Of a DNA stretch of 64,000 nucleotides, positions 1-64,000 are shown piece after piece (position 1 is the stretch's first letter; every line of letters begins with the position of its first letter). This DNA is from an uncultured Roseicyclus sp. GTDB taxonomy: Bacteria; Pseudomonadota; Alphaproteobacteria; Rhodobacterales; Rhodobacteraceae. A program made the position numbers and the translations under genes. The notes beneath the pieces are model-generated. The model did not search any database. It saw only the letters and a list, made by a program, of their open reading frames with translations, and had not been told where the DNA came from. The stretch spans positions 59,959 through 123,958 of the forward strand of contig CAKZPN010000006.1 in the NCBI GenBank assembly GCA_937139335.1. The letters run 5' to 3'.

Positions 1-335
1 ATGCCCAGCGCCTCGATGCCCGGTGCCGCCGCGGTCAGCCCAACTCCAGCAACCGGCTGCTTTTCACAAGCTATGCCGGGCTTCTCGGCTTCGAAGCCTT
101 CAGTCTCGTGCCGGAACTGCTGACGCAGCCACTTCAGGTGATCGTCGGAGGGCGGCGCGGCAACACCGGCCAGTATGAGGCCGGGCACAAGCTGTTCAAT
201 CTCTCTCCCGCCACCGAGAAGGACATCTTTGTCGTCGAGGGGGCCGGCCACTACGACATGTACTACAAGCCGGAATACGTGAACCCGGCGATCGACCGGC
301 TCGCGCCGTTCTACGCGAGACATCCTGGCGTCTGA
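1..335 (+). CDS. alpha/beta hydrolase fold protein, C-terminal fragment (5' end outside window)
   Basis: Frame 3 is open from base 3 to the TGA at 333-335. The tail ...FVVEGAGHYDMYYKPEYV... resembles the catalytic-His region of alpha/beta hydrolases. The listed ORF 108..335 covers only the part after an internal GTG. Confidence 0.55.
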   Translation, partial: AQRLDARCRRGQPNSSNRLLFTSYAGLLGFEAFSLVPELLTQPLQVIVGGRRGNTGQYEAGHKLFNLSPATEKDIFVVEGAGHYDMYYKPEYVNPAIDRLAPFYARHPGV

Positions 336-450
336 GGACGGGGCCACGCATGTCCGCAGACGCGGCAATTTCCATCCAGCGCCCCCACAGCCCTGTTCAT
401 TGCCGGCGCCGTCCCCGCGCGCAGAAGGGGGGACGGCGCCTGTCACCTTG

Positions 451-1257
451 TCAGCGTGCGCCTGCGATGTTGAACCCGCCATCGACCAGAATGCTCTGCC
501 CGGTGATGTAGCGGGCTGCATCCGTGCAGAGCCAGACCGCCACATCGCCCACGTCGTCGGGCAGAGCCAACCGCTTCAGGCCGGTATGTGCGGCGATGGC
601 GGCAAGCATCGGTTCGGGCATCCCGTCGCTCATCGCTGTCAGGGTCATGCCGGGGCTGACATTGTTGATGCGGATCCCGTCCGCGCCCGTCTCCAGCGCC
701 AGCACGCGCGTCATGGCGTCGACCGCTGCCTTGCTCGCCGCATATGCCGACAAACCCGCTGTCCCCCCGGTGGCCGCGATGGAGGACGTGTTCACGATCG
801 CGCCGCCGTTGCCCGCCGCGCGCATCGCGGCAATCTCGTGCTTGAGCATGAGCCAGGTGCCGCGCGTGTTGATCGCGAGGACCTGGTCGAATTGCGCCAC
901 CTCCATCTGTTCGATCGGTGCGAAGGCCGGAGCGCCCGCATTGTTGAACGCGATGTCGAGCCGTCCGAAGCGGGCGACGGTCGCATCGACCAGATGCGCC
1001 ACGGCAGCCTCGTCACCGATGTCGGCCTGCATGACCATCGCCGTGCCGCCCATTTCGGTGATGGCGTCTGCGACCTGCTCCAGCTCGGCCAGCCGCCGTG
1101 CGGCGAGCACGACCGACGCGCCTTGGCGGGCAAAGGTCATGGCCGCGCTGCGGCCGATCCCGGTGCCGGCTCCGGTGACGATGGCGACTCTCTCGGCAAG
1201 TGGCCGTCCGTGGCCGTCGTTATTGATGGCTGAACTGCTCAGGTGGGGAATTGTCAT
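451..1257 (-). CDS. short-chain dehydrogenase/reductase (classical SDR)
   Basis: ORF 451..1713 trimmed to the ATG at 1257 (MTIPHL...). Carries the TGAGTGIG Rossmann motif, NNAG and YAASK (YxxxK). Divergent from the LysR gene at 1354. Confidence 0.9.
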   Translation of the reverse strand: MTIPHLSSSAINNDGHGRPLAERVAIVTGAGTGIGRSAAMTFARQGASVVLAARRLAELEQVADAITEMGGTAMVMQADIGDEAAVAHLVDATVARFGRLDIAFNNAGAPAFAPIEQMEVAQFDQVLAINTRGTWLMLKHEIAAMRAAGNGGAIVNTSSIAATGGTAGLSAYAASKAAVDAMTRVLALETGADGIRINNVSPGMTLTAMSDGMPEPMLAAIAAHTGLKRLALPDDVGDVAVWLCTDAARYITGQSILVDGGFNIAGAR

Positions 1258-1353
1258 TTCTGATCTCCGTGATGTGATGAGAGCAAAGATGGCCCCTTGA
1301 TTGTAAGCAGCAAGGTGCCATAACCGCGATGAGGTGTTGATCTGGAGACAACA

Positions 1354-2262
1354 ATGCGAGGCCCCGAGTTTGCCGAACTCACGGCGTTCATGGCGGTCGT
1401 TCAAGATCGCAGCTTTCGCGGGGCGGCCCGGCGGCTGGGGGTGACCGCGTCGTCGCTCAGCCGGACAATCAATCGCCTGGAGGCGCGGCTCGGGATGCGG
1501 CTGCTCAACCGCACGACGCGCAGCGTCAGCCCGACCGAGGCGGGCGTGTCCCTGCACGCGCGGCTTGCTCCCGTCCTGGCCAGCCTGGACGATGCGGTGA
1601 AGGAAACGGCGGCACTGCAGGACAGCCCAGCCGGAACGCTCCGGCTCAATCTGCCCAAGCTGGCGGCAGATCTGGTCCTGATGCCGCTCCTCGCCCGGTT
1701 CCGTCAGGCGCATCCGTTGATCAGGTTGGACCTCATGATCGACGACGGCCTCAGCGACATCGTCGCGGACGGCTATGACGCGGGTATTCGGATCGGAAGG
1801 CGCCTGGCGAAAGACATGGTCGCCCTTCGGCTGACCGACGATTATCGCATAGCGGTCGCAGGATCACCCGAGTACTTCGCCGAACATCCGATGCCATCAG
1901 CGCCGGAGGATCTGCGCACCCATGCCTGCCTAAACTACCGCTGGGCCGGGTCCGGCGCACTGTATCGCTGGCATTTCGACGGACCGGATGGTCCGCTCGA
2001 CGTCGATGTCGACGGACCGCTTGTCGTCAATGATACACACCTTCTCCGCGAGGCGGCGAAAGACGGGATGGGACTTGTCTGCCTGCCCGAAACGTTCCTC
2101 GCCTCCGATATCGAAAGCGGCGCTCTGATCCGCGTTATGGACGCATGGTGCAAGCCCTTCCCCGGGTTCTACCTCTACCACCCGAGCCGCCAGCGCACGC
2201 CCGCCGCCCTCCGGGCGATGATCGATTTCCTGCAGGCGCAACGGGCAGGGCCACGGCCCTGA
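1354..2262 (+). CDS. LysR family transcriptional regulator
   Basis: 302 aa. N-terminal wHTH (FRGAARRLGVTASSLSRTINRLE) followed by a LysR substrate-binding domain. Divergent from the SDR gene across a 96-nt gap. Confidence 0.9.
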   Translation: MRGPEFAELTAFMAVVQDRSFRGAARRLGVTASSLSRTINRLEARLGMRLLNRTTRSVSPTEAGVSLHARLAPVLASLDDAVKETAALQDSPAGTLRLNLPKLAADLVLMPLLARFRQAHPLIRLDLMIDDGLSDIVADGYDAGIRIGRRLAKDMVALRLTDDYRIAVAGSPEYFAEHPMPSAPEDLRTHACLNYRWAGSGALYRWHFDGPDGPLDVDVDGPLVVNDTHLLREAAKDGMGLVCLPETFLASDIESGALIRVMDAWCKPFPGFYLYHPSRQRTPAALRAMIDFLQAQRAGPRP

Positions 2263-2316
2263 ACGGGACGGCCGTTCCGGCTCGGCACCGGGGCGCGAAC
2301 AGCCCTGTCCAGCCCG

Positions 2317-3240
2317 CTACGCGCTTTGCACCGTGCGGCTGGCGTACTCGCTGTAGAGACGTTGCTGGTTCATGACATCCTGCTTCGGCGCGATGCCGAA
2401 TGTCCGTGAGTATTCCCGGCTGAACTGTGACGCGCTTTCGTATCCGACCCGGTAGGCCGCGTCGGCCACGTTGGCCGCTTCCGATACCATCAAGCGCCGG
2501 GCCTCCAGAAGGCGCAGTTGCTTCTGGAACTGAAGCGGCGTCATGGAGGTCAGGGCCTTGAAGTGCTGATGGAACGACGACGGGCTCATGCGCGCCACAT
2601 CGGCCAGATGTTCGATGCGCAGGGTCTGGGCGAAGTTCGCGTGCAGCAGGGTGACGGCTTTCACGACCCGCTCGATGTTCGAGTCCGGCAGCGCCAGCTT
2701 GCAGATCTCTCCGCCGTGGGGGCCGCTCAGCAGCCAGTAGCAGACTTCGCGCATCACCGAAGGGTAGAGGATCGGGATCGATTTGGGTGTCGCCAGCATC
2801 CGCATCAGGCGCAGGATGCAGTCGGCCAGGGCATCGTCGACTTTGCCCACGAACACGCCGGGGCCGGAGCTGACGGCCGGGGTCGGCGGCTCGTCCAACT
2901 GTTCGAGGACCTCGCGAAGGGTCGCCACGTCGAAGTCCAGGGTCACGCCGATATAGGGCGCTTTCGGGCTCGCCTCGACGATGCGCCCGCTGGCGGGCAC
3001 CTCGACGCTGACGACCAGGCATTCCATTTCGCCGTATTCGAGGCGCGCGTCCCCGAAGTGCAATTCCTTGGCGCCCTGGATCACGACACAGAGCGACGGG
3101 CGGTAGAGAGCCCGCATCGGCATCATCGCCTCGAAGGACCGGACGATGTTGAAGCTTTCGATCTGCGTGGGAAAGAGGCCTTCGCCGCCGCCCTGTTCCT
3201 CGATGTAGGCGCTGACCGCAGCAAGAAGCGATGTCGACAT
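2317..3240 (-). CDS. AraC family transcriptional regulator (AraC_N-type sensor domain)
   Basis: ORF 2317..3363 trimmed to the ATG at 3240 (MSTSLL...). C-terminal double HTH (MSPSSFHQHFKALTSMTPLQFQKQLRLLEARRLM...GYESASQFSREY). Paralogous to the gene at 14618..15541. Confidence 0.85.
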   Translation of the reverse strand: MSTSLLAAVSAYIEEQGGGEGLFPTQIESFNIVRSFEAMMPMRALYRPSLCVVIQGAKELHFGDARLEYGEMECLVVSVEVPASGRIVEASPKAPYIGVTLDFDVATLREVLEQLDEPPTPAVSSGPGVFVGKVDDALADCILRLMRMLATPKSIPILYPSVMREVCYWLLSGPHGGEICKLALPDSNIERVVKAVTLLHANFAQTLRIEHLADVARMSPSSFHQHFKALTSMTPLQFQKQLRLLEARRLMVSEAANVADAAYRVGYESASQFSREYSRTFGIAPKQDVMNQQRLYSEYASRTVQSA

Positions 3241-3455
3241 GCGAGCCTCCTGTCGGGCACCGGGCCGGCGTGGCTCCTGTCCCTCCGGCGGCGGGCTATC
3301 GTCGCCCGCAGGAATAGGCAAGTTTCTTGAGAGTTCGGGCATTCTGATCATTGGGCGCTCCATCTAACTTGAAGACGCCAGACAAGCGAGGAGCGGGAAA
3401 CCAATGACACATGCAGCGAAGAGGTCAAGCCAGCCTCTCCGGATCCGGGGTGATT

Positions 3456-3824
3456 ATGCTGACACTGATTAAGGACGCGTTCGAAGATTTTCTCGACGGT
3501 GACGACGGAAAGCCGATCGTGATGTTGAATCTTCTGCGGTTTCAGCACGATGGCGGCCGCGAGCGCTACAGCGACTACCTTGCCGTGGCGATGCCGCTGC
3601 TCGCGCGTGTCGGTGCCGACATACTCTATGTCGGCGACGGCCTGCCGGCGCTCTCGGCGGAACCTGGGCAGGATTGGGATGCGGTGGCGCTCATCCGGTA
3701 TCCGAACCGCCGGGCCTTCGCCGACATGGCCCTCGACGCCGACTACCGTGACCGCGCCGGCCCGATGCGCGACGCGGCGCTGATCGAGGCCGTTTTGCAG
3801 CCGATCAGGACGGTTCCCTCCTGA
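3456..3824 (+). CDS. DUF1330 domain protein
   Basis: ORF 3411..3824 trimmed to the ATG at 3456. IVMLNLLRF...DWDAVALIRYPNRRAF pattern typical of DUF1330. Its TGA shares one base with the next ATG (TGATG at 3822-3826). Confidence 0.75.
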   Translation: MLTLIKDAFEDFLDGDDGKPIVMLNLLRFQHDGGRERYSDYLAVAMPLLARVGADILYVGDGLPALSAEPGQDWDAVALIRYPNRRAFADMALDADYRDRAGPMRDAALIEAVLQPIRTVPS

Positions 3825-4588
3825 TGGGATCGGGCAAGCCCACAATCGTAACGTTCCAAGAAAGAAACCTGATGTCTGATCCTGTTGACTCCCGGCGCAC
3901 GTTCCTGGCGCTCACGGCGGCCGCTCCGGCGGTCCTGGCCTTGGGAAGCCCGGCCTCCGCGCAGATCTCCGACGCCATCCCGGCCGCATTGCCGGGGGAG
4001 GGTCGGGCGGCTGTCGGTCGTGCCATTTCCCTGCAGGCCGACGTGGCCGATCCTGCCGCCGTTCGCGCCCTGTTCGATGCCAATGAAGAGGCTTTCGGCG
4101 GCGTCGACGTGGTCGTCAACAATGCCGGCATCATGAATGTCGGGCCCTTCGCCCAGATGACCGATGAAGCCTTCGACCGGATGATCGCGACGAACGTGAA
4201 AGGCGGCTTCAACGTGTTGCGTGAAGCGGCGCGTCGCACCAGGGACGGCGGCCGCATCATCAGCCTGAGTTCGAGCATCATCAACGCGCCGCCGCCCGGC
4301 ACGGCCGCCTACGCCGCCACGAAGGCAGCGCAGGTCCATTATTCCAGCGTTCTCTCCAAGGAACTGGCTGGCCGCGACATCTCGGTCAACGCCATAGCCC
4401 CCGGCGCGGTCGATACCCAGCTTCTCCGCCAGCACGGCGAGGAGGCGCTCAGAGGTATTCCCGAGCAGACGCCCCTCGGGCGCCTGGGGCAGCCGGAAGA
4501 CATCGCAAACGTCATTGCGCTCCTGTGCTCGCGGGATGGCACCTGGATCAACGGCGGGAACGTCTTCGCCAACGGTGGCCTCGGGTGA
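3824..4588 (+). CDS. SDR-like protein with a degenerate cofactor motif and a twin-arginine-like N-terminus
   Basis: NNAG, SLSSS and YAATK (YxxxK) are present, but no TGxxxGxG motif. The N-terminus reads SRRTFLALTAAAPAVLALGSPASAQ. An alternative start is the ATG at 3872. Confidence 0.75.
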   Translation: MGSGKPTIVTFQERNLMSDPVDSRRTFLALTAAAPAVLALGSPASAQISDAIPAALPGEGRAAVGRAISLQADVADPAAVRALFDANEEAFGGVDVVVNNAGIMNVGPFAQMTDEAFDRMIATNVKGGFNVLREAARRTRDGGRIISLSSSIINAPPPGTAAYAATKAAQVHYSSVLSKELAGRDISVNAIAPGAVDTQLLRQHGEEALRGIPEQTPLGRLGQPEDIANVIALLCSRDGTWINGGNVFANGGLG

Positions 4589-4693
4589 GATCAGGCGCGG
4601 CCGGGGCCTCATCTCGGCCGGTCGTTCCCGCGACAGGTTTCCTATGCACAACGCGGCACCCGCTACCGCTTCATTCCAAAAAAGGAACTTACG

Positions 4694-5623
4694 ATGCCAA
4701 GGAATTGGACAGCCAAGGACATTCCGCCCCAGCGTGGCCGCTCGATCGTCGTGACGGGCACGGGCGGGCTCGGTTTCGAGGACGCGCTGGCGCTTGCGCG
4801 GGCGGGCGGGGATGTGATCATCGCCGGGCGCAACCCCGCGAAAGGGGCAGAGGCGATCGCGCGCATCAAACAGGCCGTGCCGCGCGCGGCGGTTGCCTTC
4901 GAGGCGGTCGATCTGGGGGACCTCGCCTCGGTTGCGGCCATGGGCAAACGGCTTGGCGAAAGCCGCACCAGCATCGACGTCCTGATCAACAACGCCGGGG
5001 TCATGACGCCGCCAACGCGACGGTCCACCACGGACGGGTTCGAGCTGCAGTTCGGCACGAACTATCTCGGCCATTTTGCGCTGACGGCGCATCTCCTGCC
5101 GCTGCTGCGCCGGGGTACGTCACCGCGGGTCGTGACGCTGTCCAGCATCGCCGCGCAGGGAGGGAATGCCGCGATCAACTTCGATGATCTTCAGGCCGAA
5201 CGCACCTACACGCCGATGCCGGTCTACGCCCAGTCCAAGCTTGCGTGCCTGATGTTCGCCTTCGAGCTTCAGCGCCGGAGCGAGGCCGCCGGCTGGGGCG
5301 TCGCGAGCATCGCCGCGCACCCCGGCGTCTCGCGAACGGATCTCCTGCACAACGCGCCAGGTCGCCGCAGCGCGCAGGGGATTGCCCGCTCGCTCCTGTG
5401 GTTCATGTTCCAACCGGCGGCGCAGGGCGCACTGCCGACGCTCTACGCAGCGACTTCGCCCAACGCACGGGGCGGCGGATACTACGGTCCGGACAGGATG
5501 GGCGGAACGCGGGGGCATCCGACCGACGCGAGAATCCCGCCGCAGGCGCTGGAGACCCAAGTCGCCGAGCGTCTGTGGGATCTGTCCGAGGATCTGACCA
5601 ACCTCACGTTCGGCGCCCATTGA
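4694..5623 (+). CDS. SDR family oxidoreductase (retinol dehydrogenase/WWOX-like)
   Basis: 309 aa with VVTGTGGLGFE, NNAG and YAQSK motifs. AAAGGA lies 6 nt upstream of the ATG. Confidence 0.9.
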   Translation: MPRNWTAKDIPPQRGRSIVVTGTGGLGFEDALALARAGGDVIIAGRNPAKGAEAIARIKQAVPRAAVAFEAVDLGDLASVAAMGKRLGESRTSIDVLINNAGVMTPPTRRSTTDGFELQFGTNYLGHFALTAHLLPLLRRGTSPRVVTLSSIAAQGGNAAINFDDLQAERTYTPMPVYAQSKLACLMFAFELQRRSEAAGWGVASIAAHPGVSRTDLLHNAPGRRSAQGIARSLLWFMFQPAAQGALPTLYAATSPNARGGGYYGPDRMGGTRGHPTDARIPPQALETQVAERLWDLSEDLTNLTFGAH

Positions 5624-6093
5624 TGTCGACCACCAGCACAGGAATTCCCATGCAGATCAACGACCTTACACCGGCGGCCATGCAGGCTGCGGCGCAGGCG
5701 ATCGGGGACGGGCCCGTGGTGATGGTGAACCTTCTTTGGTTCCGAGACGCGCCTGACTACCCGGAAGGGTTCGACGACCCCAAGCCGGACGCGCGCAGCG
5801 CCTATTTCGAAGGCTACGCAGGCGCGTTTCGTGCGATTGCCTGGGAACAGAGCGTCACCGCGCAGCTTGTCTACGTCGGCCATCGCCTGCACGGCCTGCT
5901 TGCCGGGCCCGATGAGGACTGGGATGCCATCGTCATCGTGCGTTACGAGCGCTTCGCCGATCTGAGACGGATCGTCGAGAGCGAGGCTTACTCCCGCACC
6001 GCGAGCCCACATCGGCGCGCCGCTATCGCCAACTGGCGCTTCTTCGCAACGCGCGCCCCGCTCGGCATACCGGCCCCCGAAACTTCGGGATGA
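5623..6093 (+). CDS. DUF1330 domain protein
   Basis: In-frame ATG at 5623 inside ORF 5245..6093 (MSTTSTG...). VVMVNLLWFR...DWDAIVIVRYERFADL pattern. Its start shares one base with the SDR stop (TGATG at 5621-5625). Confidence 0.8.
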   Translation: MSTTSTGIPMQINDLTPAAMQAAAQAIGDGPVVMVNLLWFRDAPDYPEGFDDPKPDARSAYFEGYAGAFRAIAWEQSVTAQLVYVGHRLHGLLAGPDEDWDAIVIVRYERFADLRRIVESEAYSRTASPHRRAAIANWRFFATRAPLGIPAPETSG

Positions 6094-6207
6094 CCGCGAA
6101 CCTCAGACCGGTCGCAGGCAAGTCAAACTGACGCAACAACACTGACGCTGCCCAGCCCTGACTGCGAATCCCTTGCCTTGTTCCCCGGCGGAACACATGG
6201 TGCCGCC

Positions 6208-7095
6208 ATGACCGATGACAGCGCGACCGACACCGGGTTGGATACTCAATTGCCTCGCATATCCGAACCTCTGGAGGACCTGGCGCGTCTTGCTTTCGAT
6301 CATGCCGAGGCGCTTTGCGCGCCCCAAGACAGATGCGTCAACTACCACCGCTTCTGGAGTCTCCTGCGGGTTCTGGACATGGACGGCCGCCTGCCGCGCG
6401 GCGGGCCGTTCCTGTCGCAGAACTTCAGGGACATCGCCCCGCAGACCGGGCGGCTTCGTGTCCTGCTCGCCGGGGCGGCGGACACCGGTGTGCCGGCTCT
6501 GATCCTGAACACGGTGCTGGATGCGGGACTGGCGCCGGAGTTGACGGTGATCGACAGGTGCCGCACGCCGTTGAGCCAGATCGGCCGGTTCTCGGAGATG
6601 TGCGGTCTTCAGATCACGACGGAACACGGGCCGCTCTGGGATTGCACGGAGACCGGGTTCGATGCGGTCGTCACCCACAATGTGATGCTCTTCAATACCG
6701 ATGGCGATCGGAAGCGGATCTACGCGATGGCGGCGCGGGTTCTACGCCCGGGCGGTCGCCTTCTGTCCATCGAGACGCTCTGTGACAGCTTCACGCCGCG
6801 CCCGCCGGAAAAGACCGAGGAGATGACGGCGAGCTTCGTTGCGCGGATGCGGGGCAAAGGGTTGCCCGAGAACGAATTGGCCCGTCTTGGCGAGGCCGCC
6901 AAGGCGTTCTGGTCACGCCAGAATCGAGCGGAGGTCTACCCCGAGGCCCGTCTGCGGGAGCATGTGGCGGGGGCCGGGCTTCGGCTCCGTCGGCTCGACT
7001 ATCAGGCGGACGATGAACCGACGTCGCCGCGGGTCCTCTCCAGCCCCAAAAGCCGCCAGTTGAGGGCCTTCGTCGCGTCCGAACGCCCCGCCTAG
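6208..7095 (+). CDS. putative class I SAM-dependent methyltransferase-like protein
   Basis: ORF 6178 (TTG)..7095; the first ATG is at 6208. RVLLAGAADTG resembles motif I and VLRPGGRLL a post-motif II element. High GC3 supports coding. The function is weakly supported. Confidence 0.5.
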   Translation: MTDDSATDTGLDTQLPRISEPLEDLARLAFDHAEALCAPQDRCVNYHRFWSLLRVLDMDGRLPRGGPFLSQNFRDIAPQTGRLRVLLAGAADTGVPALILNTVLDAGLAPELTVIDRCRTPLSQIGRFSEMCGLQITTEHGPLWDCTETGFDAVVTHNVMLFNTDGDRKRIYAMAARVLRPGGRLLSIETLCDSFTPRPPEKTEEMTASFVARMRGKGLPENELARLGEAAKAFWSRQNRAEVYPEARLREHVAGAGLRLRRLDYQADDEPTSPRVLSSPKSRQLRAFVASERPA

Positions 7096-9050
7096 CCGAA
7101 CGGCAAGCCGTCCATGACCGTCAATATCGCTGGGTCCGGCAGCCTCAGCCCGGCGAATTCCGCGACGTAGTAGAACGTGCCGGCAAAGACCAGGAGCGCC
7201 AGGAGCGCGATGGGCATCGGGCGTCGCACCGAAAATTCCGTGCCGGTCATCAGCCAGGCAAAGGTCAGAGCCGCCATCGAAACGGGCAGGCCAAGGGCCC
7301 AGACCAGCGGCGGCGTCAGGGCCAGCAGCACCACGGGGATCAGGTGGATGCGGGCAATCGCCGGCTCAAGGCGCGGGTGCCGTCCGCCCGCCGCGCCGAG
7401 CACTGTGATCGCCCCGAGAAGCGCCGTCGCGCACCAGGCCATCGTCAAGGCATAGTCGGAATAGCTGCCGCGCGTGTAGAACGGTGCCAGAGCAAGCGCC
7501 AGGGTGATGATGCAAAGGATGCCGGCCAAGACCGTGTCCTCGGGGCCTCTCGGTTTGGCCTTTTCAAGTTGAGCCTTCTTCCGGCCCGACAGCATCCAGA
7601 GCATCGACAGGATGATCAAGGCGGCGATGATGATGGCCGCCGGGCGGTCCCAGAAATTGATCCGTCCGACAGACACAAGGGGGAGCACCAGCGCAAAGTT
7701 TCGCTCGATGAAGGCGCCGAGAATGAAGGCGATGATGAAGGGCACACGCGGCCAGTCCAGGCGCTTGAAGACGAACCCCAGCAGGCCGAAAGCCACCGCC
7801 ACATAGAGGTCCGCAAGGAAGCCGTTCAGTTGCACGATGGTCACCAACGTCGCCACGAGCGCCGGCAGCGCGACCCGGTCGATCCTCAGCCTGGTCAGGC
7901 GGGCGAGGGCGGGCGACAGGGAGACGCCGATGATCGAGGTCAGGATATTCGACAGAAGCAACGCGAAGATCAGCGTCAGCGACAGCGACAGGCCATCGGT
8001 GAGCATCGGCAGCCCCGGCGTCAACCCGTGGATCCCGAGCACGGTCACCAGGATCACGCCGCCTTCGCTGCCCGGCAGCCCGAAGGCCAGCACCGGGAGG
8101 AGCGATCCGCCGTCCTTGCTGTCCACCGCCGCTTCTGGCGCGATCACGCCGCGGATGTCGCCGGTGCCGAAGGTTTCGGGCCGTTTGCAGGTCTGAACTG
8201 CCTGGCTGTAGGCAACGAAACTCGCCACCGTTCCGCCGACGCCCGGTATCACGCCCACGACGCTCCCCAGGATCGAGGAACGCAGGGTCAGGCCGGGGTG
8301 CCGGAAGACCGCCTTCACGCCCTCCAGCGTCGAGCCGGTGCTGAGCTCCCGATCCTCGCTCGAAATCGTGTAGCTCTTTCGCCAGCCAATGATCTCGGAG
8401 AGCGTGAAGAAGCCCAGAAGAACGGCGACATTCCCGAAGCCATCGAACAGTTGCAGACTGCCAAAGGTCCAGCGCTCCAGCCCAGTGGTGGGGTCGCTGC
8501 CGATCATGGCGCAGATCAGCCCCAGCAAGGTAACCGCAAGGGCGCGGGAGGGCGACGAATTGGGGATCGAAATGATCGTCGACAGGCCCCAGATGCCGAG
8601 CAGCACGCGCTCCAGCGGCCCGAATTCGAGAAGGAAGGGCCTGACGAGCGGCAAGATGGCCAGAAGCGCGAGGATCCCGAACAGCGACCCGACCGCCGAG
8701 GCGGTGGCGGCGCAGGCGATGGCGGTCCGCGCCTGCCCGTTGCGGGCCATCGGGTGGCCGTCCAGCAAGACCGCGGCGCTGGGCGCGTTGCCGGGAACGT
8801 TGAAGAGGATCGCTGTGATCGACCCCATGAAGGTCGCGCCGCCAGTCAGCGCGCCGAACATCAGAAGGACCGAGACCGGATCCCAGTGAATCGTTGCGAT
8901 CAGGACCAGGGCCGCAAGGCTCGTGTTGCCAATTCCCGGCAGGAAGGACCCGACCATGGCCACGACCGTCCCGATGACCGGTATGAAGATGTTCGGGAAC
9001 GACAAGACGTTGCCAAGGCCGGTCATGACGTCGGAGAAATAGTCGGTCAC
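7092..9050 (-). CDS. tctA: tripartite tricarboxylate transporter permease, TctA fused to a C-terminal TctB-like domain
   Basis: 652 aa with a GTG start. The first ~500 aa are TctA-like (GIGNTSLAALVLI..., GLPGSEGGVIL). The last ~150 aa form four hydrophobic segments ending ...FAGLRLPDP, like the separate TctB at 48406. Confidence 0.85.
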   Translation of the reverse strand: MTDYFSDVMTGLGNVLSFPNIFIPVIGTVVAMVGSFLPGIGNTSLAALVLIATIHWDPVSVLLMFGALTGGATFMGSITAILFNVPGNAPSAAVLLDGHPMARNGQARTAIACAATASAVGSLFGILALLAILPLVRPFLLEFGPLERVLLGIWGLSTIISIPNSSPSRALAVTLLGLICAMIGSDPTTGLERWTFGSLQLFDGFGNVAVLLGFFTLSEIIGWRKSYTISSEDRELSTGSTLEGVKAVFRHPGLTLRSSILGSVVGVIPGVGGTVASFVAYSQAVQTCKRPETFGTGDIRGVIAPEAAVDSKDGGSLLPVLAFGLPGSEGGVILVTVLGIHGLTPGLPMLTDGLSLSLTLIFALLLSNILTSIIGVSLSPALARLTRLRIDRVALPALVATLVTIVQLNGFLADLYVAVAFGLLGFVFKRLDWPRVPFIIAFILGAFIERNFALVLPLVSVGRINFWDRPAAIIIAALIILSMLWMLSGRKKAQLEKAKPRGPEDTVLAGILCIITLALALAPFYTRGSYSDYALTMAWCATALLGAITVLGAAGGRHPRLEPAIARIHLIPVVLLALTPPLVWALGLPVSMAALTFAWLMTGTEFSVRRPMPIALLALLVFAGTFYYVAEFAGLRLPDPAILTVMDGLPFG

Positions 9051-9085
9051 GATGCTGTCCGGTCACCCGCCGTGGAACTGGAACA

Positions 9086-10132
9086 TCATGGACGTATCGC
9101 GTCCATCAGGGCCTCGGCCTCAGGTGCCACCGCCATCCACGCATCCCGTGCTTCGCTCAGCATCAGCTCTGCGTCTTCCCATCCGAGAGGGTCGATCTCG
9201 CGCCCCTGAGCCCCGGTCGCCTCGACGAAAGCCGGGTCCTGAAGAGCGGCCCAGACTGCCTGCCGAAGGCAGTCGAGCCGGTCGGCACTCATCGCTGCAG
9301 AGGTAACGAGACCCCGCTGGGTCGAGCTGAGGCTGATCGCCGCCCGGGCGGCGTCCATCCGGGCCTGGCGCTCCTCTTCCGAAAGCCCGGCCGCTCGCAT
9401 CATCACCAGCCCCGCGTCGCCGCCGACAAGCGGCGCCTCGGGCGCTGCGCCGGCGGGTTGGTCATCCAACACTGCGGCGACGGTCAGGCCGTTCTGGCTG
9501 AGGTTTCGTAGCGCAGACCCCATTGATTGCGAGGTGAAATCGACCTCGCCGCGCAGGACGGCCGCGGTGTTGTCGGAGGTGCCTTCGTAACCGGCGATGA
9601 CCCGGACATCGAGGCCGAGGGCGCGCGCGACGAGGCCGATGTCGAGGATGCTGGACTGCAGGGTGCCGCCGCTGGCGATCAGGGTGGTCAGCTCCGGGTC
9701 CGAAAGATCAAGGTCTGGCGGCCCGATCCAGGCCCTTGGTTCGCTGACCACCAGGGCCACTGCGGCGAAATCATCCGGCGTCACGTCGTTGCTGACGGCA
9801 TCGGTGTTCGTCACGATATCGATGAAATTGTCGAGCAGCATCAGGATCTCGTCGTCGCCCTGTCGGGCGACCTCGGTCGAGGCGATGAGGCCGCCGCCAC
9901 CGGGCATGTTCACGACCCGGACGTGCGTGCCGATCGCCTCTGCGAGGGGTGGCGCCAAAGCTCTCGCATAGGTGTCGTAGCCGCCGCCCGCGCTGTTCGG
10001 GACCACTATGGACATCGGCGCGTCAGACAGCTGGTCGATGCAGGCTTGGGACAGGTCTTGTGCAACGGCCTGTGTCGCCAGCAAACCCACTCCGGCTCCA
10101 GTGATGATTTCTGCGGCAGTCGGTAATCTCAT
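9086..10132 (-). CDS. tctC: TctC/Bug family periplasmic solute-binding protein
   Basis: 348 aa. Signal peptide ...LLATQAVAQ, then SIVVPNSAGGGYDTYARALAP, typical of the Bug/TctC family. Lies 35 nt upstream of the fused permease. Confidence 0.85.
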   Translation of the reverse strand: MRLPTAAEIITGAGVGLLATQAVAQDLSQACIDQLSDAPMSIVVPNSAGGGYDTYARALAPPLAEAIGTHVRVVNMPGGGGLIASTEVARQGDDEILMLLDNFIDIVTNTDAVSNDVTPDDFAAVALVVSEPRAWIGPPDLDLSDPELTTLIASGGTLQSSILDIGLVARALGLDVRVIAGYEGTSDNTAAVLRGEVDFTSQSMGSALRNLSQNGLTVAAVLDDQPAGAAPEAPLVGGDAGLVMMRAAGLSEEERQARMDAARAAISLSSTQRGLVTSAAMSADRLDCLRQAVWAALQDPAFVEATGAQGREIDPLGWEDAELMLSEARDAWMAVAPEAEALMDAIRP

Positions 10133-10261
10133 CGCTCAATTCCAACAATTTTCGTCAACTTGCCGCACTGTGTTGGCCTCGTTACGTTAAGTCAATTGAT
10201 GGCGGCGGTCCGGAGGCGGCAATCCCACCTCCGTTGCCGCGGGGCTTCGTAGGACGAAAAT

Positions 10262-11299
10262 ATGATCACGTTTCTTGTATCCGACCTCAATCGAAACCCC
10301 CTCAGGCGGCTGATCGGCCGCACCCGCGGGCACCTTCCGGCCATGCAGACCTTGACCTACGATCGGGCCTTCCGCCGCCTTCAGGTTCCAGGCGGCACAC
10401 TGGTCTTCACCGATTTCGACCTGCTGACCGACTTCGAACTCGACGCCGCCGGCGCAATCGCCGCTGCGGCCAAGGCGGCAGGTCCCGTGGTGCGGATATT
10501 GAACACCCCGTCCGCGGCGCTCGAGCGGGCCGCCATGCTGCGCCACCTTCATTCCCGAGGCTTGAACCCGGTGGAGGTGACGCGGATCGAGGACGAAAAG
10601 CCCCGCCGTTATCCTGTCTTCATCCGGCTTCAGGGCGGCTGCGAGCGCCCCGATACCGGTCTTTTGCATACGGAGGAGGAATACCAGGGGGCGCTCGACG
10701 CCCTCCGCGCCGAAGGGCGGTCCCTGCGGGGCCGGATCGCAGTGTCCTACGAGGCGGCGCCCGACGCCGCGGGCCATTTCCGCAAGTTCGGCGCTTTCCG
10801 GGTCGGCGACCACATCGTGCCACAGCACATCCTGCGGGGCACGGGGTGGTACGTGAAGCGCTCCGACAAGACGGCCGACGACGCATTCGCCGAAGAGGAA
10901 CTGGCCTACGTCCGCGACAATCCCCACAAGGACGCCCTTCTGAAGCTGTTCGACGCCGCCGGCTACCAATACGGCCGCGCCGATTACACGATACGGAACG
11001 GCGAGGTGGTGTTGTTCGAGATCAATTCCAATCCGAGCTATCCGAACCTGACCAGAGCGTGGAAACACCGGTCAACACGACACCAGATCTTGATGGAGCG
11101 CCTGGACGCCGCCTTCCGGTCGATCGATCTGGCGGCGGACGGCAGGGCTGTGCCTTTCGATCTGAACCTGGCGATCGGCCACAACGTCTCGCGCCGCCGC
11201 TGGAACCCGCTGGTCTCCGTGCTTTGGAAACGGCGGCTGACCGCCAAATCGAAACGAGCGGCCATCGGGTGGGGCGAGCGGGCAGAAGCCGCGTCATGA
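10262..11299 (+). CDS. hypothetical protein, possible ATP-grasp fold
   Basis: 345 aa with high GC3. The C-terminal GRADYTIRNGEVVLFEINSNP resembles the ExN Mg-ATP element of ATP-grasp enzymes. Its stop overlaps the next start (ATGA at 11296-11299). Confidence 0.6.
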   Translation: MITFLVSDLNRNPLRRLIGRTRGHLPAMQTLTYDRAFRRLQVPGGTLVFTDFDLLTDFELDAAGAIAAAAKAAGPVVRILNTPSAALERAAMLRHLHSRGLNPVEVTRIEDEKPRRYPVFIRLQGGCERPDTGLLHTEEEYQGALDALRAEGRSLRGRIAVSYEAAPDAAGHFRKFGAFRVGDHIVPQHILRGTGWYVKRSDKTADDAFAEEELAYVRDNPHKDALLKLFDAAGYQYGRADYTIRNGEVVLFEINSNPSYPNLTRAWKHRSTRHQILMERLDAAFRSIDLAADGRAVPFDLNLAIGHNVSRRRWNPLVSVLWKRRLTAKSKRAAIGWGERAEAAS

Positions 11300-12117
11300 C
11301 CCTGCCGATCTTCTATAATAGTCTGGATCGCCGAACCGACCGACGAACCTACATGGAAGAACAGCTCGGCGCCCTTGGCCTGTCCGCAGAACGGCATTCG
11401 GCGGTGGACATGACCGAGGTCGACGAGGACGAGCTGTCGCGGACCGTCGACTTCCGGATGCCCCGCATCCACATGAGTGTGCAGAGCGCGTGCAATGCCG
11501 TGTCGCATCTGGAAATGCATCGCCGGTTTCTCGAAACCGGCGCGCCGATGGCGCTGATGCTCGAGGATGACGTGGCTCTGGCGCAGGATATTCCCGCTCT
11601 GGTCAGGTCCGCGGAGTGGCTGCCGGTTGGCGTCGGCGTGGTCCAGCTTGAACGATACCGGCCGGGCAGATCTCCGCGGCTGGTCGGTCCCCCGATGGCA
11701 GAGCCGGTGCCGGGGCGACAGATCCGGCTCATCTACTCCCGCACCGGCGGCTCTGCCTGTTACCTGATCACGAGGCAGGCGGCGGCGCTGGTGGCCGGTA
11801 ACGCCGGGCGGCTCACGACACCGATCGACCACCTGCTCTTCAGTCCCAACGCGTCGCCCCTGTTCCGTCGGCTCGGCGTGGCCGTGATGATGCCGGCACC
11901 TGCAAGGCAGAACGAGGAGAAGTTCGCCTCCGATATCGCGGCGGCGCGTGAGGAGCGGCGCAAGACGGCTCTCGGACGTCTGCGCCGGGCTTGGTTCGAA
12001 ATCAATTGCCTGCCGCGGCAGGTGATGCAGATGGCCCAAGGCGCGCGATGGGAGCCGTTCGCCTATGCGGAAATGCCTGAGACCAGCGGCGAAGGACGAG
12101 GGCCCGCCGCTTCGTGA
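11296..12117 (+). CDS. glycosyltransferase family 25 (LPS/LOS-type) protein
   Basis: In-frame ATG at 11296 inside ORF 10234..12117. IFYNSLDRRTDRRTYMEEQL...AVD and LMLEDDVAL are characteristic of Glyco_transf_25. Confidence 0.8.
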   Translation: MTLPIFYNSLDRRTDRRTYMEEQLGALGLSAERHSAVDMTEVDEDELSRTVDFRMPRIHMSVQSACNAVSHLEMHRRFLETGAPMALMLEDDVALAQDIPALVRSAEWLPVGVGVVQLERYRPGRSPRLVGPPMAEPVPGRQIRLIYSRTGGSACYLITRQAAALVAGNAGRLTTPIDHLLFSPNASPLFRRLGVAVMMPAPARQNEEKFASDIAAAREERRKTALGRLRRAWFEINCLPRQVMQMAQGARWEPFAYAEMPETSGEGRGPAAS

Positions 12118-12136
12118 CAGGAGGACTCTGGTCCGG

Positions 12137-12156
12137 GGGGCGGCACGTGCCGTCCC
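12137..12156. terminator. GC-rich palindromic stem-loop between convergent genes
   Basis: GGGGCGGC-ACGT-GCCGTCCC: an 8-bp stem with one G.U pair, and no U-tract. It is the only structure in the 93-nt gap between the GT25 and LysR stop codons. Confidence 0.3.
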
Positions 12157-12210
12157 GTCCTGTCGACGCATTCCGCCGACTATCGCCGCGCCACCGATCC
12201 GATGCCTGCA

Positions 12211-13068
12211 TCAGAGCTGCGGCAGGAGACGCCGGACGTGCTCGGCAAATGCCGTGACAGCCACTGACCGTCCCTGCTGCGCGACGCCGACGTGCAGGCC
12301 GATCTCGGGAAGAGCCGGAAGAGTTGTATCCTGAATGAACAGATCGGGCGGCACCGCCGTCTGCGTAAAGACGCTGATCGCCAGCCCCGACCGGGCGATG
12401 GCGATCAGGCCGGCCATGCTGTCGCTGGCAAAGGATACCCTATATGCGATGCCAGCTTTCTCAAGCGCTGCGCAGGCCGCCTTGTGATCGAGCGTGTTCG
12501 AAGACGACAAGGCCAGCGGCACCGGTTCCCCGAAATCCGCCAGCGGCACGTCCGCACGGTTCGCGACCCACACCAGCCGTTCTTTGCGCAGGATCGACCC
12601 CGAAGCCGCTGCCTCCGAAGACGACATCAGCGCCACATCAACCTGTTGTTGCCCAAGCAGCTTGCGCAACTCGGTCGTGGGGGCTGCCACGACCGTGACC
12701 TCGACCGCCGGATGCGCAGCGCCGAAGCGTTGCAGAAGGGCGGGACCGAAGGCGACCAGATAGTCCTCGGGGCAGCCGAAGCTGATCGAGCCATGGATGC
12801 CTTTTCGCGTGTATTCCGCAACCGCGTCGTCATGGGTGCGCAGGATCCGCTCCGCGTAGACCAGGAACCGCTCGCCGCTGTTGGTGGGACGGACGCCGCT
12901 GCCGGACCGGTGGAGCAGTTTCTGGCCAAGGGCGTCTTCCAGGCGCTGGATCTGCATCGTCACCGCGGATTGGGTGCGCAGAACCTGCACCGCCGCAGCG
13001 CTCAGCGACCCCGACCGCGCCGCGGAGACAAAGGTGCGCAACAGGCGCAGGTCGAGGGTGTCGGGCAT
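12211..13068 (-). CDS. dgdR: LysR family regulator, DgdR-like
   Basis: ORF 12211..13104 trimmed to the ATG at 13068 (MPDTLDLRLLRTFV...). Divergent from dgdA, matching the known dgdR-dgdA arrangement. Confidence 0.8.
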   Translation of the reverse strand: MPDTLDLRLLRTFVSAARSGSLSAAAVQVLRTQSAVTMQIQRLEDALGQKLLHRSGSGVRPTNSGERFLVYAERILRTHDDAVAEYTRKGIHGSISFGCPEDYLVAFGPALLQRFGAAHPAVEVTVVAAPTTELRKLLGQQQVDVALMSSSEAAASGSILRKERLVWVANRADVPLADFGEPVPLALSSSNTLDHKAACAALEKAGIAYRVSFASDSMAGLIAIARSGLAISVFTQTAVPPDLFIQDTTLPALPEIGLHVGVAQQGRSVAVTAFAEHVRRLLPQL

Positions 13069-13142
13069 ATCAAAAACCCTGATATCGGTGTTCCAAGTTA
13101 TCAATTTTACTCAAGCTGGCGCGGGAGTCTAACGTTGATTGA

Positions 13143-14474
<1,332 letters not shown>

Positions 14475-14617
14475 GTGGAGCGCAGGTTAGGGGCGGTGCC
14501 TGGTCGTCCGTCGCATCGCCTCGAGCGCCGAGGCGCTAGCCGGATTCTCCGAATGACTTGCCAGATCGTCCAGACTGGTAGGTTCCCGGCTTTCCGATCC
14601 CCCAAATTCGTGGGAAA

Positions 14618-15541
14618 ATGGGCACCATGGACACGCTCGCCCTCCTCACCGACATCGTTGGCCGCCATGCGCCCAAGGACGGGTTCAACCCTGTTCCCTT
14701 GCCGGGGGTGACGCTGATCCGCGCGTCGTCTCCGACGCAGCCGATGCCGATCATCTACCAGCCGACCCTGTGCATCATCGCTCAGGGACGCAAGCGCGCG
14801 GTGCTGGGAGACGCGGCGTTCATCTATGGCCCCGCGAGCTATCTGATGGCCTCGGTCGACTTGCCCATCATGGGCGCAGTTGCCGAGGCGACGCCCGAAC
14901 ATCCGTATCTTTGTGTTCAGATCGACCTCGACAGGGACATCTTGAGCGAACTCGTCCTGCGCTACCCGGCCGCACAGGGCGATATGGAAGAGCAGGTGTC
15001 GGGTCTTGCCATCCGCCAGACGAGCCCCGCGCTGCTGGACGCGACGGTCCGTCTGGCCAGCTTGCTGGATACGCCGGATGATATCGAGGCGATCGCGCCC
15101 CTGACGGTTCGGGAAATCCTCTATCGCCTGTTGACCGGGGCCAGTGGGCCCACCCTTCGGAAGATGGCGCAGGCAGACAGCCACCTGAACCAGATCGCCC
15201 GTGCGATCCTGTGGTTCCGGGCGCATTTCCACGAGTCCTGCCCGATCAGCGAAGCCGCAGAAGTCGCCGGCATGAGCCGGTCGAGTTTCCACGCGCATTT
15301 CAAGGCCATCACCTCGATGAGCCCGCTCGAGTTCCGCACCAGGCTGCGCCTGCAGGAGGCTCAGCGGCTGATGGTCGGCGACGCGCTCGATGCGGCAAGC
15401 GCGGGCTTCAAGGTCGGCTATGAAAGCCCGTCGCAGTTCAGTCGCGACTACGCCCGCACCTTCGGCATGCCGCCGGCGAGGCATTGCCATCAGATCCGCA
15501 ACGCCTCCGGAACCTGGTACACATCGGCGATTGCCGGGTGA
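14618..15541 (+). CDS. AraC family transcriptional regulator (AraC_N-type)
   Basis: 307 aa. It has the same architecture and many identical blocks as 2317..3240 (LCIIAQG.K, YL..SVDLP, MSRSSFHAHFKAITSMSPLEFR). Confidence 0.85.
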   Translation: MGTMDTLALLTDIVGRHAPKDGFNPVPLPGVTLIRASSPTQPMPIIYQPTLCIIAQGRKRAVLGDAAFIYGPASYLMASVDLPIMGAVAEATPEHPYLCVQIDLDRDILSELVLRYPAAQGDMEEQVSGLAIRQTSPALLDATVRLASLLDTPDDIEAIAPLTVREILYRLLTGASGPTLRKMAQADSHLNQIARAILWFRAHFHESCPISEAAEVAGMSRSSFHAHFKAITSMSPLEFRTRLRLQEAQRLMVGDALDAASAGFKVGYESPSQFSRDYARTFGMPPARHCHQIRNASGTWYTSAIAG

Positions 15542-15643
15542 CAGCACGCGGAGATGGCGGCGCCTCTTCTTGTCCCGGTACTACTGTGATTGCGCAATCC
15601 GCCGCGCCGTCGCGCCCGTGAACCTGTTGCACGATCCGCCAGA

Positions 15644-16579
15644 TCAGGGTGCCGAACGGGTCACGCCACGATCAACGGTCCGTGCGTAGCGCCGCGGCGC
15701 CGCGCCCATGATCCGCTTGAAGGCGGTGCTGAACGACGCCTCGGATTCGTAGCCGACCGACAGGGCGATTGCCGAGATGGGCTCCCGGCCGGTTGCAAGA
15801 CGTTCGCCCGCCACGGCCATGCGCCAGCGGATGAGATAATCCATCGGCGAGGTGCCGACGAGCGCCCTGAATCGTGCCGCGAAGGAAGAGCGCGACATGC
15901 CGGCGCGGCTGGCAAGGCTTTCGACCGTCCAGCGTTCCGTCGGGGCGCTGTGGATCGCGTGGAGGGCCTGGCTCACACGATCGTCGGCAAGCGCGAACAG
16001 CCACCCGATCCGGGCCTCGGCTTCTGCGGCCAGGTGCAAGCGCAAAGCTTCGATCAGCATGAGATGCGCCAAGTGATCGACGGCCAGAGTCCCGCCCGCT
16101 TGCGGCCCGCGCAACTCCGTCATGATCCGGCGGATCGACCACAGCAGCACATCTTGTTCCGGCGCGCTGCGGACGTGGACGATGGCCGGCAGCATCCCGA
16201 GCAGGAAGCCGGACTGGCTGCCGGAGAGAATGAAGCGGGTGCTGATCATGGAGAAACCATCGCCTCCGTTCAGGCGGATCATGCCTCCCGGTGTCACCGG
16301 ACGGAAGGCGTCGCCGGCATCGACCGGGTCCAGCGACAGATCGCTCGCCAGTCGAAAGGGCCGCCCGTGGGGCAGCAAGAAGCAATCGCCCTGGTCCAGA
16401 CGGATCGGCCCGGGGCTGCCCTCCACCTCGAGCCAGCACTGGCCCGAGATGATCGCACCGGTCTTGATGCCGCCCGTCAGGTCGGGAAACCGGATCGACC
16501 AGTCGCCGCCAGCCTCGAGCCCGGCGGCAAGGCTGTTTTGCGGTTTCAGGAGCGACAGCACGCTGGAGAGGGCATCCAT
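15644..16579 (-). CDS. AraC family transcriptional regulator with N-terminal cupin-type sensor
   Basis: ORF 15644..16723 trimmed to the ATG at 16579 (MDALSSVLSLLKP...). C-terminal HTH pair (MSRSSFAARFRALVGTSPMDYL...GYESEASFSTAFKR). Confidence 0.85.
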   Translation of the reverse strand: MDALSSVLSLLKPQNSLAAGLEAGGDWSIRFPDLTGGIKTGAIISGQCWLEVEGSPGPIRLDQGDCFLLPHGRPFRLASDLSLDPVDAGDAFRPVTPGGMIRLNGGDGFSMISTRFILSGSQSGFLLGMLPAIVHVRSAPEQDVLLWSIRRIMTELRGPQAGGTLAVDHLAHLMLIEALRLHLAAEAEARIGWLFALADDRVSQALHAIHSAPTERWTVESLASRAGMSRSSFAARFRALVGTSPMDYLIRWRMAVAGERLATGREPISAIALSVGYESEASFSTAFKRIMGAAPRRYARTVDRGVTRSAP

Positions 16580-16797
16580 TTCGGGCCTCGGACGAATGGA
16601 TAGGTCTGCACCGCATTTAACATTCCGATCGTCCGTGACGCAAGGCGGCCCTCGTATCGCCCGAGAGACTGTCTCTGCCTGCTGATTTGGACGAACGGAA
16701 AGAAACTTCGGAGCAATGCGCATGGATCATCCAGCTCCCGCTCCTTTATGACCCATGCAGGGTCACGATCCGACCCATTTCAGGAAAGGAACGGAAC

Positions 16798-17691
16798 ATG
16801 CGTGTGTTTGTGACCGGAGCGACCGGATTTGTCGGATCTGCGGTGGTGGCGGACCTGATCGCCCACGGGCATCAGGTTCTTGGCCTGGCCAGGTCCGACG
16901 CCGCGGCGGCGGCGCTGGTTCAGGCCGGCGCCGAGCCGCATCGAGGCGATCTGGAGGATTTGGACAGCCTTCGCCGCGGAGCCGACGCGGCCGATGGCGT
17001 CATCCATACCGGCTTCATCCATGACTTCGCCCGCTTTGCCGAGGTCTGCGCGGTGGACACCCGCGCAATCGAGACGCTCGGCGATGCGCTCGCCGGGACC
17101 GACAAGGCCCTGATCGTCACCGCCGGCGTCAGCTATGCCGGTGCGGGCGCGCTGGCGCTGGAAACCGATGCCCCGCCGCCGGCGTCAGAGGCGTATCCGA
17201 GGCTTTCGGAGAGCACAGCGGCAGCGGCGGCGGCCAAGGGCGTGCCGGTGTCAGTCGTGCGGCTTGCCCCGTCGGTGCATGGCGTGGGCGATCACGCGTT
17301 CGTGCCGCTCCTGATCGCCAAGGCGCGGGAAACCGGCGTGTCGGCCTATATCGGAGACGGCAGCAACCGGTGGTCGGCGGTGCATCGGCTGGATGCCGCT
17401 CCCTTGTTCCGGTTGGCGCTCGAGGCAGGCAGCCCGCATGCCACTTATCATGGCGTGGGCGAGGAGGGCATCGCGCTCCGCGATATCGCCCATGCGATCG
17501 GCCGGGGCCTGGGTCTGCCAGTCGCGTCCGTCGCCGCGGAGGCTGCGGGGGACCATTTCGGGTGGTTCCAATGGTTCGCCGCCCTGGACGTTGCAGCGTC
17601 AAGCGCCGCTACGCAGGCCAGCCTTGGCTGGCGCCCAGACCGCACGGGCCTGATCGCCGATCTCCAAACAGGCCACTACTTCGCCGGCTGA
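16798..17691 (+). CDS. NAD(P)-dependent epimerase/dehydratase-type (atypical SDR) oxidoreductase
   Basis: ATG at 16798 with AGGAAAGGA upstream. Begins MRVFVTGATGFVGSAVV (GxxGxxG). Divergent from the cupin-AraC gene. Confidence 0.85.
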   Translation: MRVFVTGATGFVGSAVVADLIAHGHQVLGLARSDAAAAALVQAGAEPHRGDLEDLDSLRRGADAADGVIHTGFIHDFARFAEVCAVDTRAIETLGDALAGTDKALIVTAGVSYAGAGALALETDAPPPASEAYPRLSESTAAAAAAKGVPVSVVRLAPSVHGVGDHAFVPLLIAKARETGVSAYIGDGSNRWSAVHRLDAAPLFRLALEAGSPHATYHGVGEEGIALRDIAHAIGRGLGLPVASVAAEAAGDHFGWFQWFAALDVAASSAATQASLGWRPDRTGLIADLQTGHYFAG

Positions 17692-17823
17692 CGCGCGCCC
17701 GGACGAGACGCGTGGACGATCGGGCAAGACTTGCGGAGGAAATGCCTACCACCTCGGCGGAATGGATAACCAGATTGAGGGCACGAACCGCGACCCTGTC
17801 GCCTTGACTTCAAGGACCAAGAC

Positions 17824-18891
17824 ATGCCTCACGCAACTTCCCTCGACACCTACCGTCTGCTCGGACGCTCCGGTCTGCGCGTCTCGCCTCTCTCGCTCGG
17901 AACCATGACCTTCGGCAACGACTGGGGCTGGGGTGCAGACGAGTCCGAGGCCGGCCGCATCCTCGACGCTTACGTCGACCGCGGCGGCAATTTCATCGAC
18001 ACCGCCGTCAACTATACGGGCGGCACCGCGGAACGCATCCTGAGCCGCCTGATCGCCGACAAGCGCGAACGCATCGTTCTGGCGACCAAGTTCACCATGG
18101 CGCGCGACCCCGGCAACCCCAACTCGGGCGGCAACCACCGGCTGAACCTCGTGCGCTCCGTGGAGGCCAGCCTGCGGCAGCTCGACACCGACCGGATCGA
18201 CCTGCTCTACGTCCACGCTTGGGACTTCACGACCTCGCCCGAAGAGATCATGCGCGCGCTCGATGATCTGGTCCGCGCCGGCAAGGTGCTTTACGTCGGC
18301 ATCTGCAACACGCCAGCCTGGCGGATCGCGCAGATGCAGACCCTGGCGGATCTGCGCGGCTGGTCGCCCTTCGTCGCGCTGCAGATCGAATACAGCCTCG
18401 TCGAGCGCACGGTGGAGCATGAACTGATGCCCATGGCGCAGGCCCTGGGGATGGGCGTTCTGCCCTGGTCGCCACTCGGCGGCGGCATCCTGACCGGCAA
18501 ATACAGCAAGGCCGATCTGTCCGACGAGAACGAGGCTGGCGTCTCGTCCGAGCGCAAGGGCATCATCGCCTCGACCGGTCATCTGACCGAACGTGCGCTG
18601 GGGATCGCGGATGTGGTTGGCGAGATTGCCGCCGAGACCGGCGCCAGCCGCTCGCAGGTCGCGCTCGCCTGGACACTGCGCCATCCAGCGGTGGTCTCGC
18701 CGATCATGGGCGCGCGCACGCTGGCGCAGGCCGAGGACAATCTCGACGCGCTCGACGTGGCGCTAAACGACGAGCATCTTGCACGCCTGGACGAAGCCAG
18801 CGCCCCGGCGCCGATCTTTCCCGGACGCTTCACCGACCGGCCGATGGTGCAGCAGCTGATCAGCGGCGGCGCAACGATCCGGGCGCGCTGA
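17824..18891 (+). CDS. aldo/keto reductase
   Basis: 355 aa with LGTMTFGNDWGWG, NFIDTA.NY and DLLYVHAWD blocks typical of the AKR family. Confidence 0.9.
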   Translation: MPHATSLDTYRLLGRSGLRVSPLSLGTMTFGNDWGWGADESEAGRILDAYVDRGGNFIDTAVNYTGGTAERILSRLIADKRERIVLATKFTMARDPGNPNSGGNHRLNLVRSVEASLRQLDTDRIDLLYVHAWDFTTSPEEIMRALDDLVRAGKVLYVGICNTPAWRIAQMQTLADLRGWSPFVALQIEYSLVERTVEHELMPMAQALGMGVLPWSPLGGGILTGKYSKADLSDENEAGVSSERKGIIASTGHLTERALGIADVVGEIAAETGASRSQVALAWTLRHPAVVSPIMGARTLAQAEDNLDALDVALNDEHLARLDEASAPAPIFPGRFTDRPMVQQLISGGATIRAR

Positions 18892-19075
18892 TGACCCCGA
18901 ACCGCCGCTGGAGGATGTCATGACACATCCCATGATCGCGATGGTCGCCGTCATCCTTGCCGCGACGACGGCAGAGGATCAATGCGCGCGACCTGCGGCA
19001 GACAAGGTGCAGGCGGAATCCGCCGTCTGTGCCCTTCCCATCGCTACCCCGAACACCGAGCTGACGGAGGACGAC

Positions 19076-19345
19076 ATGCAACAAAACGCAACGGCGCAGG
19101 AAACTCAGGCCCATCCCTATGTCGGTATGTGGGTCACCGAAGACGGCAGGATCCGGCATGAACTGCTCACCAACGGGCGGTATGACGAGGCGCGCGGCGT
19201 CCGTCGGAGCGCCTATGAAGGGCGCTACGAAGTCACCGGCTCCAGCATCTTCTACTGGGACGACACCGGCTTCACCGCCGACGGCGAGTTCGTCGACATG
19301 AACACGCTGCACCACGGTGGGATGATCTTTCGCCGCGAAGACTGA
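19076..19345 (+). CDS. Atu4866-domain small protein
   Basis: ATG at 19076 with GGAGGA 6 nt upstream. YVGMWVTEDGRIRHELLTNGRYDEARG...YEGRYEVTG..IFYWDDTGFTADGEF matches my recollection of the Atu4866 family. The 52-aa N-terminal extension of ORF 18920 is unlikely to be translated. Confidence 0.65.
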   Translation: MQQNATAQETQAHPYVGMWVTEDGRIRHELLTNGRYDEARGVRRSAYEGRYEVTGSSIFYWDDTGFTADGEFVDMNTLHHGGMIFRRED

Positions 19346-19449
19346 TCGATGACGCAACGCCGGTGCCGTCTGGCATCGGCGCTGTATGTCAGTCGCACAA
19401 CACGAACGCCGCGCGGGCGCGACCCCGCGCAACCCGGAGACCCCAAACC

Positions 19450-20445
19450 ATGAGCCTCGACAACTTGGACTGGATCGCCAACGACTTGATCCCGGACATG
19501 CGCCCGGTGATGTTTCGCATGGCGCGGGGCGGTACGCCCTTCGGCCTTGCTACCATTCTGGCCGATGACACCGGCCAACCCCCGGCCGGCGCCCAGATGG
19601 TGGTGACGCTGACGGACCGACACGGGATCCTCTTTGGCGGCGACTTCGACGACGAGATCGCCCGCCGGGCCAGGGCCGCAATCGTCGACGGCAAACCGCA
19701 CAGGCAGACCGGATCGCCCGCCGGCACCGTGCTCATCGAGCGCGTCGGACCCGACGATCCGGCGCTGCGCGAGTTGGAGGAGCTGACCCTTCTCAGGCAA
19801 CCGGTGCTCTGGAGCAGCGATGGCGAGACGCGAAGCTGTTCGGCAACGGATCGCTACACCGTCCTTCCCGCCGGAGACGATATGGCGCGTGTGATCTTCA
19901 AGCCGTATCAACGGCTTGTGGTGGTCGGGACCAGTGCTTTCGCTATGACGACCCTGCGCCTGGGCCTGAAGCTGAACTGGGAGGTCGAGCTGGTCGGCGC
20001 GAGGGAGGAGCAATTCGCGGCGTCGCTGCCGGGCCTGAGCACGATCAATTCATCGCCGGACCGGTTCCTCCAGGCCGCGCCACCGGACCGTTGGACGGCC
20101 ATCGTGGTTGCGAGCGGCGACGCCGACTCCGAGATCGCGGCTCTGGTGCCGGCCCTGCTGTCGCATGCGGGATATGTCGCGGCGACGGGGTCGCACGCTC
20201 TGGCGTCGGAGCGAAACGAGCGCCTGCTCGCGGCGGGCGTCCCCGCGGCGGCGATCAGGCGGCTCAAGACACCGACCGCACCCGGATCGGAGACGCGGGA
20301 CCCCTGGGACGTGGCGCAGGCGGTCACGACCGACATCGCCGCGCTGGACCGCAACGAAACGGCCCCGTTGGGCGGCGCCAACCGGAACGGCCGGAGCGCC
20401 CGACCCGGAGCGAGGGTCGCAACGGCGGCGTCGCGGGGTGCCTGA
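19450..20445 (+). CDS. xdhC: XdhC/CoxI family molybdenum-cofactor insertion accessory protein
   Basis: ATG at 19450 (MSLDNL...). N-terminal XdhC_CoxI-like region plus a Rossmann-like RLVVVGTSAFAMTTLRLGLKLNWEVELVGAREE block. Confidence 0.75.
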   Translation: MSLDNLDWIANDLIPDMRPVMFRMARGGTPFGLATILADDTGQPPAGAQMVVTLTDRHGILFGGDFDDEIARRARAAIVDGKPHRQTGSPAGTVLIERVGPDDPALRELEELTLLRQPVLWSSDGETRSCSATDRYTVLPAGDDMARVIFKPYQRLVVVGTSAFAMTTLRLGLKLNWEVELVGAREEQFAASLPGLSTINSSPDRFLQAAPPDRWTAIVVASGDADSEIAALVPALLSHAGYVAATGSHALASERNERLLAAGVPAAAIRRLKTPTAPGSETRDPWDVAQAVTTDIAALDRNETAPLGGANRNGRSARPGARVATAASRGA

Positions 20446-20460
20446 AACCGAGGTGACTGC

Positions 20461-21363
20461 TCAGCGGCGGCGTCCCAGTTCCGCCCCTAGGAAGTCGATG
20501 AACCGGCGCACCCGCGGCTCGAGCATCCGCCGGCTCGGGTAGAGCGCAACGATGCGGACGCTGCCGAGGCCGAGACCCGGCAAGACCCGCCTCAGCCGGT
20601 CCGCCGCAACATCTTCTTCTACAAGGAAGGACGGCAAGAGCGCTATGCCGAGCCCCGTCAGCGCCGCATCGCGGATCGCGTGGGCGCTGTTCATGCGGAG
20701 CCTGCCGCGGGCCGGCAGCTTTTGCATATCGCCGTCGCCGGTTTCGGCAGACCAGTCCTGGGTCTGCATCCGGCTTCGGAACATGATGCAATCGTGTCGG
20801 CCGAGCGCCGCCACATCAACGGGCTCCCCCTGCGCGTCGAGATAAGACGGCGCCGCGCAGAGCCAGACCGGATATTCCGCCAACACGCGCGACACGAGGC
20901 CCGAGGGCGCTGTGTCCGCCCCGATGCGGATGGCGAGGTCAAAGCCCTCCTCGACAATGTCGCTCGTCTGATCCGTGAATGTCACGTCCACCCGGACGTC
21001 GGGCCAGGTCGCAAGATACCGGCTCACGAGGGGGAGGATGGTTCCGCGGCCAAAGGCATCGGGCACCGTCAGCCGCAGAAGTCCGCGCGGTGTGCCGTCC
21101 TGGCCCGCGATACCCGCCTCGGCCTCCGCGATCGCGTCCAGCATGCGCAGGCCGCCCTCGAACAGGCGCTGCCCCTCGTCCGTCAGGCTCACCGAACGGG
21201 AATTGCGGTGCAGAAGGCGGGCCCCCAGACGCGCTTCCAGCCGCGCGACGGCCTTGCTCGCGGCCGAGCCGGTGATGCCCATGCTGCGGCCACCCCGCAC
21301 GAAGCTGGCGGCCTCGGCGACGGCCATGAAGACGACGATCTCGTTCACGTTGGTCGGCCGCAT
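20461..21363 (-). CDS. LysR family transcriptional regulator
   Basis: 300 aa with a wHTH (FVRGGRSMGITGSAASKAVARLEARLG) and a LysR substrate-binding domain. Confidence 0.9.
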   Translation of the reverse strand: MRPTNVNEIVVFMAVAEAASFVRGGRSMGITGSAASKAVARLEARLGARLLHRNSRSVSLTDEGQRLFEGGLRMLDAIAEAEAGIAGQDGTPRGLLRLTVPDAFGRGTILPLVSRYLATWPDVRVDVTFTDQTSDIVEEGFDLAIRIGADTAPSGLVSRVLAEYPVWLCAAPSYLDAQGEPVDVAALGRHDCIMFRSRMQTQDWSAETGDGDMQKLPARGRLRMNSAHAIRDAALTGLGIALLPSFLVEEDVAADRLRRVLPGLGLGSVRIVALYPSRRMLEPRVRRFIDFLGAELGRRR

Positions 21364-21469
21364 GGGGACATCTCCTTCCGATCAAGCCAGCGCAGGTCAA
21401 TCGCCTACGCGCGCGGCCCTGTTGCGACATGTGGCAGGTCCGGCGCGGACCCGCCACATGCCTTCGGCG

Positions 21470-22855
21470 TCAGTCGCTGTCCGCGACGTCGAGGCCGGTC
21501 CATTCCGCAGCGAAGGCCCACATGTCGGCGATCTCTTCGATCACCATGTATGTCGGCTTGCCCGCCCCGTGACCGGCGCGTGTCTCGACGCGCAGCAGAT
21601 GCGGCCGGGGTCCGATATCTCCATCCTGCAGCGTGGCGACATACTTGAACGAGTGGGCCGGGACGACCCTGTTGTCCGTATCGGCCGTCGTGGTGAGGAT
21701 GGCGGGATAGTGCGCGCCCTCCCGGATCGTATGCAGGGGCGAGTAGGCGAGAAGGGTGTGGAAGTCGACCTCGACGGCAGGGCTGCCGAACTCCTCCACC
21801 CACATTGCTCCGCTGGTGAAGCGGTCAAAGCGCAGCATGTCCAGGACACCCACGCCCGGCAGGGCCGCCGCGAAAAGGTCTGGCCGCTGGTTCACCACCG
21901 CCCCGACCAGCAACCCCCCGTTGGACTCGCCGTGGATGGCGAGCCCGTCCGGCGGGGTGATGCCCTGTTCGATCAGATAGACCTCCGGGGTCTGGATGAA
22001 CGCCGCGCCCGGCGGAGATGCGTGAACCAGCCGGTCCTCGGATTGCGGGGTGCCGAGGGCGTGGAAGTAGATCGCGTGGCCGTCGATCCCCGCGGTGAAC
22101 GCGGCACCGGCCTCCGGCTCGGGAAACCGCGAGTAGTAGAAGCCCGAGCCGTCCCCGGCCCAAGCGATCGTGGTGAACCGGGCCCATTCGATGGCGTCGT
22201 CCAGCATCTCGGCGGTGGATGTGTTCATCACCCGGATGGTCCGCCAGTCCGTCCCGCCGTCCTGCATGGCAAAGGCCAGATGCGTTCCATCGGCGGAGGG
22301 TGCCCATTCCGCCAGCGCCACCGTGCCGTCCTCGGACCAGGTGTTGGGGTCGATGAGGGTCCGGTTCGCACCCTCCGACCCCTCGCGGACCACTAGCTGC
22401 GCCTGATTGTCGAGGCCGCTGTTGCGGGTGAAGAAATACAGGCCATTCCGCTCGATGGGCGGGACCCACGTTTCTTGGTCGAAGATCGCCGTGAGGCGCC
22501 GCTGGAAGACATCGCGTCCGGCAAGACCGGCCAGATAGGGCGCCGACAGCGCATTTTGCGCCTCGACCCAGCGCGCGACCTCCGCGTCCTGGCGCGGGTC
22601 GTTCTCCAGCCAGCGGAACGGATCGGCGACAGTGATGCCGAAATGCTCCTCGGCTGTTCCGGTCTGCCGTGTATCGGGGTAGATCATCGGGGTTTCCTCA
22701 TTTGCCTGGACAGGGCCGGCCGAGATGAGCAGGGCCACAGCGGCCCCGCAGAGGGCCGGCCCGGTCAACACGGACCTGATCGTTAGTTTCAGCGTTCCAC
22801 CGCGCTGCACGCGGTCGGAAGCGCGCCCGGGCATCCGGGTCACTTTGTCTGTCAT
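21470..22855 (-). CDS. prolyl oligopeptidase (S9A) family protein with a large in-frame internal deletion
   Basis: ATG at 22855. Signal peptide, then ADPFRWLEND and propeller-start blocks. Near aa 285-290 the sequence jumps directly to ...YLIEQGITPPDGLAIHGESNGGLLVGAV...TTADTDNRVVP...RAGHGAGKP. It is 461 aa, versus about 700 aa for family members. Confidence 0.8.
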   Translation of the reverse strand: MTDKVTRMPGRASDRVQRGGTLKLTIRSVLTGPALCGAAVALLISAGPVQANEETPMIYPDTRQTGTAEEHFGITVADPFRWLENDPRQDAEVARWVEAQNALSAPYLAGLAGRDVFQRRLTAIFDQETWVPPIERNGLYFFTRNSGLDNQAQLVVREGSEGANRTLIDPNTWSEDGTVALAEWAPSADGTHLAFAMQDGGTDWRTIRVMNTSTAEMLDDAIEWARFTTIAWAGDGSGFYYSRFPEPEAGAAFTAGIDGHAIYFHALGTPQSEDRLVHASPPGAAFIQTPEVYLIEQGITPPDGLAIHGESNGGLLVGAVVNQRPDLFAAALPGVGVLDMLRFDRFTSGAMWVEEFGSPAVEVDFHTLLAYSPLHTIREGAHYPAILTTTADTDNRVVPAHSFKYVATLQDGDIGPRPHLLRVETRAGHGAGKPTYMVIEEIADMWAFAAEWTGLDVADSD

Positions 22856-22913
22856 GGTCTCTTTTCGCCGTTGGTTCGCGCCAGATGGCGCGGGCCCGTT
22901 GCGTCCGCCGCGG

Positions 22914-23513
22914 TCAGGCGACGGGATCGCAGATCGGGATGATGCAGGCTGTCCGGATCGCCGCGGCGATCCGGGCAGTGGCTTCCTCGGTCGTGATCTG
23001 CGCGCCGTCGTTGATGACGGACGAGCTGATCTCTTCATCGACCAGACGCATGCCCGCCGTGACGGCTGCCGCGCACAGTCTGACCTCGAAATCGTCCTTC
23101 GCGCGTGAGGCCCGTTCGGCGATGATCGAGACCAGTTCCATCTCCGACTCGTGGCACGCCATCAGCCATGCCGACCTCAGCGTCGGCTCTCGATGCAGGA
23201 TCGCCAGGATACGTATGGCGGCGATGCTGTCGCTGACGAATGTGTCGTCGGAAATGAAGTCGGTCATCGATCCTGCCAGAAACGTCTCGATGCTTTCGGT
23301 CTTCGGCCAGTGCCGGAGCAGTGCGACGAAGCGCAGTTCGCCGACCTTCAGCACGGGTTCAACGCAGGCTTCCTTGGACCGGAAGTAGCGCCAGACTGTC
23401 CGCTTCGAGATCCCGGCAGCAGCGGCGATATCATCGCCGCTGGTTGCGTCGAACCCGTTTTGCCAGAACAGCCTTGCCGCGTGACGCGACACGTCGAGCC
23501 GCGCCTCCTCCAA
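22914..23513 (-). CDS. TetR family transcriptional regulator
   Basis: 199 aa with a TTG start (uncertain). HTH region: ARLFWQNGFDATSGDDIAAAAGISKRTVWRYFRSKEA. Confidence 0.8.
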   Translation of the reverse strand: MEEARLDVSRHAARLFWQNGFDATSGDDIAAAAGISKRTVWRYFRSKEACVEPVLKVGELRFVALLRHWPKTESIETFLAGSMTDFISDDTFVSDSIAAIRILAILHREPTLRSAWLMACHESEMELVSIIAERASRAKDDFEVRLCAAAVTAGMRLVDEEISSSVINDGAQITTEEATARIAAAIRTACIIPICDPVA

Positions 23514-23599
23514 CCTCGAACCGTCGTTCAGTTTCCCGTCTCCAGCACTTCTCCGTGTCCCCGATCATCACGTAGCCAATGATCGCGCGAAACTCAAAT

Positions 23600-23896
23600 C
23601 TACCGGGCTTCGCGCATCTCCTGGGCGTTCCGCGCCATTTCCTGAGCGATCCGGGCCTGCTCCATGAAGAGCAGATGCTCGTGGTCGCGCCTCTGCTGTT
23701 GCTGCAACATGCATTGGGTGTGAGCCGACGATCCGTAGCTGGCGCCCATGGCCGCACATGCCTGACGATCCTGCTGTGCGTTCGCGGCGGTTTCTTGCGC
23801 GGGCGTCACGCAGCCGGCAAGTGTCACGGCGAGAAGTATGGCGAGGACGAGGGGCGCCGCGGTTCGGTGGAACGAGCGGCGTGGCAATCGTATCAT
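23600..23896 (-). CDS. small lipoprotein
   Basis: ATG at 23896 gives MIRLPRRSFHRTAAPLVLAILLAVTLAGC, with lipobox LAGC. The mature part is Gln/Ala-rich and helical. The longer ORF start at 23953 would cover the operator palindromes. Confidence 0.6.
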   Translation of the reverse strand: MIRLPRRSFHRTAAPLVLAILLAVTLAGCVTPAQETAANAQQDRQACAAMGASYGSSAHTQCMLQQQQRRDHEHLLFMEQARIAQEMARNAQEMREAR

Positions 23897-23947
23897 GAGG
23901 GGTATCCTTCGGGTCGTGTTGGGGCGTCGGCGCGGCGGTGCGATTTG

Positions 23948-23986
23948 TGTCACTTAGTGACAAAATGCATGTGGCACTAAGTGACA
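23948..23986. promoter_or_regulatory. two tandem 15-bp palindromic boxes (candidate TetR operators)
   Basis: TGTCACTtAGTGACA (23948-23962, perfect 7-1-7) and TGGCACTaAGTGACA (23972-23986, one mismatch), 24 bp centre to centre. They lie 52-90 nt upstream of the lipoprotein-TetR-peptidase gene string. Confidence 0.45.
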
Positions 23987-24032
23987 GTCGTTTCAAGAGG
24001 CCATCCGGTCTTGGAGCCGCGGCGGCCTGCCG

Positions 24033-24917
24033 TCAGCGGCTTGCCACGACTTCCATCACCGCTTCGGACAGGGCGATCACGGCGGCATTGCGGGTCGCGA
24101 AATCCGCGTCGGCGTCCGACAGGAACACCGCGATGAAGTAGGGGGCGCGGCCCGGCGGCGTCACCATCGCGACGACGTTCCGGTTGTAGTTGCCGCTGCC
24201 CGACCGGTCGGCGACCAGCCAGCCTTCAGGCGCGCTGGCCCGGATCAACGCGCCGGTGACGCCACCATGGCTCATCCAGTCGACAAGCTGTGCGCGCGAC
24301 TCCGGCGACAGGGCATCGCCGGCCAGCATCGCCTCCAGCGTCGACACCATGGCCGCCGGCGTTGTCGTGTCCCGCGGGTCGCCGGGCGAAAAGGTGTTCA
24401 TCTCCGGCTCGCGCCGATCGAGACGGCTGACCGGGTCGCCGATCTCGCGCAGGAAGGCGGTCACGCTCTCCGGGCCCCCAAGGCGGTCGATCAGGAGGTT
24501 GGCTGCCGTGTTGTCGCTCATGTCGAGCGTGGCGAAACACAGCTCACCGAGGCTCATCGTCTCCCCGACCCTGGTTTCGGTGACAGGGGCGTAGGAGAGA
24601 ATATCCTCTGCCGAGATGTCCAGTCGTTCTCCGAGGTCGAGGGTGCCTTCGTCCACCCGGTCCAGAACGGCGCCGCAGAGCATCGCCTTGAACGTGCTGT
24701 TCATCAGGAACCGCTCATCCGCCCGGTGACTGATGGACCAGTTCGACCCGGTGTCGCGGACCAGAAGTCCGACGCGGGCATCGAGCGTCTGTTCGATGCG
24801 TTCGATCGTTGCGGCGATCTGCAGTTCCGCGGTCTGGGCGGAGGCTGTCGCGCCAACGAAAAGGCCGAGGGCAAGCCCGGCGGCCAGGCGCGCCAGGGAA
24901 GTGGAGTGAGGGAACAT
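24033..24917 (-). CDS. bla: class A beta-lactamase with Arg at Ambler position 234
   Basis: ATG at 24917, with a signal peptide. STFK (S70), SDN (130-132), EPEMN (E166/N170) and RSG (234-236) all sit at spacings identical to Ambler numbering (S70 to residue 234 = 164 residues). Confidence 0.9.
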   Translation of the reverse strand: MFPHSTSLARLAAGLALGLFVGATASAQTAELQIAATIERIEQTLDARVGLLVRDTGSNWSISHRADERFLMNSTFKAMLCGAVLDRVDEGTLDLGERLDISAEDILSYAPVTETRVGETMSLGELCFATLDMSDNTAANLLIDRLGGPESVTAFLREIGDPVSRLDRREPEMNTFSPGDPRDTTTPAAMVSTLEAMLAGDALSPESRAQLVDWMSHGGVTGALIRASAPEGWLVADRSGSGNYNRNVVAMVTPPGRAPYFIAVFLSDADADFATRNAAVIALSEAVMEVVASR

Positions 24918-25103
24918 GTGTCCATCCTTATCTGTGCCGGACATGCCATAGCTGTCCCGCTCTTCGTGCGAAGGGCGCGTGCCGACCTGGTCTGATCCGG
25001 TGTTGAAGCGAGCAAGACATCATCTGATGTCACGTCGATCCCATACCAACGCGGTTTACGGCCCTCAAACGACAAAGTATCACCCGCTCCATTAGCTGGG
25101 GTA

Positions 25104-25979
25104 ATGACCATGGATCGACCGGACTTGCCGCTGAACGGCCTGCGCGTGTTCGAGGCGGCGGTGCGGCAAGGCAGCTTCACGCGCGCCGCCATCGAGCTGC
25201 GTGTCACCCAAGCGGCGGTCAGCCATCAGGTCGCGCGGCTGGAGGACCGGCTGGGCGTCACCTTGTTCCTGCGGACATCCGGGGGGCTGGTGCCGACCGA
25301 CGAGGCGCGGGTTCTCTACCCCGTTCTCGAACATGGTCTGGAGGCGATATCGCGCGCCCTGGACCGCATCACCGGGCACCGGCACATCGAATTGCTGAAG
25401 ATCGGCGTGGTAACCACGTTCGGGGTCGGGTGGCTCTTGCCGCGACTGCCCGAGTTTCGGCGGGCGCATCCGACCATCGACCTGCGCATCTCGACGAACA
25501 ACAACCGCGTCGAGATCCTGCGCGAGGGCCTCGACATGGCGATCCGCTACGGGAGTGGCACGTGGCCGGGCCTCTCGTCGGAACTGCTGGTCGAGGCGCC
25601 CCTCACGCCGCTCTGCGCGCCGGCGGTCGCCGAGTATCTGCAGGACCCGGACCACCTGAGCCGGGTGGTCCTGCTGCGCAGTTACCGCAACGATGAATGG
25701 CCGCGCTGGTTCGCCGAGGCGGGTGCCTCCTGTCCGCCTCTGACCGGGCCGATCTTCGATTCCTCCCTTGCCATGGCCGAGATCGCATCGGACGGGGCAG
25801 GGGTAGCGCTGCTGCCGGTGGACATGTTCGCGCGCCGCATCGCCGAGGGGCGGCTGGTCCAGCCCTTCGCGACCATGGTGTCGACCGGGGCATACTACCT
25901 GACATGGCCGGCAGACCGGGCGTCGACGCCGGCGATGACGGATTTCGCCAGATGGGCCCGCGCCGTGACCGGCGGGTGA
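25104..25979 (+). CDS. LysR family regulator, AmpR/GcvA-like, divergent from bla
   Basis: 291 aa with LNGLRVFEAAVRQGSFTRAAIELRVTQAAVSHQVARLEDRLG. A 186-nt divergent intergenic region separates it from the beta-lactamase gene. Confidence 0.9.
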   Translation: MTMDRPDLPLNGLRVFEAAVRQGSFTRAAIELRVTQAAVSHQVARLEDRLGVTLFLRTSGGLVPTDEARVLYPVLEHGLEAISRALDRITGHRHIELLKIGVVTTFGVGWLLPRLPEFRRAHPTIDLRISTNNNRVEILREGLDMAIRYGSGTWPGLSSELLVEAPLTPLCAPAVAEYLQDPDHLSRVVLLRSYRNDEWPRWFAEAGASCPPLTGPIFDSSLAMAEIASDGAGVALLPVDMFARRIAEGRLVQPFATMVSTGAYYLTWPADRASTPAMTDFARWARAVTGG

Positions 25980-26124
25980 CCGACGTGGCGCGCCCGGCGT
26001 GACACAGGAACCGCCCCAACGCCGGATCGGCGTCGGAGCGGTCGAAGGGCAGGGGTGGTATTCCCCGCCCGAAGGCGGCCGCATCCGGGAGGGCCTCGAC
26101 GCTGCCGCCATTGGGTGACGCATC

Positions 26125-27126
26125 TCACCGCCCGTTCAGAAGCCAGCCCGGGTATTCGATCGGCAACCGGCTCACTGCATCGAGATCGCGCATGTCCTGC
26201 TCGTCGAGGTCGATCTCCGTCGCCCGGATGTTCTGCTGCAGTTGCTCCACCCGCTTCGCTCCGACGATCACCGTCGACACGACCTGCTGTTTCAGCAGCC
26301 AGGCGATGGCGATCTGCGCGGGCTGGCTGTCATGTTTCCGCGCGACGGTGCGGAGAACTTCGATCAAGGGCTCGCCCCGGACGCGGTCGATGGGCGGAAA
26401 GTCGAGTTCCGCCTGGCGCGCGCCCTCGACACCGCTGCCGTCGGAGTATTTCCCGGTAAGGTATCCGCCGGCAAGCGGGCTCCAGACCATCAGCCCCACC
26501 TTCTCCGATGCCAGAAGCGGTGCGATCTCGCGCTCGAGGTCGCGACCCACAAGCGTGTAATACGCCTGCAGCGAAGTGATCGGCGCAAGCTGCCGCGCCC
26601 GTGTGATCCCGACGGCCTTCATGATCTGCCAGGCGGCCCAGTTCGACAGGCCGATGTATCGGACGTCGCCCGCGCGAACCAGCGTGTCGAGCGCCTCCAG
26701 CGTTTCCTCGATCGGCGTGGTCGGATCGAAGGCGTGGATCTGGTAGAGATCGATGTGATCGAGCCCGAGCCGCCGCAGGCTGGCGCGGGCTTGCGAGAGG
26801 ATGTGCTGACGCGAGGCCCCGCGCATGTTCGGGCCTTCGCCCATCGACGACGCGACCTTGGTCGCGATCACCACCTCGTCGCGCGCGACGCCGAGGTTCT
26901 TCAGCGATTGGCCCAGGATTTCCTCGCTGCGACCGTTGGCGTAGACATTGGCCGTGTCGAAGAGGTTGATCCCCGCATCGAGGGCCGCGGCGACGAGCGC
27001 GTCGGCCTCGTCCTGCCCCAATCGGCCGACCTGACCCCAGACCCCGTCGGTGCCCCCGAAGGTCATGGTGCCGAAGCAGAGTTCGGATACGAACAGTCCG
27101 CTGTTTCCAAGTTTGCGCATTCTCAT
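26125..27126 (-). CDS. aldo/keto reductase
   Basis: 333 aa: MRMRKLGNSGLFVSELCFGTMTFGG..., NLFDTANVY, DLYQIHAFD. GGAGA lies 6 nt upstream of the ATG. Confidence 0.9.
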   Translation of the reverse strand: MRMRKLGNSGLFVSELCFGTMTFGGTDGVWGQVGRLGQDEADALVAAALDAGINLFDTANVYANGRSEEILGQSLKNLGVARDEVVIATKVASSMGEGPNMRGASRQHILSQARASLRRLGLDHIDLYQIHAFDPTTPIEETLEALDTLVRAGDVRYIGLSNWAAWQIMKAVGITRARQLAPITSLQAYYTLVGRDLEREIAPLLASEKVGLMVWSPLAGGYLTGKYSDGSGVEGARQAELDFPPIDRVRGEPLIEVLRTVARKHDSQPAQIAIAWLLKQQVVSTVIVGAKRVEQLQQNIRATEIDLDEQDMRDLDAVSRLPIEYPGWLLNGR

Positions 27127-27200
27127 CTCAGGTCTCCAGGTTTGGGTTCGGGACGTTTCGACCGGCCCTCGCGGCTGGTCGGCATGTGTCGGGGGGTGCG

Positions 27201-27941
27201 TCAGGCATTCATGCCCCCATCGACGGTGATGACGGATCCCGTGACGAAGGATGACGCGGGGCTGGCCAGGAAAGACACGACATGCGCCACTTCCTCCGTC
27301 GTGCCGTAGCGCCCCAGCGGAACCAGGCTGCGAATGTGATCCGCAGGTTCGGCATCCGAGAGGTTCAGTTCCGTGTCGATCGGCCCCGGCTGCACCAGGT
27401 TCACGGTCACTTGGGCGGGCCCCAGCTCACGGGCAAGGCCGCGGGTGAAGGAATGATGCGCGGATTTGCTGAGACCGTACATCGTGACACCGGCGAAGGG
27501 CACGCGGTCGCCGCGCGTCGACCCGATCGTGATGATGCGTCCCCCGGCAGCCAGGTGCGGGATCGCGGCACGGGTCGTCAGAACGGTGCCGCGGATGTTG
27601 ACGTGCAGGATCGTGTCGACATCCTGCAGGCTCATCTCGGCCATATTGCCATGGCGGATCGTCCCGGCATTGTTGACCAGGATGTCGATGCCGCCGAGGC
27701 CCGCGACCGCATCCTCGACCAGTCGAGCGTTTGCTTCCGGATCGGCCGCGTCGGCTTGGACCGCCAGCGCGCTGCGCCCCATGGCCTTGATGGCGGTCAC
27801 GACCTTCAATGCGCGATCCGCCGACGCTTCGTAGCTTATGGCGACATCGGCCCCGTTTTTCGCGAGTGCGAGGGCGATCGCGGCGCCAATGCCTCTCGAC
27901 CCTCCGGTGACGAGCGCACGTTTTCCAAGCAGGTCGGTCAT
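27201..27941 (-). CDS. SDR family oxidoreductase (FabG-like)
   Basis: 246 aa with TGGSRGIGAAIA, NNAG and YGLSK motifs. Confidence 0.9.
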   Translation of the reverse strand: MTDLLGKRALVTGGSRGIGAAIALALAKNGADVAISYEASADRALKVVTAIKAMGRSALAVQADAADPEANARLVEDAVAGLGGIDILVNNAGTIRHGNMAEMSLQDVDTILHVNIRGTVLTTRAAIPHLAAGGRIITIGSTRGDRVPFAGVTMYGLSKSAHHSFTRGLARELGPAQVTVNLVQPGPIDTELNLSDAEPADHIRSLVPLGRYGTTEEVAHVVSFLASPASSFVTGSVITVDGGMNA

Positions 27942-28116
27942 TCCATGTCTCCGTAGCTGCAGTCGTTGGGGTCAGTCTCGCCGGCGCGCACAGCGGGTCA
28001 TCCCGGCCCGCTCTGCCCGTCGGTCGAGGTCAATCTGCGTGATGTCCGGGATCGCTGGCCGACTGCCTTCGCCGGCCAGCGATGCCTGATCGGGACGCCC
28101 CTTTCGGGACGGCCCC

Positions 28117-29220
28117 TCAGCCCTCGATCTTCTGGCGTTCGCCGGTCACCGCTGCCGTTTCGACGGCGGCGACAAGTCGGCTGTTGTGCAGGGCATGGGC
28201 GAAGCCCGGCGTCTCGTGTGTGCCTGCCGCGAGGTCGCGCGCAAGCGATGCGTAGACCTCGCCCACGTTGATCGAGGCGCCCGTCCAGATCGGATCCGCC
28301 GTCGGGCCGATGCCACTGGCGACAGGCGCGTCGGGCGCAGCGAACCGGACACTGGAGGACAGCACCAGATCGCCGACCTGGACCCCGGCGGGGTGATCGC
28401 CGGTGAGCTTCAGCCAGCCGTCGGCGCCGCGGATCTCGAACGTGAAACCGGCGTCGTCCGGCGCGACGCCCGCCAGCACCTGGACAGAGACGGGCGCGCC
28501 GCTTGTTGTCTTGGCGATCATGTCGAGGTGATCGGGAATGTCGCGCAGCGATGTCTCGCCGGTATCGACGATCTCGATCTCGGGCCACAGAAGCTCGGTG
28601 CGGGCATCGACCTCGGTGATATCCCCCAGCACCGTCTCGATCACGTCAAGGACATGTCCGGTCGCGATCGTCATGAAACTGGCACCCGAGGCGGCCTTGT
28701 TGAAGTAGTCGTAGGCCGCGGGCGATTGCGGACCGTAGCCGAAGGTCGTGGCGCCCACACGGGCCGACATGATCCGCCCCAGCTGGCCCGACGTGATGAT
28801 GTCGCGCGCCCGACGGACGGCCGGGTTGTGCCGTCCCTGCAGGCCGATCGCGGTGTGCAGCGTCCCGGTGGCGGCCGCCATCTCCTCGGTCTCCGCCAGT
28901 GTCGCGCCGAGCGGGGATTCGCTATAGACGGCCTTGCCTGCCTTCAGCGCCGCCAGCACGAGCTCGCGGTGTGCCGGAACCTTCACCGCAACGGTGATGA
29001 TGTCGATGCTGTCGTCCGTGATCATTTCGTAGGGGTCGGAAAACCATTTCTCCGCCCCGAAGGCCTTGGCGGCGGCCTTCGCGCTTTCTTCGCGGCGGGT
29101 GGCCACGGCGGCCAGGGTCAGGCCGGGCTGCGCCTGCAGCGCGGGAACGTGCGATGCGCCGGCCCAGCTTGCTTGTGTGTCTGCGCCGATGATCCCGACG
29201 CGAAATGTCCTGTTCGGCAT
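28117..29220 (-). CDS. Gfo/Idh/MocA family oxidoreductase
   Basis: 367 aa with an N-terminal FRVGIIGA Rossmann region and an AVYSESPLG (EKP-like) block. Confidence 0.9.
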   Translation of the reverse strand: MPNRTFRVGIIGADTQASWAGASHVPALQAQPGLTLAAVATRREESAKAAAKAFGAEKWFSDPYEMITDDSIDIITVAVKVPAHRELVLAALKAGKAVYSESPLGATLAETEEMAAATGTLHTAIGLQGRHNPAVRRARDIITSGQLGRIMSARVGATTFGYGPQSPAAYDYFNKAASGASFMTIATGHVLDVIETVLGDITEVDARTELLWPEIEIVDTGETSLRDIPDHLDMIAKTTSGAPVSVQVLAGVAPDDAGFTFEIRGADGWLKLTGDHPAGVQVGDLVLSSSVRFAAPDAPVASGIGPTADPIWTGASINVGEVYASLARDLAAGTHETPGFAHALHNSRLVAAVETAAVTGERQKIEG

Positions 29221-29358
29221 GTCGTTATGCTCCGTAAGTCTGGATTGAGGCGCTCCGGGGCGCCGGCTTCAGACAGGTATGCGGGGCATGTCGTACTTTG
29301 AAATCGATAGATCGTATGCGGGATCATCCACCAGATGGATGGCGTCGCGCGGCGCAGG

Positions 29359-30321
29359 TCAGGCGTCGAAATTGTCCTGAACCATGCCGGAGCAGAGCTG
29401 TTGCGACTGCTGCCAGATATTCGGAAATGCGCCGAGGACACAGGCGCGGAGCCAGCGCTGCGCGGGGTGGCTGTCGTTGCGGCGATGCCAGGACAGCACG
29501 AAGGGAGTCGGATTGAGCGGCAACGGAAAGTCCTGAAGGGCAAGTCTGTCGGCATGTCCCGACTGGACGACCTCGCTTTCCATGACCGTCGCGATCATGT
29601 CGGTTTCCGCGACGATGCGCAGCGCCGTCGGCGTAGAGGACACCGTGACAGCCGTGCGCCGCTTCACCCCCTTGGTCGCCAGCGCCGCGTCCGCGACGTC
29701 GAGACCGTCATTGTCCGGCGAAACGATCACGTGCGGGAACCGAAGGAAGGTCTCGAGATCGAGAAGGGCGTTGGCGGCCGGGTGATCTCTGCGGAGCACG
29801 CAGACAAAGCGGTCCTGGAACAACCGCGCCGTGGAGATCCGGCCGGTCGCGGATGGCGGCACCCCGACGGCCATGTCGATATCGCCCTGGTCGAGCATGC
29901 GGATCGCGTCGTCGCGGCCGATGTTGCTCTGCACTCGCAGGTCGACGCCGGGGGCTCTCTGCGCCAGGATCGGCACCAGCCGGGGCATCAGCACCGTCTC
30001 GGCGTGGCTGGACAGCCCGAGCGTTGCCGTCATGCTGGCTGTCGCCGGGTCGAAATCCTGCGTGAAGGACAGGGTCCGCTGAAGCTCGAGCAAGGCCGCC
30101 GAAATCGGCTCGGCCAGTTCCAGCGCCCGCAGCGTGGGCTGCAGACCGGACGGGCCGCGCACGAAAAGTTCGTCGCGAAGGACGTGCCTGAGCCGGGACA
30201 ATGCCGCGCTCATTGCCGGTTGGGTGCGTCCGACCCGCGCGCCCGCGCGGGTGACATTCCGCTCCGCCATCAAGGCATCGAAGGCGACGAGGAGGTTCAG
30301 GTCGATGCCATGCAGGTTCAT
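29359..30321 (-). CDS. LysR family transcriptional regulator (NodD/LeuO-like N-terminus)
   Basis: ORF 29359..30357 trimmed to the ATG at 30321 (MNLHGIDLNLLVAFDALMAERNVTRAGARVGRTQPAMSAALSRLR). Confidence 0.85.
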   Translation of the reverse strand: MNLHGIDLNLLVAFDALMAERNVTRAGARVGRTQPAMSAALSRLRHVLRDELFVRGPSGLQPTLRALELAEPISAALLELQRTLSFTQDFDPATASMTATLGLSSHAETVLMPRLVPILAQRAPGVDLRVQSNIGRDDAIRMLDQGDIDMAVGVPPSATGRISTARLFQDRFVCVLRRDHPAANALLDLETFLRFPHVIVSPDNDGLDVADAALATKGVKRRTAVTVSSTPTALRIVAETDMIATVMESEVVQSGHADRLALQDFPLPLNPTPFVLSWHRRNDSHPAQRWLRACVLGAFPNIWQQSQQLCSGMVQDNFDA

Positions 30322-30501
30322 GAAATGCAATCTAGGCGTGCGCTGCGACAACTGCAAGAAACGGCGGCCGGGGCAAATAATGACGGCCGGACCCGCCAGT
30401 CACTTCGGCAAATTCGAATTGTTGGGGCGGGATGGGACGCCTAAGCTCGGCGGACGAGGCGGAGGGCCGCCCCGACACCCGAAACAGTTCAGGGGTATTC
30501 C

Positions 30502-31392
30502 ATGGATCGCATCGACGCGATGCGCGTGTTCGCCCGGATCGTCGAAACCCGCAGTTTCAGTCAGGCTGCCCGCGATCTGGGCATCCCGGCCTCGACGGCA
30601 ACCGACGCCGTCAAGAGGATCGAGCGGATGCTCGGTGTGCGCCTGATCGACCGCTCCACGCGTGTCGTGGCGCCCACGCTCGACGGTCAGGCGTGGTATG
30701 AGCGGTGCCTCGCGCTCATCGCCGCGATGGAAGATGCCGAGGCGGCCTTCAGCGGCGGCAGCGCCACGGGCCGGCTCCATGTCAATGTCCACGGATCGCT
30801 GGCGCGTCATTTCATCTTGCCGCGCCTGCCGGAGTTTCTGGACAGCCATCCCGACCTCGACCTGATCCTGTCGGAAGGCGATGCCCTCATCGACCTGGTG
30901 AAGGCGGGCGTCGACTGCGTGGTCAGGGTCGGCACGCCTGCAGACAGCGACCTTTTCGCGAGACGGCTGGGCGAGCTGCCGGAGGTGACGATCGCATCCG
31001 CGGCCTATGTCGAGCGCTTCGGCTACCCGGCCTCGCCGGACGATCTGGTCCGTCATCGCGTGATCGCCTTCCAGTCCTCGGTGACGGGCACACCGATGCC
31101 GCTGGAATTCCAGGTCGGCGGCCGCGTGGTCGAGTGCCGCCCGCCGGTGGTCTTGACCGTCACGGCGGCCGAAACCCTGGCAGCCGCCGTTCATCTCGGT
31201 CTCGGCATCATCCAGGCGCCTGCCTACCGCTTCGCCGAAGATCTCGCCACCGGGCGGCTTGTCGAGCTTCTGCCCGAAACGCGGCCCACGCCGTCGCCCG
31301 TGACGGCGCTCTATCCCAGGGACAGGCAGCTTTCCCCGAGGGTCAGAGTATTTCTCGACTGGATCGGAACCATCGACTTTCTCGGCACGTGA
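30502..31392 (+). CDS. LysR family transcriptional regulator
   Basis: 296 aa: MDRIDAMRVFARIVETRSFSQAARDLGIPASTATDAVKRIE. Divergent from the LysR gene at 30321. Confidence 0.9.
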   Translation: MDRIDAMRVFARIVETRSFSQAARDLGIPASTATDAVKRIERMLGVRLIDRSTRVVAPTLDGQAWYERCLALIAAMEDAEAAFSGGSATGRLHVNVHGSLARHFILPRLPEFLDSHPDLDLILSEGDALIDLVKAGVDCVVRVGTPADSDLFARRLGELPEVTIASAAYVERFGYPASPDDLVRHRVIAFQSSVTGTPMPLEFQVGGRVVECRPPVVLTVTAAETLAAAVHLGLGIIQAPAYRFAEDLATGRLVELLPETRPTPSPVTALYPRDRQLSPRVRVFLDWIGTIDFLGT

Positions 31393-31413
31393 CGATCAAG
31401 TTTGCCCGCGTCC

Positions 31414-32100
31414 TCAGGCGGCCAGCCGCGTCTTGACGTCCTCGAGCAGCCATCGCCCGGCCGGTCCGGGGACGCGGTCCGAGAGATGCGCGGCATAGAT
31501 GGTGAGCGGCAAATCCGGCCCCCGCGAGTCGTCCGCAAGCTCGAGCCGCACCAGCCGCCCCGTCGCGATATGGCCCTCCACGAGATGCCTCGGCATGCGA
31601 CACCAGCCCAACCCGGCCAGAAGGAAATCCATCCGCCGCGCCAGATCGACGAAGCGCCAAGGGGCGGAGCCGGTCAGGCCGTAGTCCGGGCCGTCGCGGT
31701 CCAAGGGGTCGGACAGCACGAGCTGGACATGACGTTCCAGGTCCGGGCGCTCGGCCGGCCGGGACAAGGTGGCAAGCGGGTGATCCGCCGCCGCCACGGC
31801 CAGCAGATCCGATTGGATCAGCGGAGTCGCGATCACGTCACCCGGCACGGTTGGCAGAAGAAGGCAGATCGCCAGATCGGCCTGGCCGCTCCGCAATCGG
31901 CGCAGCGCGCCGCCAAGACCTTCGGTCGAGAAACTGATCGGCAGGTGCGGATATGTCTCGTGCAGGACCCGCAGGCTCTCGAACAGCGGCCCCGACGGCA
32001 CCAGCGGGTCGATCGCAAGGGCCAGTTCCTGAGCCAGCAGCACGCGCCCCGTGCCGGTGAGGACCGGCCGGTGGCCGCTCCGATCAAAGAGCGTGGCCGC
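31414..32100 (-). pseudogene. LysR family regulator remnant lacking about the first 50 codons (HTH)
   Basis: The reading frame begins directly after an in-frame TAG (plus-strand cta at 32101-32103) with ...[24 protein letters not shown], which is the end of a LysR wHTH. The region that should encode the HTH is occupied by the azoR remnant on the other strand. Confidence 0.7.
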
Positions 32101-32101
32101 C

Positions 32102-32545
32102 TATTTCACGCCGCCGGGTGCCCAGACGGCGGAGATGAAGGATGAGCTGCGCCAGTCCGACGATCTGGTTCAGGAACTGTTGGCTGCGGACGAGCTGATC
32201 ATCTCGACCCCGGTCTACGATTACAACGTTCCCGCCAGCCTCAAGGCCTGGATTGACCACATCGTGCGCAAGGGGCTCACACTGGGCTTCGACGGCAGCG
32301 GCCTCGTCACCGGAAAGAAGGCGACCATCGTGATCGCCTCCGGCGGCGTCTACGGGCAGCGTTCTCCCAACGCCGACAGGAACATCGCGCCGCAGTATCT
32401 GAAACTCATCCTCGGGGTTCTCGGAATTGCCGATGTCACCGTCATCCATGGTGAAGGCGCGAAGGCGGTGGATCTGGGCGAGAAATCCATGATGGAGTTC
32501 GTCGAGGATCACGCGGGCCAGATGCGGCAGCTCGACCGGGCCTGA
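32102..32545 (+). pseudogene. azoR: FMN-dependent NADH-azoreductase (AzoR-like) remnant lacking about 60 N-terminal codons
   Basis: ...[39 protein letters not shown]...[14 protein letters not shown]... matches the AzoR core, but the N-terminal flavodoxin-like beta1/phosphate-binding loop is absent. The N-terminus of the listed ORF is antisense LysR sequence. Confidence 0.7.
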
Positions 32546-32598
32546 GATGACCGGTGCCGGGTCGGGCATTGCCCCGACCCGGCACCTGGCACGGCGAC

Positions 32599-33735
32599 CT
32601 ATGCCGTCGCCTTCGCCGGAGCGTGCCGCGACTGGAACAGGCCGGCCACCAGGGCAAGGCCGGCGAAACTGGCGACGGCAACATCCGGCCCCAGCGTCTC
32701 CATGACGACACCGAAAACGGGCGCTCCGGCGGTCTGGCCGATGGCGATGGTGAGGAACGCGATCATCAGCCCGGTCGCAGGCCGGTCCGGCAGTGCGCGG
32801 ATGCCCCAGATCAGGTAGACGCCGGTGAGCATGACGTAGGCGGCGCCAAAGATCGCTCCGCCGAACAGCGCGAGAACGGCTGTCGTGAGCCCGGTCCCGA
32901 CCGCAAGGATGCTCGACGCCATCAGCGCCAGGAAGGCCCGGTGAACCGTATCGTGCCCGAACCGCGCTACGAGGCTGCCCGCCCAAGCCCCGGCAATCCC
33001 GCCGGCGCCGATGCCGCTCCACAAGATGCCGGTGCCGGTCGGGCCCCAGTGCAGGCTCTGCGACACGAGTTGCCCCCCGAACGACCACAAGGCCGTGCTT
33101 GCCGCGCCCATCAGGACCGCGGCGGCGACCAGGCGCAGGACGAGGCCGGTCAGGGGCGGAAACCCTCTGTCCCGTTCGGGCCCGCGCGACGCTGGCAGCG
33201 CGAACGTCGTGGTGATCGCCAGAATGATCGCCACGGCGGCGAAGGCCGCGAAGGCGAGGCGCCACTGCCCGGCGAGCGCCAGCGCGATCGGGCCCGAGAT
33301 GGCCACGCCGACGCTCGTGCCGGCATTGATGGTGGTGTTCGTCGCATCCTGTCGCGCCGGGCGCACGGCGGCGGCGACGGCGGCCGCCATGGGCGGAGAG
33401 GCCAGGCCGGTGCTCGACCCGGCCACGATCACGGCGACGGCCAGAATGCCCGCCGACGGCGCGAGCGCGATGCCCGCCATTCCGACCGCCGCGACCAGCG
33501 CGGCGAAGGTGGCGACGGCGCGCGGCCCGACACGCTCGGTCAGGGCAGCGGAGCCGATGATGGCGAGACAATAGCCCGCGAAGGACCCGCCGGAGATCAC
33601 GCCGCTCAGGCTCGGGCCGAGACCCAGTTCGGCGTCGATCTGCGGCAGGAACAAGCCGAAGGCGAACCGCGCAAAGCCGTAACAGACCGCGATCAGGCCG
33701 AAGCCCGTCGCACCGATGCGCAGGGCGGGGCTCAT
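32599..33735 (-). CDS. MFS transporter (YbfB/YjiJ-like)
   Basis: ORF 32599..34023 trimmed to the ATG at 33735 (MSPALRIGATGFGLIAVCYGFARFAFGLFLP). About 12 hydrophobic segments. The start overlaps the TetR stop (ATGA). Confidence 0.85.
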   Translation of the reverse strand: MSPALRIGATGFGLIAVCYGFARFAFGLFLPQIDAELGLGPSLSGVISGGSFAGYCLAIIGSAALTERVGPRAVATFAALVAAVGMAGIALAPSAGILAVAVIVAGSSTGLASPPMAAAVAAAVRPARQDATNTTINAGTSVGVAISGPIALALAGQWRLAFAAFAAVAIILAITTTFALPASRGPERDRGFPPLTGLVLRLVAAAVLMGAASTALWSFGGQLVSQSLHWGPTGTGILWSGIGAGGIAGAWAGSLVARFGHDTVHRAFLALMASSILAVGTGLTTAVLALFGGAIFGAAYVMLTGVYLIWGIRALPDRPATGLMIAFLTIAIGQTAGAPVFGVVMETLGPDVAVASFAGLALVAGLFQSRHAPAKATA

Positions 33736-34259
33736 GACCGCGCCCGGTCCACGAGAACGGCGGCCGCTGTCCGGGCAGCGGTGACGACCTCCGCACCGCG
33801 ATAGACCGCGGCATGCGTCGCGCCTTCGAACAGGACCAGCACCTGTTCGGCCAGCACCGGGTCGCCGCCGTTGCCAAGGTCGGCGGCGACAATCCCGGCT
33901 ATCCGTTTCTGGAACGCCGCCTTGTGAGCCGCGACCGCCTCGGCGATCTCGGGCGTATCGCCGCCGGTCTCGGCGCGCGTGCGCAGGAACAGGCAACCGC
34001 GCGCTCCTTCGGCCTCGATCCAATCCTCGAGCGCGGCGAAAAGCGCATCGACGGATTGCACCTCCAGCTGCTGCAGGAAGCGTCTGTCACGGCGCGCCAG
34101 CACGGTCGCCATGAGCTGCGCCTTGCTGCCCGCATGCTTGTAGAGTGTCCGGCTCGACATGCCGGCCGCCTCGGTCAGCCGGTCCATGCCGGACGCCGTG
34201 TAGCCGTGACGGTCGAACACCTGCTCGGCGGTATCGGCAAGCCTGGTCATCCTGTCCAT
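33732..34259 (-). CDS. TetR family transcriptional regulator
   Basis: 175 aa with HTH FDRHGYTASGMDRLTEAAGMSSRTLYKHAGSK. First gene of a two-gene unit with the MFS transporter. Confidence 0.85.
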   Translation of the reverse strand: MDRMTRLADTAEQVFDRHGYTASGMDRLTEAAGMSSRTLYKHAGSKAQLMATVLARRDRRFLQQLEVQSVDALFAALEDWIEAEGARGCLFLRTRAETGGDTPEIAEAVAAHKAAFQKRIAGIVAADLGNGGDPVLAEQVLVLFEGATHAAVYRGAEVVTAARTAAAVLVDRARS

Positions 34260-34292
34260 GGGATCTCTCCTTTGTCACGCTCCGCTGCCATA

Positions 34293-34312
34293 TGTAAAAC
34301 GAACGTTTTACA
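34293..34312. promoter_or_regulatory. perfect 9-2-9 palindrome (candidate TetR operator)
   Basis: TGTAAAACG-AA-CGTTTTACA, 34-53 nt upstream of the TetR ATG at 34259, in the AT-richest part of the TetR/RidA divergent gap. Confidence 0.5.
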
Positions 34313-34445
34313 CTGCAACCCCGCTTACTGCTCGGAAAGCATGACTTGCAGTCACCGCTGCCCGGAAACCCGTTCATGTCGGGAAGGCCTATCTTCGGAG
34401 GGTAGTCACAAACGAACGGCCTTCGCCGAAGCAACGGAGATCATC

Positions 34446-34853
34446 ATGACCAGACCGCTGACCCGCCTAAACCCTGCGGATCTTTTCGATTCCACCCAGA
34501 ACCACCACGCCCAGGGCACGCTCGTCGAGGATGGCCGCCTTGCCTTCTTTTCCGGCCAGATCGCCTGGCAGGCAGGTGCCGACGCGGCGCCCGAGTCTCT
34601 GGGTGCGCAGACGGAGCTTGTCTGCCGGAACCTCAAGATCTGCCTCGACAGCGTCGGCGCCTCGCCCGAGGACATCGTGAACCTGCGCGCCTATATCGTG
34701 GATTGGTCGCCCGAAATGGCTGCCGAGGTCTTCCCCCCGCTCGTGGCCTTTCTCGGCGGTGCGACGCCGTCCATGACCGGCCTCGGGGTCAGGTCGCTCT
34801 TCGGACCCGACCTGAAAATCGAGATCGAGATGGTGGTGCGGGTGCCCGAATGA
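34446..34853 (+). CDS. RidA/YjgF family protein
   Basis: ATG at 34446 inside ORF 33813..34853, with AACGGAGA upstream. 135 aa with ...FFSGQIAW...NLRAYIVDW...IEIEMVV, typical of the Rid family. Confidence 0.8.
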   Translation: MTRPLTRLNPADLFDSTQNHHAQGTLVEDGRLAFFSGQIAWQAGADAAPESLGAQTELVCRNLKICLDSVGASPEDIVNLRAYIVDWSPEMAAEVFPPLVAFLGGATPSMTGLGVRSLFGPDLKIEIEMVVRVPE

Positions 34854-34889
34854 TCTTGCTGACGGCTAGGGACGCGCGGACATCCGTCC

Positions 34890-36263
34890 TCAAACCAGCG
34901 CCATTTCCTCGACGTCGTTCAGGATGTCGCTCAACGCCAGAAGCGCGCGCCGCAGGCTTTCGGTGTTGTTTGCGGCGCCGAGGCAGATCCGGATCCCGCC
35001 TGTCAGCCCCGCGCCGGAGCTGATCGGGCTGGGTGCGGCAAGCGTAATGCCCTGCAAAGCCGCTTGCGCGACAAAATTGGACGCGGTGCGCCCGGCGGGC
35101 ATGATCAGCCAGGTGTGAAAGCAGGGCAGGGCCTTGGGAAACAGCAGGTCGCCGAGGATCTCCTGCGCGACGAGGGTGCGTTCCGCCGCCGCCGCGCGCT
35201 TGAGCTGCGCCTGGCGGTCCATCGCGCCGCTGGCCAGCAGCCGCACCACCGCCTCCGTCATGACCGCGTTGGCCATCCAGCCCGTCGAGCGGATCGCGTT
35301 CACGACTCTGTCGCGGAACTCGGGCGGGGCGGTCATGGCGCCCACGCGCAACCCCGGCGCGAGGCATTTCGAGAAGCTCATCACGTGAAAGCTGCGCTCG
35401 GGCAGGTAGGAGGACAGCGGTGCCTCCGGCTCCGGCATGAGGAAAGCGTAGACGTCATCCTCGACGATCCAGCCGTCGTGGCGCTGCACGATCTCGGCGA
35501 TCTCGCGGCGCCGCGCCTCGGGCATGATCGAGCCGGTCGCGGTCTGGAAGCTCGGCGTGCAGAACAGCACCTTGGCCCCGGTCTGCGCGAAGGCGGCGTC
35601 GAGCGAGGCGGGAACGATCCCGTCCTCGTCCATCTGCACCCCGTGCAGCGCGTACCCCTCCATCAGCGACAGCGCGGCGAGACCGGAATAGGTCAGGTTC
35701 TCGACCAGGATCCGGTCGCCCGGTTGGGCCAGCAGCCGCAGCGCGATGGAGATGGCGTGCTGCGCGCCGCTGGTGACGTAGAGATTGCTCTCCTCGGTGG
35801 TGCTGCCGTGGCGGCGGAACCAGTCGGCAATGGCCTTGCGGTGCCTGCGGATCCCCTGGTGGGGCAGGTAGCCGAGAATGTCCTTCAGGTCCGGGTCGGC
35901 GGCGATCTCGGCCAGCACGGTGGCCAGCGCGTCGGCCTCGCCGGTATCGGGCGGGGCGTTGAGCGCGAGGTTCACCCGCGCGGTTTCCGCGGTGACGGGG
36001 TCGTAGACGCCGAACTCGGCCTTGGGGCGCTGGACGAAGGTGCCGCGCCCGACCTGACCCGAGATCAGCCCGCGCCGTTCCGCCAGCGCATAGGCCTTGG
36101 ACACGGTGCCGACGCTCAGGTTGAGCGCGGAGGCCATTTCCCTGTGGGTCGGCAGCCGCTGGCCGGGGGCGACACGGCCGTTCATGATATCGTTGTGGAG
36201 TGCCGCCACGATCTGCACGTAGCGCGGGCCCTCGCCGAACGGGAGCGTCGGGTACCAGTCCAT
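34890..36263 (-). CDS. MocR-type GntR regulator (wHTH fused to a PLP aminotransferase-like domain)
   Basis: 457 aa. GntR wHTH (LPTHREMASALNLSVGTVSKAYALAERRGLI) plus a fold-type I domain with SFSKCLAPGLRVG (PLP lysine). GAGGA lies 5 nt upstream of the ATG. Confidence 0.9.
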   Translation of the reverse strand: MDWYPTLPFGEGPRYVQIVAALHNDIMNGRVAPGQRLPTHREMASALNLSVGTVSKAYALAERRGLISGQVGRGTFVQRPKAEFGVYDPVTAETARVNLALNAPPDTGEADALATVLAEIAADPDLKDILGYLPHQGIRRHRKAIADWFRRHGSTTEESNLYVTSGAQHAISIALRLLAQPGDRILVENLTYSGLAALSLMEGYALHGVQMDEDGIVPASLDAAFAQTGAKVLFCTPSFQTATGSIMPEARRREIAEIVQRHDGWIVEDDVYAFLMPEPEAPLSSYLPERSFHVMSFSKCLAPGLRVGAMTAPPEFRDRVVNAIRSTGWMANAVMTEAVVRLLASGAMDRQAQLKRAAAAERTLVAQEILGDLLFPKALPCFHTWLIMPAGRTASNFVAQAALQGITLAAPSPISSGAGLTGGIRICLGAANNTESLRRALLALSDILNDVEEMALV

Positions 36264-36291
36264 CTTTGTCCTCGCTTTTCAGAACGAATAG

Positions 36292-36309
36292 GACAATGTG
36301 GTAATTGTC
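36292..36309. promoter_or_regulatory. 6-6-6 inverted repeat in the MocR/operon divergent region
   Basis: GACAAT-gtggta-ATTGTC. A third ATTGTCC copy sits at 36452-36458. Other inverted repeats are at 36379-36389 (ATTGttgCAAT) and 36399-36412 (AATCCattcGGATT). Confidence 0.3.
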
Positions 36310-36497
36310 GCAATCCCCCAGGTGGAAAAAGTGCACCGACAGGAGGTTGAGCGGCAATCCGTCAGCGTGGCTGCCAGAATTGTTGCAATGCAGCATGAAA
36401 TCCATTCGGATTAAACCACAAAAACTGTAACTTTACGTTTGACCCGGCTGGATTGTCCTCTTACCCTTTTCGAAACGGAGAGGATCGGGGGGAGTCG

Positions 36498-36818
36498 ATG
36501 ATCTACGAAATGCGTGTCTACGAGCATGTGGAGGGCCGGGCCGACCAGGTCCGCGAGCGTTTCGAGGCCGAGGTTGCGCCAAGGCTCCCGAACCACGGGG
36601 TCGAGTTGCTCGGCGTGTTCACGGACGCGGAAACCGGCATGCTGACCTACCTCACCCGCTTCGAGAGCGAAGAGGCCCGCGATGCGGCCTGGGCGTCCTT
36701 CGGGGCGGACGAGGGGTGGAAATCGGCCAAGGCCGCGTCGGAGGTCGACGGGCCGCTGATCGCCCGGCAGCACAAGACGGTGCTGAAACCGGCGATGCGC
36801 GGACTGCCGATTTCCTGA
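36498..36818 (+). CDS. NIPSNAP family protein
   Basis: ATG at 36498 (GGGGGGAG upstream). MIYEMRVYE...VELLGVFT.E.G.L..L..F.S...R...W, typical of NIPSNAP. Confidence 0.8.
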   Translation: MIYEMRVYEHVEGRADQVRERFEAEVAPRLPNHGVELLGVFTDAETGMLTYLTRFESEEARDAAWASFGADEGWKSAKAASEVDGPLIARQHKTVLKPAMRGLPIS

Positions 36819-36848
36819 CTGCACGACCATCAAGGGAGGGAAGCGCGC

Positions 36849-37721
36849 GTGAAGGCCGCTCCATTCGACTATCTTCGACCCGGATCGGTGGGTGAGGCCT
36901 GCGAGGCGCTGGCCGCCGACATGGAGGCGCGCGTGCTTGCGGGCGGCCAGACGCTGGTGCCGATGCTGGCCATGCGCCTGTCGCGGCCGTCGCGGCTGGT
37001 CGACATCACCCGGCTTGAGGAACTGTCGCGGATCGACCGGGTCGAGGACGGCGTTGCCATCGGCGCTGCTGTGCGCCAGTGCATCGCCCTTCGGTCTGAT
37101 ATTATCGCGTCGGATGTGCCACTTCTGGCCGCCGCGCTGCCCCATGTCGGGCACCCGCCGACGCGGGCACGCGGCACGGTGGGCGGGTCGATCGCACATG
37201 GCGATCCCTCGGCCGAGATCGCGCTGGCCGCCACGATCCTCGATGCCCGCATCATGTTCCTTGCCGACGGTGAGGAGGAGGAATTTTCGCCCGAGGAGTT
37301 CTTCATCGGCCCGACTGTGACAATGGCCCCGTTGGGCGGGCTTTTGACCCGGGTGGTGTTCCCGAGCCGCCCATCCGGTCGCGTCGGGGCGGCCTTTCAC
37401 GAGATCGCGTCGCGGCGCAGCGACTACGCCTTCGCCTCGACCGGGGCGCAGGTGGTGCTCGACGGCGACGGAACCTGCACCGATGCGCTGCTGGGCGTGG
37501 GCAGCGTCGGCGACACGCCGGTCGCGCTGGACGTGAGCGCCCTGGCCGGCACCCGACTGGGCGAGGAGGACATTCGCGGCGCGGTCGAGGCGGCGCTGGA
37601 GGATCTCGATTGCGTCGACGACCTGCACGCCACCGCAACCTATCGCCGCCGTGCCGCGGCCCAGCTTGCCGCGCAGAGCCTGCGCAATGCCCGCGACCGC
37701 GCGGTGGAGGAGACCGCATGA
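36849..37721 (+). CDS. molybdenum hydroxylase FAD-binding (medium, CoxM-like) subunit
   Basis: GTG start with GGGAGGGA upstream. FDYLRP, LAGGQTLVPML and RARGTVGGSIAHGDP blocks of the FAD_binding_5/CO_deh_flav_C family. Confidence 0.9.
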   Translation: MKAAPFDYLRPGSVGEACEALAADMEARVLAGGQTLVPMLAMRLSRPSRLVDITRLEELSRIDRVEDGVAIGAAVRQCIALRSDIIASDVPLLAAALPHVGHPPTRARGTVGGSIAHGDPSAEIALAATILDARIMFLADGEEEEFSPEEFFIGPTVTMAPLGGLLTRVVFPSRPSGRVGAAFHEIASRRSDYAFASTGAQVVLDGDGTCTDALLGVGSVGDTPVALDVSALAGTRLGEEDIRGAVEAALEDLDCVDDLHATATYRRRAAAQLAAQSLRNARDRAVEETA

Positions 37722-38215
37722 AGACCGAACTGACCATCAACGGCCGATCCCGCGCAATCGACGTGGAGCCTCGCATGACCCTGCTCGACGCTCTGCGCGA
37801 CGCGGCCGGTCTGAAAGGCACCCACGCCGGATGCGAGCACGGTGTCTGCGGCGCCTGCACGGTCATCGTGGACGGGGATGCGGTGCGATCCTGCCTGATG
37901 TTCGCGGTGCAATGCGACGGCATGGAGATCACCACGATCGAGGGTGTTGCCGCCGACCCCGGCGAACTCGACGTGGTGCAGGACAGCTTTTGCGAGACCC
38001 ACGGGCTGCAATGCGGGTATTGCACGCCGGGGATGGTGCTGGCGGCCAAGGCGCTCCTAGCGGTGGAGAAAGACCCGAGCGACGAGCAGATCCGCGACGC
38101 GATCTCCGGCAACATCTGCCGCTGCACCGGCTACGGCCAGATCGTGGAGGCGATCCGGCTGGCCGCAAAACGCCTGCGCGAAAGCAACACGGCAGCGATG
38201 GAGGCGGGCGAATGA
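37718..38215 (+). CDS. molybdenum hydroxylase (2Fe-2S) small (CoxS-like) subunit
   Basis: ATGA overlap with the preceding gene. GCEHGVCGACTV and QCGYCTPG...NICRCTGY cluster motifs. Confidence 0.95.
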   Translation: MKTELTINGRSRAIDVEPRMTLLDALRDAAGLKGTHAGCEHGVCGACTVIVDGDAVRSCLMFAVQCDGMEITTIEGVAADPGELDVVQDSFCETHGLQCGYCTPGMVLAAKALLAVEKDPSDEQIRDAISGNICRCTGYGQIVEAIRLAAKRLRESNTAAMEAGE

Positions 38216-40614
38216 GCGGACCCGCCAAGCTGTTCCAAGGCAAGTATGTCTCGACCGACCGCCGCGTCCGCGAGGATCCGCGCTTCGTCGCGGGCCATGG
38301 CCGCTTCGTGCAGGACATCGACCGTCCCGGCATGCTTCATGTCGCGCTCGTGGCGGCCCAGGCGCCGGCCGCGCGGATCGTGAAGATCGACCCTTCCGCC
38401 GCCTTGGCGATGGAGGGCGTGGTCGACGTGATCGACGGGGCGGAGCTGTCCGCCGCGGTGAACCCGCTGATGAACGGGCTCGACACGCCCAAGGTGCAGC
38501 GGTTTCCGCTCGCAGTGGGGCAGAACCGCTATGCCGGCGAATGGGTCGCCGCCGTGGTGGCCGAGACCCGCGCGCTGGCCGAGGATGCGGCCGAGAAGGT
38601 CCGGGTCGAAACCGAGAAGCTCGGCTTTGTCATCGACGCCGAACAGGCGCTGGAGGAGGGGGCGACGCCGGTCCACCCCGAACACGGCTCGAACCTGCTG
38701 CTCGACCGCACCTTCGACTGGGGTCCGGTGGACGAGGATTTCGCCCGCAGCGACGACAGCCTCAAGCTGCGCGTGACCTGGGGCCGCAACTCGACCGTGC
38801 CCATCGAGACCTTCGGCGTGATCTGCGAATGGAACGCCTGGGAAAAGGTGCTCGACGTCTGGGCCTCGATCCAGATGCCGAAATACGCCGACCAGATCGC
38901 CCGCGCCCTGAAGCTGCACGGCAACGAGGTGCGGGTGCATTACGACGTCGACGTCGGCGGCTCATACGGGGTGAAACGCGGGATCAAGCAGACGGTGCTG
39001 GCCGGCTACCTTGCGCGCAAGCTTGGCCGCCCGGTGCGGCTGATCGAAGACCGGCTGGAAAACATGCGCTCGGGCGACGCCCATGGCCCCGAGCGGATCT
39101 TCGACATCGAGGTCGCCTTTGACCGCGACGGCACGGTGAACGCGATGCGGATGCGCGCGCTGGACAATGCCGGCGCCTATGCCGGCCGCGCGCCGTTCCA
39201 GCTCGGCAAGCCCATCGGCGCGATCGTCGGACCCTACCGCATCAACTCGGTGCAATACCGTGCGATGTCGGTGACGACGAACAAGGCGGTGCAGGAGGCG
39301 GTGCGCGGCTTTGGCCAGGCGCCGACGAATTACGCCATCGAGACCATGATGGACCGCGTGGCCGATCACCTCGGCATCGACCGGCTGGACCTGCGCCAGA
39401 AGAACCTGATCCGGCCCGATGAATTTCCCTACGAGATCCCGTCGGGCAGCAAGTACGATTCCGGCGACTACCAGGCCGTCATCGCGAAGGTTCTGGAGCA
39501 GGGCGACTACGACGGCATGAGGGCCGAGCGCGACCGGCTGCGCGCCGAGGGGATGTGCGCGGGCATCGGCGTCGCTGCCTGCCTCGAGCCCTCGGGCGGA
39601 AATTCGTCCTTCGAGCCGCTGCTGAACCCCGCCAACCGCACCTCCACCTGGATGGAGGGGAGCCGCGTGAACATCGACGCGCTGGGTGACGTGACCGTGG
39701 CGATCCACACCACGAGCTCGGGGCAGGGGCACGAGACGCTGGCCGCGACCGTGGTGGGCGAGGTTCTGGGTGTCGATCCCGACCGCGTGCGCGTGGTGCG
39801 GCCCGACAGCCTCGGCTCGCTGCCCGGCAACTCGCCGGTCGGCAGCCGCATGGCGATCATGCTGGGGGGCGCGGCGGCCAATGCTGCGCGCGACATCATC
39901 CGCCAGGCCATCGCCATCGGGGCGCACCTGATGGATGCCGACCCCGGTGATTGTTCCTACGACAGCGGCACCGTGATCGGGCCGGGCGGCGCGGAGATCG
40001 CCTGGACCGAGATCGTGGATGTCGCCCACCGCCGCTTCCACGACCTGCCCAAGGGCACAAACCCCGGGCTGACCGCCAGCTTCATTCAGCAGGTCCCGAC
40101 CGGCGAAACCCTGCCGAAGGACGGCAAGGCGCAGATGTATCCGTGCTATTCCTTCGAATTCCACCTCGTGCTGGTGGCCTTCGCCCCGGTTCTCGCCAAG
40201 CCCGAGCTGCGCCGCTATGTCATCGGGCACGACTGCGGCACTGTCATCAACCCGCACATCGTGAAGGGCATGACGCTCGGCGGTATCGCCCATGGCATCG
40301 GCGCGACGCTGCTGGAGGAATTCGCCTATGACGGCGAGGGGCAGCTGATGACGCAAAGCTTCCTCGACTACCTCATGCCGTCGAGCCACGAGGTGCCCGA
40401 GGTGCAGATCGTGAAGCACTGCACACCCTCGCCGCTGACCGAGTTCGGCCAGAAGGGATCGGGCGAAAGCGGCTATCTTGGCTCGCCCGCCGCGATCTCC
40501 GGCGCCATCCACGACGCGCTCAAGCCCTGGGGCATCCACCTGAACAAGCTGCCGATCCGCATGGCCGCGATCAGCGACGCGATCGCGGCGGCGGAAGAGA
40601 AAGGACACCCATGA
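38212..40614 (+). CDS. xanthine dehydrogenase/CoxL-family molybdopterin-binding large subunit (not form I CO dehydrogenase)
   Basis: ATG at 38212 (ATGA overlap); 800 aa. RGFGQAPTNYAIE and GSGESGYLGSPAAISGAIHDAL blocks are present. I found neither the VAYRCSFR nor the AYRGAGR active-site loop. It has a GGSYGVKRG motif where GGGFGGK is usual. Confidence 0.9.
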   Translation: MSGPAKLFQGKYVSTDRRVREDPRFVAGHGRFVQDIDRPGMLHVALVAAQAPAARIVKIDPSAALAMEGVVDVIDGAELSAAVNPLMNGLDTPKVQRFPLAVGQNRYAGEWVAAVVAETRALAEDAAEKVRVETEKLGFVIDAEQALEEGATPVHPEHGSNLLLDRTFDWGPVDEDFARSDDSLKLRVTWGRNSTVPIETFGVICEWNAWEKVLDVWASIQMPKYADQIARALKLHGNEVRVHYDVDVGGSYGVKRGIKQTVLAGYLARKLGRPVRLIEDRLENMRSGDAHGPERIFDIEVAFDRDGTVNAMRMRALDNAGAYAGRAPFQLGKPIGAIVGPYRINSVQYRAMSVTTNKAVQEAVRGFGQAPTNYAIETMMDRVADHLGIDRLDLRQKNLIRPDEFPYEIPSGSKYDSGDYQAVIAKVLEQGDYDGMRAERDRLRAEGMCAGIGVAACLEPSGGNSSFEPLLNPANRTSTWMEGSRVNIDALGDVTVAIHTTSSGQGHETLAATVVGEVLGVDPDRVRVVRPDSLGSLPGNSPVGSRMAIMLGGAAANAARDIIRQAIAIGAHLMDADPGDCSYDSGTVIGPGGAEIAWTEIVDVAHRRFHDLPKGTNPGLTASFIQQVPTGETLPKDGKAQMYPCYSFEFHLVLVAFAPVLAKPELRRYVIGHDCGTVINPHIVKGMTLGGIAHGIGATLLEEFAYDGEGQLMTQSFLDYLMPSSHEVPEVQIVKHCTPSPLTEFGQKGSGESGYLGSPAAISGAIHDALKPWGIHLNKLPIRMAAISDAIAAAEEKGHP

Positions 40615-41591
40615 TCATCGACGCCCACGCCCACCTCGTCCCGCCCTCGCTGCTCGAGGAATTGCAGGACCGCGCGACCGATTTTCCCGCCGTCGCGATC
40701 GCGCCCAAGGACGGGTCGGTGACATTCTCCTTTGCCGGCAAGAAGGCGACGCGGCCGGTGTCGCCCGGCCTCACCAACCTCGACAAGCGCATCGCCTGGA
40801 TGGATGCTCAGGGGATCGACCGGCAGGTGGTGGCAGGCTGGCTCGACATGTTCGGCAACGACCTGCCCGCCGCGGAAGGCGCGGAATGGGCGCGGACGAT
40901 CAACCGACACTTGAAGCAGGCCGAGGCCGACAGCGGAGGGCGCTTTGCGGGCCTTGCCGTGCTGCCGACGCAGGATGGCGAGCTGGCCGCGCAGGTGCTG
41001 CGCGAGGCGCATGAGGCGGGGTTTTCCGGCACCATGATCGGCACCCAGCCCGACAACGGCGGCGGCGAGCTGGACAACCCGGCGCTCGACCCGTTCTGGC
41101 AGGCGGCGCACGAGCTGGGTTCCATCGTCGCGATCCACCCGGTCTTCGACGCGGGCGACGCGCGGGTGCGCGACTGGGGCATGCCCAACGCACTCGGCCG
41201 GATCACCGACAGCCTGATCGCGGTGACGCGGATCATCTACTCGGGCCATGTCGAGAAATATTCCAACGCGAAGATCGTGGTCGGCATCGGCGGCGCGGCC
41301 TTGCCCTACGTGATTGGCCGACTGGCCCATAATCACAAGCTGCACCCAGAAGACATGGCCGACCCGGTCAAGGCGATGTCGATGCTCTACTATGATACGC
41401 TGCTGCATGACCCGAAGGCGCTGCAACTGCTGATCGACACGGTGGGCGCGGACCGGATCATGCTGGGCTCGGACATGCCGTTCCCGATCTGCGATCCGAC
41501 GCCGCTGGCCATTCTCGATGGCGTGAACCTGTCCGAAGCGGACCGGGCCAGCATCGAGCACGGCCTGGCCGAACGGCTGATGCGCGGGTGA
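40611..41591 (+). CDS. amidohydrolase_2 (ACMSD/LigW-like) family protein
   Basis: ATGA overlap with the large subunit. MIIDAHAHLVP (HxH metal motif) and a C-terminal GSDMPFP block. Confidence 0.9.
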   Translation: MIIDAHAHLVPPSLLEELQDRATDFPAVAIAPKDGSVTFSFAGKKATRPVSPGLTNLDKRIAWMDAQGIDRQVVAGWLDMFGNDLPAAEGAEWARTINRHLKQAEADSGGRFAGLAVLPTQDGELAAQVLREAHEAGFSGTMIGTQPDNGGGELDNPALDPFWQAAHELGSIVAIHPVFDAGDARVRDWGMPNALGRITDSLIAVTRIIYSGHVEKYSNAKIVVGIGGAALPYVIGRLAHNHKLHPEDMADPVKAMSMLYYDTLLHDPKALQLLIDTVGADRIMLGSDMPFPICDPTPLAILDGVNLSEADRASIEHGLAERLMRG

Positions 41592-41604
41592 TGGAGGGCA
41601 CGCG

Positions 41605-42066
41605 ATGAAGATGGAGCTTTCCGGCACCGAGGAGATCAACGCCACCCCGCAGGCGCTGTGGGATGGGCTGACCGACCCCGACGTGCTGCAAAAATGCATC
41701 CCCGGCTGCAAGGAGATGACGGCAACCGGTCCCGATGCCTACGACATGAAGCTGCAACTGAAGGTCGCGGCCGTCGGCGGCTCCTTCGACGGCAAGGTGC
41801 GGCTGCACGACAAATCCGAACCCGACACCTGCCACATCGAGGTGTCGGGCGGTGGCTCGCTCGGCACCGGCGAGGGCCGGGCGCAGTTCGCCATCGCCGA
41901 CGCCGGCGCGGGCAAATCGACGCTCAGCTACGAGGGCGAGGGCGAGATCGGCGGGCTGGTCGCGGGTGTCGGGCAGCGGGTGCTGAAATCGGTCGCCAAG
42001 CATCTGACAAAACAGTTCTTCACGGCGCTGCGAAAGCACTTCGAGGAGCACGACGCGACAGCCTGA
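41605..42066 (+). CDS. coxG: CoxG-like SRPBCC protein
   Basis: 153 aa with the pattern GTEEINATPQALWDGLTDPDVLQKCIPGC...G.G.IGG..A.VGQR, characteristic of CoxG. Confidence 0.85.
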   Translation: MKMELSGTEEINATPQALWDGLTDPDVLQKCIPGCKEMTATGPDAYDMKLQLKVAAVGGSFDGKVRLHDKSEPDTCHIEVSGGGSLGTGEGRAQFAIADAGAGKSTLSYEGEGEIGGLVAGVGQRVLKSVAKHLTKQFFTALRKHFEEHDATA

Positions 42067-42105
42067 CGGGCAATCTTCAAGACGCCGATGGGAGGAGAGG
42101 CGCTG

Positions 42106-42909
42106 ATGATGGTAGACACGCACAGGATCACGACCGGGGCCGGGCATGGCCTCTGCATCTCGCGGCGCGAGGGTGCGGGCCTGCCGGTGCTGTTCCTGAA
42201 TTCCTTTGCCGCCGATCACACCATGTGGGACGCGGTGCGCGCCCGCATGGGGCGGACGACAATTGCCTATGATGCGCGCGGCCACGGCGCCTCGGACGTC
42301 GCGGGCCATGACCTGACGGTTGCGGATCTGGCCGCCGACGCGAAGGCGGTGATCGCGGCGGAAGGTCTGCGCGACGTGGTGCTGTGCGGCCTGTCGCTGG
42401 GCGGTCTCACGGCGATGGCGCTGGCCGCCGACCCCTCGGTTTCCGTCAGGGGGCTGGTGCTCGCGAACACAGCGGTGAATTTCCCCCCCGCCTCGATGTG
42501 GCAGGACCGCGCGAAGACCGTCCTGTCGGGCGGCTATTCCGGCCTGATCGAGCCGACGCTGGAGCGCTGGCTGACCGAGGGCTGGCGTGCGTCGCATCCC
42601 GAGGAGCTGGCCCGCGCGCGCGCTATGCTGGAGTCCATGCCGCCGCAAGGCTACGCCGACGCTTGCGCCGCACTGGCCAGCGCCGACACCTCGGCCGAGC
42701 TTGCGGGTTGGGCTGGCCCGACGCTGATCATCGCGGGGGCGCATGACGCCTCCTCCCCCGTCGCGCGGGCCGAGGAGATGCGGGGCATCGCGCAGGACGC
42801 GCGGCTGGTGGTGCTGGACGCGGCCCATGTCTCGGCCATCGAGGCGCCGGAGGCATTCGCTCACGCGTTGGAGGGCTTCGTGGCAGAGCTGGAGGCCACC
42901 CATGCCTGA
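42106..42909 (+). CDS. alpha/beta hydrolase (3-oxoadipate enol-lactonase-like)
   Basis: ATG at 42106 with GGAGGAGAGG upstream (alternative ATG at 42088). GLSLGG nucleophile elbow and a C-terminal DAAHVS histidine region. Confidence 0.85.
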   Translation: MMVDTHRITTGAGHGLCISRREGAGLPVLFLNSFAADHTMWDAVRARMGRTTIAYDARGHGASDVAGHDLTVADLAADAKAVIAAEGLRDVVLCGLSLGGLTAMALAADPSVSVRGLVLANTAVNFPPASMWQDRAKTVLSGGYSGLIEPTLERWLTEGWRASHPEELARARAMLESMPPQGYADACAALASADTSAELAGWAGPTLIIAGAHDASSPVARAEEMRGIAQDARLVVLDAAHVSAIEAPEAFAHALEGFVAELEATHA

Positions 42910-43504
42910 TCCGCGCCGCGTCATCATCGGGATCACCGGGGCGTCCGGGACGCTTCTGGGCATCCGCCTGCTCGAACTGTTGCGCGACGTGCCGGATGTC
43001 GAGACGCATCTGGTGATGTCGCCCGCCGCCGTGCGGACCATGCTGATCGAGACCGACTACACCGCCGACGCCGTCAACGCGATGGCCGACGTCACGCACA
43101 GCTTCAAGGACATCGGCGCCTCGATCGCCTCGGGCAGCTTCAAGTCCGAGGGCATGATCATCGCGCCCTGCTCGGTGAAGACGCTGGGCGCCATCGCCGG
43201 CTGCCTGACCGACGACCTGATCTCGCGCGCCGCCGATGTCTGCCTGAAGGAACGCCGCCGTGTGGTGCTGATGTTCCGCGAGACGCCGCTGCATGCGGGC
43301 CATATCCGCGTAATGAAAGAGGCGACCGAGGCGGGCGCGATCGTGATGCCGGCGGTGGTCGGCCTCTACTACCAGCCGAAATCGGTGCTGGAGATGGTCG
43401 ATCACCTGGCCGGCCGCGCGCTCGACCTGATCGGCATCGACGCGGGAACCGTGAAGCGCTGGCAGGGCCAGCCTGGAAAAGCCGACGAGGGAGACACAAG
43501 ATGA
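42902..43504 (+). CDS. ubiX: flavin prenyltransferase UbiX (prFMN synthase)
   Basis: In-frame ATG at 42902, an 8-nt overlap with the hydrolase gene. IIGITGASG...ETHLVMS...SGSF...IAPCS.KTL..IA......L..RAADV.LKERR..VL..RETPLH matches E. coli UbiX throughout. Confidence 0.95.
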   Translation: MPDPRRVIIGITGASGTLLGIRLLELLRDVPDVETHLVMSPAAVRTMLIETDYTADAVNAMADVTHSFKDIGASIASGSFKSEGMIIAPCSVKTLGAIAGCLTDDLISRAADVCLKERRRVVLMFRETPLHAGHIRVMKEATEAGAIVMPAVVGLYYQPKSVLEMVDHLAGRALDLIGIDAGTVKRWQGQPGKADEGDTR

Positions 43505-45153
43505 AGGACGGCGTGACCCGCGGATACCGCGACCTGCACGACCACATCGCCGCGCTGGACGAGGCGGGGCTGCTGCGCCGCATCGACCGGCCCATCGACA
43601 AGGATGCCGAGATGCACCCGCTGGTGCGCTGGCAATATGTCGGCGGCCTGCAGGAGGATGACCGCAAGGCGTTCCTGTTCACGAACATCCGCGACGGCAA
43701 GGGGCGGGCCTACGACATCCCCGTCATCGTTGGCGGCATGGCGGCCAACCGTGCGGTTTACGCCACCGGCATGCGTTGCGATCTGGACGACATCAAGACC
43801 AAGTGGGACAGCGCCATTGCCAACCCGGTGAAGCCGGTGGAGGTCGAGAACGCGCCCTGCCACGAGATCGTGGAAGAGGGCGAGATCCTCGCGCAGGAAG
43901 GCCACGGCATCGATATCCTGCCGATCCCGGTCTCCACGCCCGGCTTCGACAGCGCGCCGACCTTGTCGGCCACCAATGTCATCTCGAAGGACCCCGAGGA
44001 CGGGATCCAGAACATGGGCACCTATCGCTGTGCGCTGAAGGCGCCGGATCGGCTGGTGGTGCGCATGGCGACCCGCGTCGGCGGCGCCGGTGGCTACCAG
44101 CATTACCTCAAGCACCAGGCTGCCGGCGACACCGAGATGCCGGTCGCCATCGTGCTGGGCTGCCCGCCCTACGTGGCCTTCATGGGGCCGCAGAAATTGC
44201 CCATCGGCGTCGATGAATTCGATGTCGCGGGCGGCCTGGCGGGCGAACCGATCAACGTGGTCCGCGCGCGCACGGTGCCGCTGATGGTGCCGGCCGAGGC
44301 CGAGGTGGTGATCGAGGGCTACATCGACGTCACCAAGGTCGAGCCCGAGGGGCCCTTCGGCGAAAGCCACGGGCACGTGGCGCTGGAAGAATACAACATG
44401 CCGATGCGGGTTACGGCGGTGACGCGGCGCAAGGATGCGGTCATCCCCTCCTACATCAGTCAGGTCGCGCCGTCGGAAAGCTCCGTCATCAAGCGCGTGG
44501 CCTACGAGCCGTTGTTCACGCATCACCTGAAGTCGACGCTCTCGATCAAGGGCGTGAAGAAAGTGTCGCTGCACGAGCCGCTGACCGGCCTGTTGCGCGT
44601 GACCGTGGTGACGATCGAGCCCGGAACGCCCCGGACCGAGATCTGGCGCGCCCTGCACGGTGCCGCCTTTTTCAAGGGAGACTGCGGCAAGATCTGCATC
44701 GCGGTGAACGACGACATCGACGTCGACAGCCCGGATTCCATCCTCTGGGCCATGGCCTATCGCACCAACCCGGTCGAGGACATGGAATTGGTCCCGCATC
44801 GGGGACAAGGCCACGGACCCAAGCGCGAGCATGACGGCGAGGAGGATTCGTCGCTTCTGGTCGACGCCACGATGAAGTCGCCGATGCCGCCGCTCGCGCT
44901 TCCGGCGCGTCCGTTCATGGAAAACGCCAAGGCGATCTGGGAGGAGCTCGATCTTCCGCGCCTGACGCCGCAGTCACCCTGGCACGGCTATTCGCTGGGC
45001 GCCTGGCACCGGATCTGGGACGCAGCCGCCGACCGCGCCGCGTCCGGCAACTACCTCGAGAACGGCAAGATCAGCGCCGGGTTGCAGGTTGGCGGGCTGA
45101 AACCGGAAAGCCGCGTCGATCCTGACGAAAGTGAACGCAAGATGAAGGGCTGA
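43501..45153 (+). CDS. UbiD family (prFMN-dependent) decarboxylase
   Basis: ATGA overlap with ubiX; 550 aa. The EGPFGESHGH block corresponds to UbiD EGPFGDHTGY, and the N-terminal DLHDHIAALDEAGLLRRIDRPIDKDAEMHPLVRWQY is typical of the family. Confidence 0.9.
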   Translation: MKDGVTRGYRDLHDHIAALDEAGLLRRIDRPIDKDAEMHPLVRWQYVGGLQEDDRKAFLFTNIRDGKGRAYDIPVIVGGMAANRAVYATGMRCDLDDIKTKWDSAIANPVKPVEVENAPCHEIVEEGEILAQEGHGIDILPIPVSTPGFDSAPTLSATNVISKDPEDGIQNMGTYRCALKAPDRLVVRMATRVGGAGGYQHYLKHQAAGDTEMPVAIVLGCPPYVAFMGPQKLPIGVDEFDVAGGLAGEPINVVRARTVPLMVPAEAEVVIEGYIDVTKVEPEGPFGESHGHVALEEYNMPMRVTAVTRRKDAVIPSYISQVAPSESSVIKRVAYEPLFTHHLKSTLSIKGVKKVSLHEPLTGLLRVTVVTIEPGTPRTEIWRALHGAAFFKGDCGKICIAVNDDIDVDSPDSILWAMAYRTNPVEDMELVPHRGQGHGPKREHDGEEDSSLLVDATMKSPMPPLALPARPFMENAKAIWEELDLPRLTPQSPWHGYSLGAWHRIWDAAADRAASGNYLENGKISAGLQVGGLKPESRVDPDESERKMKG

Positions 45154-45193
45154 AAGGCACATTAACGGTTTACGAAGCTGCCACAGCAATGTT

Positions 45194-45216
45194 CGTATGG
45201 AGCCATACGGTATGGC
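45194..45216. promoter_or_regulatory. interlocked GTATGG/CCATAC/GTATGG repeats (candidate operator or internal promoter element)
   Basis: cGTATGG-ag-CCATAC-g-GTATGGc forms two overlapping 7-bp inverted repeats. It sits in the 83-nt AT-rich gap between ubiD and the Rieske gene. Confidence 0.3.
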
Positions 45217-45236
45217 ATCAGACGAAAGGAAACGCC

Positions 45237-45602
45237 ATGGAAGAGATACGCATTTGCGGACGTGACGAGATACCCGACGGCGGTGCGCGCATCGTCGAGA
45301 TCGGGCGGCTCGAGATCGGGGTGATCCGGCACAAGGATACCTTTTACGCCTATCGCAACCTCTGCCCGCACCAGGGCGGCCCGGCCTGCGAAGGCGTGCG
45401 CATGGCAGGCGTGGTCGACCTCGTTGAAGCCGACGGCAGCTACCACGGCCAGCAGTTCGACGAAGGCGACATGCACATCGTCTGCCCGTGGCACGGCTAC
45501 GAGTATCACCTCGAGACCGGGGTGAACGTCTGCGACGCGAAGCTGAAGCTGCGCAAGTTCGAGGTGAAGGAGAAGGGGGGCGACATCTATGTCTGCATCT
45601 GA
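45237..45602 (+). CDS. small Rieske (2Fe-2S) domain protein
   Basis: ATG at 45237 (AAAGGAAA upstream); 121 aa. CPH ... CPWH ligand pairs are separated by 37 residues. Confidence 0.85.
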   Translation: MEEIRICGRDEIPDGGARIVEIGRLEIGVIRHKDTFYAYRNLCPHQGGPACEGVRMAGVVDLVEADGSYHGQQFDEGDMHIVCPWHGYEYHLETGVNVCDAKLKLRKFEVKEKGGDIYVCI

Positions 45603-45939
45603 CCCCGCCACCGGCTTTGCCGAGACCGCCAGCACCCTGTCCGCGCTGATCGACGATGCCATCGCCGAGGGCGCCATCGACCGGCTCGATGACGAGGCGC
45701 TGGGTCAGGCGTTGGCCGCCGCCGTCCGGCTCTACGTCGCCAAGGCCGAAACCGGCGCGCGGCTGATGCCGTTCGGTCGCAACAGTGCCGTCACCGCGAC
45801 CGAGATCGCGGTGGCCGCCATGGCGATGCTCGACGCCGGCCGCATGGAGATCTTCGAGTTGGGCCTGTGGGAGCAGTGGAGCAACATCCGCCCCGCCCGC
45901 CAGACCTCGCTTTCCGACCTGCAGGAGGTGCCCGCATGA
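45589..45939 (+). CDS. hypothetical 116-aa acidic Ala-rich protein, no recognisable domain
   Basis: High GC3. It overlaps the Rieske gene by 14 nt, and its stop overlaps the next start (ATGA at 45936-45939). The position argues for a real, translationally coupled gene. Confidence 0.55.
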   Translation: MSASDPATGFAETASTLSALIDDAIAEGAIDRLDDEALGQALAAAVRLYVAKAETGARLMPFGRNSAVTATEIAVAAMAMLDAGRMEIFELGLWEQWSNIRPARQTSLSDLQEVPA

Positions 45940-47189
45940 CCGTTCAGGACAAGGGGATCACGCAGCATCGCGACATCACCACCGAGCCTTTCGACACCTC
46001 GCGCCACCTCGCCCACGCCCGCCAGCAGGCCGAGGCGCGCAACTATGACGAATTCTTCATCGTCGACGTGGACAGCCACCACTACGAAAACGAGGCCTCG
46101 ACCGAGATCGCGAGCTACGTGCCCAACGACGTGCTGCGCAACGAGATCCTGTACCAGGGGATCAGCCGCAAGGGCATCTCGACCGGGTTCGGGCAATACC
46201 AGGACCTGGGCGGCCGGCTGGTGCGCTACCCCAACCGCAAGAAGGAAGCGGTGCCCGAGACGCCGCACCGCGACGTGACGCTGATGCGGCGGTGGATGGA
46301 TGCGATGGGCGTCGATGTGGCCTGCATGTTCCCCACGCCGCTCCTGAACCTCGGGCTCAGCCCGCGGGTGGATCTCGAGGTGGAACTGGCCTTCGGCTAC
46401 AACCGCTGGCTCTGCGAGCGGGTGCTGTCCGAGGACCGCCGCCTGAAGTCGATGCTTTACCTGCCGTTCAACGACCCCGCCGCCTGCGAACGCACGATCG
46501 AGGAATTCGGCGAGAAACCCGGCGTGATCGGCTTCATGGTCACGACGACGCGCTACCGCGGCGTCTACGACAATGCCTACATGCGGACATACCGGATGCT
46601 GGAGGAACGCGGCCTGCCGCTGGGGTTCCACACCGGGCTCGGCGGACAGGAGCCGGGGCTGTCGACGGCGGCCAACCGCTTCCTCGTGCTGCACGCGCTG
46701 GGCTTCGCCTGGCACAACATGCTGCACCTGTCGAACTGGGTCATCAACGGGCTGCCGGAACGCTTTCCGAAGCTCAAGGTGATGTGGATCGAGGCGGGGC
46801 TGGCGTGGATCCCGTTCCTGATGCAGCGGCTGGATAACGAATACATGATGCGCCACTCCGATGCGCCGCTGCTGAAGAAGAAGCCGTCGGAATACATGCG
46901 CGACATGTACTACACCAGCCAGCCGATGGAGATGGTCGACAACGCCCGCGCGCTGGAACTGACCTTCGACATGATGAACGCGCCGACGCAGCTTCTGTAT
47001 TCGTCGGACTATCCGCATTGGGACATGGATCTGCCGAGCGTGATCTACGATCTGCCGTTCCTCGACGAAGGCGCCAAGCGCAACATCCTGGGCGGCAACG
47101 CGATGGAGCTGTTCGGGCTCGAGCCCGAGCTCGCCGAATGGAAACTCAAGCGACAGAAGGACAAGGAGGCGGCGGGCGCGCGGGGCTGA
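45936..47189 (+). CDS. amidohydrolase_2 family protein (COG2159-like, 417 aa)
   Basis: In-frame ATG at 45936 inside ORF 45867..47189. VDVDSHHYE N-terminal metal motif and a C-terminal SSDYPHWD block. Confidence 0.85.
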   Translation: MTVQDKGITQHRDITTEPFDTSRHLAHARQQAEARNYDEFFIVDVDSHHYENEASTEIASYVPNDVLRNEILYQGISRKGISTGFGQYQDLGGRLVRYPNRKKEAVPETPHRDVTLMRRWMDAMGVDVACMFPTPLLNLGLSPRVDLEVELAFGYNRWLCERVLSEDRRLKSMLYLPFNDPAACERTIEEFGEKPGVIGFMVTTTRYRGVYDNAYMRTYRMLEERGLPLGFHTGLGGQEPGLSTAANRFLVLHALGFAWHNMLHLSNWVINGLPERFPKLKVMWIEAGLAWIPFLMQRLDNEYMMRHSDAPLLKKKPSEYMRDMYYTSQPMEMVDNARALELTFDMMNAPTQLLYSSDYPHWDMDLPSVIYDLPFLDEGAKRNILGGNAMELFGLEPELAEWKLKRQKDKEAAGARG

Positions 47190-47205
47190 CTGGCCCCGGC
47201 CGACG

Positions 47206-47223
47206 CCTGCCGGTCGCGGCAGG
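47206..47223 (+). other. intercistronic stem-loop upstream of tctC
   Basis: CCTGCCG-gtcg-CGGCAGG (7-bp stem), 17 nt after the amidohydrolase stop. No U-tract. Confidence 0.3.
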
Positions 47224-47324
47224 ACAGGAATTCAAGGGGGCGCCAAGACCCCCGCGACGACAGCGGACAGACCGGCAGGAGGGCCGGGACATCCGCTGAA
47301 ATGCAACAGAGGAGGAAGAACACC

Positions 47325-48302
47325 ATGCAACTCAAGGATTTCCTGACAGGCGCGGCCGCCTTGGCCGGGCTGGCGATCGTGGCGGCGACCCCCGCTGCGG
47401 CGCAGGATGACTACCCCAGCCAACCGCTGCAGATCATCGTGCCCTTCGGGCAGGGTGGCGCGACGGACCAGCTGTCGCGCATGTTCGCGCCGGCGCTGGA
47501 GGATCGGCTGGGCACGCCCATCGTCATCATCAACCAGCCGGGCGCCGGCGGGGCCGTGGGCCTCGCGAACCTCGCGCTGCTCGAGCCCGATGGCTACACG
47601 ATCGGCGTCGGGTCGGATTCGACCCTTGCCGCGCGTCCGCTGATGGACAGCTCCGGCTACACCCCCGAAAGCTTCGACACGGTGGTGCGGCTCGTCGACA
47701 TCCCCTCCGGCATCGCCGTGCGGGCCGACAGCCCCTACGAGACTCTGGACGACCTCGTGACGGCGCTGCAGTCGGGCGAGAGGCTGAACTGGTCGGGCTC
47801 CGGCATCGGCTCCGGTCCGCACCTGGCCATGGCGGTTTTCCTGGCCCAGAACGACCTGACCGCGACCTACGTCAACTCCAACTCCGGCCAGGAAGCGATG
47901 GTGAAGCTCCTGTCGGGCGAGGTCGACTTCTTCTCGGGCGGCGGGTCGAACTACCCGCCGATGATCGACGACGACGGCTCCAGCGACATCCGCGTGCTCG
48001 CGCTGGCCGCCGAGGAGCGGTGGCAGTACCTGCCCGACGTGCCGACCTTCACAGAGGCGGGCTACCCCTACCTGCGGTCGCAGTGGTTCGGCTTCGTCGG
48101 CCCGGCCGGGATGCCGCAGGAGGCGATCGACGCGATCACCGAAGCGGTGCGGGAAACGCTCGAAGCGCCCGAGTTCCAGGACCGGCTCGACCAGTTCTAC
48201 TTCAACCCGGCCTTCCAGACTTCGGAAGAGATGCGGGCGCAGATCGCCGAGGAGCAGGAAAGCTTCCTGCCGATCCTGCAGGAAGCCGGTCTCGCCGAAT
48301 AA
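47325..48302 (+). CDS. tctC: TctC/Bug family periplasmic solute-binding protein
   Basis: ATG at 47325 with GGAGGA 9 nt upstream. Signal peptide ...ATPAAAQ, then PLQIIVPFGQGGATDQLSR and INQPGAGG blocks. Confidence 0.9.
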   Translation: MQLKDFLTGAAALAGLAIVAATPAAAQDDYPSQPLQIIVPFGQGGATDQLSRMFAPALEDRLGTPIVIINQPGAGGAVGLANLALLEPDGYTIGVGSDSTLAARPLMDSSGYTPESFDTVVRLVDIPSGIAVRADSPYETLDDLVTALQSGERLNWSGSGIGSGPHLAMAVFLAQNDLTATYVNSNSGQEAMVKLLSGEVDFFSGGGSNYPPMIDDDGSSDIRVLALAAEERWQYLPDVPTFTEAGYPYLRSQWFGFVGPAGMPQEAIDAITEAVRETLEAPEFQDRLDQFYFNPAFQTSEEMRAQIAEEQESFLPILQEAGLAE

Positions 48303-48331
48303 CCCGGCACTCTGACCGCAAGATTGCCCGT

Positions 48332-48349
48332 CCGCCCCTGTCGGGGCGG
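48332..48349 (+). other. intercistronic stem-loop downstream of tctC
   Basis: CCGCCCC-tgtc-GGGGCGG (7-bp stem, extendable imperfectly), 30 nt after the tctC stop. No U-tract. Confidence 0.3.
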
Positions 48350-48405
48350 GCGCGGCACCACAACCGCGCCCCACGGCGGGCGCACGGATCGGGAGGATCC
48401 CAGAC

Positions 48406-48846
48406 ATGGCTCTGAAGCATGAGGACACGGTTGCGGGAGCCGGGCTGAGCGCGGTCGGCGCGGCCTTCGTGTGGTTCTCGCTCGACATCGGCACCGGCGC
48501 GCGCGGCGCAACGCTGCCGCCCAACTTCTTCCCGCTGCTCTGCGCGGGCGGCCTCATCCTGTGCGGCGTTGTCCTGCTGATCCGCGGCCTGAGGTCCGAG
48601 GCCGGGCCGCTGCCACAGGTTCTGGACCTGCGGATCGCCGTCGTCGGCGGGCTGCTCTTCGTGTTCTACTGGTTCTTCCGCGATCTCGATTTCCGCGCCG
48701 GCGCCTTCGTCCTGACCCTGGTCACGATGCTGATGTTCGGCATCCGCTCGATCCCGCAACTCGTCATTCTGCCGCTGGTGCTGGCCTTCGGGCTCTACTT
48801 CGCCTTCACCCGCGGCTTCAGCCTGGTGCTCCCGACATGGATATGA
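48406..48846 (+). CDS. tctB: TctB small membrane subunit
   Basis: 146 aa with four hydrophobic segments, lying between tctC and tctA. It overlaps tctA by 10 nt. Confidence 0.8.
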   Translation: MALKHEDTVAGAGLSAVGAAFVWFSLDIGTGARGATLPPNFFPLLCAGGLILCGVVLLIRGLRSEAGPLPQVLDLRIAVVGGLLFVFYWFFRDLDFRAGAFVLTLVTMLMFGIRSIPQLVILPLVLAFGLYFAFTRGFSLVLPTWI

Positions 48847-50375
48847 TCGCCGACCTTGCCGCGGGCGCCGCGGCCATCGCCGACCCTTGGGTCATTCTTT
48901 TCGTCTTCCTCGGGGCCGTCATCGGCATGGTCTTCGGGGCCGCGCCCGGGCTGACCGCCACCTCGGCCATCGTGCTGTTCCTGCCGGTGACCTACGCCAT
49001 GGGCCCGACGACCTCGATGGCGCTGCTGCTGGGGATCTATTGTTCGGGCTATTTCGCCGGATCCATTCCCGCGATCTTGCTGAACACGCCCGGCGCGCCG
49101 GGTTCGGCGGCGACGGCGCTGGACGGCTACGCCATGGCGCAACAGGGCTACGGCGACCGCGCGATCCTGACGGCGGTGATGTCGTCCTTCGTGGGCGGGC
49201 TGTTCTCGCTGTTGCTGCTGGCGCTGATCGCGCCGTCCCTGGCCCGCGTCGCGCTGAGCTTCACTTCGGTCGAATACTTCACCTTCGCGCTGGTCGGCAT
49301 CGTCTGCGTCGCGGGCATCTCGCGCGGCTCGATGATCAAGGGGCTGGCGGCGGCCTTCATCGGGGTTCTTGCCTCCACCGTGGGCCTCGACCCGGTGTCG
49401 GGCGTCGGCCGTTTCCTTTTCGGGCAGCCGAACCTGATGGGAGGCATCCCGACCACCGCCGCGCTGATCGGCCTTTTCGCGGTGGCGCAGATGATGCTGC
49501 TGACCGCCAAGGGACGCCAGGAGGCCGAGGTGCTGCCGGTGCAGCAGACCACGTCGGTGGCCGAAGTCCTGAAGGATTTCACGCGCAACAAGTTCCTGAT
49601 GCTGAAATCCGCCGTGGTGGGCGCGCTCATCGGCATCCTGCCCGGCACCGGGCCGTCGATCGCGTCCTGGGTCAGCTATTCCGACGCTCTGCGCACGGCC
49701 AAGCCGGGCGACAGGTACGGCAAGGGCGAGCCGAAGGGTCTGATCGCCTGCGAAGTGTCCAACAATGCCGTCACCGGCGGCGCGCTGGTGCCGTTGCTGA
49801 CGCTCGGCATTCCGGGCGACCCGGTGACGGCGGTGCTCATCGGCGCACTGATGATCCAGGGCTTCGAGACCGGCCCCTTCTTCATCCCGCACAACACGCC
49901 GCTGTTCTACTCGATCCTGATCCTGCTCCTGATCTCGAATTTCCTGATGCTAGGCATCGGCATCGCTGGCCGCCGGCTGGCGGCCAAGGTTCTTGAGATC
50001 CCGCATGGCATCATGGTGCCGACGATCCTGTGCGTGGCCGGGGCGGGCGCCTTTTCGCTGGCGTCCAACCCGTTCTACCTCAAGCTCGTCATCATCTTCG
50101 GTGCGATGGGCTACTTGATGGTGCGCTTCAAGATCCCTACCGCCCCGGCGGTCCTCGGCATCGTCCTCGGCCCGATCCTGGAACAGAACCTGCGCAACGC
50201 GCTCACCGCGAACGACATGGACGCGACGGTGTTCGTGACCCGGCCGATCAGCGCGGTGACGCTGGCCTTCATGTGCCTGCTGCTGTGGGTCTGGCTGAAA
50301 CCCGCCAAGAAGTCCGACGATAGCGGGGACGGCGGCGGTTCGGGCACACCGTCGGATGCGGAGTTGAAGGGATGA
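48837..50375 (+). CDS. tctA: TctA large membrane subunit
   Basis: In-frame ATG at 48837 (MDMIADL...) inside ORF 48471..50375. GAAPGLTATSAIVLFLP and TLGIPGDPVTAVL blocks. Confidence 0.9.
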   Translation: MDMIADLAAGAAAIADPWVILFVFLGAVIGMVFGAAPGLTATSAIVLFLPVTYAMGPTTSMALLLGIYCSGYFAGSIPAILLNTPGAPGSAATALDGYAMAQQGYGDRAILTAVMSSFVGGLFSLLLLALIAPSLARVALSFTSVEYFTFALVGIVCVAGISRGSMIKGLAAAFIGVLASTVGLDPVSGVGRFLFGQPNLMGGIPTTAALIGLFAVAQMMLLTAKGRQEAEVLPVQQTTSVAEVLKDFTRNKFLMLKSAVVGALIGILPGTGPSIASWVSYSDALRTAKPGDRYGKGEPKGLIACEVSNNAVTGGALVPLLTLGIPGDPVTAVLIGALMIQGFETGPFFIPHNTPLFYSILILLLISNFLMLGIGIAGRRLAAKVLEIPHGIMVPTILCVAGAGAFSLASNPFYLKLVIIFGAMGYLMVRFKIPTAPAVLGIVLGPILEQNLRNALTANDMDATVFVTRPISAVTLAFMCLLLWVWLKPAKKSDDSGDGGGSGTPSDAELKG

Positions 50376-52126
50376 CCGAAGCCATGACCGGGCATCGGCT
50401 GCGCAACGTCGACGGACCCCGTAGCGCCGCGCACCACCTGCTGCAGGCGCTGTGCGATGTGGGCATCGACTATGTCTTCGCCAACCTCGGCACCGACCAC
50501 GCGCCCATCATCGAGGAGATGGCGCGCTGGCGGGCCGAGGGGCGGGAGGGGCCGAGGGTGCTGCTCTGCCCGCACGAATCCACTGCCGCGCACATGGCGA
50601 TGGGCTATGCCGTCGCCACCGGGCGGGGGCAGGGCGTGCTGGTGCACGTGGACGTGGGCACCACCAACGCCGCCACGGCAATGCACAACGCCTGCCGCTC
50701 GCGCCTGCCCGTCTTGCTGATGGCGGGCAAGGCGCCCTACACGAGCCACGGCGAGCTGCCCGGCACGCGCGACAACTACGTGCATTTCATCCAGGAGCCG
50801 CAGGACCAGGGCTCGGTCGTGCGGCCCTACGTGAAATGGGAATACACTTTGCAATCCGCCGTCCATGTCGGCGAAGTGCTGCGCCGCGCGCATACGGTGA
50901 TGCAGTCGGGCGCGCGCGGGCCGGTCTACCTGATGCTGCCGCGCGAGGCGCTGACGGGGCAGGCGGATGGCGCAGAGCTTCCGGTCTTTCCGGCGTCCAA
51001 GCATGGCGAGATGGTGCCGGGCGGCCTGCCCGACGCGCCGCTGCGCGATCTCGCCCGGCGCCTGCTGGAGGCCGAAAGGCCGCTCATCATCGCTTCCTAC
51101 GCCGGGCACACTCCGGGAACTTCTGAGGCGATCGAGCGCCTGTCCGAGCTGGTGGGCGCGGCGGTGGTGCAGAACGCGATGGTGTCGAACATCAACCACG
51201 AGATGCCGTGCTTTGCGGGCGGGCTGCCCGGCGAGCGGCTGCCAGACGCCGATGTGGGGCTGATCGTGGACAGCGACGTGCCGTGGATCCCGTCGGCCGG
51301 CCGGCCCGACCCAAGCGCGTTCTGGGCACATGTGGATGTCGACGCGCTGAAAACCGGGTCGCCGATCTGGTCCTTCCCCGCCGACCTGCGGCTGGAGGGC
51401 AGCAGCGCGCAGATCGTCGGGCGGCTGGCCGAACTGGTCGAGGAGATGCGGAGCGCGGACCAGGCGGAGCGCGCGGCTGCGCGCGTGGCCGAGCTGTCCG
51501 CGGCGGGCGACAAGCGCCGCGCCTCGGCCGCCGAGGCGGCGGCAGACCCGGGCGCGCCCGACGCGCTGAACCCGCACCACGTGCTGCGCGCGCTGGGGCA
51601 GGCGCTGCGCTCCGAGGACGTGATCTTTCACGAGGCGGTGCGCAACCAGCCGGTGATGGTCCGCCAGATCCCGCGCTCGCTGCCCGGCACCATGACCCGC
51701 ACAGCGGGCGGCGGGCTGGGCGCCTCGGGCGGCATGGCGCTGGGCTACAAGTTGGCGCGCCCCGACCGGCTGGTGGTGCAGATCGTCGGTGATGGCGCGT
51801 TCTACTACAACAACCCGGCCTCGATGCTGGCGGTGTCCCGGCAATACGACCTGCCGACGCTGACGGTGGTGCTGGACAACGCCGGCTGGTCGGCGGTGAA
51901 GGAAAGCACGCTGCGCTGCTACCCCGACGGGGCGGCGAAGGCAGACGGCGATTTCGCCTCGGATTTCCGCAGCGACACCGATTACGCTGCCATCGCCGCG
52001 ATGTTCGGGTTCGAGGGCGTCACCCTGCGCGACCCCGACACGGTCGCGGAACAGGTGAACCGCGCGGTCGACACCGTGCGCGGCGGAAAATCGGTGGTGA
52101 TGCACGTCCGGCTGCCCCGGCACTAG
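50372..52126 (+). CDS. thiamine diphosphate-dependent enzyme (acetolactate synthase-like superfamily)
   Basis: ATGA overlap with tctA; 584 aa. N-terminal PYR domain (GIDYVFANLGTDH...CPHESTAAHMAMGYA) and a C-terminal GDGAFYYNNP ThDP/Mg motif. Confidence 0.9.
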   Translation: MTEAMTGHRLRNVDGPRSAAHHLLQALCDVGIDYVFANLGTDHAPIIEEMARWRAEGREGPRVLLCPHESTAAHMAMGYAVATGRGQGVLVHVDVGTTNAATAMHNACRSRLPVLLMAGKAPYTSHGELPGTRDNYVHFIQEPQDQGSVVRPYVKWEYTLQSAVHVGEVLRRAHTVMQSGARGPVYLMLPREALTGQADGAELPVFPASKHGEMVPGGLPDAPLRDLARRLLEAERPLIIASYAGHTPGTSEAIERLSELVGAAVVQNAMVSNINHEMPCFAGGLPGERLPDADVGLIVDSDVPWIPSAGRPDPSAFWAHVDVDALKTGSPIWSFPADLRLEGSSAQIVGRLAELVEEMRSADQAERAAARVAELSAAGDKRRASAAEAAADPGAPDALNPHHVLRALGQALRSEDVIFHEAVRNQPVMVRQIPRSLPGTMTRTAGGGLGASGGMALGYKLARPDRLVVQIVGDGAFYYNNPASMLAVSRQYDLPTLTVVLDNAGWSAVKESTLRCYPDGAAKADGDFASDFRSDTDYAAIAAMFGFEGVTLRDPDTVAEQVNRAVDTVRGGKSVVMHVRLPRH

Positions 52127-52614
52127 GGCGCGGCGATTGCCTCCATCCGGGCGACGAGCGCGTCGATGAGGTCGTCCGCCAGCGGCGCGGGCAATGTCGT
52201 GCCATAGGCGGCGAGGGTTTCGCGCGCGGCCTCGGCCGGTGCCACGCCGTCACGCCCCGGCAGCGTCGCCGCCTCCAGTGTTTTCAGCTGCACCTTCTCG
52301 GCCGACAGTTCCACCTTCTTCACCTGGCTGCGGAACCCTTCCTGCGCCGCCGCGTCGGGGTTCAGCGCCTCGGTCTTCAGCTTGCGGCGCAGCGCGCGGA
52401 GCGGGCGGACGACTTCCTCCCGCCATGGGGCGACGGCGGCATCCAGCGCACGGATCGCGTCGGCCTCGGTAACGCGGCCGCGCGCCGCGTGCCACAGCAG
52501 GCAGAGCGCCACCGGCACGTCGCCGCCAAATTCGTCTTGCAGGCGCAGGCAGTGCTCTTGCGTTTCCGCGTCGTCGTAGAACCGCAGGGCAAAGGACCAC
52601 AGGTCGTCATCCAT
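52123..52614 (-). CDS. TIGR02444/DUF2390 family protein
   Basis: Start at 52614 or 52620 (MAMDDDLWSFALRFYDD...CLRLQDEFGGDVPVALCLLW). It overlaps the GntR stop by 8-14 nt, and its stop shares CTAG with the convergent ThDP gene. Confidence 0.7.
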   Translation of the reverse strand: MDDDLWSFALRFYDDAETQEHCLRLQDEFGGDVPVALCLLWHAARGRVTEADAIRALDAAVAPWREEVVRPLRALRRKLKTEALNPDAAAQEGFRSQVKKVELSAEKVQLKTLEAATLPGRDGVAPAEAARETLAAYGTTLPAPLADDLIDALVARMEAIAAP

Positions 52615-53314
52615 CGCCATCGCGCTCCCCGGCCTCCAGCCAGGCGACGGCGGAGACGCCCACCGCGCGGATATGGCGTGACAATGCCGCGACCGAGCCT
52701 TCGACATCGCGGGCGGTCAGCCGCTCCACGATCTCGTGCAACTCGACTGCGCGAGCCTCGGCACGGGTCTGCTGTTTCAGCGAGCGCGAGCGCAGGAACC
52801 CGATCCGGTTGAACAGCTGCACGAACACCCGCTGCATCACCGGGTTGCCGGCATGGGTGAAGAGCAGGTCGTAGAACGCCTCCTTCACCGCCAGCCGTTC
52901 TTCCAGGTTGTCGGTGCTGAGCGCGGCGGTGAAGCGGCGGTCAAACTCGGTCAGTTCGTCGAAGGCCCGGTCGGGCGCGCGCGCGATGAACATCGGCGCC
53001 GCGGCGCATTCCAGCACCTCGCGGAACTCGTAGATCTGGCGCGCCCGCGCGGCGGTCATCAGGGCGACGAAGGGCCGGCCGCGCGGCCCGACCTCCACCA
53101 GTTCCTCGATCTCGAGCTGGCGCAGCGCCTCGCGCACCGAAGTGCGGCTGACCCCCAGCGCGTCACACAGATCACGCTCCAGCAGCCGCTGACCCGGCTC
53201 GAACCGCCCGCCGACGATGGCCGCGCGCAGACGCTCCAGCACCCGGTCGCGCAGCAGGAGAGTGGGCTGGTCCAGCAACATGTCGTCGGGCAGGGCAGTG
53301 CGGTGCTGCATCAT
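52607..53314 (-). CDS. GntR family regulator, FadR-type (FCD domain)
   Basis: 235 aa. wHTH (LLERDLCDALGVSRTSVREALRQLEIEELV) plus a helical FCD domain. Confidence 0.9.
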   Translation of the reverse strand: MMQHRTALPDDMLLDQPTLLLRDRVLERLRAAIVGGRFEPGQRLLERDLCDALGVSRTSVREALRQLEIEELVEVGPRGRPFVALMTAARARQIYEFREVLECAAAPMFIARAPDRAFDELTEFDRRFTAALSTDNLEERLAVKEAFYDLLFTHAGNPVMQRVFVQLFNRIGFLRSRSLKQQTRAEARAVELHEIVERLTARDVEGSVAALSRHIRAVGVSAVAWLEAGERDGDG

Positions 53315-53318
53315 GGTC

Positions 53319-55076
53319 CTAGTCCAGCGCCGTGATCACTTCGACCACGGCGACCTTGCCCCTTTTCACCTCTGCCAGCGCCTCGCGCAAGGCGGGCGCC
53401 ACGGCCTCGGGGTCGTCGATGGGCCCGGTCGCCCAGGCGCCGAAGCCGCGCGCGATGGCGGCAAGGTCCGCCTCGGGGTCCTCGGTGCGCTGGCCGATAT
53501 GGGCGCGCTCCACCGCGCGGCCGCGCTGCTTCGCGACCTCGCGCTGGTGCAACTCGTCATTGCCCCAGGACCGGTTGTTCATCAGCACGACCAGCAGCGG
53601 CGCGTCGTGATGCGCGGCGGTCCAGAGTGCGCCGGGCGCCATCATGAAATCGCCGTCGCCGATGATCGCGACCGGCAACGCGCCGGTGCCTTTCAGTCCG
53701 ATCGCCGCGCCCACGGCGGCACCGGGCCCGTAGCCCACGCCGCCGCCGCCGTCGCCGCCGAGGTAGTGGCCACAGCCGGGGAAATCCCAGTAACCGTCGC
53801 GCCAGGACCGGTGGTTGCGGACGACGAGGCGCCAGTCCTCGTCCTTCACAAGCTGGTAGACCTCGTGCGTGAGCCGTTCCATCGAGACCGGGCTTTCAGG
53901 GGAGCGATCCGAAAGCCGCGCCTGCGCTGCCTCCTGGATCTTCGCGTGCCGGGCCGCCAGTGCGTCGCGCCGGGCGGCCAGCACATTCGCGTCGCTGCCA
54001 AGGCGCTCGACCGCGTCGGCCAGTGCCACGAGCCCCGCCAGCGGGTCGGCGATGATCTGGTCGTCGAGCGGCGGGGTCGGCCCCCCGAACCGCGCCCAGG
54101 AATTGCCGAACCAGTCGTTCATCGACAGGTCGATCACGTGAGCGTCTTCAGCCCCCGCGCCGGTGCCCATGATCTGGCTGCGCCCGGTGCCGTAGCCGCG
54201 GGTGGCCAGCGTCAGGTCGTGCACATCGATGGCAAGGATCACGTCGGCCTCGGATTTCACCTTTTTGTCGCCATTCATGTTCTGCGGGTGGCGCGTCGGA
54301 AGGCAGACCGTGCAGCGGTCGTCGAGGTAGGCGGCCCCAGTCGCCTCGACCAGCCGGACCAGCGGCGCCGTCGCGCGCGCGTCGATGCCGAGCCTGCCGC
54401 AGACGATCAGCGGCGCCGTCGCCTGCAACAGCGTCTTGGCCACGCGCTCTATGGCCGCTGGGTCGGGCGTGACGGGGGCAGGCGGCGCGTAGCGGGGAAG
54501 CGCCGCGCCGGTCTCGCGCGGGCCGTCGAGCGGTTCTTCCTGCAACCCCGCGTCCAGCGAGACATAGACCGGACCCGGCGGCGCGGTGTGGGCGATGCGG
54601 CCCGCGCGCAGCATGGAATCGAGCGCGCCGTCCAGTGTCGCGGGTTCGTCTGTCCATTTCACGTAGGGCCGCACGAGGTCGCCCTGCGTGTTGGCGGAAT
54701 GCGCCCAGTCGATGAAGCGCCGCTTGCCCGGATCGGCCGGGCCGGACCCGCCGAGGATCACTAGGGGCGTCTGGTCGCAGAAGGCGTTGAAGACCGACAT
54801 GGAGCCGTTCATCAGCCCGACGAGGTTGTGCAGGATGGCGAAACCGGTCTTGCCCGTCGCCTTGGCGTAGCCATGCGCCATGGCCACAGCACTCGCCTCA
54901 TGGGTGGCGAGGCCCATCTTGGGCTTCTCGTCGCCAAGGTAGTTCACCAGCGAATCGTGCAAGCCCCGGAAGCTGGAACCGGGGTTCAGGAACACCCATT
55001 CCGCGCCCATGTCGCGCAAGGCCTGCGCCATCAGGTCCGAGCCCCAGTCCGCCGCGTTTCGCCCCTTGGCCGTCAT
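53319..55076 (-). CDS. thiamine diphosphate-dependent enzyme, paralogue of 50372..52126
   Basis: 585 aa. It shares VRPYVKW, PGPVY and GDGDFMM (GDG..N) blocks with the other ThDP gene. First gene of the ThDP-GntR-DUF2390 string. Confidence 0.9.
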   Translation of the reverse strand: MTAKGRNAADWGSDLMAQALRDMGAEWVFLNPGSSFRGLHDSLVNYLGDEKPKMGLATHEASAVAMAHGYAKATGKTGFAILHNLVGLMNGSMSVFNAFCDQTPLVILGGSGPADPGKRRFIDWAHSANTQGDLVRPYVKWTDEPATLDGALDSMLRAGRIAHTAPPGPVYVSLDAGLQEEPLDGPRETGAALPRYAPPAPVTPDPAAIERVAKTLLQATAPLIVCGRLGIDARATAPLVRLVEATGAAYLDDRCTVCLPTRHPQNMNGDKKVKSEADVILAIDVHDLTLATRGYGTGRSQIMGTGAGAEDAHVIDLSMNDWFGNSWARFGGPTPPLDDQIIADPLAGLVALADAVERLGSDANVLAARRDALAARHAKIQEAAQARLSDRSPESPVSMERLTHEVYQLVKDEDWRLVVRNHRSWRDGYWDFPGCGHYLGGDGGGGVGYGPGAAVGAAIGLKGTGALPVAIIGDGDFMMAPGALWTAAHHDAPLLVVLMNNRSWGNDELHQREVAKQRGRAVERAHIGQRTEDPEADLAAIARGFGAWATGPIDDPEAVAPALREALAEVKRGKVAVVEVITALD

Positions 55077-55099
55077 CCCGCACCCTCCCCGTTGCGTGG

Positions 55100-55114
55100 T
55101 TACGTATTACGTAA
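55100..55114. promoter_or_regulatory. perfect 7-1-7 palindrome (candidate GntR/FadR-type operator)
   Basis: TTACGTA-T-TACGTAA in the 88-nt divergent gap between the ThDP enzyme and the aldehyde dehydrogenase. It contains a GT-N3-AC core as in GntR-family sites, and a TAATAT -10-like hexamer follows at 55119-55124. Confidence 0.45.
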
Positions 55115-55164
55115 TAGGTAATATGAAATTGACCAAGTCCGCAAGCTGACAGGGGAGGCCCGAC

Positions 55165-56592
55165 ATGGATCATCTGGACGAGCTCTACATCGACGGGGCG
55201 TGGCGCAAGGCGCGGGGTCCATCGCTCGACGTGATCAACCCGGCCGACGAGACCGTGACGGCCCGCATCGGCACGGCTTCGACCGAGGACGTGGAGGATG
55301 CCATCGCCGCCGCGCGCCGGGCTTTCGCCGGATGGGCTGCCACCGATCCGCAGGAGCGTGCCGACATTCTCGAGCGGATCGTCGTCGAATACGATGCCCG
55401 CGCCGAGGCCATGGCCGATGCCATAACAACCGAGATGGGCTCGCCCGTATCCTTCTCGCGCAAGGTGCAGATCGTCATGCCGCGCGAACGCTTCGTGATG
55501 GCGGCGAAGATCTTGCGCGACTACAGCTTCGAGGAGCAGGTTGGCACGTCGCTGGTGGTGCGCGAGCCCATCGGTGTCTGCGCCTTCATCACACCCTGGA
55601 ACTGGCCGATCAACCAGGCGGCCTCCAAGATCGCCTACGGGCTTGCGGCGGGCTGCACGATGGTCTGGAAACCCTCCGAGGTGTCGCCGCTGTCCGCAAT
55701 CCTGCTGTCCGAGGCGATCGCGGCCGCGGGCCTGCCAAGAGGCGTGTTCAACATGGTGCAGGGCGACGGTCCGGGCGTCGGCGCGCCGATGTCGCGCCAC
55801 CCCGAGGTCGACATGGTGAGCTTCACCGGCTCGACGCGGGGCGGGGTCGCAGTGGCCCATGCCGCCGCGGATTCGGTCAAGCGGGTGCACCAGGAGCTGG
55901 GCGGAAAGTCGGCCAACCTGATCCTGCCTTCGGCCGAGTTCGAGAAGGCGGTCGCTGCAGGCACGACGCTGTGTTTCCGCAACTCGGGCCAGTCCTGCCA
56001 GGCGCCGACGAGGATGCTGGTGGAGCGGGGCCTCATGGACGAGGCCGCCGAGATCGCCAGACGCGCCGCCGAGGCGATGAAGGTCGGCGACCCGCGCGAA
56101 CAGGGCACCGACCTCGGCCCGCTGGTGTCCAAGGCGCAATGGGACAAGGTGCAGGACCTGATCGCGTCCGGCATCGACGAGGGCGCGACCCTTGTCACCG
56201 GTGGCCCCGGCAAGCCCGAGGGGATGGAGACCGGCTTTTACGCCCGCCCCACCGTGTTTCGCGACGTGACCAACGACATGACCATCGCCCGCGAGGAAAT
56301 CTTCGGCCCGGTCCTGTGCCTGATCGGCTACGACACCGAGGAGGAGGCCGTGGCGATCGCCAACGACACCGACTACGGGCTGGCCACCTATATCTCGGGC
56401 GAGGACACCGAGGCCCTGCGCCGCGTGGCGCGGCAGATCCGGGCCGGGCGCGCCTACCTGAACTATGCCCCCGCCAAGGGCGACGTGCCCTTCGGCGGCT
56501 ATCGCCAGTCCGGCAACGGGCGCGAGCAGGGCGTGCACGGGCTGGAGGATTTCACCGAGCTGAAGGCGATCCTCGGCTACGACGCGGCCTGA
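55165..56592 (+). CDS. NAD(P)-dependent aldehyde dehydrogenase
   Basis: 475 aa with FTGST, ELGGKS and catalytic-Cys context FRNSGQSCQAPTR. GGGGAGG lies upstream of the ATG. Confidence 0.95.
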   Translation: MDHLDELYIDGAWRKARGPSLDVINPADETVTARIGTASTEDVEDAIAAARRAFAGWAATDPQERADILERIVVEYDARAEAMADAITTEMGSPVSFSRKVQIVMPRERFVMAAKILRDYSFEEQVGTSLVVREPIGVCAFITPWNWPINQAASKIAYGLAAGCTMVWKPSEVSPLSAILLSEAIAAAGLPRGVFNMVQGDGPGVGAPMSRHPEVDMVSFTGSTRGGVAVAHAAADSVKRVHQELGGKSANLILPSAEFEKAVAAGTTLCFRNSGQSCQAPTRMLVERGLMDEAAEIARRAAEAMKVGDPREQGTDLGPLVSKAQWDKVQDLIASGIDEGATLVTGGPGKPEGMETGFYARPTVFRDVTNDMTIAREEIFGPVLCLIGYDTEEEAVAIANDTDYGLATYISGEDTEALRRVARQIRAGRAYLNYAPAKGDVPFGGYRQSGNGREQGVHGLEDFTELKAILGYDAA

Positions 56593-56687
56593 CGGCGATG
56601 CCGCGCGCCCGCATCCTGCCGGTTGGCACTGCCCCCCGGACCCGTGCTAAGCCATGAGGCGGCACGGGGCGACAGGGTGGGCAGCGC

Positions 56688-57161
56688 ATGTCCGACGACC
56701 AACCGAACATGCCGGGGCGGATCGGGCTGGGCCTGCTCCTGCGCCGGACCCATCGTGGCTTCGCGGCCGCGATGGCCGGGCGGCTGGCCGAGCTTGGGCT
56801 CACCCACGCGGAGTTCCATCACCTGCGGCGGCTGAACGAACGCGACGGGGTGAGTTCCTCGGAACTGTCGGATCTGGTCGAGGTGAAGAAGGCAAGCTCC
56901 ACCGCGATCCTCGACGCGCTGGAGCGCAAGGGGCTGATCCGGCGCGAACGCGATGCAGCGGACCGGCGGCGGGTCAACGTCTTCCTGACCGGGGATGGCC
57001 GCGCGATCCAGCCGGCGCTGAAAGCCTGTGCCGAGACGGTCAACGAGGTCTCGGCACTCTACATGACGCCGGCGGAGCGGGCGCAGCTTTTCGACCTGCT
57101 GGAGCGGGTGAACAAGGGGCTGGCCGAGGCGCCGCGGCACGGGTCGGACGCGGCGGAGTGA
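56688..57161 (+). CDS. MarR family transcriptional regulator
   Basis: 157 aa with LGLTHAEFHHLRRLNERDGVSSSELSDLVEVKKASSTAILDALERKGLIRRERDAADRR (wHTH plus wing). Confidence 0.9.
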   Translation: MSDDQPNMPGRIGLGLLLRRTHRGFAAAMAGRLAELGLTHAEFHHLRRLNERDGVSSSELSDLVEVKKASSTAILDALERKGLIRRERDAADRRRVNVFLTGDGRAIQPALKACAETVNEVSALYMTPAERAQLFDLLERVNKGLAEAPRHGSDAAE

Positions 57162-57165
57162 CGGC

Positions 57166-57957
57166 GTGAGCGTCTTTGGGGTCGAGGTCTTCGCGGGGCT
57201 ACTGGCCTGGCACGTGGTGGCGCTGGCCATTGTCTACGCCGCCGCCTTCTTCGTGAAGGGCGTGTTCGGATACGGCGCGATCCCGGTCCTGATCGTGGCG
57301 GGGTCATTCCTGGTGGAGCCGCATCACGCTGTGGTGCTGGCTGCCGTCACCAACCTCGCCACGCATGTCCAGTATCTGCCGCGCGGGTTCCGGCACGGCA
57401 AGACCGACCTCGTCCTCAGCCTCGCTGTCTACCTGGTGCCGGCCATCGCCATCGGTGTCTGGGTCTTCGCGCAGCTCGACGGCGCGTCGCTCAGCGTGCT
57501 CGCCGGGGCGATCATCCTTGCCTCTGTCATCGCGGACGCGCGCGGCACGCTCGACCCGCTGGCGCCCTGGGTACGGCAGAACACGCGCATCGCGGCGCCG
57601 GTCTTCGGCACCTTCGCAGGCCTCGTCTCGGGCATCGTGGGCTCGGGGGCGATCGCGTTCATCACGCTCTACGTCCGCATCTTCGCGCAGGACCGGCACA
57701 GTTTCAGCGCGACGATCATCCTGGTGACGGCGGTGATTCTGGTCTGGCGCACAGCCGCCCTGACCTACGCAGGCGAGATCACCTGGGTCATCGCCGGCGA
57801 GGCGCTGTTGCTGTTGCCCGGTGGGCTTCTCGCGGGCTGGATCGGCGCGCGCGTCGCCTCGCGGCTGAGCGACCGGCTGTTCTTCCGCTTCTACCGCGCC
57901 GTGCTGGTCCTGGGCGCGGCGCTGATGATGCTGCGCGGGCTCTTCGCGGGCGGCTAG
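57166..57957 (+). CDS. TauE/SafE family anion permease
   Basis: GTG start, 263 aa, about 8 hydrophobic segments, with a VKGVFGYGAIPV motif. Confidence 0.8.
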   Translation: MSVFGVEVFAGLLAWHVVALAIVYAAAFFVKGVFGYGAIPVLIVAGSFLVEPHHAVVLAAVTNLATHVQYLPRGFRHGKTDLVLSLAVYLVPAIAIGVWVFAQLDGASLSVLAGAIILASVIADARGTLDPLAPWVRQNTRIAAPVFGTFAGLVSGIVGSGAIAFITLYVRIFAQDRHSFSATIILVTAVILVWRTAALTYAGEITWVIAGEALLLLPGGLLAGWIGARVASRLSDRLFFRFYRAVLVLGAALMMLRGLFAGG

Positions 57958-58712
57958 GTCGCGCCAAGGATGCCGCCGATGCCACGCCACAGAAGCGCCC
58001 CCGCCGTCCAGGCCAGCACCACCAGCACCAATCGGTCGAACAGGCGCTGGTCGACCCGCCGCGCCAGCCGGTTGCCGAGCCAGAGGCCGAAGGCCACCGC
58101 GGGCAGGCTGACGATCCCGGCGGTCAGCGCCTCCCACCCCAGGATGCCGGTCGCGCCCAGCATCGGGACCTGCACCAGCGTGAAGGCCGCGAACATCGCG
58201 CCGGTGGCAAAGATGAACCGTGGCCGGTCCGGGCGCTGCGCGTGGAAGAAGGTGATGCCGATGGGCCCGGAAATGCCCGTCGCGCCGTGCAAGATGCCCG
58301 CCGCCAGCCCCGTCGGCGCTGCGCCGCGCCGGGCGGTGCCGGGGGAAAGCGAGATCTCGGGGCTGAGCAGCCTGAGCGCGATATAGGCGATCAGCATCGC
58401 CGCCAGCGCCAGTTCCAGCCAGGCCTCAGGCAGACTGACCAGGATCAGCGTGCCGATGGCCGTGCCGACCCCGCCGGCCAGGATGAAGGGCACGATCACC
58501 CGGTCGCCGCGCCCGGCATCGCGGAACTGCCAGACCTGCCACAGATTGGCCGCCAGCACCGGCAGGCTGACCACCGCCAGCGCCTGCGGCAAGCCGATGA
58601 TGAGCGCAAGACCGGGGATCGCGACCATCGGCAGACCGATGCCGATGATCCCCTTCACGGTGGCCCCGGTGGCCAGCAGCAGGAAGGCGGCAATCGTGGT
58701 GAGCCAGCTCAT
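57954..58712 (-). CDS. TauE/SafE family anion permease
   Basis: 252 aa with VKGIIGIGLPMV and GILHGATGISGPIG repeats of the family. Its stop shares CTAG with the convergent paralogue. Confidence 0.85.
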   Translation of the reverse strand: MSWLTTIAAFLLLATGATVKGIIGIGLPMVAIPGLALIIGLPQALAVVSLPVLAANLWQVWQFRDAGRGDRVIVPFILAGGVGTAIGTLILVSLPEAWLELALAAMLIAYIALRLLSPEISLSPGTARRGAAPTGLAAGILHGATGISGPIGITFFHAQRPDRPRFIFATGAMFAAFTLVQVPMLGATGILGWEALTAGIVSLPAVAFGLWLGNRLARRVDQRLFDRLVLVVLAWTAGALLWRGIGGILGAT

Positions 58713-58838
58713 TGCCGCACCGCATGTGGGACAATCGGCGCAACGCTGTCAGCGAATGCTGCGCGCGCACCGGCGGAAACCACTTTAATTCCGAGGCTTG
58801 ACGACATGCGCAGACATTGCCCTTCGCAGTTGCAGTAG

Positions 58839-58919
58839 AATTGTATTAGTATTATTCCACAATTTCTTTATTGAACCACGAATTGATTGACAATTTCCAG
58901 CCCCGACCTGTAGCATAAT
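58839..58919. promoter_or_regulatory. AT-rich divergent control region with a sigma70-like promoter and AATTG/CAATT inverted repeats
   Basis: AATTGT-N14-ACAATT (58839-58864) and AATTG-attga-CAATT (58881-58895). The second repeat overlaps TTGACA (58887-58892), and TAGCAT follows 18 nt later (58911-58916). This is the most AT-rich stretch I saw in the window. Confidence 0.35.
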
Positions 58920-58994
58920 CCTGCAAGCGTGGTCCGCAAGATCGGTGTCAAGCTGACGGATGGCGACCCCGCGCGATGTTTCTGGGAGGAAAAC

Positions 58995-59963
58995 ATGACC
59001 GCTTATCGCAAGATCTCCATCGCCGCCGTGGCGCTCGCCGCGGCACTACCGGCCCATGCTCAGGACCTGACCGAGGTCGAGATCGTGGTCTTCGGCCCGC
59101 CGTCTCTCGGCGCGTTCCTGCCGCCGATCATCGAGGCACAGGGCTTCGACGAGGCGCACGGACTCGACATCACCTTTGCCGAACGCACGCCCGACGCCTA
59201 TGCCGCCCAGTTCAATTCGGGCGAGTTCCAGGTCGGCGGGTCGGCCGCGCTGCTGACGGTCGGACTGGCCGAGGCGCGGGGCGTGGAGGCCGAATACCTC
59301 TTCAACCTGTTCGACTACTGGGGCGCGGTCGTCACCACCCGCGACGATGTCCAGAGCCTTGCCGACCTCGAGGGGCAGGAGCTTGCCGCCGCGACGGGCA
59401 CCACGAATTATCAGATGTTCCGCTGGCTCGCCGCGCAGCAGGGCGTGGACATGGCGGGGGTGAACGCGATCAACACCGCGCCGCCGGGCCTTGTCGGCTA
59501 CGCGATGGCAGACCGCGCCGCCGCCGTGCAGCTGTGGGAGCCTGCCTTCACCTCGCTCTCGGCGCAGAATCCCGACATCCGCGCGCTCGATCTCAACATT
59601 CGCGGCGCCTGGGATGCGTTCGCCGGTTCCGAGAACATTCCCTATCTCGGCGTCGCCGCGCACCGGTCCTGGGCCGCCGAGAACCCCGAAGCGGTCGAGG
59701 CGCTCTACAACGCCTATGCCGATGCCGCCGCCTGGGTGACGGAAAACCCCGAGGAGGCCGCGACGATCATCGCGCGGGGCGGCACCGACGACGTGGTGCA
59801 GAACTACACCACGCTGATCCAGCAAAACGAGCGGCTGGGCATGAACGTGCAATGGGCCGCCGACATGGCGGACGAGATCCGGTCGGTCTACGAGGTCGGG
59901 GTGGAGCTTGACTACCTGCCCGGCATGCCGACCGACGCCACCATCCACGGGGTGGGTGACTGA
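58995..59963 (+). CDS. ABC transporter substrate-binding protein (NitT/TauT, NMT1/SsuA-like)
   Basis: ATG at 58995 with GGGAGGA upstream. Signal peptide ...ALPAHAQ. 322 aa. Confidence 0.85.
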   Translation: MTAYRKISIAAVALAAALPAHAQDLTEVEIVVFGPPSLGAFLPPIIEAQGFDEAHGLDITFAERTPDAYAAQFNSGEFQVGGSAALLTVGLAEARGVEAEYLFNLFDYWGAVVTTRDDVQSLADLEGQELAAATGTTNYQMFRWLAAQQGVDMAGVNAINTAPPGLVGYAMADRAAAVQLWEPAFTSLSAQNPDIRALDLNIRGAWDAFAGSENIPYLGVAAHRSWAAENPEAVEALYNAYADAAAWVTENPEEAATIIARGGTDDVVQNYTTLIQQNERLGMNVQWAADMADEIRSVYEVGVELDYLPGMPTDATIHGVGD

Positions 59964-59965
59964 AG

Positions 59966-60772
59966 ATGACGGATGTCACGCCAAGCCGGCGTCCCTACGA
60001 CAACCCGGCCTTTGGCGTCGCGCGGCGGCTCTTCTGGGTCGCCGCGCCCTTCGTCCTGATCGCGACGGCCTGGCAGATCGCTTCGGCCTTCTTTCCCGAC
60101 TTCCTGTTTCCGTCGCTGATCCATGTCTTCGCGCGGGTCTTCGACATCCTCACCACGTGGTCGCTGTTCTCGTCGGTGCTGGCCACCGCGATGCGCATCC
60201 TGGGCGGGCTGGCGGGCGCCTTCGTGCTGGGCGCGGTGCTGGGCCTCGCGATCTTCAGCTTCAAGACGGCCGACCGGCTGCTGACGCCGACGCTGACCTT
60301 CTTCCAGGGCATCCCGGCGCTCAGCTGGGTGGTCTTCGCCATCATCTGGTTTCACGGGGTCGAATTCCGCATCCTGTTCATCATGGTCGCGACGACCCTG
60401 CCGGCCTTCACCTTCCAGATCGTCGGCGCGCTGCGGTCGATGGACAAGGACCTGTCCGAGATGGTGATGAGCTTTCGCCCCTCGCGGCGGAAATACTTCT
60501 CGGCGATGGTGCTGCCCGCCGTCCTGCCCGAGGTGGTGACGGCCTGGAAGGTCAACCTCGGCAACGCCAGCCGCGTCGTGGTGGTGGCCGAGCTTGTGGG
60601 ATCGTCCGGCGGCGTGGGCTTCCAGCTTCTTCAACAGCAGCAGCTGTTCGACATGGCCGGCGCGCTGGCCTGGACGCTGCAACTGGTGTTCTTCGTGCTC
60701 CTGTTCCAATGGGTGCTGTCGCAGTTCGAGCGCATGGCCTTTCGCTACCGCGCCGTGTCGGAGCGCGGGTAA
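59966..60772 (+). CDS. ABC transporter permease (NitT/TauT family)
   Basis: 268 aa, six hydrophobic segments, with an EAA-like loop (MDKDLSEMVMSFRPSRRKYF). Confidence 0.9.
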   Translation: MTDVTPSRRPYDNPAFGVARRLFWVAAPFVLIATAWQIASAFFPDFLFPSLIHVFARVFDILTTWSLFSSVLATAMRILGGLAGAFVLGAVLGLAIFSFKTADRLLTPTLTFFQGIPALSWVVFAIIWFHGVEFRILFIMVATTLPAFTFQIVGALRSMDKDLSEMVMSFRPSRRKYFSAMVLPAVLPEVVTAWKVNLGNASRVVVVAELVGSSGGVGFQLLQQQQLFDMAGALAWTLQLVFFVLLFQWVLSQFERMAFRYRAVSERG

Positions 60773-60773
60773 G

Positions 60774-61577
60774 ATGGACGCAGCAATTCGGAACGGACAC
60801 GGCATGACCAAACTCGACGACCTGCAATTCGTGGCGCCGGACACGGCCGAGGTCGAGATCGCGTTTCGCAACGTAACCAAACGGTTCGGCAATCTCGTCG
60901 CGGTCGACAACCTGTCGCTCGACATTCACCGGGGCCAGATGGTGGCGCTCCTGGGCAAGACCGGCTGCGGCAAGTCCACGATGTTCAACATGATCTCGGG
61001 CCTGATGGCGCCTTCCGAGGGCGAGGTCGAGGTGATGGGCCAGCAGCCGTTCCGCAACTTCAACTGGTATCGCGGGAAAATGGCCATCGTGTTCCAGACC
61101 GACCGGCTGCTGCCGTGGCGGACGGCGGTGAAGAACGTCGAGATCGGACTCGAGACGCTCGGCATCGCACCCGCCGAACGCCGTGACCGCGCGATGCACT
61201 GGCTTGAAACACTTGGCCTGAAGGGCCACGAAAACGATTACCCGCACGCCCTGTCAGGCGGCATGCGACAGCGGGTGTCGATCTCGCGCGCCTTTGCCAC
61301 GGACGCGGAACTCCTGCTCTGTGACGAGCCGTTTTCCGCGCTGGACGAGATCACCTCGAAGCGGCTGCGCACCGAGTTCGCCCGGCTGGTGCGCGAGAAC
61401 GGCAAGACCGCCGTCTTCATCACCCACTCGATCGACGAGGCCTTCGACATCGGCGACCGGATCGTGGTGCTGAAACGCCCCGCCGAGATCGCGCATGACC
61501 TGCGCATGTCCGACAGTGTCAGCTCCGAGGACCGCGAACACATCCGCCGGACGATTCACGCCTCGCTGGCGGCGTGA
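60774..61577 (+). CDS. ABC transporter ATP-binding protein
   Basis: In-frame ATG at 60774 (alternative at 60804). Walker A GKTGCGKST, signature LSGGMRQR and Walker B LLLCDEPFSALD. Confidence 0.9.
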   Translation: MDAAIRNGHGMTKLDDLQFVAPDTAEVEIAFRNVTKRFGNLVAVDNLSLDIHRGQMVALLGKTGCGKSTMFNMISGLMAPSEGEVEVMGQQPFRNFNWYRGKMAIVFQTDRLLPWRTAVKNVEIGLETLGIAPAERRDRAMHWLETLGLKGHENDYPHALSGGMRQRVSISRAFATDAELLLCDEPFSALDEITSKRLRTEFARLVRENGKTAVFITHSIDEAFDIGDRIVVLKRPAEIAHDLRMSDSVSSEDREHIRRTIHASLAA

Positions 61578-61823
61578 CGCGGGCGGTCAGGTGGCAGCTT
61601 CTCTGGCCAACTCGCCAACCGTGAAGCGGCGGCGACCAGGCTGCTTTCTTGGAAGAAGCTGACTTCGCGTCAGATCACGCAACGGAGACGAGGAGCGCGC
61701 GACAAATGCGAGGTGCATCGTGTCGCGTAGCACCGGCCCACGCTATCGTGGGTGGGAAGCCAAAGCGGCTCCATTTCGAGATTTGCCGAAACCCCACACG
61801 ACAACGACCGTTTGAAGGGATAT

Positions 61824-61897
61824 TGGAGGCGAGTACCGGAATCGAACCGGTCTTCACGGATTTGCAATCCGGTGCGTAACCACTCCGCCAACTCGCC
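61824..61897 (-). tRNA. tRNA-Cys (GCA)
   Basis: I folded the 74-nt sequence by hand. It has a 7-bp acceptor stem (GGCGAGT/ACTCGCC), a T arm ACCGG-TTCGATT-CCGGT, an anticodon loop TTGCAAA, discriminator U and an encoded CCA. Confidence 0.9.
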
Positions 61898-62048
61898 GCC
61901 GTGGTGTGGCGTGTGACCTAGCGCAAGCGCTGCCGGCGCGCAAGCGCGTTGGGGCGGAATGACGCTCCGGGCGCACGCCGGCGTTGCACGGCCCGGCGGG
62001 TTGTGCGAAGACGATAAAGACACAACTAGACGGATTGGTTCAGTTTCC

Positions 62049-62702
62049 ATGGCTGACTTTGCCCAGCGTCGCCGCACCATGGTCGACACACAGATTCGGC
62101 CTTCGGATGTGACCAGCTTCACCGTCATCGACGCGATGCTGAATGTCCCGCGCGAGGCCTTCGTGCCGGACGACGCGCGCGACCTGGCCTATGTCGGCGG
62201 CCCGATTCCCGTGACCGCGACGCGCCAGTTGATGGAGCCGCGGACCATCGCCAAGATGCTCGAGGCCGTCGATGTGACGCCCAGCGACCTCGTGCTCGAG
62301 ATCGGGCCGGGGACGGGCTACACCACGGCGCTGCTGGCCCGCATGGCCGAGGCCGTCGTCGCGGTGGAGGAAGACGAGGGCCTTGCCCGCGACGCGGAGG
62401 CCGCCCTGTCGCTGCAGGAAGTCGACAATGCCGCGATCCTGACCGGCGCTCTGGCCGAAGGTTCGGCGCGCAACGGCCCCTATGACGCGATCGTCGCCTT
62501 CGCCGGGGTGGAGCAGATGCCGCAGGCGATCCTCGATCAATTGAAAGAAGGTGGGCGCATCCTGGCGCTGTTCATGGACGGGCAGCTGGGCGAAGTGCGG
62601 ATCGGCGTGAAGATTCACGGCGTCGTCTCCTGGCACATGGAATTCAACGCGACGGCGCCGGTCTTGCCCGGTTTCGGCCGGGCACCAAGTTTCGTGTTCT
62701 GA
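62049..62702 (+). CDS. pcm: protein-L-isoaspartate O-methyltransferase family protein
   Basis: ATG at 62049 inside ORF 61959..62702. SAM motif VLEIGPGTGYTTALLA and GGRILA. Confidence 0.85.
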   Translation: MADFAQRRRTMVDTQIRPSDVTSFTVIDAMLNVPREAFVPDDARDLAYVGGPIPVTATRQLMEPRTIAKMLEAVDVTPSDLVLEIGPGTGYTTALLARMAEAVVAVEEDEGLARDAEAALSLQEVDNAAILTGALAEGSARNGPYDAIVAFAGVEQMPQAILDQLKEGGRILALFMDGQLGEVRIGVKIHGVVSWHMEFNATAPVLPGFGRAPSFVF

Positions 62703-62780
62703 CGACCTGGTCGCCGCGGCCCCGCAGGGCAGGCGGCGGATCGGCGGCGGCAGGATGGGACAGTCAAAGGAACTGAGGCG

Positions 62781-64000
62781 ATGACCAGCACGATCTTGCG
62801 GATGGGGCGCGGCGCCGTTGCGGCCTTGGCCCTGGTGGCGCTTCTGCCCGGCATGGCGGCGGGCGACAGCCTGCGCGAGGCGATGGCGGACGCCTACCGC
62901 AATTCCCAGCTTCTCGAGCAGAACCGCTACCTGCTGCGGATCGAGGACGAGGGCGTGAATCAGGCGTTCGCCGCGCTGTTGCCGACGGTGAATTTCGTCG
63001 CCTCCACCTCGCGCGATCTGGTGAACGACACCAGTACCACGACCTTCCGGCTGCTGGGCGAGATGGCGATCTACCAGGGCGGCTCGCGCATCGCCGCGCG
63101 GCAGGGCGCGCAGGAGGCGGTGAACGCCGCGCGCCAGCAGCTGATCTCGCTGGAACAGCAGGTGCTGCTCGACGCCGTGACCGCCTATCTGGAGGTCTGG
63201 GAGGCGGTCCAGATCATCGGTGTGCGCGAGCGCAACGTGCGCGTGCTGACCGAACAGCTGCGCGCCGCGCGGGACCGGTTCGAGGTGGGTGAGGATACGC
63301 GCACCGACGTGGCGCAGGCCGAATCGCAGCTTGCAACCGCGCGCTCGGCGCTGGCCGCGGCGCAGGGCACGCTGGAGATTGCGCGCGAACTGTTCAACCT
63401 GGCCGTCGGGCGCTACCCGAATGGCGTTGCCGGCCCCGGCGGGTTGCCGAACCTGCCCCGCTCCGAGGACGAGGCGCAGCGCCTCGCCCGTCAGGTGCAC
63501 CCCGCGGTTCTGGCGCGCCAGTTCGAGGTCGCAGCGGCGGAGTTCGGGGTGCAGGAGGCGCGCGGCGCCTCGCGCCCGGCGCTGTCGCTCGACCTGACGG
63601 TGGGCGAAACCATGCAGGCGCCGAACCCCGCGCAGGAAGGCGACAGCGCCTCCATCGCGCTGACGCTGACCCAGCCGATCTATCGCGGCGGGCAGCTTGC
63701 CTCGCTGGAGCGTCAGGCGTTGGCGCAGGTGCAGGCGGTGCGGTTCGGGCTGAACCAGCAGGTGCTGCTGAACCTTCAGGCGGTGGGCAACGCCTACGCT
63801 CGGCTGCGGATCGCAACCGCGCAGATCCAGGCCTCGGATCAGCGCATCCGGGCGGCGCAGCTTGCCTTCGAGGGCGTCCGCGAAGAGGCGTCGCTGGGCG
63901 CGCGGACGACGCTCGATGTGCTCGACGCCGAACAGGACCTGCTCGAGGCGCGGATCAGCCGGATCGAGGCGCAGAGCGATCTATACGCCGCGGCCTATGC
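62781..64000 (+). CDS. tolC: TolC family outer membrane protein (3' end outside window)
   Basis: Not in the ORF track because it has no stop in the window. My translation from the ATG at 62781 gives a signal peptide, then ...LREAMADAYRNSQLL..., RFEVGEDTRTDVAQAESQLATARSAL... and LDVLDAEQDLLEAR repeats typical of TolC. It follows pcm, as is common in alphaproteobacteria. Confidence 0.85.
   Translation, partial: MTSTILRMGRGAVAALALVALLPGMAAGDSLREAMADAYRNSQLLEQNRYLLRIEDEGVNQAFAALLPTVNFVASTSRDLVNDTSTTTFRLLGEMAIYQGGSRIAARQGAQEAVNAARQQLISLEQQVLLDAVTAYLEVWEAVQIIGVRERNVRVLTEQLRAARDRFEVGEDTRTDVAQAESQLATARSALAAAQGTLEIARELFNLAVGRYPNGVAGPGGLPNLPRSEDEAQRLARQVHPAVLARQFEVAAAEFGVQEARGASRPALSLDLTVGETMQAPNPAQEGDSASIALTLTQPIYRGGQLASLERQALAQVQAVRFGLNQQVLLNLQAVGNAYARLRIATAQIQASDQRIRAAQLAFEGVREEASLGARTTLDVLDAEQDLLEARISRIEAQSDLYAAAY

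Follow-up and report, generated by a model that had tools for sequence, protein, structure and literature searches.

Gene content and organization of the locus

Within the window analysed, meaning the whole 64-kb stretch of DNA, a total of 16 ORFs were found between positions 36498 and 52126, all of them on the + strand and divergent from a MocR-type regulator (Table 1). Six of the junctions were ATGA stop/start overlaps (37718, 38212, 40611, 43501, 45936 and 50372), preceded by GGAG-type Shine-Dalgarno sequences in five cases and by AAAGGA at 40611, while the remaining overlaps measured 8 nt (ABH/UbiX), 14 nt (Rieske/orf116) and 10 nt (TctB/TctA). Only three gaps within the operon were longer than 40 nt, those of UbiD/Rieske, ARO/TctC and TctC/TctB (83, 135 and 103 nt, respectively), and neither terminator-like sites nor Rfam elements were found when they were searched. 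Moreover, the genes called independently in a public record of this DNA (ENA ERZ650162 NODE_94) were identical except for the start of the hydrolase, placed at 42106 (267 aa) instead of 42088. The strand, the overlaps, the gaps and the divergent regulator had all been listed in a preliminary description of the locus and were found again, and every one of its domain calls was upheld by Pfam. The segment 36498-52126 was confirmed to be a real, tightly packed and translationally coupled operon. The system as a whole is modular and comprises about 21 genes, continuing beyond 52126 with the genes for DUF2390, the GntR regulator, another ThDP enzyme (ThDP2) and an aldehyde dehydrogenase.

Table 1. 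Features of the locus, with window coordinates and supporting matches
Feature	Position	Strand	Evidence
MocR-type regulator (GntR HTH + class I aminotransferase-like), divergent from the operon	34890..36263	-	Pfam GntR + Aminotran_1_2
NIPSNAP-domain protein, 106 aa, first operon gene	36498..36818	+	PF07978, 60.8 bits
Mo-hydroxylase FAD subunit (CoxM type)	36849..37721	+	FAD_binding_5 + CO_deh_flav_C
Mo-hydroxylase [2Fe-2S] subunit (CoxS type)	37718..38215	+	Fer2 + Fer2_2; ATGA overlap with CoxM
Mo-hydroxylase molybdopterin subunit (CoxL type, not CO dehydrogenase)	38212..40614	+	Ald_Xan_dh_C + MoCoBD_1/2
AH2a, ACMSD-like amidohydrolase_2, 326 aa, mononuclear-metal decarboxylase/hydrolase type	40611..41591	+	PF04909
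CoxG (SRPBCC)	41605..42066	+	PF06240, 100 bits
Alpha/beta hydrolase (ABH), 3-oxoadipate enol-lactonase-related; start possibly 42106	42088..42909	+	Abhydrolase_1
UbiX flavin prenyltransferase, prFMN maker	42902..43504	+	NF004685, 249.9 bits (cutoff 188); Pfam Flavoprotein
UbiD-family prFMN-dependent decarboxylase, 550 aa	43501..45153	+	UbiD_N, UbiD, UbiD_C
Rieske [2Fe-2S] ferredoxin, 121 aa, predicted electron donor to ARO	45237..45602	+	PF00355
orf116, 116-aa helical protein	45589..45939	+	No Pfam/NCBIfam match
ARO, amidohydrolase-related dinuclear oxygenase, 417 aa	45936..47189	+	Pfam Amidohydro_2; ARO motifs
TctC/Bug periplasmic solute receptor	47325..48302	+	PF03401, 148 bits
TctB small membrane subunit	48406..48846	+	PF07331
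TctA large membrane subunit	48837..50375	+	PF01970, 442 bits
ThDP-dependent enzyme 1 (ThDP1), 584 aa, distantly benzoylformate-decarboxylase-like	50372..52126	+	NF006203, 610 bits (cutoff 456)
DUF2390/TIGR02444 protein, conserved UbiD/UbiX companion	52123..52614	-	PF09523
GntR/FCD-family regulator	52607..53314	-	GntR + FCD
ThDP-dependent enzyme 2 (ThDP2), 585 aa	53319..55076	-	TPP_enzyme_N + TPP_enzyme_C
NAD(P)-dependent aldehyde dehydrogenase	55165..56592	+	PF00171

Enzymes and transporter encoded by the system

A search of CoxL for the CO dehydrogenase motifs AYRCSFR (form I) and AYRGAGR (form II) found neither, in line with the form I loop having been reported as lacking, and its top PDB matches were 8uem and quinoline 2-oxidoreductase (1t3q). 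By analogy with mycobacterial CoxG (PMC12202499), the CoxG protein is probably the quinone-binding electron outlet of this Mo-hydroxylase. The UbiD protein carried the conserved motifs NMGTYR (R176) and EPEGPFGES (E283, E288) and matched HmfF best in the PDB (128 bits); it appears to belong to a subfamily with no characterised member, and its UbiX partner is, judging by its family score, bona fide. AH2a matched ACMSD (125 bits) and gamma-resorcylate decarboxylase (77), and presented the ACMSD-type HxH...D ligand set (H6-x-H8 and D287), while the D-x-P-H-x-D motif was not found in it; its earlier comparison with a picolinate-pathway enzyme was therefore revised, AH2a being of the ACMSD-like HxH type and not of the PicC type. 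The alpha/beta hydrolase had 3-oxoadipate enol-lactonase (2xua) as its top PDB match and scored 212.5 bits against TIGR02427 (PcaD), below the cutoff of 255.85.

The 417-aa protein, which had been taken for a second amidohydrolase_2 decarboxylase or hydrolase, was only 24% identical to AH2a and had 8sm7, 8sm9, AibH2 (6m1w), SfbO (8sm6) and PtmU3 as its top PDB matches. It carried D46-x-H48 and D358-Y-P-H361-W-D363, motifs of the types that define AROs (PMC13154177), and this signature of a dinuclear oxygenase, together with the neighbouring Rieske gene, rules out the former assignment. The Rieske protein presented its ligand motifs (C43-x-H45 and C83-x-x-H86), and in the loci compared its gene was always accompanied by those of orf116 and ARO, with orf116 always sitting between the two. 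A set of 5.8 billion proteins contained only 26 clusters related to orf116; its AF2 model showed three helices (pLDDT 74) with no fold match. From these signatures, ARO, the Rieske ferredoxin and orf116 are predicted to be an O2-dependent monooxygenase, so that the pathway would include an oxygenase of this kind. The hydroxylations described for known AROs take place at aliphatic C-H bonds and not on aromatic rings (PMC10811679, PMC10401708).

As for the remaining genes, the nearest structures to TctC were BugD, Bug27 and terephthalate-binding proteins (100-132 bits). ThDP1 belongs to a family with no assigned function (NF006203) and matched BbmA and BFD (~93 bits) and cyclohexane-1,2-dione hydrolase (76) in the PDB, while ThDP2 was 30% identical to it. 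No equivalog-level NCBIfam match was obtained for the aldehyde dehydrogenase, nor any PDB fold match for the DUF2390 model (AF2, pLDDT 95.5). The MocR regulator had an EhuR-like family as its top NCBIfam match (411 bits, below the cutoff of 480).

Conservation and modularity across genomes

Relatives of the UbiD protein were found in at least 578 species genomes, the best 80 of which were 71-90% identical. The full gene order was shared with five further lineages (Rhodobacterales HKCCE2091, Oricola, Roseitranquillus, Arsenicitalea and Vannielia), the arrangement thus spanning two orders, Rhodobacterales and Hyphomicrobiales; several of the operon-bearing bacteria are from marine habitats and soil. 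In about 30 of the 80 related loci, the core of CoxMSL, AH2a and UbiD was present in several arrangements, with AH2a following CoxL, and mostly adjoined a TTT/Bug or an NMT1-type ABC transporter. The GntR-FCD gene was kept in seven loci (L005-L008, L093, L094 and L099), the MocR position in these and L010, and NIPSNAP as the first gene in the same seven and L100. Furthermore, ThDP2 was kept at 74-80% in L005-L008, and homologues of ThDP2 (37%) and of the GntR-FCD regulator (37-39%) occurred in a paralogous Sinorhizobium/Neorhizobium cluster. DUF2390 was present in 20 of the 80 loci and also adjoined three other UbiD subfamilies, and in both Arsenicitalea and Agaricicola the aldehyde dehydrogenase lay directly after ThDP1 and shared its strand.

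As an accessory insert, the Rieske-orf116-ARO trio lies within a conserved UbiD...DUF2390 frame in six lineages and is missing from Salipiger and a related Roseicyclus locus; the presence of ThDP1 and of the TTT genes likewise differs among lineages. Because of such absences in Salipiger and Roseicyclus, the 16 genes are not an indivisible unit. The single system of the preliminary description stands, being conserved and co-oriented, but it is larger, having conserved downstream companions (DUF2390, GntR-FCD, ThDP2 and aldehyde dehydrogenase), and modular.

Proposed pathway and alternative explanations

Overall, with a probability of roughly 0.55, the locus is a modular catabolic cluster whose substrate is a heteroaromatic carboxylic acid imported by the cell, and di- or tricarboxylates of the pyridine, furan or pyrrole type are the most likely candidates. 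The genes present, their motifs, their coupling and their conservation were directly observed in support of this reading, while the substrate class, the order of the steps and the ring-opening chemistry are what we infer from them. The acid would be taken up by TctCBA, and CoxMSL, a relative of quinoline oxidoreductase and furoyl-CoA dehydrogenase, would use water to hydroxylate the ring beside its heteroatom, with electrons leaving via CoxG. In the insert-bearing lineages, ARO, its Rieske ferredoxin and the 116-aa helper could add a second, O2-derived hydroxyl at a ring or side-chain C-H. The carboxyls so activated would be removed by two decarboxylase types, the prFMN-dependent UbiD (with its cofactor from UbiX) and the metal-dependent ACMSD-like enzyme, and the PcaD-like hydrolase may open an enol-lactone or lactam tautomer, a route that would require no ring-cleaving dioxygenase. 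Finally, the ThDP enzymes would convert the 2-oxo acid so formed into an aldehyde by decarboxylation, and this aldehyde would be oxidised by the aldehyde dehydrogenase, with expression under the putative control of the MocR and GntR/FCD regulators.

Several observations go against the heteroaromatic reading. The usual ligand of MocR-type regulators is an amine, not a carboxylate; the cluster encodes no reductase for the Rieske/ARO pair; the hydroxylations of known AROs are at aliphatic C-H and not on rings; the route gives no reason for two ThDP enzymes; and the gene sets of Salipiger and Roseicyclus are incomplete. Moreover, orthologues of this UbiD with 72-75% identity occur in contexts that have no Mo-hydroxylase at all, and in nine of the 80 loci the UbiD orthologue adjoined a 3-hydroxybenzoate 6-monooxygenase (NF006021, 491 bits, cutoff 459), which hints at a benzenoid product. 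A benzenoid substrate was considered as a rival, either a polycarboxylate or a carboxy-aldehyde of the phenolic kind, for example hydroxy-iso/terephthalate or a compound of the 5-carboxyvanillate type derived from lignin. Here the Mo enzyme would oxidise aromatic aldehydes as an oxidoreductase, hydroxyarylic acids would be decarboxylated by UbiD and AH2a, and ARO would be a demethylase or methyl hydroxylase. This rival would agree with FAH-family hydrolases in several loci, lower-score matches of AH2a to LigW and LigY, the likeness of TctC to terephthalate-binding proteins (~104 bits), the scores of the Mo subunits against archaeal aldehyde dehydrogenase models and the aliphatic C-H or N-alkyl targets of known AROs. 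However, Qor, KdhL and HmfA, which all hydroxylate heterocycles, are the nearest relatives of the Mo enzyme, the monooxygenase adjacency is convergent and confined to one context without Mo genes, and the operon has no ring-cleaving dioxygenase. In addition, the neighbours of the UbiD orthologue in other loci include amidases, flavin monooxygenases and an isochorismatase-like hydrolase, a set typical of the catabolism of N-heterocycles that counts for the heteroaromatic reading. A benzenoid substrate is regarded as unlikely.

It is similarly improbable that the locus joins two or more separate units, namely a core pathway from NIPSNAP to UbiD and an independently acquired ARO/TTT/ThDP module for a different compound. 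Such a division would fit the Roseicyclus locus (core with DUF2390-GntR-ThDP2, without the trio, TctCBA orthologues or ThDP1 at this position), Salipiger (core with TctCBA, without the trio or either ThDP enzyme), Propylenella and Agaricicola (UbiD joined to the trio with no AH2a or ABH nearby) and the three gaps of more than 80 nt at or near the module borders. Nevertheless, those gaps hold no terminator-like site, the insert lies within the conserved frame mentioned above, and in the loci examined the trio was seen only beside the same UbiD subfamily or its Mo-hydroxylase, with orf116 and Rieske directly upstream of CoxM in L079 and L081. A single pathway whose substrate range is widened by the ARO module is more likely.

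Comparison with known systems

The database and literature search found neither a characterised orthologous cluster nor any close orthologue whose substrate has been defined by experiment, in agreement with the earlier claim that no equivalent had been described and that the operon matched neither of the analogues then named. The furan hmf cluster has in common with it the Mo-hydroxylase and UbiD/UbiX logic on a heteroaromatic acid (CoxM is 40% identical to an HmfB orthologue and CoxL 35% to an HmfA orthologue), but is not orthologous, with UbiD ~28-29% identical and its defining partner genes not in the operon; that the operon lacks the CoA ligase and enoyl-CoA hydratase of hmf was verified against that cluster.

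The closest published logic, by analogy, is that of a system left uncited in the preliminary description, the pterin/lumazine cluster I of Cupriavidus sp. LA-1, in which a Mo-dehydrogenase, an amidohydrolase_2 and UbiD/UbiX serve the route from lumazine through 6,7-dihydroxylumazine and xanthine-8-carboxylate to xanthine (PMC12391406). Although the enzyme-family trio is the same (the Mo enzyme being a three-subunit XOR-family enzyme), AH2a has His6 and His8 as in the catalytic DHLI subunit and the cluster is reported from Rhodobacterales and Rhizobiales (PMC12391406), orthology was refuted by low identities (S. meliloti XCDC vs. UbiD 27.8%; LuDH L/M vs. CoxL/M 30%/27%; DHLI vs. AH2a no match) and missing partner genes, as the true orthologue on S. 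meliloti pSymB has two AH2 genes (308/313 aa), a CobW GTPase, an NCS2 permease and a CDA-like deaminase, while the validated CobW motif was found neither in the window nor among 91 loci, and a domain scan from ~33.5 kb of the window onwards showed no deaminase or nucleobase permease in the operon and its called neighbours. Together, hmf and lumazine cluster I provide two experimentally solved precedents for a Mo-hydroxylase acting with UbiD/UbiX on heteroaromatic acids.

Gene content and layout of the operon

The 16 consecutive open reading frames on the plus strand, as put forward in the preliminary description, were recovered by gene calling in a window with a G+C content of approximately 67%. 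All six ATGA overlaps were found, five of them with a GGAG-type ribosome-binding site upstream and the one at 40611 with AAAGGA. The other overlaps reported (−8, −14 and −10 nt) were also borne out, while the long gaps measured +83, +135 and +103 nt and the remaining junctions ranged from +13 to +30 nt. Scans of the three long gaps and the leader yielded no Rfam element and no terminator-like hairpin. Moreover, a publicly available gene call for this DNA was concordant except for the start of the alpha/beta hydrolase, for which there are two possible ATG codons, 42088 (273 aa; preliminary description) and 42106 (267 aa; public call). The domain assignments were all reproduced with Pfam and NCBIfam, although a conserved downstream block had been left out when the extent of the operon was drawn.

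Positions of the operon, its companions and flanking features in the window
Feature	Position	Strand	Description
MocR regulator	34890-36263	divergent	
Operon	36498-52126	+	16 genes: NIPSNAP, CoxMSL, AH2a, CoxG, alpha/beta hydrolase, UbiX, UbiD, Rieske, orf116, ARO, TctCBA, ThDP1
AH2a	40611-41591	+	326-aa ACMSD-like amidohydrolase_2
ARO	45936-47189	+	417-aa amidohydrolase-related dinuclear oxygenase
DUF2390	52123-52614	−	TIGR02444
GntR/FCD regulator	52607-53314	−	
ThDP2	53319-55076	−	
Aldehyde dehydrogenase	55165-56592	+	
Aldehyde dehydrogenase-MarR-TauE	55165-58712		order syntenic with Agaricicola
TauE-family gene	57166-57957	+	sulfite-exporter type
TauE-family gene	57954-58712	−	sulfite-exporter type, tail to tail with the preceding one
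Upstream part of the window	1-33000		mosaic of genes for LysR-type regulators, aldo-keto reductases, SDRs and transporters (gene calling only)

The third-position G+C content of the upstream part was somewhat below that of the operon, and no obvious link to the cluster was seen there.

Molybdenum hydroxylase, decarboxylases and accompanying enzymes

The nearest structures to CoxL were quinoline 2-oxidoreductase and a CoxL structure. No AYR tripeptide occurs across its 800 aa, which leaves neither AYRCSFR (form I) nor AYRGAGR (form II), and the scores against the NCBIfam CODH models were far under their cutoffs. Thus, the form I CO-dehydrogenase loop is missing, as had been claimed, and so is the form II loop. 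UbiD presented the UbiD_N, UbiD and UbiD_C domains, with R176 in NMGTYR and both E283 and E288 in EPEGPFGES, while UbiX scored above its NCBIfam cutoff and shares an ATGA overlap with UbiD. The two are predicted to form a prFMN decarboxylase system, all the sequence features sought for one being present; the best solved relative of UbiD was HmfF, at low similarity.

AH2a showed the mononuclear ligand set of the ACMSD type (H6-x-H8 and D287), with ACMSD as its best match (125 bits, vs. 77 bits for gamma-RSD). The closest family of the alpha/beta hydrolase was 3-oxoadipate enol-lactonase, under the family cutoff. ThDP1 (584 aa) scored above the cutoff only for an NCBIfam family without a known function, and had a remote likeness to benzoylformate decarboxylase and cyclohexane-1,2-dione hydrolase. 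Furthermore, PF03401, PF07331 and PF01970 were found in consecutive genes (TctCBA), a complete tripartite tricarboxylate transporter (TTT) set. Structure searches with TctC, the alpha/beta hydrolase and the ThDP enzymes indicated no substrate, and none of AH2a, ARO, ThDP2, the aldehyde dehydrogenase and the GntR regulator received a name from NCBIfam at the equivalog level.

The Rieske, orf116 and ARO trio

Both proteins previously assigned to amidohydrolase_2 do belong to this family, but they differ in kind, the 417-aa one being an ARO by its sequence motifs. It carries D358-Y-P-H361-W-D363 within a PF04909 fold, corresponding to the motif that was sought, namely D-x-P-H-x-D/E in C-terminal position after approximately 200 or more residues of the PF04909 TIM barrel; this motif defines AROs and appears in no characterised PF04909 hydrolase or decarboxylase (PMC13154177). 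Moreover, its N-terminal D46-S-H48 aligned with the equivalent D-x-H motif in 8sm7 and SfbO, and its structure matches were 8sm7, 8sm9, AibH2, SfbO and PtmU3. A 121-aa Rieske protein with the canonical C-x-H...C-x-x-H ligands is encoded two genes 5′ of ARO and co-varied with it across loci. Between them lies orf116, a real gene of narrow distribution (26 clusters, 40-81% identical) that had no Pfam match, and a fold search with its predicted three-helix model retrieved no structural relative.

The fold, both motifs and the ferredoxin partner are shared with AibH1H2/AibG and SfbO/SfbR (Rittle laboratory), and the aromatic residue within the motif (gamma-4 position) and the adjoining small Rieske ferredoxin resemble the low-potential, Mn-using ARO class. 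In contrast to the characterised AROs, to which its kinship is only distant (140 bits to 8sm7), the enzyme has an additional N-terminal stretch of approximately 40 residues, a conserved 116-aa helical protein encoded between ferredoxin and oxygenase, and no reductase gene nearby. Taken together, the ARO motifs and the adjoining canonical ferredoxin lead to the prediction that the trio is an O2-dependent monooxygenase module with an Fe2 or Mn/Fe cofactor. No description of an ARO within a Mo-hydroxylase/UbiD catabolic operon was found in the searchable papers.

Conservation and modular arrangement

In a scan with one genome per species, relatives of UbiD turned up in at least 578 genomes. Of these, the best 80 were 71-90% identical and came mostly from Alpha- and Betaproteobacteria, SAR116 included, with few Gammaproteobacteria; relatives of the subfamily were also present in soil Hyphomicrobiales. 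The neighbourhoods were compared using 20 window proteins against these 80 loci, together with Pfam-annotated look-ups.

Gene arrangements observed around the UbiD relatives
Arrangement	Genomes or loci
Full order, MocR/NIPSNAP to ThDP1/DUF2390-GntR-ThDP2/aldehyde dehydrogenase	Rhodobacterales HKCCE2091, Oricola, Roseitranquillus, Arsenicitalea, Vannielia
Core with DUF2390-GntR-ThDP2, without ARO trio, TTT genes or ThDP1 at the position	Roseicyclus
Core with TctCBA and DUF2390; ARO trio and ThDP genes missing	Salipiger
UbiD together with ARO trio and TctCBA	Propylenella, Agaricicola
CoxMSL-AH2a-UbiD alone, orientation variable, mostly next to a Bug receptor or NMT1-type ABC transporter	approximately 30 of 80 loci

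The feature is thus real and conserved. Conservation supports the single system that had been proposed, but this system is modular, comprising a core, an accessory oxygenase insert and the conserved downstream block. At two loci (L079 and L081), orf116 and the Rieske gene lay directly 5′ of CoxM, and in Arsenicitalea and Agaricicola ThDP1 was followed by an aldehyde dehydrogenase on the same strand. A 213-aa double-NIPSNAP protein and a second, longer AH2a-like gene accompanied the CoxMSL-AH2a/UbiD core in three betaproteobacterial MAGs (L021, L041 and L050), so the NIPSNAP protein may be a regular component of the system and not a chance first gene. One 21-kb locus (L075) held three UbiD-family paralogues with CocE-type and DUF1100-type hydrolases and an acyl-CoA dehydrogenase.

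A UbiD paralogue 55% identical to that of the window was found on Sinorhizobium and Neorhizobium megaplasmids (Neorhizobium petrolearium, L087; S. meliloti LMB1, L088; S. fredii NGR234 pNGR234b). Its cluster comprises CoxMS-CoxG-CoxL, a second and different CoxL, GntR, UbiX, DUF2390, TctC, a ThDP enzyme and TctA, with an ABC solute-binding protein gene inserted between CoxG and CoxL and without AH2a. Hence, UbiD/UbiX with a Mo-hydroxylase, DUF2390, GntR, ThDP and TTT recurs at a greater evolutionary distance, and the cluster probably encodes a sister pathway that acts on a related substrate. This paralogue is absent from S. meliloti 1021, so the published fitness and transport data of that strain are not applicable.

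DUF2390 genes (window, L087, L088, L090 and L097) adjoined UbiD/UbiX of four UbiD subfamilies: that of the window, the 55% paralogue, a 29% relative on a Pseudohalocynthiibacter plasmid and a lumazine-type cluster of Variovorax; in one MAG, DUF2390 adjoined an ABC-F ATPase instead. Its AF2 model is all-helical (pLDDT 95.5) and had no fold match in the PDB, and a literature search found no paper on DUF2390. The protein is a candidate accessory factor for prFMN enzymes.

Proposed pathway and alternative explanations

A heteroaromatic-acid pathway is the favoured explanation, with a probability of roughly 0.55; we infer its steps and substrate class from enzyme families, motifs, coupling and co-conservation. 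The TTT system would import a heteroaromatic polycarboxylate, which the Mo enzyme would hydroxylate beside the heteroatom, the electrons possibly leaving via CoxG by analogy with mycobacterial CoxG, which extracts quinone (PMC12202499). In lineages bearing the insert, ARO could add a second, O2-derived hydroxyl, or hydroxylate or dealkylate a side chain. UbiD and AH2a would then take off the carboxyl groups that stand para or ortho to the hydroxyls just introduced, the PcaD-like hydrolase would open an enol-lactone or lactam tautomer, and a ThDP enzyme would decarboxylate the 2-oxo-acid product, the resulting aldehyde being oxidised by the aldehyde dehydrogenase. Two routes would fit all the parts, namely from a pyridine dicarboxylate through a di-/trihydroxypyridine to 2-oxoglutaramate, or from a furan or pyrrole (di)carboxylate through a 5-hydroxy-2-carboxylate to 2-oxoglutarate or 2-oxoglutaramate. 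In the latter, the 5-oxo-4,5-dihydro tautomer would be a close analogue of 3-oxoadipate enol-lactone. Counted against such a pathway are the amine-sensing MocR type of the regulator, the presence of two ThDP enzymes, the lack of a reductase for the Rieske/ARO pair and the occurrence of the UbiD orthologue in unrelated contexts.

These contexts bear on whether the substrate could be benzenoid. At nine of the 80 loci (L040 and L053 among them), a UbiD orthologue 73-74% identical came after a Bug receptor and a LigI-like 286-aa amidohydrolase_2 and was followed by a convergent 3-hydroxybenzoate 6-monooxygenase (NF006021, above cutoff), with the housekeeping genes tgt, queA and coaD on the other side; further contexts included a flavin monooxygenase, an amidase and a TAXI-TRAP transporter. 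The adjacency hints at a possible benzenoid decarboxylation product in those genomes; for the window, a benzenoid substrate is considered unlikely. Equally unlikely is that functionally separate modules lie side by side, as the loci with partial gene sets could suggest. Explanations beyond those listed keep a slightly smaller share still.

A broader form of the heteroaromatic-acid pathway, considered unlikely as a whole, would make it a widespread and so far undescribed route for a common heteroaromatic carboxylate. In it, the water-dependent Mo-hydroxylase and the O2-dependent Mn/Fe ARO would be redox-coupled via the Rieske ferredoxin, such that electrons set free in the first hydroxylation would be spent on the second; if true, this coupling would explain the absent reductase gene. 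Ring opening would be hydrolytic or the work of a ThDP enzyme, with no dioxygenase involved, and DUF2390 would serve prFMN/UbiD enzymes as a hitherto unrecognised accessory factor.

Significance

No relative in the UbiD subfamily has a known substrate; defining it would assign a function to thousands of genes and would reveal a flux of carbon or nitrogen in sea water and soil. To our knowledge, very few AROs have a known reaction, and placing one in a well-defined catabolic operon provides a physiological context that makes its native substrate experimentally reachable. Moreover, four demanding cofactor systems are brought together in one unit (Moco, prFMN, a predicted dinuclear Mn/Fe or Fe2 site and ThDP), with neither CoA activation nor a ring-cleaving dioxygenase of the classical kind, which is of interest in biocatalysis for heteroaromatic (de)carboxylation and hydroxylation.

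Comparison with known systems

The statement that the operon matches neither the hmf nor the picolinate system withstood closer comparison. As in hmf (Cupriavidus oxalaticus plasmid, L095), UbiD/UbiX, a Bug/TctC receptor and a three-subunit Mo-dehydrogenase stand in one operon, and among the Mo enzymes compared, HmfA, HmfB and HmfC were the closest relatives of CoxL, CoxM and CoxS (35%, 40% and 49% identity, respectively). HmfF, the best PDB match of UbiD, was only 29% identical to it, and HmfG 48% identical to UbiX. Such identities fall short of orthology, yet are high enough for a related substrate to be conceivable. In contrast to the window, hmf carries the furoyl-CoA synthetase HmfD and the 2-oxoglutaroyl-CoA hydrolase HmfE (enoyl-CoA hydratase family), and has no counterpart to AH2a, the ARO/Rieske pair, the ThDP enzymes, CoxG or the PcaD-like hydrolase. 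Pfam detected neither an AMP-binding nor an ECH domain in the operon or its annotated flanks, so that, with neither a furoyl-CoA synthetase nor an ECH-type hydrolase, the chemistry cannot pass through a CoA thioester.

In the pic pathway of Alcaligenes faecalis JQ135 (PicA-G), a Mo-dependent hydroxylation by the ring nitrogen is followed by an O2-dependent multicomponent Rieske oxygenase, an amidohydrolase_2 decarboxylase and then an alpha/beta hydrolase step (10.1101/530550, 10.1101/457895). The route proposed for the window shares this logic of Mo-hydroxylation, second O2-dependent hydroxylation, amidohydrolase_2 and alpha/beta hydrolase. However, pic was rejected as an orthologue, as PicB is a classical Rieske ring-hydroxylating oxygenase instead of an ARO and PicC is of the EEH-motif gamma-resorcylate-decarboxylase type, while AH2a is of the HxH ACMSD type; pic also lacks UbiD/UbiX and ThDP enzymes. 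Neither 2,5-dihydroxypyridine dioxygenase, maleamate amidase nor maleate isomerase was present in the window, and Pfam detected no dioxygenase domain in the operon. The dipicolinate dip cluster was discarded as a model because its DipD-dependent pathway needs no molybdenum cofactor and its regulator DipR is GntR/FadR, and the riboflavin/lumichrome pathway because its ThDP heterocycle decarboxylase LumK/LumL is made up of two proteins, each of approximately 20 kDa, vs. the 584-aa enzyme here.

The pterin/lumazine pathway of Cupriavidus sp. LA-1 comprises the three-subunit Mo-dehydrogenase LuDH, the amidohydrolase_2 isomerase DHLI, an alpha/beta pair needing a CobW-like GTPase, and the UbiD/UbiX decarboxylase XCDC (Doi, Maeda and Takaya 2025, PMC12391406). 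A complete orthologue of LA-1 cluster I was located on S. meliloti pSymB (L096, CP130053.1 1556606-1581715), with two amidohydrolase_2 genes (only one of which has His-x-His), a 457-aa UbiD, UbiX, an NCS2 permease, a CobW-type GTPase, XDH L/S/M, GntR and a CDA-like deaminase. Common to this cluster and the window are a three-subunit XOR-family Mo-dehydrogenase, amidohydrolase_2, UbiD/UbiX, a GntR-type regulator and a heteroaromatic breakdown (proposed, in the case of the window) without a ring-cleaving dioxygenase or CoA chemistry, and in Variovorax a DUF2390 gene adjoins the lumazine-type cluster. In contrast, XCDC of pSymB and the 550-aa window UbiD were 27.8% identical over 392 aa, and LuDH L, M and S were 29.8% (30%), 27% and 49% identical to CoxL, CoxM and CoxS, further off than HmfABC. 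Pairwise similarity of the DHLI subunits to AH2a was not detectable, the window core having a single AH2a and no alpha/beta pair. No protein with GxLGxGKTT...CxCC (CobW) was found in the window or the 91 compared loci, although the motif does recognise the pSymB GTPase, and no pterin/cytosine-type deaminase or nucleobase (NCS2) permease was seen among the Pfam-annotated genes (approximately 33.5 kb to the window end). The ~30% plasmid matches considered as possible XCDC orthologues were discarded, those of Paracoccus kondratievae and Ensifer adhaerens being UbiD/UbiX of a UbiU/V/T-type ubiquinone locus and that of Cupriavidus oxalaticus belonging to hmf. Despite the shared enzyme families, the low UbiD and LuDH identities and the absence of a DHLI pair and CobW make orthology to lumazine cluster I highly improbable. 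The window has, furthermore, the TTT transporter, CoxG, NIPSNAP, the PcaD-like hydrolase, the ARO/Rieske monooxygenase, two ThDP enzymes and the aldehyde dehydrogenase, all absent from the lumazine cluster.

A literature search found no paper describing the cluster, its UbiD subfamily or orf116. Catabolism of heteroaromatic acids by a Mo-hydroxylase with UbiD/UbiX is known as such, and the notable additions here are the ARO monooxygenase module and the ThDP enzymes. Given the low identities and the missing partner genes, the cluster is, as judged from its sequence, one that works like the lumazine, hmf and pic systems but belongs to none of them.
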